Assembly: GCA_030429145.1 (NCBI GenBank)
Contig: JAUIDC010000001.1
Location: forward strand, 360,001-392,000
DNA from: Candidatus Saccharimonadota bacterium
GTDB lineage: Bacteria; Patescibacteriota; Gracilibacteria; Absconditabacterales; Absconditicoccaceae
Direction of reading: 5' to 3'
DNA: 32,000 nt
Numbering within the stretch: the stretch's first letter is position 1; each line of letters opens with the position of its first letter. Shown here one piece after another: positions 1 through 32,000 of the stretch. A program made the translations under genes and the position numbers. The notes beneath the pieces are model-generated. The model was given only the letters and a program-made list of their open reading frames with translations, had not been told where the DNA came from and did not search any database.

Positions 1-538
1 TAGACTTTGTACGAGGAATGTTGTTAAATGACTTTATAACGATCTCGTCCTTTTCAGGCATAACAATAAGCGTCTTATTGTTGCTTAGCCCAATCTTACC
101 AAGAACGCTTGCAGCGTCCTTTGTCTTGATAGCCTTCAACGGAGTTGCCTCGAGCCCCATAAGTTGCTCGTTCTTAGCCTTGAGAGTAATGATACCACAC
201 AATGCAAGCTTCTTCATCTTCTTGTTCATTGTCTTAGAGTGGTTCACATCATTTCTTGGACCAAAAGCAACACCTCCATGTCTTCTGATTGGAGAGCTAG
301 CCTCACCCACTCTTGCATTACCAGTTCCTTTCTGTCTGTAGAGTTTTCTACCAGACCCCGTTACCTCTGCTCTTGTCTTTGTGTGAGCGATAGGATGACG
401 AGCGTTTGCCTGTTGCAGGAGAAAGAACTCATGAATAAGGTCGTCGTTGATTCTCTCATCATTGAAGAGAGCCTCATTGAGCGACAACTTCCCCGTTGCC
501 TTTCCATCTTTATTGTAAACTTGTATTGTATATGTCAT
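1..538 (-). CDS. rplD: 50S ribosomal protein L4 (3' end runs off the window)
   Basis: Minus-strand ATG at 538..536. Hand translation MTYTIQVYNKDGKATGKLSLNEALF...TGSGRKLYRQKGTGNARVGEASSPIRRHGGVAFGPRN matches the L4 core. It follows rplC in S10-operon order. It is absent from the ORF track because it is open at the window edge. No in-frame TGA. Confidence 0.9.
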   Translation of the reverse strand, partial: MTYTIQVYNKDGKATGKLSLNEALFNDERINDDLIHEFFLLQQANARHPIAHTKTRAEVTGSGRKLYRQKGTGNARVGEASSPIRRHGGVAFGPRNDVNHSKTMNKKMKKLALCGIITLKAKNEQLMGLEATPLKAIKTKDAASVLGKIGLSNNKTLIVMPEKDEIVIKSFNNIPRTKS

Positions 539-573
539 TGTTACATACCATCGGAAGAATAAATACTATATGA

Positions 574-1155
574 TTATGCGTAGAGCGAAAGAAGACTATT
601 GTATGCCCCTGGCACAGACCCTTTCACTGCGATAAACTTATCATCTCCAATAGTGAGAATATCAACTACTGGTCTTTCATGAAGCGTTACTGTTTCAAGT
701 CCCATGTGACCCGCATGAGGATGTCCTTTCTGAACTCTTCTTGGCTTTCTATTACCCAAAGAACCTACGTGTCTATGGAATTTAGAACCATGAGTCTTAG
801 GACCTCCAGCAAGACCAAATCTTCTGATAGCACCCTGATATCCTTTACCCTTTGAGACGCCAGTCAGTGAGACCTTTTCAACACCCTCAAGAAGAGAAAC
901 GTCAACAGCCGTACCTGCTGTAAACTTTTCTTTGAACTCATCACTTACAGGGAACTCTTTCATCCAAGCGTAAGCGATCTTTTGCCCCTTTTCTTTCTGG
1001 AGTTCTTTCTTGCCACCCGCTAAGATAGCAGCCTCATATCCATCCTTTTCTTGGGTCTTATATCTGACCACCTCCTGTGGAACAATCTGCAATAGCGTTA
1101 CCGCCGTATGCACATCATCCATCCAGAGCTTCGTCATCTCTTTTTTTCTGACCAT
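574..1155 (-). CDS. rplC: 50S ribosomal protein L3
   Basis: 193-aa track ORF containing ...GVSKGKGYQGAIRRFGLAGGPKTHGSKFHRHVGSLGNRKPRRVQKGHPHAGHMG..., typical of L3. It lies between rpsJ and rplD. No TGA. Confidence 0.93.
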   Translation of the reverse strand: MVRKKEMTKLWMDDVHTAVTLLQIVPQEVVRYKTQEKDGYEAAILAGGKKELQKEKGQKIAYAWMKEFPVSDEFKEKFTAGTAVDVSLLEGVEKVSLTGVSKGKGYQGAIRRFGLAGGPKTHGSKFHRHVGSLGNRKPRRVQKGHPHAGHMGLETVTLHERPVVDILTIGDDKFIAVKGSVPGAYNSLLSLYA

Positions 1156-1235
1156 TAGTCAACCTTTATTAGCCATTGGTGTTAGAAATATTTTTTAGAG
1201 TAAAACATTCATCTTTATGCACTATCTTGTATTCT

Positions 1236-1556
1236 TTAGAAAACCTTCACCTCTACAGACACACCAACAGGTATTGAGAGATTTTGAAGATATTCTATCG
1301 TCTTAGGTCCTGTTTCCACCACATCAATGAGTCTTGCATACGTGGTTCTCTCAAACTGCTCTCTTGCATTTTTATAGACAAAGTTTGATCTAAGCACAGT
1401 ATACAGCTTTCTCTGTTTTGGAAGCGGGATTGGCCCTTTCATTTTTGCTCCTGACTTCACAAGAAGGCCGATGATTTTGCTTGCTGAGTTCTCAAGCATT
1501 TTAACATCATAACTCTTCAGTTTAATTCTGAGCTTTGGAGATTTTGCTTCTGCCAT
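1236..1556 (-). CDS. rpsJ: 30S ribosomal protein S10
   Basis: 106-aa ORF with LRIKLKSYDVKMLENSASKI...GPIPLPKQRKLYTVLRSNFVYKNAREQFERTTYARLIDV, an S10 signature. It lies immediately downstream of tuf. Confidence 0.93.
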   Translation of the reverse strand: MAEAKSPKLRIKLKSYDVKMLENSASKIIGLLVKSGAKMKGPIPLPKQRKLYTVLRSNFVYKNAREQFERTTYARLIDVVETGPKTIEYLQNLSIPVGVSVEVKVF

Positions 1557-1668
1557 ACCAGTTGTTGTTGTGAGGAAAACTAAATATTTTTATAGTAGAC
1601 ATAGACACAGAGAGGAGCTTGTTTCAGCCCCACTCCGCAATCCAACCATCTACATTATGATTATCAAA

Positions 1669-2841
1669 TTACTCGATGATCTTAGTGATAACTCCGGCAC
1701 CAACAGTTCTACCACCCTCACGGATAGCAAATCTGAGACCTTCTTCCATAGCGATCTTGTAGATAAGCTCTACGTTGATCTTAGCGTTGTCACCAGGCAT
1801 GATCATCTCTCTTCCTTCTTCGAGAGAAACAGAACCTGTTACGTCAGTTGTTCTGATGAAGAACTGAGGCTTATAACCAGACATGAAAGGAGTATGTCTA
1901 CCACCCTCTTCTTTCTTAAGCACGTACACCTCTGCTTCGAACTTCTTGTGAGGTTTTACAGAACCTGGCTTAGCAAGAACCTGACCTCTTTCAACTTCGT
2001 CTTTTTCAACACCTCTAATAAGAAGACCTACATTCATACCAGCAGCAGCGCTGTCATGTTGCTTGTGGAACATTTCAACACCAGTAACTACTGTTGCAGT
2101 AGCTTCGTCCTGAAGACCTACAATTTCAATAGGATCATTCATATTGATTGTACCTCTTTCAATTCTACCAGTAACTACAGTACCTCTACCCTTGATAGAG
2201 AATACATCTTCCACTGGCATAAGGAAAGGTTTCTCTGTGTCGCGAACCGGCTCTGGGATATAAGTATCAAGAGCATTGAGAAGATCCCAAACACATTTAG
2301 AAGCAGCCTCATCAGTTGGATTTTCTGCAGCCTTAAGAGCAGAACCTCTAATGATAGGAGCGTTAGCACCGTCAAATCCGTTGCTAGTAAGAAGATCTCT
2401 TACCTCTTCTTCTACAAGGTCAATCATATCTGCATCATCAACCATATCACACTTGTTGAGGAATACAACGATATGAGGAACATTTACCTGCTTAGCAAGG
2501 AGTACGTGCTCTCTTGTCTGAGGCATTGGTCCGTCAGTAGCAGCAACCACGAGGATCGCACCGTCCATCTGAGCAGCACCTACAATCATGTTCTTCACGT
2601 AGTCGGCATGACCTGGACAGTCGATATGAGCATAGTGTCTGTTCTCAGTTTCATACTCTACGTGTCTTGTATTAATAGTAATACCTCTCTCCTTTTCTTC
2701 TGGAGCGTTGTCAATAGCAGCATAGTCATGTGCTTTTGCAAAACCTTTTGTAGCAGCTACTGAAGTAATAGCAGCAGTCAAAGTTGTCTTACCATGATCC
2801 ACGTGACCAATGGTACCTACATTAACGTGAACTTTAGACAT
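1669..2841 (-). CDS. tuf: elongation factor Tu
   Basis: Track ORF 1669..2874 trimmed to the ATG at 2841 ([26 protein letters not shown]...DCPGHADY...NKCD...). 390 aa. All glycines are GGN and there is no TGA. Confidence 0.97.
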
Positions 2842-2940
2842 GTTGGATGAATATGTATAAAATGTAAATAACAAATAAGATGATGTATGACGGGCAACGA
2901 TTGGAGTTGCACCATCGTTTTCCCATATAATGTTGTAATC

Positions 2941-3014
2941 TCGGGGATGCGGGACTCGAACTCGCGACCTCTTGGTCCCAAACCAAGCGCTCTAGCCATC
3001 TGAGCTAATCCCCG
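2941..3014 (-). tRNA. tRNA-Pro (anticodon TGG)
   Basis: Hand-folded cloverleaf: acceptor cggggat/atccccg, D arm gctc-agatggcta-gagc, anticodon stem cttgg/ccaag with loop ttTGGga, T arm gcgag-ttcgagt-cccgc (one A-C mismatch). 74 nt, CCA not encoded. Confidence 0.85.
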
Positions 3015-3037
3015 ACTATATTTGCAACTAGATTGCA

Positions 3038-3114
3038 TGGTGGGCATAGGTAGACTCGAACTACCGACCTCGTCCTTATCAGAGACGCGCTCTAACCAAC
3101 TGAGCTATATGCCC
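3038..3114 (-). tRNA. tRNA-Ile (anticodon GAT)
   Basis: Cloverleaf: acceptor gggcata/tatgccc, D arm gctc-agttggtta-gagc, anticodon loop ctGATaa, T arm ggtag-ttcgagt-ctacc. 3' ACCA is encoded. 77 nt. Confidence 0.88.
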
Positions 3115-3131
3115 GCTACTCTTTAATTTCG

Positions 3132-3206
3132 TGGTGCCGGGGGGCAGAATTGAACTGCCGACACAGGGCTTTTCAGGCCCCTGCTCTACCACTGAGCTAC
3201 CCCGGC
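3132..3206 (-). tRNA. tRNA-Phe (anticodon GAA)
   Basis: Cloverleaf: acceptor gccgggg/ccccggc, D arm gctc-agtggta-gagc, anticodon stem ggggc/gccct with loop ctGAAaa, T arm ggcag-ttcaatt-ctgcc. ACCA is encoded. 75 nt. Confidence 0.9.
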
Positions 3207-3513
3207 CTATGATTATAATGCGCTTCGTTTGTCAAATGACAAAAAAAAACGTCGTAAATGACACGTAGCGGCAGTGAGTTGTCCGATGACAGCTTTTACC
3301 CTACACATTTACTTTCATGAGGTTCTACCTAGTTTTTCCCAAAACCGAGGCGTCCGATAACCGACCTTTTGGTTCAGCTCGTGACCTCGTTTATACTTAT
3401 TCGCCTATCGATTGCAAGCGGAAAATCATCTAAATAACACTTTTTTCTAAAGAGGTGGAATTCCGCTCCGATTTCCATACACATAGTGAAATATTTATCC
3501 GACAAGAGTACAT

Positions 3514-4113
3514 ATGAGTTCTCCTCAAGAACAAACACTTGCTACATATAATATGCACGCAGACACATATAGGGAAAATACTATTGATGCTGTTATATGA
3601 GTGCTAAAATATCGAATTGATGAAACCCTCAAAGATCTCCCAAAGGATACAAAGATTTTAGAGGTAGGCACAGCTACTGGTAGAGACGCAGATTATATGG
3701 AGAGTCTTTGATACCACGTCACCAGAAGCGATGCCGCCGATAGTTTCATCTCCTATCAAAAAGAACAGGGAAAACAAATCATATCATATAATGCCCTTAC
3801 CGACACCTTACATACCAATTACGACCTCATTTTCGCCAACGCGGTACTACTCCACTTCACGCCAACGCAGTGCAAAGACGTACTACAACACCGAAAAGAA
3901 CACCTCAACCCCGGCGGAAAGATATCACGATGTGTTCAGCAATGACAATGAGAAAGTATGAAAGATAATAAATGAATGGAAAGATATTTTTATTATTGGT
4001 CGCTGGATGAGGCAAAAAAGTTAATGGAAGAGCTAAAATTCTCCTCCGTACGTGCCTGGGTAGATGAGCCAACACCAAATAGATTTCGAATTCGCTGCAT
4101 TGCAACATTATAA
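3514..4113 (+). CDS. class I SAM-dependent methyltransferase
   Basis: The reading frame is continuous only if 5 TGA codons are read as Gly (199 aa). Motif I is ILEVGTATGRDADYMESL-G(TGA)-YHVTRSD, followed by YDLIFANAVLLHF and HLNPGGKIS. It is invisible in the standard-code track. Confidence 0.8.
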
Positions 4114-4137
4114 AACTTTATCTATTGATACTCTCTT

Positions 4138-4566
4138 ATGATCTCTCAAACACCCCGAGAAGGATTCTCACCAAAGTTTGAAGTTGTAAGCTGTTTCGTG
4201 GAACACGACGGACATATATTATTGCTACAAAGACAATCCCACAAACCACAGCCCAACACCTACGGCGTACCAGCTGGTAAAGTAGACGACCAAGAAGATA
4301 TCCATCAAGCTATCAAGAGGGAGGTCGGAGAAGAAACCTGAATTGACCTCTCTCATGCACACTACTTCACAAAGTTATTTGTACAATACCCCGACTATGA
4401 GTTCATCTATCATATCTTCTCTGCCTCGTTTGAAGAAAGACCAGAAGTAACAATAAATAGCGAGGAACACCAACACCATGTATGGTTGCCACCACATAAA
4501 GCTCTCGAGCTTGAACTCATCCAAGACGAAGACCACTGCATAAAACTTTTTTACAATATTGCATAA
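4138..4566 (+). CDS. Nudix hydrolase
   Basis: Track ORF 4138..4341 continues through the TGA at 4339..4341 to the TAA at 4564..4566 (142 aa). The Nudix box GVPAGKVDDQEDIHQAIKREVGEET-G(TGA)-IDL is completed by the TGA-encoded Gly. Confidence 0.88.
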
Positions 4567-4579
4567 CTTACGCCCTCTT

Positions 4580-5296
4580 ATGTTAAGAACGCTAGCGACT
4601 ATCTCACATATCGAATACTCTCCTTCTCAAGAAGTCACTTTTGTCAGGTGTGTGCCTGAACATAGATTTACTTTCGAAGAAGGCCAATTTCTTATGGTAG
4701 AATCTGTTTTTAATCACGCAGAGCTCGGAAAGCCTCTGAAGAAGCCCTATAGCATCGCGACGACAAATAAGGAACTACAAGAAAAAGGAACTGTTGGGTT
4801 TATTGTCAAAAAGACAATGGATGGATATATGTCAGACTTTTTGACAAAAGGAATCACCATCGGCACGAAAATTGTCTTGACGTGACCAGCTGGACACATG
4901 ACAGATGACGGCACAAATAAGAAATACCTCTTCGTCTCGACAGGAAGTGGAATTTCCCCTATGGTTGGACTATACAATGAGCTATCTCTCAATTCCGAAA
5001 ATAAGATTGTCAACATTTTTGGCGAAAGACATCATCGTCATATCTTGCCAAGTGTCGAGACGCTCTTTAGTCGTAACGATGATCATGTCGAGAACATTCT
5101 CTTCCTTTCTCAAGATGAACACACCCTCTATAGGTCAGGACATGTCCAGCTATGACTAGACGAAGCGCTCCGCTCATTGGGAGAGGCAGACATAACCGTC
5201 TTTGTTTGTGGTAGCCCTCTTATGGTTGACGATATCAGACAGATGCTGACAGAAAGATGATTTACGAAAGATCAGATCAAGTACGAAAAATACTAG
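4580..5296 (+). CDS. FAD/NAD(P)-binding oxidoreductase (ferredoxin-NADP reductase-like fold)
   Basis: Track fragments 4559..4885 and 4898..5155 share one frame and are joined by TGA. The frame continues through two more TGAs to the TAG at 5294..5296 (238 aa from the ATG at 4580). Motifs: KKPYSIAT (RxYS-type FAD site), G(TGA)PAGHM, LFVSTGSGISP, VFVCGSPLMV. Confidence 0.75.
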
Positions 5297-5373
5297 AGGG
5301 ATTGAAAAAGAGCCCCGGTATACCAGAGCTCTACTGTAATGAGTAGCTCTTCGTTCATACGCATAGTTTTACA

Positions 5374-5580
5374 TTAACTTAGCAATGATGAGTTGTCAGG
5401 GCGATCAAACGTTCGCACCGAATTGTCGTCTTTTCTCATCTTTTTGCGGCAATAACGACACCGTCCTGTCGGCAAGGGCTTCGGCCCCGCAAAGTTGATC
5501 TGCTCCTTTGGATGTTCACACGAGCAGACATCTCTTTCATAGTTTGGCGGAGAGTTTCCGCCTTTTTGATTTTCGCTCAT
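5374..5580 (-). CDS. small Cys-rich hypothetical protein (CxC...CxxC, possible zinc ribbon)
   Basis: 68-aa track ORF ending in a genuine TAA. Contains VCSCEHP...GRCRYCRKK. No family recognised. Confidence 0.4.
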   Translation of the reverse strand: MSENQKGGNSPPNYERDVCSCEHPKEQINFAGPKPLPTGRCRYCRKKMRKDDNSVRTFDRPDNSSLLS

Positions 5581-5626
5581 TTCTGTTAGCTTTTGGTTCA
5601 GTCTGATTATACTATTTTTTTCATTT

Positions 5627-5654
5627 AAAAAAAGCTCTGACTATAACCAGAGCT
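5627..5654 (-). terminator. rho-independent terminator (minus strand)
   Basis: 7-bp stem agctctg/cagagct (5633..5654) followed on the minus strand by a T7 run. It overlaps the stop codon of the 5641..5868 CDS. Confidence 0.6.
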
Positions 5655-5868
5655 TGTCAATAATGTTTTCTGTAGAAAATCATCTTTTCTTTTTCTTTTT
5701 TTCTACTGTAATTTTAAGGTCTCCTTTCTCATCTAGTCGAATCGTCCCTATTTTCTCTCCAGAAAAACCCCTTTTCCGGTTTCTTTTTACCAGCGGTTTA
5801 TCATCTAGCCCCAAGCCGAGTCTGCGACGAGTTTCCGCCATTTTTCCAATTTGTTCTGCTGTTGGCAT
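5641..5868 (-). CDS. hypothetical basic protein
   Basis: Track ORF 5680..5868 reads through the TGA at 5680..5682 to the TAG at 5641..5643 (75 aa). It lies downstream of trmD on the same strand. No family recognised. Confidence 0.45.
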
Positions 5869-5937
5869 AGCTCATATATCTTTTAGATTAGCAATATTTG
5901 TTTTTATTGGCTACAGCTTACAGATTACTAACTCTAT

Positions 5938-6633
5938 TTACAATAGCTCTTTCATATTATCTTTTCTCCATTTTTCTATCTCGGCATGGTGACCGCTGAG
6001 AAGAACATCTGGCACCTTATAGCCCATAACCTCTTCCGGTCTCGTATATTGTGGAAATTCGATATTATTCATGTTTTTTTGCGGATCATAACTCTCTATC
6101 AGATGGCTCGCCTCCTCTTTGATAACTCATGGTATCAGCCTTGCTATCGATTCTATAGCAACCATCGATGGAACCTCTCACCCTAGCGTTACAAACTGCC
6201 CTAGCGACACTTTTTCAAAATGATCACCATATGTATCATTCATATATTCTTCAAATCTATAATCTATTCCCTCGTAACGACCGCACACAAAGACAATATC
6301 CTCCAACCTCTCTGCATATCCATACGCCAACTCCTGGTTAAATACCTTCTCCGACGGACTCATATATATAATCTTCCATTTTTCTCCTTTCGTAAGGTTA
6401 TTCTTGGCAATAATATCTTCTACGGCGTCTATCACTGGCTTTGCCTTCATAAGCATCCCTGCTCATCCACCATATATCTCATCATCCACCTGCTGGTGCT
6501 TGTCAGAACAGAAACTACGTGGATTGCTAAATGAAAATGATAGCAGTCCATTTTCAACCGCTTTACTCATCAATGACGTAGTAATAAATGACTCGTAGAT
6601 CTCCGGAAAGATCGAAACAATATGAAAACGCAT
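5938..6633 (-). CDS. trmD: tRNA (guanine37-N1)-methyltransferase TrmD
   Basis: ATG at 6633. Translation: [16 protein letters not shown]...VDDEIYGG-G(TGA 6463..6465)-AGMLMKAKP...[14 protein letters not shown]...[10 protein letters not shown](TGA 6178..6180)[17 protein letters not shown](TGA)-VI...[32 protein letters not shown]. 231 aa, TAA at 5938..5940. Confidence 0.93.
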
Positions 6634-6643
6634 AGGATTAGTG

Positions 6644-6672
6644 TTGACAAACTAGAATAAGCGGATTATAAA
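6644..6672 (+). promoter_or_regulatory. sigma70-type promoter (TTGACA-17 nt-TATAAA)
   Basis: TTGACA at 6644..6649, a 17-nt spacer, then TATAAA at 6667..6672. This is about 60 nt upstream of the ATG at 6732. Confidence 0.55.
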
Positions 6673-6731
6673 TACTGTCCGACACATTACAAGAGTTTGA
6701 GTATGCTGTTTACTGATTTATCTTTGGGACA

Positions 6732-7532
6732 ATGAATCATTCACTAGAAAAGCTTCTTCAGCAGACACCTCTCTCCTACCAGACTCCCGACGGGGAGATA
6801 CAAAGCCTTCAATTTAATGACGATGTTGTTGCCGTTTTGAGCAAGGAGTCTCGAAGAGTAGAAGAGATAACAAACATGTTAGAAAACATGCAGGTAGCAT
6901 ATAAGGCTTGGCAAGACGCACTGAAGAGGCAATCTCAAAAAGAAATTGAGAAGACAGAAAACTACTACACATATATTACAAATAAACTATTGGTCCTCAA
7001 TACCGCCTCTCCCACAACGAGACATATTAAGGAGCTTATCTATGGGACAGCACCCTATTGTTATCTCACAGATGAAAATGTGTCTTATCTTTTTGATAGG
7101 CATATCGTCCCTATCTTACGCAATCCATGGAAACCATATAAGATAAAAGAGTTCGAGCACTCATTGAGGAAAAAACTCGAGGAGATCACGAAGAACAACG
7201 CAGAACAAGTCCATCCTAAGAGCCTTGAAGAAAGACGCATAAAGCTTTCCAATGAGTCCTACCTCACTAGGGAAGATCTTTTCAATGAAGAAGACGATGA
7301 CAGCCAACTTCTTATCTGAAATCTGGAAATCTTTTCTCAGAGTCTTTCTTCTCACCCAGAAGTAGAAAAAATGGAAAAACTAGAGCTTCTCACATATCTT
7401 CTTACTGAATTTCCTTTCTTTACCTTTAATCTAAAGAGGGCTCGTGATCATCAAAGTAGCGAGAACTATCCTCTATTTTATATAGGAGACGATAGACAAC
7501 AAATGCTTTCTAAGCGACCAGACATGTATTAA
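6732..7532 (+). CDS. hypothetical protein
   Basis: Track ORF 6732..7319 continues through the TGA at 7317..7319 to the TAA at 7530..7532 (266 aa). Charged and helical. No family recognised. Confidence 0.55.
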
Positions 7533-7605
7533 TATAGTGTTGTTTTAGAGAGGTACTTAATTATAGAAGAGGTAATATATTTATTGTAAATTGAAAACCA
7601 TCAGG

Positions 7606-8892
7606 ATGCACTTGCGCGAAGAATTGGAGAAACGTGGGTTTTTGTATCAGCACACGAGTGAAGCATTATTTGATATATATGATAAAGGAGGTGAAACCTT
7701 CTACTTTGGGTGTGATCCCACTGCAGATAGTTTACACCTAGGAAATTTCGTCGTATTTATGAATGCGGTTAATTTCATGAGACGTGGAAATAAACTGATT
7801 ATGGTCGTAGGTGGAGAGACAGGCATGATTGGAGATCCAGGTGGCAAAGACGCAGAAAGGACGCTCCTCTCGCAAGAGACACTCGACCACAATATAGAGA
7901 AGATAACCGAACAGGTTGGTTTCATTTTGAACAACCTTCAGACGATATCAGGAGAAGAATTTAGCTTCGAAGTCGTTAACAACCAGGAATTTTATAAAAA
8001 CATGAGTTTCTCTGGGTTTTTGAGAGAGGTTGGCAAGTATATCACTGTCAACCAGATGATGAATAAGGAGACAGTCAAAAAAAGAATAGAAGACCCTAAT
8101 CAGTCTATCTCATTTACTGAGTTTAGCTATATGCTCCTCCAGGCCTATGATTATCACTGCCTGCATACACAAAAGGGCGTCAATCTACAGATAGCGAGTT
8201 CCGACCAATGGGGAAATATCGTAACTGGCGTGGAACTCATTGGCAAAAAAACTGGAGACGAGGTCTATGGGATGACCGGCCCGCTTATTTTAGACGCCAC
8301 AGGCAAAAAATTCGGGAAGTCTGAAGGAAATGCAATCTGGCTTAGTACAGAGAAAAACTCTCCGTATTTTGTCTATCAGTACTTTATGAATACGGCTGAT
8401 GAGGATGTCGAGAGGTATTTGAAGCTGTTTACGCTCCTCAGCCTTGATGAAATTGCAGATATTGTAAAAACGCACGAACAAGACGCTTCGGCAAGAAGTG
8501 GCCAGCGCGCACTCGCTCAGTACGTTGTTCAGACGATATTTGGCAAGCAAGCTGCTGAAACGGCTGAGAAGATAACAGAGATACTCTTTGGTAGCGAAGA
8601 AAGGATTGCTCTGCTCACATCTATGAATGAAAATGAGATAGCTGCGCTCAAGGCAGAAACAGGCGGCATAAAGCTAGAAACGCTACCTATAAACATTTGC
8701 GATGCCATCGTAGCCAGCTGACTAGAAAGCTCTAAAGGGAATGCAAAAAAAGCGATAGAGTCAGGCGCAATCTATCTTAACGAAGAAAAAGTGACATCCA
8801 TTGACACCAATATACAATCCGACCACTTGATTAATGGTCATGCCGCCCTTCTCAGAAAGTGAAAAAAGAACTTCAAAATTCTCTCACAATAA
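7606..8892 (+). CDS. tyrS: tyrosyl-tRNA synthetase
   Basis: Start taken at the ATG at 7606 (the track starts at the TTG at 7591). Contains a class I HIGH-like motif (DSLHLGN) and KFGKS (KMSKS). The track ORF stops at the TGA at 8719..8721. Reading on gives the missing S4-like C-terminal domain AS-G-LESSKGNAKKAIESGAIYLNEEKV...LLRK-G(TGA 8860..8862)-KKNFKILSQ, ending at the TAA at 8890..8892. Confidence 0.95.
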
Positions 8893-8948
8893 CTATTGCT
8901 ATTTTCCCTACTCTATCTATAATAATTGTCCACAAAAAACAAAATAGT

Positions 8949-9362
8949 ATGAGTCAGACCCAAACAAAAACACCCACATACGCACAAATAAAAAAAGCGT
9001 GCGAGGCAATTGGCCTACAGTTTCTCATTGCATATGCCGATGAGGATGAGATGCAACAACAAGCCCCCGAGTTACAAGAGGGATTTAGCCCTCTCTTCTT
9101 CCCGTCAGAGCCTTACAAGATGAAAAATAAAGTTTTCATCGGGAAACAAGTATTTCATTTCCCTTCTTGTATAGCAAAAGACCGTGAGAGCGTTATCCAG
9201 GCTATCTTTCCTGCTCTTTTAGAAACAGGCCTGCTGGTAGATGTCTATACCCTACCTGAATGGCCTCAAAGCCCAGAAAGGTTTACCTACAAATGGAACC
9301 CCGAGGACAATAGTTTCCAAAAAACAGACTCTGAAATTATGAACTTTGGAGAACATCAGTAA
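8949..9362 (+). CDS. hypothetical protein
   Basis: ATG at 8949 within track ORF 8859..9362 (the earlier part overlaps the tyrS tail). 137 aa with a TAA stop. No family recognised. Confidence 0.5.
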   Translation: MSQTQTKTPTYAQIKKACEAIGLQFLIAYADEDEMQQQAPELQEGFSPLFFPSEPYKMKNKVFIGKQVFHFPSCIAKDRESVIQAIFPALLETGLLVDVYTLPEWPQSPERFTYKWNPEDNSFQKTDSEIMNFGEHQ

Positions 9363-9391
9363 GTACAAAACGATTAGTGTAATTTTTTCAC

Positions 9392-9412
9392 GCCCCATAT
9401 CTGGGGCTTTTT
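9392..9412. terminator. bidirectional rho-independent terminator
   Basis: Hairpin gcccca-tatc-tggggc (9392..9407) followed by TTTTT and preceded by an A/T-rich run. It lies between the convergent 8949..9362 CDS and rsmA. Confidence 0.7.
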
Positions 9413-9413
9413 C

Positions 9414-10220
9414 TTATTCGCAAATTTTTTCTAACTCCTCCCAACTTACATCTTCTATCCTCTTGCTTTGTAGCTTTGTAGGCAAACTATATCTATAATC
9501 TCCCAACACCAATAGCAAGGCATCGTTATCTCCCTTCTCCGCTCCTGCCATCTTTCGACTCTTTCCAAGAGTCTTTCTTTTATACATTGAAATTCTTTCC
9601 AGTAGCACTCTCGTCTGCTCATATGAACAACGAGGCACGTTCTCTTTACGAGTCAGCCCTATCACGGCAGATTGTACCTTCGGAGCAGGTGAAAATGCCT
9701 TAGCAGGCACTGTCTTCAAATATCTAACATCAAAGTGATAGTTCAGCAGCCACCGCAAAAATGACTTTTTCTCTGCATCTATCTTGACCTTATCTGCTAC
9801 CTCTTTCTGAACCATGAAGATGCCAGCATGAAACTTTGGATCTTCACCACCAAAAAACTGTACCATGATTGGCGAGGTGATATAATATGGCAAATTTCCT
9901 GCAACTAACGTCTCAGCCGCCTGTAGCCCACTTTTTTTCAAAACTTCTACCGGATCCTGCTCGAGCACATCTCCTCGGATAATATCCACATTTGCTCCTT
10001 CCGTCGTAGATTCTATCAGATCGCACAGCTCTGTGTCCCTTTCAAAAAGGATAAGCTTTTTGTCCAATTGAAGAAGCTTTCTCGTAAGGGCACACTTCCC
10101 TGGTCCAATCTCAATAATATTCTTCAGCCCATACTCAGTGCAAAACTTCTCTATTTTCTGCACAATAAAATTGATATAGGATATATCCTTCAAAAAATTC
10201 TGTCCAAGATAACTAGGCAT
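9414..10220 (-). CDS. rsmA: 16S rRNA (adenine1518/1519-N6)-dimethyltransferase
   Basis: 268-aa ORF: MPSYLGQNFLKD...IIEIGPGKCALTRKLL...GNLPYYITSPI, KsgA/RsmA signatures. No TGA. Confidence 0.9.
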   Translation of the reverse strand: MPSYLGQNFLKDISYINFIVQKIEKFCTEYGLKNIIEIGPGKCALTRKLLQLDKKLILFERDTELCDLIESTTEGANVDIIRGDVLEQDPVEVLKKSGLQAAETLVAGNLPYYITSPIMVQFFGGEDPKFHAGIFMVQKEVADKVKIDAEKKSFLRWLLNYHFDVRYLKTVPAKAFSPAPKVQSAVIGLTRKENVPRCSYEQTRVLLERISMYKRKTLGKSRKMAGAEKGDNDALLLVLGDYRYSLPTKLQSKRIEDVSWEELEKICE

Positions 10221-10301
10221 ACCTTATATCAATGCTATACCACAATAAAACACACCTCATTATACACATCTTCCTAGCCGTTTGCTACGGCTATTTTTTA
10301 C

Positions 10302-10331
10302 AAAAAAGAAAAACCCTCACCGAAGTGAGAG
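10302..10331 (-). terminator. rho-independent terminator of the SLH surface-protein gene
   Basis: The minus strand reads ctctcac-TTCG-gtgaggg followed by tttttctttttt. It starts about 35 nt after the TAA at 10365. Confidence 0.7.
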
Positions 10332-10364
10332 TTTCTCTCTAGCGATAAGCTAGCGAATAACTGA

Positions 10365-13300
10365 TTACTGAGACCAAGTGAATGGGAAGTTACCAGTATT
10401 CTTGTATGATGCTGCGTCTGCTACAACTACATCACCATCATTAAGCTTATCAAGGTATCCAACTGAGCTAACAGTTGCACCCATTGGGTTAGCTGTTGTA
10501 CCATTCAATGTTGCGATTGGGTTAAGAACCTTAACAGAGAATGTTACAGTAGAACCGTTTGTGATTTCTACTACGCTATCAAGCTCAACTGAACCTGCAG
10601 CACCAGAGTAAACGAGGTCACCACCAAGACCATTCTTGTAGATATTGATGAGATTACCTGCGTTACCACCAGTTACGTTGATAAGGTCAACATTAGCACC
10701 AGTTACCTGAACTCTGTTACCCTTAGCAGTTACGTCAAATCTAGCGAACTCAGTAGTAGAAGGAGTGATATTAACCTTAGCTACAGATATTGCACCTCTA
10801 ACGATCTTAGTTGACTGAGAAACAGCAGTTGATGTTCCAGCTACTGTAGTCACAAGCTGACCGTTTGATTTAGAGATAGCTCTAATACCGTTCTTCACAC
10901 CTACAGCTGCATTAGTGATACCACCAGTTGCTACTGAGAATGTGAATCCAGTAGTCACATCAGAAGTACTAGTTACATTGCTGATATCAGCCTTAACTGA
11001 GTAAGTCTTAGTCTGTGACAATGGAAGTTCATTGTTAGACATGTTCTCGAATGCGATTACACCATTTCTGATTGTACCGAACCAAGAGTTTGTACCGTCT
11101 GTAAGCTGAACATTGTTGATCTTGTTAGCAAGTGTTGTACCAAGACCACCATTTGTTGCGAGATATAGATCAGTAATGTCTGTTGCATCTTTCTGTCCTT
11201 CGAGGTTGAACTGCGCAACTGTTACGTTTTGCTGACCACCGTAAAGGAGTTGAGACTGAAGTGATGAGTTAGCTGCAACTTCGAGAGTAGCAGAACCATC
11301 GATAGTAAGAGCACCACCAGCAACGTCAGATACTGAGATAGTATTAGATGTTACAGTGTCTACTGCGTCTACATCAGTAAGAGTAAGTCTGAGGGTACCA
11401 GTAGCACCAGCAGTGAAGTTACCTCTTACAGTCCAAGATACTGGGTTGTTCTTAGACACGTTGATGTTAAGACCGAAGAATGTTACCTTACCATTGTTGT
11501 AGTTAGCAGTCTTCACAGCGTTACCGTTTGCATCGTAGAGTGTTGCAGTAAGGTTGCTGTTAAATGCTGCTGCAGGAACGATACCAGTAGAAGTCGCACC
11601 AGAAAGTGTGAACTGGCTGATTCTAATTGGGTTATCCTGAGATGTTGAGAACGTAGCACCGAAGAGGAGCTGATTCTGAGCACCATTTACAATAGATTGG
11701 CTAGAGATACCATCGTTTCTTGTTACAGCGAGGTTAGAAGCTACGATAGAGATAGTAGCACCTTCAATAGAACCTACTGCAGCAGAAGTCTGGATAGTAT
11801 TCTGGTTGTTCTGATACTCTTTGATAGAGAAGTCAGAAAGTTGAAGAGGACCAAACTTGATGTTAGAAGTTCCAGCGTTAGACTTGATGTCTGCTGTCAA
11901 TTCTACCTCAGCAGTACCATTGATAGCTACAGCACCGTCAAATGAAGCATTTGAAAGACCTGTACCTGTGTCTGCTGACCAAGTAAATGTAGATCCACCA
12001 ATTCTCAACTTGTAAGAGTTAGCGATGTAGCTAGCTCCTGTAGAAGATGTGAATGGAAGAGTGAAGTCCTCAAGGTATACAGGAGTCTTAGAAGAGATAG
12101 TACCCTTCATAAGTACTGCATTGTTTACACCAGGAGAAACAGTGTTAGAGAGAGCAAATGATGAATCTCTCTTAAACATTACGTCTGCACCATTTACAGT
12201 GTAGAGTGGAAGGTAAGCTGTACCACTGATTGCAGCTCTGAACGAAGTAGTTTTTTCAACTACGTTAAGCTCAGAAGTGTTCTGCAGTCTGAACTGATAT
12301 GTATCACCGCTTGTGTTGTCAACGTATGTTACATTAGCTCTGATGTAGTAAGTAGCGTTCTGACCATCTTTGATCTCATCACCGGCACCAAGACCGAATG
12401 TGATCTCTTTACCATTCATTACAGTCACTGTAGAAACTTTTTGTCCGTTTCTGTAGAGAGCTACATCTGAAAGGTTGATAAGGTCACCGTTACCTTCGTT
12501 TCTCAAAGTAACAGACTTGAAGAGAAGATCTCTTTCATCTGTACCAGTAGAAACATCGCTAAGTCTGAACTGACCAAGCTCAAGATTGTCTGCATCACTA
12601 GCAGTTGCAGTAAGACCTGCACCAGCTCCTGTGAATGTTACAGTTGAAACAAGGTAGTTAGCTGTTCTAAGAGTAGGAGTTGAGATCATACCAACTACGT
12701 TAGCAGCAGAGCTGTTAATTTCAGTTGATGTGAACATGTGCTCTCCTCCAGGTGAACCAGCAGTCATGTCAACATACAGATCGATAGACTCAGTTGTACC
12801 TGCAGCGACTACTCGTGCTGGTGCAAAACTAAGAGTTACTGTTTGATCTGAGCTAACGCTAGCTCTAGAAGAGATTCTGATACCATCTTTCTCGAAGTAT
12901 ACTCTGTCGATGTCAGACGAGTTTCCAAGTCCGCTTCTCTTAAGAGTAACTGAGTTGATAGTAATGTTCTTAGAACCTGCTGTAAAGTCTACTGTAGCGA
13001 ACTTCACTGAACCTCTCTGAGGTACAGATGTAAGGTTTGCTGGAGACGCAGAGTTCATTGAGATATTGAGGTTACCTTCTTTTACTACAGGAGGATTAGT
13101 TGTTCCTGTACCGTTCCCTGGCTGGCAGAGAGAAGGATCAATATCACAAAGACCATTGTTGTCGATTGCCAATCTGTAGAGCATGAGCATCATGTCACCT
13201 CTAAGGATTGACTGACTAAGCATAGCGTACTTCATGATTCCCATAGAATTGAGAAGCTCGAAGTGAGCCTGCTCAGATGACATAGGATCGATTTCACCGA

Positions 13301-13715
13301 GCATTCTAGATACTACGATAGCAACCTGACCTCTAGTCACTTCTTGCTTAGGCATAAATTTACCTTCGTAACCCATCATAAGACCGAGCTCACAAGCAGC
13401 AGTAATACTAGCTGAAAGTGTGTAATCAGCATCAGCCATGTCTGTGAAAGAACAGTTTCCTGCAACTTCCTCAAGACCGAGAACTGACATACCAAATTCG
13501 CTAGCGAATTTAGCAAACTGTTCTCTTGTTAGGTTTGCGTAAGGCATAAAAGTGTCTGTACCGCTGTATTTAGTCAAACCAGCGTCATAACCCCAAGAGA
13601 TCGCGTCGATCATTTCAGGATCAGTAACTACAGGAGCTCCGTAAACGAGACCTCCAATAATCTGACTTGACACAACGGCAGCAGCAGCTGTTGTAGCAAT
13701 AAGCTTTTTCAACAT
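10365..13715 (-). CDS. SLH-domain cell-surface (S-layer-like) protein
   Basis: Track ORF trimmed to the ATG at 13715 (MLKKLIATTAAAAVVSSQIIGGLVYGAPV, a signal peptide). Three N-terminal SLH-like repeats follow (AISWGYDAGLTKYSGTDTFMPYANLTREQFAKF; FTDMADADYTLSASITAACELGLMMGYEGKFMPKQEVTRGQVAIVVSRML; a third, degenerate repeat). The remaining ~900 aa are T/S/N/G/A/V-rich and beta-repeat-like. 1116 codons with no TGA. Confidence 0.75.
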   Translation of the reverse strand: MLKKLIATTAAAAVVSSQIIGGLVYGAPVVTDPEMIDAISWGYDAGLTKYSGTDTFMPYANLTREQFAKFASEFGMSVLGLEEVAGNCSFTDMADADYTLSASITAACELGLMMGYEGKFMPKQEVTRGQVAIVVSRMLGEIDPMSSEQAHFELLNSMGIMKYAMLSQSILRGDMMLMLYRLAIDNNGLCDIDPSLCQPGNGTGTTNPPVVKEGNLNISMNSASPANLTSVPQRGSVKFATVDFTAGSKNITINSVTLKRSGLGNSSDIDRVYFEKDGIRISSRASVSSDQTVTLSFAPARVVAAGTTESIDLYVDMTAGSPGGEHMFTSTEINSSAANVVGMISTPTLRTANYLVSTVTFTGAGAGLTATASDADNLELGQFRLSDVSTGTDERDLLFKSVTLRNEGNGDLINLSDVALYRNGQKVSTVTVMNGKEITFGLGAGDEIKDGQNATYYIRANVTYVDNTSGDTYQFRLQNTSELNVVEKTTSFRAAISGTAYLPLYTVNGADVMFKRDSSFALSNTVSPGVNNAVLMKGTISSKTPVYLEDFTLPFTSSTGASYIANSYKLRIGGSTFTWSADTGTGLSNASFDGAVAINGTAEVELTADIKSNAGTSNIKFGPLQLSDFSIKEYQNNQNTIQTSAAVGSIEGATISIVASNLAVTRNDGISSQSIVNGAQNQLLFGATFSTSQDNPIRISQFTLSGATSTGIVPAAAFNSNLTATLYDANGNAVKTANYNNGKVTFFGLNINVSKNNPVSWTVRGNFTAGATGTLRLTLTDVDAVDTVTSNTISVSDVAGGALTIDGSATLEVAANSSLQSQLLYGGQQNVTVAQFNLEGQKDATDITDLYLATNGGLGTTLANKINNVQLTDGTNSWFGTIRNGVIAFENMSNNELPLSQTKTYSVKADISNVTSTSDVTTGFTFSVATGGITNAAVGVKNGIRAISKSNGQLVTTVAGTSTAVSQSTKIVRGAISVAKVNITPSTTEFARFDVTAKGNRVQVTGANVDLINVTGGNAGNLINIYKNGLGGDLVYSGAAGSVELDSVVEITNGSTVTFSVKVLNPIATLNGTTANPMGATVSSVGYLDKLNDGDVVVADAASYKNTGNFPFTWSQ

Positions 13716-14055
13716 GTGTCGTTGTAAAAAGGAAATAAATAGATGTGGATAAAACATCCGTATTAAAAACATCCCATTCCGTGTCTCCACACGGTTACAC
13801 TAGTAATACTAATCTCCCTTTGATATGCAAGCCAATTTTGACATAACATGACAGCCACATCAATAGCCTGAAACCCTAGGTCGACACTGATCGCTGTGTA
13901 ACACGTCAGTACCATGTAATACGATTGTGTTATCTCTTTGTGACAAAAAATCTTCACTTTTTTATATATAAAACGACCTGACAAAAACTGTCTACTCACC
14001 TACCCTATCACGCTGTCCATGTCTCAAAAAAATCTTAAAAATAAACTAAAAATAA

Positions 14056-14075
14056 AAAAGTTCTTTCGAACTTTT
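14056..14075 (-). terminator. rho-independent terminator downstream of tRNA-Arg/comEC
   Basis: 8-bp stem aaaagttc/gaactttt with a 4-nt loop. On the minus strand it is followed by ttttttattttt. Confidence 0.65.
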
Positions 14076-14135
14076 CTACTAAACTACATTAATATAATGT
14101 AATATTATCTTACGATTTTATGGACAGTTACTATT

Positions 14136-14206
14136 CAAGAGAACCAGGGATCGAACCTGGGCCTTCGGCTTCGGAGACCAACGTGCTACCATTACACCAT
14201 TCCCTT
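14136..14206 (-). tRNA. tRNA-Arg (anticodon CCG)
   Basis: Cloverleaf: acceptor aagggaa/ttctctt (A1-U72, one G-U pair), D arm gtgt-aatggta-gcac, anticodon stem ttggt/gccga with loop ctCCGaa, T arm ccagg-ttcgatc-cctgg, discriminator G. 71 nt, no encoded CCA. Confidence 0.8.
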
Positions 14207-15709
14207 ATCTTTACGAAATATTCTTAGAGCCACTATGATGACAATCATCACTCAGAGAAACACCATCCTTGCTCGCCACTCTTGAGTAGACAAAACAATA
14301 CCGTGTGCATTTGTTCGTTCACTGACATTATATATTCGAGAGACCAATCGTTGCTGAGGAATGACGATTCGTTTCCGAGAAGTTACACTATATACAACTG
14401 ATGCTAAAAATCCATAGATCATCACGAAGGGGACGACTGGCACAATCACAAGATTCGACATCGTCGACAGCAAATTGACACGTGATGTGAAAAACAAGAG
14501 AGGCACTATAATTCCAAGTGATGCTGCGATAGTTGGAAGAATATACACATTCCAAAATCCCCCTAAAAAAGAACGGACTGTTCTCTTTTTCTTTTGCTGT
14601 ACTCCTCGCTTTTTTGCGAAGTAGACAAGTCCAGCTAAAGCCGAAAAGCTAAAAAGAAATCATAGATCATATAAAAGGTAGTAAGGATTCCACAGAAGCA
14701 TCAATATGTACACGATAGACATACTACGCCAGACAGAGAGAATGCGTCAGGCAAAAAGCGCCGCCATACTAAGCAATGCCATAGACGCTGCACGAACAAC
14801 AGAACTATCCGCACCACATAGCAAAGCATAACCAAGGACAGCAATAGAAAGAATGAACAGCCTAATATAGTACGGCAGAAAAAATAAGAGAAAAGAGACA
14901 ATGAGGACAATATTTCCTCCGCTCACCGCTATGATGTGCACAAGCCCTGAGTCGACAAATCATTGATATTGTTCCTTGTCCAATCAGGAGCGATCTCCAA
15001 TCAGCATTCCTTTTGTCAGTCCTGCTACATCGGGAGAGAGCGCACTATCCACCAATGCCAAAACCCTATTGCGAAGCGATAAAACGAAGAGATCTCGACG
15101 ATCTCCCGACAGATAGACAGACATGTCGATGTTGTCATTGATCATGTCTACCCTACTGGAATATACTACTGAATGACTATCATAAAGCGTTCACGCCCAG
15201 CCTTTCATCAGGAGCCATTTGTCATAGTCAAAGCTTCGTTCATCCTCCCTTAAAGAGTTCAGCTTTTCTTTCCAAGCAAATCGATCCTGCTTCGAGTATT
15301 CGTGCAAATTAGTGGCTAGCGGTTGATAAAAGGCCGTCACATAGACGCTGTCCCCTGGCTCATAGTTCTTTGGGCTATAAAAAAGATATTCTCCTCCCTG
15401 AGAGAGCTCAAGAATATACCTTCCCCTACCGTGAGCCTCAACAACGAGACCCGAACCAATAAAACGAGATGAAAGAGGGCTCTGAGAGCTTGTATAACGA
15501 GCATGCTTATAGTTCACAGCACCTATAGATAAGAGAAACGCTAGTATTATAGCGAGAACGGCCTTTCTATATCGAGAAAAACACTTTCTCCTCCTCTTCC
15601 CCAAAATGAGAAGACACAGCAATGCTCCTAGACAACCATACACTGCCGGCCAGAGGGAACCAAAAAAAGTAATCAACGCCACACAGAGCGAAAAAGTCGC
15701 AATAAACAT
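14192..15709 (-). CDS. comEC: competence/DNA internalisation channel protein ComEC/Rec2 (no metallo-beta-lactamase domain)
   Basis: Track fragments 15191..15709, 14747..14941 and 14252..14548 share one frame and are joined only by TGA (6 in total). Motifs: GMLIGDRS-G-LDKEQYQ-G-FVDSGLVHIIAVSGGNIV...GADSSVVRAASMALL...YDL-G(TGA 14660..14662)-FLFSFSA. 505 aa. No HxHxDH motif is present. The first non-TGA stop is the TAA at 14192..14194, inside tRNA-Arg. Confidence 0.88.
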
Positions 15710-15803
15710 CTTTTGTTTTTATTTTACATATAAACCCTTCTAGGCTTGCACAACCATTTAACTCTTTTTAGGAATTCTTTACGCCCTCTTCTTGTTGTCT
15801 TTT

Positions 15804-16790
15804 TTATTCCTCTCTTTGGGGCAAGGATAATTTCGTTCGTCCGTACTCCTCCAAAAAAGTGGTAATTTTTTCCTGATAAACTATCGGACGAACATCGACA
15901 CCTAATAAATAGGAAATAAATAGGAAGTGTAGACGCGATCAGACAGAAGTTGACGATATCGACATCATTGTCAATGTCGTGTCAATATCGTTTTCTCGTC
16001 GTATATAAGCCATTATCTTGGGCGTGATAACCTTTAGTTGTCAGACAATGTCGACATCCTCTTGTCCACATGGAAAGAAGAGATATTGACAATGTCACCA
16101 CACATCGACAGACAGTCTAACTGCGTCTATATTTGTCTCGAGCTGTCAATATGGTGTCAAGTTTATCAAAACCTGTTTCTCGTTTTCTACAGGCTTTTTC
16201 TCTTGTTTTTGACGAATTTTCCATTTGTTGACAACGTCTGTCGAAAAGTCGTCAACCTTGACGAGTTTGACACTACTATTTCATAGGTAAGAAGCTACAA
16301 CTTCTCTCGATCTACTCTCTCTCACAAGCACTTGTTGACAGTTTTTGACTGTCAACTTGTACAAAATATCAAGCCATTTTGTCGTCGGTGTTCAAAATCA
16401 CCCCAAAAGCACAACATTTTTTCTAAGAAATGCTGGCCAAAAGAGGAGCAGGTAGTTTCGTCATCCATGGAATCGACCACGTGCTGCAGTGAAAACCTCT
16501 CCTCATCAGAGAAACTTTAACGCCTTAGGATTGCACAATCATTTGGTCAATATCTTCCAGTAGTTGTTCTTTTGGATCGTTTCTAGCTTGCAAATGTCGA
16601 CGTCTAGATAATGGCTATTTTGAGCCAACCAGTGGTCAAATCGACTCTTATCTCCTACCTCTATATAGAGCTTTTGGAGAGAAGGGTAGTTCGCAAAAAT
16701 CCAGTTGATGACGCCAAAGGCCAATATCTCGTCTCCAAAGTTTTTATATCCATAATAACACTTCAAAAAACCCTCTGTAGGCTTTTTCAT
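15804..16790 (-). CDS. csaB: polysaccharide pyruvyl transferase (CsaB-like)
   Basis: Track ORF 16539..16790 (MKKPTEGFLKCYYGYKNFGDEILAFG...) continues through 11 TGAs to the TAA at 15804..15806 (328 aa). Motifs: ...ALKFL-G-G-GEVFTAARGRFHG-G-RNYLLLFWPAFLRKNVVLLG-G-F-G-TPTTKW...VLVRESRSREV...VLINLTPY-G-Q... TGA TGA GGA at 16500..16508 encodes the family GGG motif. Every line was checked by hand for TAA/TAG. Confidence 0.85.
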
Positions 16791-16879
16791 CCCGTTGCTA
16801 TATATAATAAATCTCTCGTTTTGACTTTAGCTACTTGCCTCGCAAATACAATACCAGCTCACGTGAGTAGAGATAATCT

Positions 16880-19243
16880 TTACTCTTCTAAGTACCAGAT
16901 CTCTAGTCGTTTATGTCGCTGCTGTGCAGCGGTAGAGGATATAGCTCACAGGCCCTGCGCAACAAGATGGTCTACGACGACACCAGGGTCTGCAGTGAAC
17001 GCATATTGTTTTTTGAGATCTCACAATGTGAATGTTTGGCCATGTAGTACGATAGGGAGAGAGCTCTCATTTGACTCTAGAGCCTCAATGTTTTTCTCCA
17101 ACAGATTAGTAATATGTGCTATATCGGTATTCTGCCACACAAGGTATCGGTTACTTTTCAATTGTGACTGGAGGAGTTGCCCATAGTTTTTTCGTATTTT
17201 TATTTCCAAAGCACTTTCTGCTAGTTTGTTTTTAGAGGAAGATCTAAGAGCTTTTAGCTGTTCATAGTATTTTCTTCGTTTCATTTCGAGCGATTCTTTT
17301 GTCTTGGAGTACCTTGCCTGCAGTCAGGTGTATTGACGTTGCTTATTTTCATATTTCTCTTGGAGAGAAGCCAATTTCTTGTCATATTTTGCCTTCATAT
17401 CAGCATCGAGAACCGACTTGAAAGATAAACAATTGAATAATGCATCACCAAACAGGGCACACGCCTGCGTTCCTGAAAGAGTCAGCGAGAGATCCCTCAT
17501 TCGTCATAACGCCTCTCAGCTCGAAACATATTCAGAAATATCTCCAGTTAATCCTATCCGTACCCCTGCTTTTGGTTGCCCATAGCAGAAGGTATCTATG
17601 AGTTTATTTTCTTGTTGTAGCGAGACACAGGCTGGTTTATTGACCAGATTGAAAGTCCCTTTTAGCGTTACCTCATCTCCTGGAAAGAGGATAGAGCCCT
17701 GCAGTGCCGTTTTCTTGTTGTTACTAACTAATTTGAGCATCGAGAGGTCTGCCTGCTCTCATGAAAGGAGGGCGATGGTGATTTGTTCATTCCCTTCGTC
17801 TTTGCCTTCTGCATCTGGGAGAACTCTTTTTATTTGCAATACTGAGCGTAGAAGATCTGGCAAATCAGCAAAGTTTTCGCTACCTGAAACCAATTCAACT
17901 TGAGAAGAGGTAGATTTATTGTACGCCTGGCCCGCTTGGTTTACTCATATACCAAAGGCAGCTAATTGATCTTTTAATTCATAGTAGCGATCTTTCCACT
18001 TACGATAGAGGTCCTCATAGTATGAGCTCTTTCCCTCTGGCTTCTCTACCGCAGCGCCTGGCAAGGAGATTCGCTGAAAGATAGTATCTGAGAAGCCTGG
18101 AGAAGGATAATCAGCACGCAAGGATCATGTCCCATCTCTATATCGAGAACGAGAAGTTTCATTTCCGGTATAGATAATTTCATCAAGCATATTTCCAGTA
18201 AGATCATACAAGGCCAGATACTCTCATCCATCAGTGAGAGATAGAAATTCAATTGGTATGTAATGAGCAATAGATGCGTGTCCAGAGAATGGGTCTCCTA
18301 CAACCCGAAGCTGTCAGGTGAGGGCAAAGACAAACAAACTTTTGCTAGCAGGTCCATTTCCAGCACCGACAATAGTGAGCTGTCAACTGTATACACTCTC
18401 AAAAAGAAGCTCTATGTACTCTGGTAGCGCATCGTTTCCTGGGTGAATTTCTGTGATAGAGATCTTAGGTAGTAGTTCTGTCTCCACAAGCTCACCACTA
18501 GTAGAGAGCGGACTGGGCAAAGAGTAGTCTGTTTCTCACGAAAGAGAGGACTCTCAGGAAAGCAAGTTGCCTGAACTAACAGATGGAAGAGCAAAGACGA
18601 ACCCTGGATTAGCAACCCATGAGCCACTAACATTGGCTATCCTCGCTCCTGTAGTAGCCACCCGAACAAGCTCACTTCACGACCATACTCTCTCAAATCA
18701 GTAATTATTGGGGAGAGAGGCAACCATCTCTGCAGAGAAGCTGATAGAATCAAGCAAAACCCCCGAACTGAAAAGCTCCACCTGTATTGCACTGGAGTCA
18801 GACATACTGAATCCAAGCCCTGTGGCACCAATGATTGTTCTATCCACGACCTGTTGCATTTGGTCTCCCCGTACTGATACAGCTCAAGAGGGCAAAGAGA
18901 GCTCTCATAGTGACAAATCTGCCGACTTCACTCCTTTCAGCAGAACTGGGCCTGTAAATACTCACGACCCCACATTTGCTATCTCAATCCGCTCGTCCGT
19001 GCCGTCAAAAAAGAGTTCGGAGATGACAAGACGAGGCTGAGACAGAATGAGCTCGTCCGTGATGTTTTCGTCACTCATTGACACTCATGCTTGTCCAGTT
19101 TCTGTCAAAGATTGTCAGGAGGCTGCCACCTCGCCAGAGGTCGAAAGAGTCGACAAGTCGTCAAGCTCTGTCAACGCAAAAAAGGGTAGTAAAAGAAGCG
19201 TTATAGGCACTACTAGTAGCCATAATAGAGATTTTTTCGTCAT
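16880..19243 (-). CDS. secreted protein with three lamin-tail-domain (LTD)-like modules and a C-terminal coiled coil
   Basis: ATG at 19243 and TAA at 16880..16882, 787 aa, 20 in-frame TGAs and no TAA/TAG (each 60-nt line checked). The frame agrees with track fragments 17516..17740 and 17021..17284. Signal/TM segment: MTKKSLLWLLVVPITLLLLPFFA. LTD-like modules begin RLVISELFFDGTDERIEIANVGSG (aa ~71-185), PKISITEIHPGNDALPEYIELLFES (aa ~259-375) and VLQIKRVLPDAEGKDEGNEQITIALLSG (aa ~468-565). A K/E/Q-rich coiled coil spans aa ~615-725. Confidence 0.8.
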
Positions 19244-19385
19244 GGTTTTTTGTTTTTATTTTTATGAAAATGTGACATATTTGTCGTGGACAGAGATAGT
19301 GAACTGAACACTCGAGGCAAGACATTGTGTCAAAGTCCGTCAAAAATTCTCATCAGAGAAGATTATTTCTTTTCGAGGCTAAAAT

Positions 19386-19414
19386 TTGACAGATTTTTCA
19401 TTTTTCGGTATAAT
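19386..19414 (+). promoter_or_regulatory. consensus sigma70-type promoter (TTGACA-17 nt-TATAAT)
   Basis: TTGACA at 19386..19391, a 17-nt spacer, then TATAAT at 19409..19414. It lies 35 nt upstream of the ATG at 19449. Confidence 0.7.
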
Positions 19415-19448
19415 TAATAAGAATGATTTTATGTTATGTTCTGTAACC

Positions 19449-21761
19449 ATGGCAGATCAACAAAACCCAATACAAAAAGACGATCAAACAAATCCCGCTA
19501 CTCAAGGGAACCCAACCAATGACGACAACACTCCTATCAACGACTGATTGGGGGATATTTCATTGGATGGAGATGCTACTAGCGATTCTTCCGCAACTCA
19601 GGAAGATGATACGTCTGTGGCTCCTGCAGCCGAAAATGCTGATAGCGAGGCTCAGCCAGAGACGCCAGCTGAAACAAAGACAGACATCTCAGATCTAGGC
19701 GATGTTCTGCTCGACCAGTCTGCAGACGATGCTCAGACACAAGACGAGACAAGCAATGTAGCGGCCCAGGATGACACTGAGAATTCAGCGTCTATGGAGA
19801 ACAACTCTGAAGATGTCTCACCAGCAGCACAACCTGAAACAGGAAGTGAACCTGAGGAGCCAAAGCCTGCTAACAGTCAAGAAGATCCGACAAAGATTGA
19901 TCTCGGAGATATCTCTTTGCCTTCCAATGATGAGAATGCACCACAGGGAGATAACAAGAGTAGCTCTCCTGAAAATGATAGACCAACTGGTATGTTTCAC
20001 TCTCCCGATGAGGAAACTCCAGCTCCATCTGCAGAGACGCAATCTGAAAATCAGATAGAAGGAAGCACTAATGAGACAGAAGGAGCCAAAGGAGAGCAGC
20101 CGGTGAGCGCAAATGCTGAAGCTATGCCTGAAATTTCACTTGATACTGTTCCGGCTGCACCTGAGCCAGCGCCAGAAGCAAACGCAGACGCAAATACAGA
20201 AGTTGCCAATGATCTTCCTCCTGTAGACCAACCAACAGAAACAGATAAGACTGAGACTGAGGGACATCTTTTCAAACAGCCTGATGATGAGACCCAACCT
20301 ACTGAGGAGGCTCCAACTCCTAGCGAGGAACCATCAGAGATGACTCAGCAGCCAGAAGCTCCTGTCATGACTGAAGAAAATGAGCCAAAAATCACCGATG
20401 AAAGCGAAGAGTTTCCTACTGAAATACTCAATCAAGAAGTAAGGGAGGAGGATCCTCAAGCAGAAACAGAAGAGACAGAGGGAATGCATGAGGAAGTAAA
20501 AGACGATAACAAGAATGCTAATATGGAAAACCAAGAAGCATCAGCGGAAGAAGCAGTTGAAAAAGATGCTACTCTTGAAGCCAGCGAAAATAATACAGAT
20601 GGAAACGAGGCCACAGAAGCCACACCTGAAATTAAAACCGAAGAAAACAAAGAAGAAAGCAACAATGTCATGATCAATCTCGAAGACGAAGAAAGTAAAG
20701 AGGAGACAGAAAACGAAGAACTTCCTACTCCTGAAGCAACAGCAGAGACTCCAAGTAGCGATGAATCAGACCCTTTAGTCGACGACCTTCTTAATAATGA
20801 GTGAACAAAAGTTGCCGAGAATAATACAGAGGAACAGCCAGAGACAGTATCTGAAACGCCAACTAATGATGAATCAGATCTTACGTTTGACTTAGATGCG
20901 CTTACTGGAGATCTCGAGTGAGGAAGCTCTGGCAACAGCGCAATTGCGGAGGCAAACAAAGAAGAAACGACAAACGGAGACGAAGAAAATCAGGAAGCTG
21001 TAGCGACGGCCGAGCAGCCAGAAGAAAAGCAAGAACAGTCAGAACAAGAAGCAATAGCTCCTACAAATGTGGCTGAAGAACCAGCTTCTCAAACAAACAA
21101 TCCACAACCAGCTACTACGTCTGTCCCGCTACCAAACGCGACCGTAGTACAATCAAAGCCAAAAAAGGGATCGCCTAAAAAGAAGGCTATCGCTATGGCT
21201 GCAGCATTTGTCATGCTTCTCGTTGTCGGAGGATTTGTTTTTACTACCATGATGCCCGAAGAGTCTGATAGCCTCATGGCTAACATATTGGGCTCGTCTG
21301 ACAATGACTCTAGCCTTACTCCTGAAGTTCCTGTACAGCAAACAACTATTCCAACTGACAATACATCTACATCAACACCGACAAACAACATAGACAACAC
21401 TCAGCCCCAGACACCTGAAACGACCAACACCACTACTGAAACTCCTGTAAACAATATTGAACAGCCAACAACACCAACGGTTACTATAACAATGGATCAG
21501 GCAAAGAATGCACTAGGACTCATCGCTCACAACAGCAAGAGAAGCCTAGCCGACGCTCTAAGAGCAGAGAATCAGGAAATATCAGAAAGACTATATAGCA
21601 TCTTTAAAGAAAGTTCAGCTCTCTTGGAAACCCTTGCAAACACAAGTGACATCTCTACGATAGCAACAATAGAACAGCAAATTGCAGATTTGCAGGGCGA
21701 TTTACTTGACGCTATAAATACTTTGGATGCCGAAACCAGCAACAACGCTCAGTCTCAGTAG
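19449..21761 (+). CDS. very acidic low-complexity membrane protein (N-terminal D/E/T/P/Q-rich region, one TM helix, C-terminal helical domain)
   Basis: The ATG at 19449 is in frame with track ORFs 19548..20804 and 21069..21761, joined by TGAs at 19545, 20802 and 20919. 770 aa with a TAG stop. A basic patch KPKKGSPKKKA precedes the TM helix IAMAAAFVMLLVVGGFVFTTMM. The motif D-I/L-S/G-L-D recurs (GDISLDGD, DISDLGDVLL, IDLGDISLP, EISLDTVP, LTFDLDALTGDLE). Confidence 0.7.
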
Positions 21762-21762
21762 T

Positions 21763-22632
21763 ATGATAAAAAAATTTCAAACGTATCTCGAATACGAAAA
21801 AAACGTTAGTCCAAAAACGTACGAGAACTACACGCTCCGACTGGGGCGTTTTTTGCAACATACAGGCGATGTCAATGTGAAAGAGATCACCTCTCTTGAT
21901 GTTCTCGACTTTAGACAACAGCTTACTAAAAGAAAACTCAGTAAAAAAACTATAAACTATCATATCGTTGCCATCAGAGCGTTTCTCAAATTCTGCCTCA
22001 AACACGATATCGACGTTATCTCTCCGGACAAACTCGAGCTTGGAAAGACCCCACCAAGGGTAGTAAGTTTTCTTGACGAGTCAGAGGTGGAACTCATATT
22101 GTCTATGCCTGCACAATGGGAGACAAAGAACGACCTCAAAAGACTCAGAGACGAGGCGATACTCCTTGTTCTTTACGGGACAGGCCTACGTGTCAGCGAG
22201 CTTATTTCTCTCCAAAGATCTGACATTAAGTTCAATAGCAATCAGTTCCGAGTAGTCGGAAAGGGACAAAAAATGAGATCGGTCTTCTTCACTAAGCGCG
22301 CCAGAGAAAAACTTGAAGAGTATCTCGGTGCTAGAAGTGATGAAAGCCCACACCTTTTTATCAACCTCAGCAACTATAAGTGAGGAAAGTGACTCACAAG
22401 GAATGCAGTGGAGGACATCGTAAGAGAGTATGCACGTAAAGCTGGGATCGACAAAAAAGTAACACCACATACCCTGCGTCATACCTTTGCGACATCTCTT
22501 CTCAAAAAAGGCGCTGATATCAGGTCGGTACAAACCCTTTTGGGACACTCGTCTATTACGACCACTCAAATATATACCCATGTGGACGACAAATTTCTCC
22601 AACAGGTACATAAACTCATGGACGACGAATAA
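21763..22632 (+). CDS. tyrosine recombinase XerC/XerD family
   Basis: ATG at 21763. Track ORFs 21727..22383 and 22408..22632 share one frame and are joined by two TGAs (NYK-G-GK-G-LTRNAV). Motifs: [53 protein letters not shown] (R...HxxR...Y). 289 aa. Confidence 0.88.
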
Positions 22633-22650
22633 TATTTTTCTTACGAAAAA

Positions 22651-22672
22651 AGCCTCCTGTAAACAGGGGGCT
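22651..22672. terminator. bidirectional rho-independent terminator
   Basis: 9-bp stem agcctcctg/cagggggct (one G-U pair) with loop taaa. It is flanked by A6 upstream and TTTCT downstream, between convergent genes. Confidence 0.65.
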
Positions 22673-22696
22673 TTTCTATTAGTTTCAATGTCTTTG

Positions 22697-23080
22697 TTAT
22701 TTTCTTGCTGCTAAGTAGCGTTCTGCCTCAAATTGCTCTAAGATTGCTTCTGCCTGCATAGCATAGGCTTCTGCTTTTTCGTCAAACACACCCTCTCCAA
22801 TTTCTTTCTTCCTCTTATAGAAAGCGGTAATATTGGACGCAAGTTCATAAGCAAGGCCTTCGGGAGCTCCACGGCGAGATGCAATATCAAAATGTTCAAA
22901 GAACTTGTATTGCGTGTCTGCTGGTGGATGCTGCTTGATCGCTGCACTTATTTCGGCTTCTGACACGTAGCTATTGGGATCTTGATAGGAGAATCCCAAC
23001 ATACAGGGTTGTATTTTCGTTTGAGCAAACGAGAGAGAGACGTTAATGAGCAATACGGCAAGTAAGCATAATTTCTTCAT
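22697..23080 (-). CDS. small secreted hypothetical protein
   Basis: 127-aa ORF with a signal peptide (MKKLCLLAVLLINVSLSFAQ) and a TAA stop. No family recognised. Confidence 0.55.
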   Translation of the reverse strand: MKKLCLLAVLLINVSLSFAQTKIQPCMLGFSYQDPNSYVSEAEISAAIKQHPPADTQYKFFEHFDIASRRGAPEGLAYELASNITAFYKRKKEIGEGVFDEKAEAYAMQAEAILEQFEAERYLAARK

Positions 23081-23142
23081 CTTCCTTTTTATTTTGGTGA
23101 GCCGATATTATAACGAGAAATGGAGAAACTGCAAGAGGTGAT

Positions 23143-23847
23143 TTAGGTATGTCTTCCTATGACTGAGCCCCATATAGTTAGCTTAGGGAAGCTCTTTTTC
23201 AGACATTTGGCTGCTTCCTGTATAGTTGATCCTGTAGTAGTGACATCATCGATAAAAATAATCAGCTCATTTCACATAAGAGTTATTCATTTTCTCAGTG
23301 AAAAGACTCCTTCGAGATTTTTTAACCTCTGCTTACGGGAGAGAAATGCTTGGATACGAGTGTGTCTTTTTTTAGTCACTAACGGTTGATAGGGAATATT
23401 GAGATTGGATGCAACTGCTTGAGCCAAAAGCTCGGATTGATTGTATCCTTTCGTGAAGTATTGTCTGTATCGGTGAGAAGGGATAGAGGAGATAATAGTC
23501 TTTTTTGTATGAGATAATTTTTGCAATGTGCGATTCGTTTGTATAACCAGTGCTAAGCGATCCGCGAGGAAAGATGCCACGTCGTAACGATGATAGTATT
23601 TGAGCTGTAAGATAAGTTTCTTGAGAAGATCGCTGTAAGCAAATCAGATAGCAATACCCTGATAGGCTGCCTCTCTTTGATAGTCTATGTGTACTTGGAA
23701 ATCTGGTGAGAAACGATGAGAGACTGGGCAGATTTCGGGGTGGGGCTGAAGACGCTTTCTACACTGATGACAGAGATAAGAGTCTTCGCTTTCGCAGCCT
23801 ATGCAGACTACGGGAAAAATATATGTAAGAATAGTTTTATATCGTTT
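23143..23847 (-). CDS. comFC: ComF family protein (ComFC, phosphoribosyltransferase-like); start codon unresolved
   Basis: Track ORF 23287..23580 extends in both directions. The N-terminal zinc-finger region reads IFPVVCIGCESEDSYLCHQCRKRL. Then come ...SIPSHRYRQYFTKGYNQSELLA...RIQAFLSRKQRLKNLEGVF and the PRT motif LIIFIDDVTTTGSTI, ending at the TAA at 23143..23145. 3 in-frame TGAs. The upper boundary given is the first codon after tRNA-Val. There is no in-frame ATG/GTG/TTG upstream of the CxxC motif. Confidence 0.75.
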
Positions 23848-23848
23848 A

Positions 23849-23925
23849 TGGTAGGCGGTATTGGACTTGAACCAACGACCTCCACAATGTCAATGTGGCG
23901 CTCTCGCCAGCTGAGCTAACCGCCC
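23849..23925 (-). tRNA. tRNA-Val (anticodon GAC)
   Basis: Cloverleaf: acceptor gggcggt/accgcct (G1-U72 wobble), D arm gctc-agctggcga-gagc, anticodon stem ccaca/tgtgg with loop ttGACat, T arm gttgg-ttcaagt-ccaat. ACCA is encoded. 77 nt. Confidence 0.85.
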
Positions 23926-24006
23926 GTTTCAATGAAAGATTGAAAACCGAAAATTTAAAATTGGCTTTTGCATTCTTTTGAGTATCATTATTTTTGTTTT
24001 TGAACT

Positions 24007-24031
24007 TTGTAAAATGATTTTGATTTTACAA
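24007..24031. promoter_or_regulatory. perfect 9-bp inverted repeat upstream of murG (possible operator)
   Basis: ttgtaaaat-gattttg-attttacaa, ending 24 nt before the murG ATG. Confidence 0.3.
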
Positions 24032-24054
24032 ACTTTTACCTTTTTATTGTGAAC

Positions 24055-25128
24055 ATGCGTATTGCTTTTGCCTGAGGTTGAACGTGAGGACACGTCTTTC
24101 CTATCAGGTCGCTGATACAACATATCGATTCACACCCGCAATACAAGGAAAAAGCCGAGTCGATGATCTGGCTGGGTGAGCGCGGAAGCCTTGAGGAGAG
24201 CGTCGCAAAAGAATTTTCTGATGTAACATTTGTACGCATCGTTGCTGGGAAGATAAGAAGAAAACCATGAGCAAAAGAAGCTATACAGAACTTCCGTGAT
24301 CTGCTTTTCGTGAAGATAGGAACAATCATGGCCTGGCGGCATCTGTTCACAAAGGATATCGATGTTATCTTCTGTAAAGGAGGGTATGTATCTCTTCCTG
24401 TCGTACTCGCCTGAAGAATATTAAAAAAGAAGATTATCCTACATGAGTCTGATACAAAGGCCGGACTCGCAAATAGAATCTGTGCAAGATTTGCAACTAC
24501 AATCTTTACCGGATTCGAAGGAGTCTTCCCAGAAAAAGAAATAGTCGTTGGACAACTATTGAGTGACGATCTTATTCCAGAAGATATAGACGATTATAAA
24601 AGAGACGAAAAGACACATATTTTAGTTTCATGAGGCTCACAGGGAGCAGAATCTGTTTATAGGCCCCTTGCGGCGCTTATCAAAAAAAACGCCTACGTGA
24701 AAAGCCACTTTTACGTCATTTTAGGAACAAAAAATAGTGGGCTTAAACATCTTTTTGAGGGTCTGCAGAACGTTACATGCTATGATTTCGTGAGTCAAAA
24801 GGAGATGGGGGAACTTCTCGCAAAATCTGATGTTGCTTTGACTCGTAGTGGAACGACCTCTCTTGCAGAGCAAAAGCTCTTCGGATTAAAACTTATTATG
24901 ATCCCCATCCCTCGAACTCACGACCAGTTTAAGAACGCTCAGTATTATGTCAAACACTATGGTGATATATTGGTGGGTCAGGACGAAAGCTTCACTCTTG
25001 CATTGCCAGCTGCATTGGAGAAGGTACAAGGCTACAAGAAAACCAATGAGATGGCACTCATTTCTCAGCAGATAAGAGAGGCGAAAGATATTGTCTGTGA
25101 AGAAATATTTAAAACAAAAGGCGGTTAG
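24055..25128 (+). CDS. murG: undecaprenyldiphospho-muramoylpentapeptide beta-N-acetylglucosaminyltransferase MurG
   Basis: ATG at 24055. MRIAFA-G-G-G-T-G-GHVFP, in which the TGAs at 24073, 24079 and 24085 supply three glycines of the GGGTGGH loop. It is in frame with track ORF 24697..25128 (…SDVALTRSGTTSLAEQKLFGLKLIMIPIPRTHDQFKNAQYY…). 6 TGAs, 357 aa, TAG stop. Confidence 0.93.
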
Positions 25129-25129
25129 C

Positions 25130-26674
25130 CTATCTTTGTTCTACAAACATGTTCTTGCTTCTATACTGCAAAGCCTCTGCAACGTGCTCCAGCAGCACGT
25201 TTTCTTTTTGTTCGACATCTGCTATGGTGCGAGCGAGCTTGAGAGAGCGATGCACGAGGCGAGTGGAAAGGGATAGTCTTTGCGCAGCCTGCTTCATGAA
25301 TGCTTCTGTCTTCTCATCGAGCTGTACATAGCGAGAGAGCGTCTTCGCTGAAAGCGATGCATTTGATGCAATGGTTGTTTCTCTATACCTGCTTTGTTGT
25401 CTCTCCCAAGCAGCACGGACCTCCTCGCGAAAGGAGATTGAACTCCTTTGCTCTGCTTTCTCGAAGATAGTCTCTATGCTCTCACGAGGAATCTCCAAAA
25501 CTATATCGATCCTATCGAGAAGCGGGCCAGATATCTTTGACTGGTAACGAGCAATCTCTGCCAAGGAACACGAGCAGGGCTTTTCACGATCTTTGTAGTA
25601 GCCACACCTACATGGATTCATCGCAGCAACAAACATGCACTCTGCCGGATATTTTACTGATCAGGCTGCACGCGAGATAGTTATCTGCTTTTCCTCCAAC
25701 GGCTGACGAAGCACCTCTAGACTCTCGCGAGGAAACTCAGTCAGCTCATCGAAAAAGAGCACTCACTTGTGCGCGAGGCTGATCTCGCCCGGGTGCAGAT
25801 GAGGACCTCATCAGGTGATAGCTATCTTGCTAGCCGTGTGATGCACGGCGCGAAACGGGCGAGTGCTGATCAAAGGTTCATCTTTGGTCAATCTCCCGAC
25901 GAGCGAATAGATCTGGGAAACTTCTATCATCTCGTCAAAGCTGAGCGGAGGGAGGATCGAGGCGAGCGCTTGCGCGAGAAGCGTCTTTCCTGATCAGGGT
26001 GGTCACACCATAAGCATGTTATGTCATCCAGCAGCAGCAAGACAAAGTGCACGTTTTGCGACAAGATGTCCCCTTATCGAAGAAAGGTCCACAGAGGCCT
26101 CTTTCTCTTTCGCCTTTATTCTAATGTGCGAGGCAGAACAAGAGTTCAACATCTTCCCCTTCACAAAAAAATCTACAATATCACGAAATGTCGCAAGCGG
26201 AAAAACCTTTATTCCATTTACATACTGCAGTTCAAATACATTCTCTTCAGGAACAAAAAATGTCGTGTACCCGAGCTTTCTAGAAGCAAGCACCGCTGGC
26301 AAAAGTCATTGCACTCTCCTCACCGAACCATCCAATCCAAGCTCTCCAAAGAAAAGAGACGAGGACAGCATGTCTACATGACAAATGTGTCAGCAAAAAA
26401 GAAACAATACAGCAACAGCCATAGGAAGATCAAACTGAGTGCCTGTCTTTTTGATGTCCGATGGGGCGAGATTAAGCACAATCTTCTGTGGCGGGATAGA
26501 GATATCTAAATTGCGAAAAGTGGAACGCAAACGTTCTTTCGCCTCCTTAACAGCCATATCTGGTAGTCCGATAATCTCTATAGTCGGCAATGCTTTATTT
26601 GCATCAGCTTCTATCGTTACTTCATGCCCATCAAGTCAAAAGAGCGCAAAGGTTTTTACTAGGCTGTGTGTCAT
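25130..26674 (-). CDS. comM: Mg-chelatase-like ATPase ComM/YifB
   Basis: ATG at 26674. Track fragments 26390..26590, 26024..26302 and 25130..25636 share one frame and are joined by about 10 TGAs. Walker A reads NMLMV-G(TGA 26003..26005)-PP-G(TGA 25994..25996)-SGKT. Further motifs: [20 protein letters not shown] and Walker [18 protein letters not shown]. 514 aa. The TAG at 25130..25132 is 1 nt from the murG stop (convergent genes). Confidence 0.92.
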
Positions 26675-26859
26675 AAACGAGGGTCTATATAAATCATAAC
26701 ACCTCTAACTATCCTTCTCTTCAATAAAACACTATTTTTTCTCTTTATCCAAATATTATCACGCAATAATTTTATCAACACCTTGGAGCAAGTCTTGTTT
26801 TCTCGCTTAAAATCACTATCTTTTTAACCGTTTTTTATTCATGAGAAGAGGATATTATC

Positions 26860-27792
26860 ATGGCAGAAATTGTTGTATTGTGACACAAATCACCAGATAC
26901 TGACGCTATTTGTTCAGCGATCGTGTGGACAAATTATTTGAAGAGCATGGGTGCGGATGCTAAAGCAATCAGGCTTTGAAATCCAAATTTTGAGACAAAG
27001 TTTGTTCTTGAGAAAGCTGGGGTAGAACTACCTGAGCTAGTTGAAGAACTACCTGAGGGACAAAAGATCGTCCTTACCGATCACAACGAGGCAGGACAGA
27101 GTATCAGTAATAGAAACAACTATAAGATCATTGGTGTCGTTGATCATCATAAAGTGTCTGACTTTGAAACAACAGAGGCGGTAGCTATGAGAGTAGAGCC
27201 CGTAGGTTGCGCTTGTACAGTTATGTATGCTATGTTTCAGGAGAAAGGATTTACTCCTGACGCAGTGACAGCTCGCCTTATGATCTCTGCTATCATTTCT
27301 GATACGCTTTACTTCAGATCTCCTACTACGACAGGGATTGATCGCAAAGCAGTTGAAGAGCTCAACAAGATAGCACAGATCGAAGATCTTGAAGCTTACT
27401 CTATGGAAATGTTCAACGCTAAGTCAGACCTTGGAGATATCTCTATCAGAGACCTCATCACTATGGACTACAAAACATTTGAGGCAGGGGATAAAACATT
27501 TGGTATCGGCTCAGTGGAAACAACAAATCCTGATTTTGCTCTTTCAAAAAAAGAGGAAATTATAACCGAACTGAACAATCTCAAAAATGAACAAAATCTC
27601 GACTTTATCATGCTATCCATCGTAGACATCCTCAACGAAAAGAATACTACCATCGTAGCAAACGAAAACGACGCCCAGGTGATAAAAGAGGTTTTCTGAG
27701 CGGAAACCCACGAATGACTTGCTGACCTCGGCAATAGAGTTTCAAGAAAAAAACAACTCGCTGCTCCTTTATCTGAATACTATATTGGGTAA
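26860..27792 (+). CDS. ppaC: manganese-dependent inorganic pyrophosphatase (family II, DHH)
   Basis: ATG at 26860. MAEIVVL-G(TGA 26881)-HKSPDTDAICSAI...VLTDHNEAGQS...GVVDHHK, in frame with track ORF 27154..27699. It continues through the TGA to the TAA at 27790..27792. 310 aa, 4 TGAs. Confidence 0.9.
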
Positions 27793-27798
27793 ATCTCC

Positions 27799-28068
27799 AT
27801 GATCTATTTTCTACTCTACCTCCTTATCATAAACGTTGCTACTTTTTCCGTGCGAGGAGTGGATAAGCGGAAAGCTAGCAAAGAGAAGAGGAGGATCTCA
27901 GAGAAAAATTTATTGCTCCTTAGCGCTCTTTGATGACGACTTGGGGCAGCCGTCGGAATTCAATTTTTCAGACATAAAACCATTAAGGCGACCTTTGCCT
28001 GGAAGATATGGTTTATCATAGTAACGCGGATTATGATCTCATTTATTCTGATGTATTATCTGCAGTAA
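27799..28068 (+). CDS. DUF1294-family small membrane protein
   Basis: 89 aa: MIYFLLYLLIINVATFSVRGVDKRKASKEKRRISEKNLLLLSAL-G-G(TGA TGA 27931..27936)-RLGAAVGIQFFRHKTIKATFAWKIW... This matches the DUF1294 pattern (DKxxA...RIxExxL...GG..G...RHKT.K). Confidence 0.75.
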
Positions 28069-28085
28069 TTTCACCGATCACTATT

Positions 28086-28465
28086 AAAAAAGCCCGCTGA
28101 ATTTCAGCAGGCTTTGCGAGACATCTAACACACAAGTGTGCCGATTCGGCTTGCCATCCACTAACCGCAATTTATATGTTTTCTTCTTGCTCCCGCAAGT
28201 TTTTTTCAAAAAGAAAAAAGGGGCACGAAATACCGTACCGCCTCCATTGAGGAGGTGGTTAAGTTACATCGCGTCCATAAGGACATATAATAGAGAAGCC
28301 ATTAACCTCTGTATTATATTTCCTTAAAGATGCTTCAACCACCTCCTAAGATAATGTATCAGTCTCTTTGGGTAAAGAGCGCTGATGGTCGCCTGCTGCA
28401 TTCAGCAAGTCGATTTTTGTTTAATGATCTTTTTGTATAGTTTTTGTGCGCTTTTTGTTTGTGTA
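28086..28465 (-). ncRNA. candidate structured non-coding RNA, unclassified (~370 nt)
   Basis: No credible ORF in any frame, even under table 25. Minus-strand promoter: TTGCAA (28498..28493), 16 nt, TATACT (28476..28471). Minus-strand terminator: hairpin 28091..28113 followed by T6. Internal helices include cttgctg-aatg-cagcagg, atcag..ctcttt-accc-aaagag..ctgat, cttgc-GGGA-gcaag, and an 11-bp perfect long-range pair aggaggtggtt (28250..28260) / aaccacctcct (28337..28347). Confidence 0.35.
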
Positions 28466-28564
28466 TCTTCAGTATAGGGAGATTTTTTATATTTGCAATA
28501 CCCTAGGTACAAAATCCGCTAACAAACTGTTACCACAAAAAGCAAAAAAAATGATATAATAAAA

Positions 28565-28580
28565 CCCTGCTAAAGCAGGG
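28565..28580 (-). terminator. rho-independent terminator of the thioredoxin-like gene
   Basis: Hairpin ccctgc-taaa-gcaggg, followed on the minus strand by ttttatt. It lies about 40 nt after the stop at 28620. Confidence 0.6.
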
Positions 28581-28619
28581 TAATAGAAGAAAAAGGCAAG
28601 TTGTTGTTATTCTCTGAAC

Positions 28620-29060
28620 TTATTGAGCATTACTTGAACCGCCTGAGATAGGAGCTGAAGAGCCTTGAAACTCACATCCTGAGATCGCCGCGAGTTGCTC
28701 AAATGTTTGTTCTCCTTCGTATTTCTGTCCTTGATATATCCAAGTAGGGTAGCCTTGAATTCCTGCTATGTTACATTTTACCTGTTCAACAGTACATTCA
28801 ACATAGTCAATTTTAGAAAATGATGTGCCAAAAGCTTCTCTTTGTGCTTTACAGTGAGGACACCATTCTGCACCATACATCCTTACTCCTTTGTCAGAAA
28901 GACACTGAGCGAGAGCATCTATCTCCGCTGCACTTGCAGTACTTTTTGGCGCTTCGTTAGATCTTTGCGAAAGATACACAAGTCCGCCTATTAGTAAAAC
29001 TGCAATAACGATAACAAGGAGAATAGTATTATTTTTCTTTTTGCGAGGATGCTTAATCAT
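28620..29060 (-). CDS. membrane-anchored thioredoxin-fold protein (CPHC active site)
   Basis: 146-aa ORF with an N-terminal TM anchor (ILLVIVIAVLLIGGLVYL). It continues VRMYGAEWCPHCKAQREAFG...YVECT...GIQGYPTWIY, resembling the Trx-like domains that partner VKOR/DsbB-type oxidoreductases. No TGA. Confidence 0.75.
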   Translation of the reverse strand: MIKHPRKKKNNTILLVIVIAVLLIGGLVYLSQRSNEAPKSTASAAEIDALAQCLSDKGVRMYGAEWCPHCKAQREAFGTSFSKIDYVECTVEQVKCNIAGIQGYPTWIYQGQKYEGEQTFEQLAAISGCEFQGSSAPISGGSSNAQ

Positions 29061-29131
29061 AGTTTATATGAAAAGAATAAAGCAGGTATCCAGTATAGAA
29101 AATTGCCGAGAAAAAACAAATCGAAAATAGA

Positions 29132-29506
29132 CTAGAAAAGATTGAGAGCAAGTCTCACAAGGATATATGAAAACATTGCGATAGCTATGCCCACCATAGC
29201 ACCAACCATGGTATTTGTTGCTTTTTTCATTTGTGGCTCGTCTCCACGAGCTGTGAGCAACTTGATACCTCACACGATAAGCACAGCCATACAGATCACA
29301 CCAATAGCTATCCAAAGATACTCATTGATAATCTGGATAAGGGAGACAACATCTCCCGAATTACTTGTCACTTCCGACTGTCCGTTTGTAGCTCTTTGGA
29401 TGTCCTGGTAGCCTTGCGCATCTGGCAAAGTAACGTGCAAATTGGTCGCAGCTGCTACACCATATGCAAAGAGAGAACTAACTGTGGTCAATAAAAACTT
29501 TTTCAT
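29132..29506 (-). CDS. VirB2/TrbC-like (CPR-type type IV secretion) pilin, paralog B
   Basis: ATG at 29506 (MKKFLLTTVSSLFAYGVAAA, a signal peptide). It reads through the TGA at 29270..29272 to the TAG at 29132..29134 (124 aa). The C-terminus is a helix-charged loop-helix: WIAIGVICMAVLIV-G-GIKLLTARGDEPQMKKATNTMVGAMVGIAIAMFSYILV. Confidence 0.55.
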
Positions 29507-29513
29507 CTGTCTA

Positions 29514-29999
29514 TTATAAGCTAATTGAAGATCTCGTAATGGATTGGATAAGATTGACGATGGCAAGAGCAGAAAGCGCTATGATAATTCCGACTACTAT
29601 CTTTACAAGATTATCGATAGCCTTCTTTTCTTTTGCCGCATCTCCTTGTGAAAGAGCGTACTGGATACCAACAAATATCCCCATACTTACTCCGATGATG
29701 GCCATCATTCTGAGGAGCCATTTCATAATTCTCACGAGGAGCGGATCTTGTTGTTGCAGAACAGGACCACCTCACACATTTACTGATGTTCCACCACGGA
29801 CAAGGTCATTTCCAACAGCGTTCTTATTGTTTCCTATATCCACCACCGTGTCATATTGCTTTGATTGTTGATAGCTTTGCTCCAATAGATCAAGACCATA
29901 CGCCGATCAGCCAGCGATAATTATGCCTCCAACAACAAAAAGAAACCCAATGATCTTGGATCGTATGCCATGAACCAGCGACCTCGGATTTCTTTGCAT
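29514..29999 (-). CDS. VirB2/TrbC-like (CPR-type type IV secretion) pilin, paralog A
   Basis: ATG at 29999, 2 in-frame TGAs, in frame with track ORF 29514..29735, TAA stop, 161 aa. N-terminal hydrophobic segment IIGFLFVVGGIIIAG. The C-terminus MAIIGVSMGIFVGIQYALSQGDAAKEKKAIDNLVKIVVGIIIALSALAIVNLI aligns with paralog B. Confidence 0.55.
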
Positions 30000-30032
30000 G
30001 GATAGAGCAATAATGTATGTAAACGAGTGTTT

Positions 30033-30443
30033 TTAGATTTGATCGAGCAATGCTTCCGCTTCTTTGTCTTCCTTTTCGTCGAGCTTTGCTTCTGCTTCTC
30101 TGATGTCTTCCACCTTCTTTGCATAACCCATTTCTTGTCGTTTCACAAGATATTTCTTCTTAATCTCTATCTTCTTTTCTTCGTATTTCTTTTCTATCTC
30201 TTCCAGTTTTTGCTTTTCTCTTGCAAGGATATCCTCCAGTTTTGCAATCTGCTCGTCGTTCATCATAGGAAGCAGATTAAACCAACTTTGCTTTTCATCA
30301 GGTTTTTCAATAGACCTCGACTGTAAAAGCATAGATACAAGACCTGCCTTTTTTTCAATAAACTGATCAGGAATATTGTATTGAGCCGCGATATCCCAAA
30401 GAGCCTGTGGTAGATGTTTTTGTATCAGTTGTGTGTTGGCCAT
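30033..30443 (-). CDS. hypothetical coiled-coil protein
   Basis: 136-aa ORF with a K/E-rich C-terminal half and a TAA stop. It lies in the same operon-like string as pilT. Confidence 0.55.
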   Translation of the reverse strand: MANTQLIQKHLPQALWDIAAQYNIPDQFIEKKAGLVSMLLQSRSIEKPDEKQSWFNLLPMMNDEQIAKLEDILAREKQKLEEIEKKYEEKKIEIKKKYLVKRQEMGYAKKVEDIREAEAKLDEKEDKEAEALLDQI

Positions 30444-30448
30444 TGTTA

Positions 30449-30634
30449 TGATTTTTTCATAAAGCTATCTAAATCCTTCTCTGCTTTTGCCGAAGATATT
30501 TCACTCTCCTTGTCAGATATTTCCTTGATAGTAGGTATCTTTTCGTATGATTGCAACGCTTTCTTTTTCATCTCTCTTATCTTTTTAGAAGAGACGTGCT
30601 GGCGCTGTGTTCATGATATATATACCTCATTCAT
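30449..30634 (-). CDS. small hypothetical K/E-rich protein
   Basis: The ATG at 30634..30632 overlaps the pilT TAA by 1 nt (TAATG). 61 aa with one TGA. Its TAA lies 3 nt before the next gene's ATG. Supported only by this tight coupling. Confidence 0.35.
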
Positions 30635-31716
30635 TATCTTCCCATCGTATTATTGAGGATAAATGATACTGTTTCAGCGGCAACGATTCCCTTTTCTACC
30701 AGTCTTTGTGCGTACTGTTTCATAGAGATCATTCCCGAACTATTGTTTGTTTCGATAATATTGTCAATTTGTGAGATAGCGCGTTTCGCTATGTTGTTTC
30801 TTGTAGCGAGGGTATTAACCATAAGTTCAAACACTCCCACTCTCGATTTTCCGTCAGCCGCTTTCACGAGGAATTGAGACTGCACTCCGATAAGAGCATC
30901 AGCTAAACGGTCTGCGACACTGTCTTGGATTTCTGGAGAAAAGAATGACATAAATCTATTTACCGTCAACGCTGCTGATGAAGTATGCAGAGTAGAGAAA
31001 ACCAGATGCCCTGTCTCCGCAAGAGAGAGCACTGACTCTGCTGTTTCTTTATCACGAATTTCTCCAACAAAAATGACATTCGGGTCTTCACGCATCGTTG
31101 ATCTCAATGCATTCATAAACGACCACGTATCGTGACCAACCTCTCTTTGTGAGATAATTGACTTGTCTGCCTTGAAAATAAACTCAATAGGATCCTCGAT
31201 GGTAATAATGTTTTCGGCTCTGGTTGAGTTGATGTGTTCTATCATAGAAACGATAGAGGTTGACTTACCTGACCCAGTAGGACCTGTCACAAGCATAAGA
31301 CCTGTCTTCTTTGCGAGGATCTTTTGCTTGATAGTTTCTGCAACGTCTGAGAACATCAAATCATTCAACTCTTTTGCAACGGAGTTAATCTTTCTCATGA
31401 CGATTCCGATTTTTCCGAGCTTGAAGTAAGCATTGACTCTGTACGGAGTTCCGTCCATAGAAACATACGAAAAATCGGCTTCCTTGTCACCAACGAACTT
31501 CTCATATGCTTTCTGATTTCCCTTCATAAGGTGCTTAAGCATGATTTCTACATACTCTTCAGCAAGCTTACTTGTTTTCTCATACTTTTGTATTTCTCCA
31601 TTTACACGGAAAGAGATATACTCATCTGATGAGATGTGGATGTCAGAGACCGCTTCGTTAGAAGAGATTTTCGAGAGGATCGCCTCGATATTGATCTCTT
31701 TTTCAAAATTTACCAT
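30634..31716 (-). CDS. pilT: type IV pilus retraction ATPase PilT
   Basis: 360-aa ORF with Walker A LVTGPTGSGKST, IITIEDPIEF, MREDPNVIFVGEIRD and GHLVFSTLHTSSA. No TGA. Confidence 0.9.
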   Translation of the reverse strand: MVNFEKEINIEAILSKISSNEAVSDIHISSDEYISFRVNGEIQKYEKTSKLAEEYVEIMLKHLMKGNQKAYEKFVGDKEADFSYVSMDGTPYRVNAYFKLGKIGIVMRKINSVAKELNDLMFSDVAETIKQKILAKKTGLMLVTGPTGSGKSTSIVSMIEHINSTRAENIITIEDPIEFIFKADKSIISQREVGHDTWSFMNALRSTMREDPNVIFVGEIRDKETAESVLSLAETGHLVFSTLHTSSAALTVNRFMSFFSPEIQDSVADRLADALIGVQSQFLVKAADGKSRVGVFELMVNTLATRNNIAKRAISQIDNIIETNNSSGMISMKQYAQRLVEKGIVAAETVSFILNNTMGR

Positions 31717-31748
31717 CCTTTTGTTTTATAGAGAATAAACATACTTAA

Positions 31749-31777
31749 AGTATACTCTTCTCCTAGAAAATTGTCAA
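31749..31777 (-). promoter_or_regulatory. sigma70-type promoter for pilT (TTGACA-17 nt-TATACT)
   Basis: Minus strand: TTGACA (31777..31772), a 17-nt spacer, then TATACT (31754..31749). It is about 30 nt upstream of the pilT ATG. Confidence 0.6.
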
Positions 31778-31796
31778 AAAACTGTCGGCTATTTAC

Positions 31797-32000
31797 CTAC
31801 CCCCACAATTTCGCTATTCACAGTGTCAGAAAAACAAGTATAGTATGCGTAAACGACGAAATGCCGCTTATTTTCTGCGTTGTTTGATAGTTTTCCATCA
31901 ATCTTTTTCTAAATTCCTTCGTAAAAATCTCTTTTTTTAGTAGATCTTCCAAATAGTCCATGTTTTCTTGTATTTGAGGAAAGTAGCTCATATATGTGGC
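31797..32000 (-). CDS. hypothetical protein, 3' end (or a short ORF from the ATG near 31991)
   Basis: The frame is open from the window edge: ...YMSYFPQIQENMDYLEDLLKKEIFTKEFRKRLMENYQTTQKISGISSFTHTILVFLTL-G(TGA)-IAKLWG, ending at the TAG at 31797..31799. No family recognised. Confidence 0.3.

Follow-up and report, generated by a model that had tools for sequence, protein, structure and literature searches.

Genes and in-frame codons in the window

The window analysed here is a stretch of 32,000 nucleotides (positions 30011-62010 of a 127.9-kb contig, about 50 kb of which was covered by the analysis), in which gene curation with TAA and TAG as the sole stop codons gave 28 genes and 9,028 codons. 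At one end lie the genes for ribosomal protein L3 (574..1176, minus strand; Pfam Ribosomal_L3), with one in-frame TGA, and EF-Tu (1669..2841, minus strand), which has no TGA, CGA or CGG. The exact EF-Tu protein occurs on Logan contig ERR3428547_4287, and it provided the reference point for source and taxonomy. The plus strand then carries a SAM methyltransferase (3514..4113; Pfam Methyltransf_23/12/25/11; five TGA, four CGA), a Nudix hydrolase (4138..4566) with a TGA at 4339-4341 within the Nudix box REVGEET-G, and a ferredoxin-reductase-like oxidoreductase (4580..5296; Pfam FAD_binding_6 and NAD_binding_1; three TGA). TrmD (5938..6633, minus strand) has three TGA, two of them at 6463 and 6178, and tyrosyl-tRNA synthetase (TyrRS; 7606..8892, plus strand) has two, one of them at 8860. 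A surface-layer-like protein of 1,116 aa (10365..13715, minus strand) contains 107 GGN codons, one CGA and no TGA; its Logan annotation includes a faint SLH match.

Also on the minus strand are a tRNA with anticodon CCG (14136..14206), ComEC (14192..15709; Competence domain; six TGA, ten CGA, one CGG), a CsaB-like polysaccharide pyruvyl transferase (15804..16790; 11 TGA, six CGA), whose frame is backed by codon usage, and a secreted protein of 787 aa that contains an LTD-like segment and a coiled coil (16880..19243; 20 TGA, eight CGA, five CGG), for which the codon-usage log-likelihood ratio is positive in the assigned frame only. An acidic protein of low complexity, with a membrane segment at its C-terminus (19449..21761; three TGA), and a XerC/D-type tyrosine recombinase (21763..22632; two TGA, two CGA), the latter recognised by Pfam Phage_integrase and PDB alignments, lie on the plus strand. 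A ComF-like phosphoribosyltransferase (23143..23841, minus strand; three TGA) gave weak Pfam DZR_2 and Pribosyltran matches, and its start codon is uncertain, with no ATG, GTG or TTG among the first 20 codons after tRNA-Val. MurG (24055..25128, plus strand) has six TGA, including those of the G-loop at 24073, 24079 and 24085, and the Mg-chelatase-like AAA+ protein ComM (25130..26674, minus strand) has ten, Walker A and Walker B among them. Further TGA-bearing genes encode a family II (DHH) inorganic pyrophosphatase (26860..27792, plus strand; four TGA), a DUF1294 membrane protein (27799..28068, plus strand; TGA at 27931 and 27934, two CGA, two CGG; motif L-G-G-W) and two T4SS-pilin-like small membrane proteins (29132-29506 and 29514-29999, minus strand; Pfam T4SS_pilin; one and two TGA).

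UGA as a sense codon

In-frame TGA occurs in 19 of the 28 curated genes, 86 times in total, and internal TAA or TAG in none. Of the 27 genes with a 3' end inside the window, 22 terminate with TAA, 5 with TAG and none with TGA. The original prediction had placed TGA at given positions of conserved motifs, and all 14 of these coordinates proved exact and in frame; it was also right that the genes are broken by TGA only, while its 'dozens' of such genes mildly overstates the 19 found. As it had further proposed, reading through TGA restores full-length proteins: the Pfam domains Mg_chelatase, tRNA_m1G_MT, Glyco_transf_28 and Competence continue end to end over their TGAs, and the Mg_chelatase match (1-205 of 207) spans seven, an eighth lying six codons upstream of the domain.

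Non-overlapping ORFs of at least 100 aa covered a fraction of 0.60 under table 11 and 0.85 with TGA as sense. In a separate run on ORFs of at least 60 aa, those of at least 300 aa increased from 5 to 12, and only 5-6 were obtained when TAA or TAG was treated as sense in place of TGA. Gaps of 400 nt or more without an ORF shrank from 9.5 kb to 3.3 kb, so that the earlier figure of about 5 kb turned coding was of the right order and slightly low. Between 15.7 and 19.3 kb every table-11 ORF is at most 191 aa, and the public Logan gene calls on the contig are likewise fragmented, with a TrmD of 92 aa, a Nudix protein of 67 aa and an AcrB-like protein split into four. Table 11 thus breaks 19 of the 28 window genes, and table 25 restores these 19. 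Judged by gene structure and alignment, UAA and UAG are the sole terminators and UGA encodes glycine.

UGA as glycine

The assignment of glycine rests on four independent lines of sequence comparison. Set against homologues of solved structure (PDB) from standard-code organisms, 25 TGA columns hold Gly in 16 cases, Ala in four, other residues in five and Trp in none, and 16 Gly columns at a Gly background of 7.5% have a probability of about 1e-12, which excludes chance. All three TrmD TGAs lie opposite Gly in three TrmD structures, and those of ComM face Gly (7), Ala (2) and Ser (1) in the ComM structure 8rxd. The TyrRS motif LLRK-x-KKNF matches LLRRGKKNY of E. coli, the second TGA of this gene lying opposite Glu, and the pyrophosphatase columns are Gly, Gly, Asn and Asp/Asn. 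In MurG the six columns are, in order, Ala, Gly, Gly, variable, Ala and Gly. The claim that the G-loop TGAs fall on invariant glycines holds for MurG 24079 and 24085 and is imprecise for 24073, which is Ala in three MurG structures. In an alignment of 11-17 standard-code bacteria, three of four ribosomal-protein TGA sites are invariant Gly; the fourth adjoins a gap, and the two closest genomes have GGN there.

Codon exchange among relatives points the same way. All 80 related ComM genes contain in-frame TGA (1-23 each), and at eight of the ten TGA sites of our gene they have GGN or TGA exclusively. Both in these genes and in two Absconditabacterales genomes TGA exchanges with GGN, never with TGG, and in the relative L004, 164 of 206 TGAs lie opposite GGN in our sequence. 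When TGA was translated as X, Gly or Trp and Pfam bit scores were compared, Gly scored highest (X, Gly and Trp, respectively) for NUDIX (65.7, 69.9, 66.3), TrmD (158.5, 167.6, 153.6), SYY_C of TyrRS (54.4, 61.5, 52.5), Competence of ComEC (134.1, 140.7, 128.9), PS_pyruv_trans of the CsaB-like protein (20.7, 40.3, 21.7), the MurG N-terminal domain (67.3, 79.3, 62.9), Mg_chelatase of ComM (274.9, 298.1, 268.6) and DUF1294 (63.5, 72.5, 61.6). Over 13 domains the sum for Gly exceeded that for Trp by about 127 bits, and over the same domains plus two FNR-like ones it exceeded that for X by 107 bits.

Two other accounts of UGA were rejected. That it is a true stop, the broken genes being pseudogenes, assembly errors, selenocysteine sites or cases of programmed read-through, has the appearance under table 11 in its favour and nothing more, and its probability is negligible: the 86 sites lie in 19 genes without other lesions, no gene terminates at TGA, the sites are kept as TGA or GGN in relatives across many samples, the columns are Gly and neither Cys nor Sec, and essential genes (TrmD, TyrRS, MurG, L3) are among those hit. 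Table 4, in which UGA is Trp as in Mycoplasmatales and several endosymbionts, would restore ORF lengths just as table 25 does, and one methyltransferase family scored 3.3 bits higher with Trp, but it too is extremely improbable, contradicted by the PDB columns (the check for Trp that the original prediction had called for), by the lack of any TGA/TGG exchange in the 80 ComM relatives, and by the Pfam scores, in which Trp mostly falls below X as well as Gly.

CGA, and probably CGG, as tryptophan

A second change, of CGA and probably CGG to Trp, was overlooked by the original prediction, whose label 'table 25' is correct for UGA and incomplete for CGA and probably CGG. Its decisive evidence, as far as CGA is concerned and as read from codon alignments, is a photolyase gene that lies on this contig at 8.6 kb from the window, with CGA at six hallmark Trp columns (Trp in four of four structures at five sites and in three of four at one), including E. 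coli W277, W316, W359, W382 and W384. The conserved Arg columns beside them are CGT, AGA or AGG, so that 'CGA CGT' stands for W-R and 'GAC CGA CGT CGA GGG GAG' for D-W-R-x-G-E. The probability of at least six Trp columns out of ten by chance is about 1e-9. Within the window genes, the Pfam score for W minus that for R averaged +0.3 per codon for CGA/CGG (n=23), +0.55 for TGG (n=16) and -2.1 for true Arg codons (n=50). Turning all CGA/CGG of ComEC into W gave 149.1 bits for Competence, against 117.1 when true Arg codons were so changed. Replacing R by W gained 4.5 bits at the CGA of aa47 in the GG-x motif of DUF1294, and 2.5-3.1 bits in three Methyltransf families at the CGA of aa127 in the SAM methyltransferase. 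These placements indicate that CGA is read as Trp and that CGU and CGC stay Arg.

CGG is probably read as Trp likewise, a call that rests on fewer sites than that for CGA, the window having only ten CGG codons. The 787-aa protein gives an LTD match (27.2 bits, E = 5.5e-6, under the gathering score) solely with the CGG of aa85 as Trp, and no Pfam match with CGG as Arg. The tRNA(CCG) is labelled tRNA-Arg(ccg) by ARAGORN; its boundaries and structure were set by the Rfam tRNA model (61.3 bits), and it was aligned with related tRNA(UCG), tRNA-Trp(CCA) and true tRNA-Arg(CCU). It has A1:U72, G73 and, in the Rfam alignment, U20 in place of A20, and by the rule of Shulgina & Eddy 2021 it is Trp-type and probably decodes CGG as Trp. 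In the relatives L083-L089 a homologous tRNA(UCG) adjoins tRNA-Trp(CCA).

Not every site agrees, and two readings of these codons have to be weighed against Trp for both. Under plain NCBI table 25, CGA and CGG would still be Arg and tRNA(CCG) an unusual tRNA-Arg, as ARAGORN assigns it by anticodon. The CGG of MurG aa95 lies opposite Arg in the two PDB MurGs with the highest scores, and reading it as Trp costs 2.8 bits, the CGA/CGG sites of KsgA and MurG are slightly better as Arg (1-3 bits lost as Trp), and the photolyase CGA at aa360 is opposite Arg in two homologues. We nevertheless regard this as very unlikely, given the six photolyase CGAs on near-invariant Trp columns beside conserved Arg columns with other codons, the resemblance of CGA/CGG to TGG and not to true Arg codons in the Pfam controls, and the A1:U72 and G73 of a tRNA that lacks A20. 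A mixed or transitional decoding, in which CGA is Trp and CGG or some sites are still partly Arg, or ambiguous, is unlikely too, though less so. The CGG evidence is heterogeneous: the LTD motif and just two of four photolyase homologues point to Trp, MurG points to Arg, and KsgA, ComEC and DUF1294 are near neutral, and according to a published survey some Gracilibacteria vary in the reading of CGG; but a dedicated Trp-type tRNA(CCG) appears to be encoded in the window itself, and with ten CGG codons chance can be expected to give Arg-like alignments at individual columns of moderate conservation. With CGA and CGG both as Trp, by far the likeliest reading, about 52 window codons would be Trp, not Arg, and table 25 would mistranslate them.

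Placement and comparison with known codes

Phylogenetic placement in Absconditabacterales was demonstrated directly, not by analogy. EF-Tu is 76-77% identical to that of two Absconditabacterales MAGs and at most 71% to all others among the GTDB matches. Over EF-Tu and 16 ribosomal proteins identity to these two MAGs is 61.5%, against at most 46.8% to any other genome, and the neighbour-joining tree of the 17 proteins clusters our sequence with them. The nearest genomes, Ca. Absconditabacterales and Absconditicoccaceae, belong to the table 25 clade, and the gene order tRNA Phe/Ile/Pro-tuf-S10/spc is common to them and our contig. The source is thus very probably an uncultured bacterium of the Absconditabacteria (candidate division SR1; in GTDB, class JAEDAM01 and order Absconditabacterales), with a derived code in which UGA is Gly and the CGN box is split.

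Table 25 was described for SR1/Absconditabacteria and Gracilibacteria BD1-5 (Campbell et al. 2013 and Rinke et al. 2013, as cited in PMC8629427 and the gTranslate preprint). From it the present code does not differ in UGA, with UAA and UAG as the only stops. Table 4 of Mycoplasmatales and insect endosymbionts captures the same stop, with like fragmentation under table 11, but for Trp and not Gly. Given the Gly columns and the placement in Absconditabacterales, UGA as Gly is code 25 as already described for this clade, a correct finding and not a novel one, and the statement that Absconditabacteria and Gracilibacteria are the sole groups known to have it is in line with published work.

For Absconditabacteria, Codetta predicted UGA as Gly and CGA and CGG as Trp (Shulgina & Eddy 2021, PMC8629427), and PMC13092985 takes the CGA/CGG-to-Trp code as given. 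The CGA/CGG usage seen here matches that predicted reassignment: CGA falls on conserved Trp columns, CGU/CGC are Arg and AGA is the main Arg codon in both, and the tRNA(CCG) shares G73, the lack of A20, A1:U72 and a 5-bp anticodon stem. By analogy with described clade members, release factor 2 would have been lost and a tRNA-Gly(UCA) would decode UGA; CGA would be read by a Trp-type tRNA(UCG) resembling that of the related contigs, and TrpRS would charge the CCG and UCG tRNAs. No tRNA(UCA) was found in 50 kb of the contig or in about 1.1 Mb of related contigs.

The GC content here is 42%, as against 0.26-0.38 in reassigned clades (PMC8629427), and CGA is used about 47 times per 10,000 codons, approaching UGG at 63, where '<37 in all species' was reported (PMC8629427), although our figure counts all codons of curated genes and the published one aligned Pfam domains. 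In the nearest relative, MAG JBAQPP01 (L004), TGA is the most used Gly codon, EF-Tu and L2 included, whereas in the window it accounts for a minority, about 14%, of Gly codons and hardly occurs in highly expressed genes, in which, as the surface-layer-like protein with its GGN codons shows, it is strongly avoided.

UGA behaves as a sense codon

The EF-Tu encoded in the window, which has a GC content of 41.8%, is identical residue for residue to a product of Logan contig ERR3428547_4287 (127,872 bp). The window corresponds to positions 30011-62010 of that contig, and the stretch analysed here to positions 21679-71726 (~50 kb). A set of 28 genes, terminated by TAA or TAG only, was curated with the aid of Pfam, and all counts come from these models. 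The set comprises L4, L3, EF-Tu, a SAM methyltransferase, a Nudix hydrolase, an FNR-like reductase, TrmD, TyrRS, KsgA, a surface-layer-like protein of 1,116 aa, ComEC, a pyruvyl transferase, a secreted protein of 787 aa, an acidic protein of 770 aa, XerC, ComF, MurG, ComM, a DHH pyrophosphatase, a DUF1294 protein, a thioredoxin-like protein, two pilin-like proteins, PilT and a few hypotheticals.

In-frame TGA codons number 86 (9.5 per 1,000) and occur in 19 of the 28 genes, while internal TAA or TAG codons occur in none. Of the 27 complete genes, 22 stop at TAA, 5 at TAG and none at TGA, and Pfam domains run unbroken over the in-frame TGAs. All 14 TGA positions that the original prediction had assigned to conserved motifs are in-frame TGAs within those motifs. 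Its proposal that seemingly non-coding sequence becomes coding was also borne out: the fraction covered by non-overlapping ORFs of 100 aa or more rises from 0.60 under table 11 to 0.85 with TGA as sense, figures from a greedy selection that, under two stops, took some antisense 'shadow' ORFs, for example the one opposite EF-Tu. ORFs of at least 300 aa increase from 5 to 12, and no comparable gain is obtained when TAA or TAG is made sense instead. Between 15.7 and 19.3 kb, the longest table-11 ORF is at most 191 aa. Codon-usage log-odds favour the long TGA-containing frames that have no strong homology; by the same measure the table-11 ORF at 16611-17186(+) is not coding-like.

The Logan gene calls for this contig are fragmented in the same way as the table-11 reading, with TrmD, Nudix, ComM, MurG, the pyrophosphatase and an AcrB-like transporter stored as pieces. 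The standard code was evidently used for these public calls, and protein databases therefore hold truncated versions of these proteins.

Shadow ORFs lie opposite real genes at 11169-13532(+), 19379-21805(-) and 1513-2871(+), with 788, 809 and 453 codons that include 22, 20 and 2 TGAs, respectively; they are very long because only two stop codons are in use. A table-25 gene caller could choose them over the real genes. In neither of two gaps of 550-640 nt, at 5297-5937 and 28069-28619, did any code give a convincing ORF or Rfam a match at the gathering threshold; both are unusually long for so compact a genome.

Glycine at UGA

To avoid circularity, an X was placed at every TGA before alignment. 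Against solved structures, the TGA columns of ComM correspond to 7 Gly, 2 Ala and 1 Ser, those of MurG to 3 Gly, 2 Ala and 1 variable position, those of TrmD to 3 Gly, those of the pyrophosphatase to 2 Gly and 2 Asn/Asp, and those of TyrRS to 1 Gly and 1 Glu. Glycine thus occupies 16 of the 25 alignable PDB columns (P about 1e-12). Tryptophan, which the original prediction had named as the residue that would speak against its reading, occupies none. Of the four TGA sites in the ribosomal-protein operon next to the window, three match a glycine that does not vary across 11-17 standard-code bacteria, and the remaining one, which borders an indel, reads GGN in the two nearest genomes. An apparent proline at the L24 TGA column was traced to a gap-adjacent misalignment and rejected.

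Relatives of the genes give the same picture. All 80 metagenomic ComM relatives (54-60% identity) carry in-frame TGAs, 1-23 per copy with a median of 9, and at 8 of the 10 TGA sites of the target ComM they have solely GGN or TGA; TGG was not found at any of the ten sites in the 80 copies. None of these relatives is syntenic with the window, and they bear on the ComM TGA sites only, not on CGA/CGG. When one of the two nearest Absconditabacterales genomes, the Absconditicoccaceae MAG L004 (JBAQPP01), was aligned to the target, 164 of its 206 TGAs fell opposite GGN, and in alignments of both nearest genomes to standard-code bacteria TGA matches GGA and GGT in its residue profile. Rescoring with Pfam models gave glycine about 127 bits more than tryptophan, summed over 13 domains, and about 107 bits more than X over those 13 domains plus two FNR-like domains; tryptophan usually scored below X.

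Genetic code 4, under which UGA would be tryptophan, is rejected by the empty tryptophan class among the PDB columns, the lack of TGA-TGG exchange and the scores below X in most domains. Selenocysteine recoding is likewise rejected, as 86 sites in 19 unrelated genes, mostly at columns of glycine or small residues, do not resemble rare catalytic Cys/Sec sites. Together, the structural, ribosomal, ComM, closest-genome and Pfam evidence therefore excludes table 4, pseudogenes, selenocysteine and read-through, and these comparisons support the original prediction that UGA is read as glycine.

Judging from the clade, decoding would be by a tRNA-Gly(UCA), and prfB (release factor 2) would have been lost. 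The decoder profile for code 25 is a tRNA-Gly(UCA) with G1:C72, C2:G71, G3:C70 and U73. No tRNA(UCA) was found among the five window tRNAs (Pro, Ile, Phe, 'Arg'(CCG) and Val), in 50 kb of the contig or in 1.1 Mb of related loci, and no other RNA family reached the Rfam threshold in the window.

Probable reassignment of CGA and CGG to tryptophan

Absconditabacteria are predicted to read CGA and CGG also as tryptophan (Shulgina & Eddy, 2021, PMC8629427), and a 2026 paper (PMC13092985) takes this reassignment as given. The clearest case on this contig is a photolyase/cryptochrome-family gene 8.6 kb beyond the window (40603-41715(-) on the window scale; 2-1114(+) in L002, a further piece of the same contig), the N-terminus of which lies outside the analysed stretch. 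It has 9 CGA, 1 CGG and 3 TGG codons, and was aligned with X in their place to four distinct photolyase structures. Six of the nine CGAs fall on tryptophan columns, five of them Trp in 4/4 structures (E. coli W277, W316, W359, W382 and W384) and the sixth in 3/4. W359 and W382 are members of the photolyase electron-transfer tryptophan triad. Conserved arginine columns in the same motifs are encoded by CGT, AGA or AGG: 'CGA CGT' is the W-R of ELAWREF, and 'GAC CGA CGT CGA GGG GAG' is D-W-R-x-G-E. The CGA at aa360 lies opposite Arg in two homologues, and the CGG is Trp in 2/4.

The tRNA that ARAGORN labels Arg(CCG) bears on the same question. It lies at 14136-14206(-) by alignment to the Rfam tRNA model, the ARAGORN limits of 14135-14207 including one extra base on either side, and its anticodon stem has 5 bp, including two G-U pairs. 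Overall similarity did not decide its identity (0.72 to the best Trp match versus 0.68 to the single Arg tRNA), and identity elements were therefore used. Under the published rule, a Trp-type tRNA has G73 and no A20, with A/G1:U72 as a supporting feature (Shulgina & Eddy, 2021, PMC8629427). The window tRNA has A1:U72, discriminator G73 and a D-loop AAUGGUA that puts U20 in place of A20, so that by this rule it is Trp-type. No tRNA(UCG) was found in ~50 kb of the contig. A tRNA(UCG) homologous to the window tRNA(CCG), with G1:U72, G73 and U20, is present on the metagenomic contigs with the closest ComM relatives (L083-L089, at about 12160-12330(-)), about 20 nt from tRNA-Trp(CCA). It resembles a tandem duplicate that would decode both CGA and CGG as tryptophan; the genuine tRNA-Arg(CCU) of these contigs has A20 and A73.

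Within the window, reading CGA as Trp adds 4.5 bits at the DUF1294 motif 'GG-x-LGA', and gains are also seen at a methyltransferase site and at six of the seven CGA/CGG codons of the ComEC domain, namely all six CGAs. A sub-threshold lamin-tail-domain (LTD) match in the 787-aa protein appears only with CGG aa85 as Trp. The MurG CGG at aa95 lies opposite Arg, three further CGG sites are neutral between Trp and Arg in Pfam scoring, and the KsgA CGA/CGG sites are slightly Arg-like. Per codon, the Pfam Trp-minus-Arg score in the same domains is +0.3 for CGA/CGG (23 codons), compared with +0.55 for TGG (16 codons) and -2.1 for AGA, CGT and CGC (50 codons). In alignments of KsgA and XerC to PDB structures the relevant columns vary (H, S, Y/L/D, V/N/R) and therefore gave no signal on CGA/CGG; the ribosomal proteins, with only 2 CGA and 0 CGG, carry no information on these codons; and a homologue search with the DUF1294 protein, its suspect codons masked, returned no candidate.

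We conclude that CGA very probably encodes tryptophan and that CGG probably does, with leftover ambiguity possible at CGG. The table 25 label of the original prediction thus stands for UGA and is incomplete for CGA and probably CGG. As in the extended code of other Absconditabacteria, CGA sits on conserved tryptophan columns and other codons on arginine columns, and the data support the known SR1/Absconditabacteria code in this extended form. All evidence for both reassignments is comparative. With adjacent CGA (Trp) and CGT (Arg) in invariant motifs and a Trp-type tRNA(CCG), the contig offers clean comparative support for a CGA-to-Trp change that, to our knowledge, so far rests on computational prediction only. 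Table 25 repairs the UGA problem, yet leaves Arg at about 52 Trp positions in the window and at catalytic tryptophans of the neighbouring photolyase.

Phylogenetic position and codon usage

The best matches to EF-Tu, at 76-77% identity, come from two GTDB representatives (Candidatus Absconditabacterales and Candidatus Absconditicoccaceae), with at most 71% for all else, and the tRNA Phe/Ile/Pro-tuf-S10/spc arrangement is common to the target and both of these MAGs. In concatenated EF-Tu and 16 ribosomal proteins (3,203 columns), the target groups with both at 61.5% identity, whereas every other lineage, including four other Patescibacteria, is at most 46.8% identical; the tree is a crude neighbour-joining one with few taxa and no support values. 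The EF-Tu matches and this grouping place the contig in Absconditabacteria/Gracilibacteria (GTDB class JAEDAM01), and by ribosomal-protein identity (about 61.5% to the nearest GTDB representatives) the lineage is divergent. This clade is precisely the one for which UGA as glycine is described (PMC8629427; gTranslate preprint), in agreement with the clade restriction that the original prediction had stated. In view of this placement and the literature, the original reading is right but not new; recognising a known code in its known clade adds little scientifically and is of use chiefly for annotation.

L3, L4, EF-Tu and the surface-layer-like protein together have 1 TGA against 178 GGN, compared with 85 against 353 in the remaining genes (Fisher P = 7.5e-13), so TGA is strongly avoided in genes that are presumably highly expressed, such as those at 10365-13715(-), 1669-2841(-) and 1-538(-). 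The trend is the same but weaker for CGA/CGG against TGG (1 versus 8 in those four genes, 51 versus 49 elsewhere; P = 0.03). L004 is the opposite of the target, with TGA as its main glycine codon, 17 of them in EF-Tu and 23 in L2. At 42% GC, CGA is nearly as frequent as UGG (42 and 57 codons in the window), and the lineage uses it for catalytic tryptophans too. The MurG aa95 and photolyase aa360 codons on Arg columns could reflect leftover ambiguous Arg/Trp decoding, but we consider it improbable that the lineage is a living intermediate with such residual decoding, at an unusually advanced, GC-independent stage of the second reassignment.

Further features of the locus

The 787-aa secreted protein (16880-19243(-)) has 20 TGAs, a signal peptide, a long coiled coil and two EW/EY-IE-L lamin-tail-like motifs, and had no homologue in 1.1 Mb of related contigs. 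The 770-aa protein (19449-21761(+)) is extremely acidic and of low complexity, rich in E, T, P, N and Q, with a structured C-terminus and, around residue 600, a single hydrophobic stretch; it matched no family, and its gene accounts for the local AT skew of +0.34.

The ComF-like frame (23143-23925(-)) continues right through the tRNA-Val(GAC) gene (23849-23925). As no ATG, GTG or TTG occurs in the first 20 codons past that tRNA, its start codon may be ATT. DNA-uptake and pilus genes are scattered over the window: ComEC without a beta-lactamase domain (14192-15709), ComF (23143-23841), ComM (25130-26674), two T4SS-pilin-like proteins (29132-29999) and a PilT-like ATPase (30634-31716). To find such a gene set in a CPR episymbiont or predator is, as far as we know, no surprise.

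What the first reader, a model, noticed from the sequence alone, without database searches (positions are those of the whole stretch)
16880..19243. Hidden 787-aa secreted triple lamin-tail-domain protein next to comEC: candidate surface DNA-binding or processing factor
The gene is invisible in the standard-code track. It is chopped into more than 20 pieces, and three longer spurious ORFs lie in another frame.

Under table 25 it is one uninterrupted frame with these parts:
- A signal/anchor peptide.
- Three modules whose starts (LVISELFFDGTDERIEIAN; ISITEIHPGNDALPEYIELL; VLQIKRVLPDAEGKDEGNEQITI) fit the LTD pattern (hydrophobic-x-I-x-E-hydrophobic..., then acidic residues, then E-hydrophobic-I/V-E-L).
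- A long coiled coil.

Established knowledge: in bacteria, LTD domains typically accompany membrane-associated metallo-beta-lactamase, phosphoesterase or nuclease-type hydrolases.

Inference: the comEC two genes away lacks its usual metallo-beta-lactamase domain. A stand-alone multi-LTD protein could therefore supply the extracellular DNA-capture function for uptake in an organism that probably scavenges nucleotides. This architecture (three LTD modules plus a coiled coil with no catalytic domain) looks undescribed.
Basis: partly seen in the sequence, partly recalled or inferred. Interest (0 to 1): 0.75.

Follow-up and report, generated by a model that had tools for sequence, protein, structure and literature searches.

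The report
Surface multi-LTD protein linked to ComEC
A real gene hidden by an altered genetic code encodes an exported protein with three lamin-tail-like domains; across its bacterial lineage it sits in a fixed three-gene cluster with the DNA-uptake channel ComEC, and some orthologues carry a nuclease domain, so it is probably an outer accessory of DNA uptake, but this is not proven.

Summary
Window 16880-19243 (minus strand) is one 787-codon frame with 20 in-frame TGA, and TGA=Gly is shown directly. The protein has a signal-like N-terminus, three lamin-tail-type beta-sandwich modules, an 85-residue basic helix and a conserved C-terminal domain.

It belongs to a family restricted to code-25 Absconditabacteria/Gracilibacteria: 233 clusters at E<=1e-10, and 38 of 38 genome hits in that clade. 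In every locus with enough downstream DNA the gene order is multi-LTD, CsaB-like pyruvyl transferase, then ComEC without an MBL domain.

- About 16% of listed family members carry an intact staphylococcal-nuclease domain at the same locus. The window protein is the nuclease-less minimal form.
- LTD modules 1 and 2 are acidic, so they are unlikely to bind DNA directly. The basic helix is the better candidate.
- Table 25 is still incomplete. CGA/CGG very probably encode Trp here, affecting 13 codons of this gene. A Trp-type tRNA(CCG) lies next to comEC.

Verdict: a new variant of a known kind (surface LTD/nuclease eDNA-processing proteins). A ComEC-accessory role is plausible (about 0.5) but untested.

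The parts
16880..19243 (-). Whole gene: 787 codons plus TAA. It contains 20 TGA (Gly) and 13 CGA/CGG (probably Trp).
19166..19243 (-). aa 1-26: Sec-type signal peptide or N-terminal membrane anchor (MTKK followed by a hydrophobic stretch). There is no Cys, so it is not a lipoprotein.
   Evidence: This is the only KD>1.6 segment in the protein. 93 of 109 family N-termini are similar.
19034..19165 (-). aa 27-70: acidic, Ser/Thr-rich linker (net charge -8).
18590..19033 (-). aa 71-218: module 1, a divergent A-type LTD. With CGG=Trp its opening motif reads ISELFFDGTDEWIEIAN.
   Evidence: An AlphaFold model of the homologous domain P0124 1-158 has pLDDT 92.5, and its top Foldseek matches are lamin B1 and lamin A/C tails. 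16 of 41 such domains hit Pfam LTD. The window protein itself scores E=3.9e-6 after the CGR=Trp correction.
18089..18469 (-). aa 259-385: module 2, an A-type LTD (ITEIHPGNDALPEYIELL ... YPSPGF).
   Evidence: hhalign of module 1 against module 2 gives probability 97.2%, E=4.7e-11. AlphaFold predicts an all-beta domain with pLDDT >90.
17843..18088 (-). aa 386-467: a low-confidence middle region with one helix (aa 408-428). In the long forms, the extra LTD modules and the SNase domain are inserted at this position.
17564..17842 (-). aa 468-560: module 3, a canonical B-type LTD (IKRVLPDAEGKDEGNEQITI ... C..L....D.FCY).
   Evidence: phmmer gives 30.3 bits against P0006 813-925, which is itself a Pfam LTD at 44.3 bits, above the 34.3-bit cut-off. 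hhalign gives probability 99.5%, E=1.1e-22. On its own the module scores Pfam E=0.031.
17426..17563 (-). aa 561-606: small three-stranded beta unit with a conserved Cys pair.
17156..17425 (-). aa 607-696: long basic helix (AlphaFold helix at aa 614-698). Net charge is +13, or +11 with CGR=Trp. It is specific to the minimal forms with one canonical LTD.
16880..17155 (-). aa 697-787 plus the stop codon: C-terminal alpha/beta domain, conserved across the family.
15804..16790 (-). CsaB-like polysaccharide pyruvyl transferase (PF04230), 89 nt downstream of the multi-LTD gene. Middle member of the conserved three-gene cluster.
14192..15709 (-). ComEC, 505 aa. It has PF03772 plus a weak DUF4131 match and no MBL domain. 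Third member of the cluster.
14135..14207 (-). tRNA with anticodon CCG carrying Trp-type identity elements (G73, U20, A1:U72). It bears on how this gene must be translated.
   Evidence: identity criteria from PMC8629427

Best explanation
The gene encodes a Sec-exported protein retained at the cell envelope. It consists of three lamin-tail-type Ig-like modules, an 85-residue basic helix about 13 nm long, and a conserved C-terminal domain. It is the nuclease-less minimal member of a family specific to code-25 CPR bacteria.

The family gene is kept in a three-gene cluster, probably an operon, with a CsaB-like pyruvyl transferase and a ComEC channel that lacks its own MBL nuclease domain. The most likely role is as the outer, wall- or S-layer-level accessory of the ComEC DNA-uptake apparatus.

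In the long orthologues, an intact Ca2+-type staphylococcal nuclease embedded in the LTD array would cut or process incoming DNA. In the window protein that activity is absent. The acidic LTD array would then act as a rigid spacer or scaffold. Any DNA contact, or contact with anionic pyruvylated wall polymer, would come from the basic helix and C-terminal tail.

Shown: gene reality, genetic code, fold type, family limits, synteny, nuclease in orthologues, charge distribution.
Inferred: surface retention, co-transcription, and any physical or functional coupling to ComEC or to DNA.
For: Linkage with comEC:
- The window and 12 independent loci (L001, L002, L004, L005, L007, L009, L014, L017, L020, L024, L025, L030) have comEC one or two genes downstream.
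- 9 further loci show csaB before the sequence ends.
- No locus with enough downstream DNA lacks these genes. The loci span GC 22-47% and the family proteins are about 20-28% identical.

Nuclease in orthologues:
- SNase is present in about 25 of the 160 listed members, and sits at the same locus in L005, L014, L025 and L030.
- The SNase aligns with S. aureus nuclease at E=2e-14, with D21, R35, D40, E43 and R87 conserved.

Other support:
- ComEC here and in relatives has only PF03772 and no MBL domain.
- ComF, ComM and a T2SSE ATPase are in the same window. RecA follows the cluster in L002.
- LTD fold and sequence evidence.
- No terminator-like site lies between the three genes, and the gaps are 89 and 94 nt.
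- Described analogues: the LTD + thermonuclease surface protein Hvo_1477 is needed for growth on eDNA (PMC3929857), and an LTD + nuclease protein occurs in Izemoplasma DNA-degradation loci (PMC8289736).
Against: - The window protein has no nuclease and no recognised DNA-binding domain.
- Its LTD modules are acidic, and the mature protein has net charge -24 to -37.
- The middle gene (csaB), the downstream SLH S-layer gene, and the murG gene upstream in several loci point equally to an envelope-building context.
- Synteny may partly reflect shared ancestry.
- The protein diverges fast (44% aa identity against 74-80% nt identity for neighbours). That is typical of exposed surface proteins or adhesins.
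- No expression or interaction data exist.
- Foldseek E-values are weak (4e-3 to 3e-2), although lamins rank first.
Confidence: 0.5

Rival explanations
1. It is an envelope or S-layer-associated structural protein, or a host-attachment adhesin. Its Ig-like LTD repeats project from the wall, and its basic C-terminal tail binds the pyruvylated wall polymer made by the adjacent CsaB. The adjacency to comEC is incidental or only regulatory.
For: - csaB always lies directly next to it, and an SLH S-layer gene follows comEC.
- murG lies upstream in L001, L003, L004 and L005.
- The LTD modules are acidic and the tail is basic.
- The protein diverges rapidly.
- Large surface proteins are proposed host-attachment factors in Vampirococcus (PMC8080830).
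Against: - It does not explain why a catalytically intact nuclease is repeatedly embedded in orthologues at the same locus.
- It does not explain why comEC, rather than the S-layer gene, is the invariant partner. In L001 csaB is absent but comEC remains, and in L002 recA follows where the S-layer gene would be.
- The protein has no SLH or known wall-binding domain.
Confidence: 0.3
2. This is the reader's version: the three LTD modules themselves are the extracellular DNA-capture surface. They substitute for a DNA receptor and feed ComEC for nucleotide scavenging.
For: - The synteny and nuclease-orthologue evidence is the same as above.
- LTDs recur in eDNA-processing proteins.
- From my own knowledge, the eukaryotic lamin Ig-fold is reported to bind DNA. 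This was not tested here.
Against: - Modules 1 and 2 carry net charge -6 and -8 (or -9 and -10 with the corrected code). Family medians are -9 and -6.
- The cited literature proposes a membrane or surface association role for bacterial LTDs, not DNA binding.
- ComEC-dependent nucleotide scavenging was not supported in Saccharibacteria.
Confidence: 0.12
3. It is a decaying remnant of a surface nuclease gene that lost its catalytic domain and has no remaining function.
For: The SNase and extra LTDs present in relatives are absent, and the middle region (aa 386-467) has low model confidence.
Against: - The 787-codon frame is intact.
- The same minimal 2A+1B layout recurs in dozens of 50%-identity clusters.
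- That layout has its own innovation, an extended basic helix (51 such members, median tail 216 aa against 164).
- A full-length orthologue is conserved in L007.
Confidence: 0.05

Closest known systems
SNase-bearing orthologues of the same family (e.g. P0006, named by NCBI 'thermonuclease family protein [Candidatus Absconditabacterales bacterium]')
   Same: They share the N-terminal A-type modules, the canonical LTD modules, the Cys-containing unit and the C-terminal domain. They occupy the same position upstream of csaB and comEC.
   Different: They carry 3-4 extra LTD modules and an intact staphylococcal-nuclease domain, and they lack the long basic helix. The window protein has neither the extra modules nor the nuclease.
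Haloferax volcanii Hvo_1477 (LTD + thermonuclease surface lipoprotein involved in eDNA metabolism; PMC3929857, PMC5118699)
   Same: It is a surface-attached protein that combines a lamin-tail domain with an SNase-type nuclease, as the long family members do. Its deletion reduces growth on extracellular DNA.
   Different: It is archaeal, 327 aa, with a single LTD and a lipobox anchor, and is not linked to ComEC. The window protein has three LTDs, no nuclease and no lipobox.
Ca. [quoted passage not shown]
   Same: It is a large secreted LTD-containing protein encoded beside DNA-processing and uptake functions in a reduced-genome bacterium.
   Different: Its nuclease and neighbours differ (ABC nucleoside transporters rather than ComEC). 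No sequence relationship was tested here.
Gram-positive competence accessories: ComEA (DNA receptor), NucA/EndA (surface nucleases) and the MBL nuclease domain of ComEC (from my own knowledge; NucA and EndA are also cited in PMC3929857)
   Same: The proposed role is the same: extracellular DNA handling upstream of the ComEC channel. The family's SNase forms would be functional analogues of NucA/EndA, and the ComEC here lacks an MBL domain.
   Different: There is no homology. The window protein has no helix-hairpin-helix, no beta-beta-alpha-Me nuclease and no MBL domain.
Eukaryotic lamin tail Ig-fold (PDB 1IFR, 7CRG, 3JT0, 3UMN, 2KPW)
   Same: These are the best structural matches to the predicted modules: probability 0.93-1.00, TM 0.46-0.64 normalised to the lamin domain, RMSD 3.5-5 A for most matches (6.9 A for 7crg_B against module 1).
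   Different: Sequence identity is only 12-14% and Foldseek E-values are weak. The proteins have an unrelated context, with no intermediate-filament rod.

Membership tests
Lamin tail domain (Pfam PF00932) | Sequence match to the Pfam model at or above the curated cut-off (34.3 bits) | tested here: not met
   The table-25 translation gives no hit even at E<=10. With CGA/CGG=Trp the score is 27.6 bits, E=3.9e-6. Module 3 alone scores 15.1 bits. The homologous module in P0006 does pass at 44.3 bits.
Lamin tail domain (Pfam PF00932) | Homology to bona fide LTD modules by profile comparison | tested here: met
   Met for module 3 only. hhalign gives probability 99.5%, E=1.1e-22 against Pfam-positive modules, and phmmer gives 30.3 bits. 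For modules 1 and 2 the result is inconclusive: hhalign against module 3 is not significant, but 16 of 41 module-1-type domains hit PF00932 (best E=1.2e-4), and modules 1 and 2 are related to each other at 97.2%.
Lamin tail domain (Pfam PF00932) | Ig-like beta-sandwich fold closest to the lamin tail | tested here: met
   In the AlphaFold models, modules 2 and 3 have pLDDT >90 and the module-1-type domain has pLDDT 92.5. The top single-domain Foldseek PDB hits are lamin A/C and lamin B1 tails, with probability up to 1.00 and TM 0.46-0.64. Caveats: E-values are only 4e-3 to 5e-2. Module 1 was modelled on a homologue (P0124), not on the window sequence. The input sequences carried Trp at TGA positions and Arg at CGR positions.
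Staphylococcal nuclease / thermonuclease (PF00565) | Presence of an SNase domain with the catalytic Asp/Arg/Glu residues | tested here: not met
   Pfam finds no SNase in the window protein, and the family-specific SNase HMM finds none in P0001. SNase is present and intact in orthologues.
Surface LTD-nuclease eDNA-processing proteins (Hvo_1477-like) | LTD plus nuclease on a surface-anchored polypeptide; lipobox anchor in Hvo_1477 | tested here: not met
   The LTDs and an export signal are present, but the window protein has no nuclease and no N-terminal Cys or lipobox. The long orthologues meet the LTD + nuclease criterion.
ComEA-type DNA receptor | Helix-hairpin-helix DNA-binding domain | tested here: not met
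   Pfam and NCBIfam give no HhH or ComEA match at E<=10.
Competence (ComEC) gene cluster | Conserved genomic linkage to comEC across divergent genomes | tested here: met
   The window and 12 loci have comEC downstream, and 9 more have csaB before the sequence ends. There are no counter-examples.
Competence (ComEC) gene cluster | Functional requirement for DNA uptake or transformation | not testable with these tools
   This needs genetics or biochemistry in a cultivated relative, or heterologous assays.
SLH-anchored S-layer proteins | SLH domain | tested here: not met
   The target has no SLH domain. The SLH domain is in the separate gene at 10365-13772.
Coiled-coil protein | Oligomeric coiled coil | tested here: inconclusive
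   AlphaFold predicts one continuous 85-residue helix in the monomer model. A crude heptad score is moderately raised over aa 603-700. Oligomerisation was not modelled.

The most novel reading that the evidence does not exclude
The cluster of multi-LTD(+/-SNase), CsaB and ComEC is a previously unrecognised DNA-uptake module of code-25 CPR bacteria. In it, a wall-spanning LTD protein replaces the ComEA, NucA/EndA and ComEC-MBL functions of classical competence systems. In the long forms, an embedded SNase generates the substrate. In the minimal forms, such as this one, a 13-nm basic helix has replaced 3-4 LTD repeats and the nuclease, and serves as the DNA- or wall-contacting stalk.
Probability: 0.3. 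Interest if true: 0.7.

Novelty: new variant of a known kind. Interest (0 to 1): 0.55.

Why it matters
ComEC is nearly universal in CPR/Patescibacteria, and it is the handle that first made one of these organisms genetically tractable. How DNA is captured and made single-stranded outside a ComEC that lacks its nuclease domain is unknown.

A lineage-wide accessory gene tightly linked to comEC, and carrying a nuclease in some orthologues, gives a concrete and testable candidate for that step. It also suggests a link between DNA uptake and pyruvylated wall polymer or S-layer architecture.

Practically, the case shows that genes in this clade are mistranslated twice over. The deposited copy reads TGA as Trp and is N-terminally truncated. 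Even table 25 misreads 13 CGA/CGG codons. That mistranslation is enough to hide the LTD signature from Pfam.

Tried and rejected
Searches that led nowhere:
- Pfam and NCBIfam on the table-25 translation gave no LTD match, only weak coiled-coil noise (Com_YlbF, GrpE, HcsL).
- Profile searches of PDB sequences with the module-1 and module-3 alignments found nothing meaningful. The best hit was the CBM21 domain of glucoamylase at E=0.02, judged to be chance.
- hhalign of modules 1 and 2 against module 3 and the Pfam-positive LTDs was not significant, so I relied on structure and per-member Pfam hits.

Tool refusals and work-arounds:
I used an alignment headed by P0001 instead.
I replaced it with a hand-written degenerate DNA motif that allows Gly to be GGN or TGA.
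- The first AlphaFold input was too large.
- The look-up of encoding contigs and the listing of cluster members gave no record name for P0001, so the source organism is identified only by its relatives.

Hypotheses considered and rejected:
- TGA=Trp (code 4). Rejected on the Walker A and TrmD motifs and the orthologue alignment.
- A hidden or degenerate SNase in aa 386-467. The family SNase HMM gives no hit, and the model shows only one helix plus disorder there.
- The long basic helix and SNase as strict alternatives. The helix actually tracks the number of canonical LTD modules, not SNase presence as such.
- A spurious ORF or pseudogene. Rejected because the frame is conserved.
Full report
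**1. The observation**

The reverse complement of window 16880-19243 is a 2364-nt frame from ATG to TAA. It has 20 in-frame TGA codons and no other stop. Under the standard code it falls into 21 pieces.

TGA is Gly, not Trp. In the window's ComM the Walker A motif reads MVxPPxSGKT, and in TrmD the conserved motif reads YGGxAGM, with x = TGA. Within the target gene itself, 11 of 20 TGA codons align to Gly in a correctly translated orthologue, 5 align to Ala and none to Trp. The background Gly frequency is 8.6%.

The deposited copy of this protein (P0001, NCBI) is translated with TGA=Trp and starts only at Met129.

**2. Anatomy**

There is a single hydrophobic segment at aa 4-24, following MTKK. 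93 of 109 family members with a complete N-terminus have a comparable one. That fits a Sec signal or N-terminal anchor. There is no Cys, so it is not a lipoprotein.

A family alignment and an AlphaFold model of aa 129-787 (mean pLDDT 76, domain cores >90) define these parts:
- an acidic Ser/Thr-rich linker, aa 27-70
- module 1, aa 71-218
- module 2, aa 259-385
- a poorly ordered middle region with one helix
- module 3, aa 468-560
- a small three-stranded unit containing Cys
- one continuous 85-residue helix, aa 614-698
- an alpha/beta C-terminal domain

**3. Are the modules LTDs?**

Pfam finds nothing on the table-25 translation.

Module 3 is nevertheless a clear LTD:
- It aligns end to end (30 bits) with P0006 813-925, which passes Pfam's LTD cut-off (44.3 against 34.3 bits).
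- Profile-profile comparison with 13 such modules gives probability 99.5%, E=1e-22.

Modules 1 and 2 are homologous to each other (97.2%, E=5e-11). Profile comparison alone does not link them to module 3. Other evidence does:
- 16 of 41 module-1-type domains individually hit PF00932 (best E=1.2e-4), and no other family recurs.
- An isolated module-1-type domain (P0124 1-158, 77 bits to the window's module 1) models at pLDDT 92.5, pTM 0.86.
- Lamin B1 and lamin A/C tails are its top PDB matches.
- Lamin tails are likewise the top single-domain matches for the multi-domain model.

Foldseek E-values are modest (4e-3 to 5e-2). I therefore call modules 1 and 2 divergent LTD-type domains, not certified Pfam members.

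**4. The family**

A word-based search found only two hits to the window protein. Iterating through the distant hit P0002 opened a family. An exhaustive profile search found 360 representatives at E<=1e-3, 233 at E<=1e-10 and 137 at E<=1e-30.

All listed members have the high-Trp, low-Gly signature of TGA-recoded genes translated with code 4. A family-specific DNA motif hit 38 genome loci. All are SR1/Absconditabacterales, 'Peribacteria' or unnamed Patescibacteria MAGs.

The architecture is modular:
- 1-3 A-type modules (like window modules 1 and 2)
- 0-6 canonical LTDs
- the conserved C-terminal domain
- an SNase domain in about 25 of the 160 listed members

That SNase aligns with S. aureus nuclease at E=2e-14, with D21, R35, D40, E43 and R87 conserved. 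So the window protein is the nuclease-less minimal form (2 A-type + 1 canonical LTD). This form is itself common.

**5. Synteny**

In the window the gene order on the minus strand is:
- the multi-LTD gene
- a CsaB-like pyruvyl transferase (PF04230)
- ComEC (PF03772 with a weak DUF4131 match, 505 aa, no MBL domain)
- tRNA(CCG)
- an SLH S-layer gene

The gaps between the first three genes are 89 and 94 nt, with no terminator-like site between them.

| Downstream of the multi-LTD gene | Loci |
|---|---|
| csaB then comEC | L002, L004, L005, L007, L009, L014, L017, L020, L024, L025, L030 |
| comEC directly | L001 |
| csaB, then the sequence ends | 9 further loci |
| Enough downstream DNA but neither gene | none |

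The loci span GC 22-47%. Both SNase+ (L005, L014, L025, L030) and SNase- genes occupy this position, so they are orthologous variants and not paralogues with different contexts.

**6. What argues about mechanism**

The recurrent nuclease, the MBL-less ComEC, and the neighbouring comF, comM and T2SSE ATPase genes point to DNA handling.

However, the LTD modules are acidic and the helix is strongly basic:

| Part | Net charge in window protein | Family median |
|---|---|---|
| Module 1 | -6 | -9 |
| Module 2 | -8 | -6 |
| Module 3 | -1 | -2 |
| Long helix | +13 (pI 10) | not computed |

The length of the tail after the last LTD also varies with architecture:

| Form | n | Median tail length | Median peak charge (70-aa window) |
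|---|---|---|---|
| SNase+ | 23 | 164 aa | +8 |
| SNase-, two or more canonical LTDs | 44 | about 163 aa | +5 to +10 |
| SNase-, one canonical LTD (like the window) | 51 | 216 aa | +14 |

The long basic helix therefore appears where the extra LTD repeats are missing. A helix of about 13 nm is roughly the length of 3-4 Ig-like modules. This suggests, as an inference, a spacer that preserves reach across the wall or S-layer zone.

The invariant csaB neighbour raises the alternative that the basic tail binds anionic pyruvylated wall polymer.

The orthologue in the syntenic genome L007 is only 43.6% identical, whereas neighbouring genes are 74-80% identical at the DNA level. This is the behaviour expected of an exposed surface protein.

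**7. Comparison with what is known**

LTD combined with nuclease on surface proteins involved in eDNA use is already described:
- Hvo_1477 in Haloferax is an LTD + thermonuclease lipoprotein, and its deletion impairs growth on DNA (PMC3929857, PMC5118699).
- A 1,049-aa protein with nucleic-acid-binding, nuclease and LTD domains sits in Izemoplasma DNA-degradation loci (PMC8289736).

Papers on Absconditabacteria mention ComEC, ComEA, pili, SLH proteins and giant surface proteins, but not this family or its linkage (PMC8080830, bioRxiv 2024.03.08.584096).

In Saccharibacteria, ComEC mediates transformation and is dispensable for growth (PMC10633639). That weakens the nucleotide-scavenging premise.

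I therefore class the finding as a new variant of a known kind. It is a clade-specific multi-LTD(+/-SNase) family locked to csaB and comEC, with a nuclease-less, helix-extended minimal form.

**8. A correction that matters for anyone using the sequence**

CGA and CGG are very probably Trp codons here. The evidence:
- Between the window gene and its L007 orthologue, five of six TGG positions align to CGA/CGG, and three window CGA codons align to TGG.
- A codon-aware column test was run over family, comEC and csaB genes from 45 sources. Results are in the table below.
- In the window alone the ratio of Trp-type to Arg/Lys-type columns is 6:3 for CGR codons, against 0:20 for true Arg codons (Fisher p=1.8e-4).
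- Housekeeping genes in the window contain no CGA/CGG at all.
- The tRNA with anticodon CCG next to comEC has G73, U20 and A1:U72. These are the Trp-acceptor criteria used by Shulgina & Eddy, who predicted CGA/CGG=Trp in Absconditabacteria (PMC8629427).
- Re-translating the target with CGR=Trp turns module 1's motif into FDGTDEWIEIAN. Pfam LTD then goes from no hit to E=3.9e-6, 27.6 bits.

| Codon(s) | In Trp-dominated columns | In Arg/Lys-dominated columns |
|---|---|---|
| CGA | 55 | 6 |
| CGG | 36 | 4 |
| TGG | 83 | 2 |
| AGA/AGG/CGT/CGC | 0 | 359 |

Two of the window gene's CGG codons (aa 125 and 562) sit in Lys-rich columns, so ambiguity for CGG remains.

With this correction, net charges become: helix +11, module 1 -9, module 2 -10.

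**9. Verdict**

- The architecture and synteny are right.
- 'No catalytic relatives', 'LTDs capture DNA' and 'table 25' each need revision.

My best explanation is a surface scaffold or accessory of the ComEC uptake apparatus, at about 0.5. The main rival is an envelope or adhesion protein tied to CsaB and the S-layer, at about 0.3.

Noticed in passing
window 14135-14207 (-), and all CGA/CGG codons in the window (e.g. target aa 85, 125, 194, 313, 367, 391, 562, 581, 656, 684, 699, 776, 779): There is evidence for a second codon reassignment, CGA/CGG = Trp. The 'tRNA-Arg(CCG)' has Trp-type identity elements (G73, U20, A1:U72). CGR codons sit in Trp or aromatic columns, as TGG does and true Arg codons never do. 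Housekeeping genes avoid CGR entirely. This matches the Codetta prediction for Absconditabacteria (PMC8629427). Two CGG codons in the target lie in Lys-rich columns, so CGG may be ambiguous.
   Followed up: yes
window-wide; e.g. 10365-13772 (S-layer gene), 1669-2850 (EF-Tu), 15804-16790 (csaB): The use of TGA as a Gly codon varies strongly between genes. It is 0 of 107 Gly codons in the S-layer gene and 0 in EF-Tu, ribosomal proteins, PilT and KsgA. It is 30% in the target, 37% in comM and 48% in csaB. This suggests TGA-Gly is avoided in highly expressed genes.
   Followed up: partly
P0001 (the deposited copy of window 16880-18859): The public protein record for this gene is translated with TGA=Trp and begins at Met129. 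It therefore lacks the signal peptide and the first half of module 1. Most database relatives are likewise code-4 translations (high Trp, low Gly).
   Followed up: yes
window 19379-21805, both strands: The divergently transcribed neighbour (19431-21761, +) encodes a 776-aa, extremely acidic, Thr/Pro/Glu/Asp-rich low-complexity protein with one C-terminal-proximal TM segment and no Pfam match. The antisense strand is also free of TAA/TAG for about 808 codons, presumably because of the strong purine skew. A perfect TTGACA-17-TATAAT promoter-like site lies at 19386-19414.
   Followed up: no
window 29132-29999 (-) and 30634-31716 (-): Two small proteins match the T4SS pilin family (PF18895) and lie next to a T2SSE/PilT-like ATPase. 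ComF-like (about 23143-23850) and ComM (25130-26674) genes lie in between. The window is therefore rich in DNA-transfer and DNA-uptake functions beyond the three-gene cluster.
   Followed up: partly
L007 (JAGOPC010000001.1) compared with window 12060-16766: The multi-LTD orthologue is only 43.6% identical in protein sequence. The adjacent S-layer and csaB genes are 80% and 74% identical at the DNA level. The target therefore evolves much faster than its operon partners.
   Followed up: partly
family-wide (P0012-P0015 and others; L002, L004, L006): Many short-form relatives carry an extra Cys-rich beta domain, sometimes duplicated, between module 2 and module 3. The window protein lacks it. Its nature was not examined.
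   Followed up: no
L005 7070-7933 and 16167-19808; L002 5460-6500: The genes flanking the three-gene cluster vary between loci: a Bro-N domain gene upstream and a 1213-aa gene downstream in L005, recA downstream in L002, and murG upstream in four loci. Only the cluster itself is constant.
   Followed up: partly
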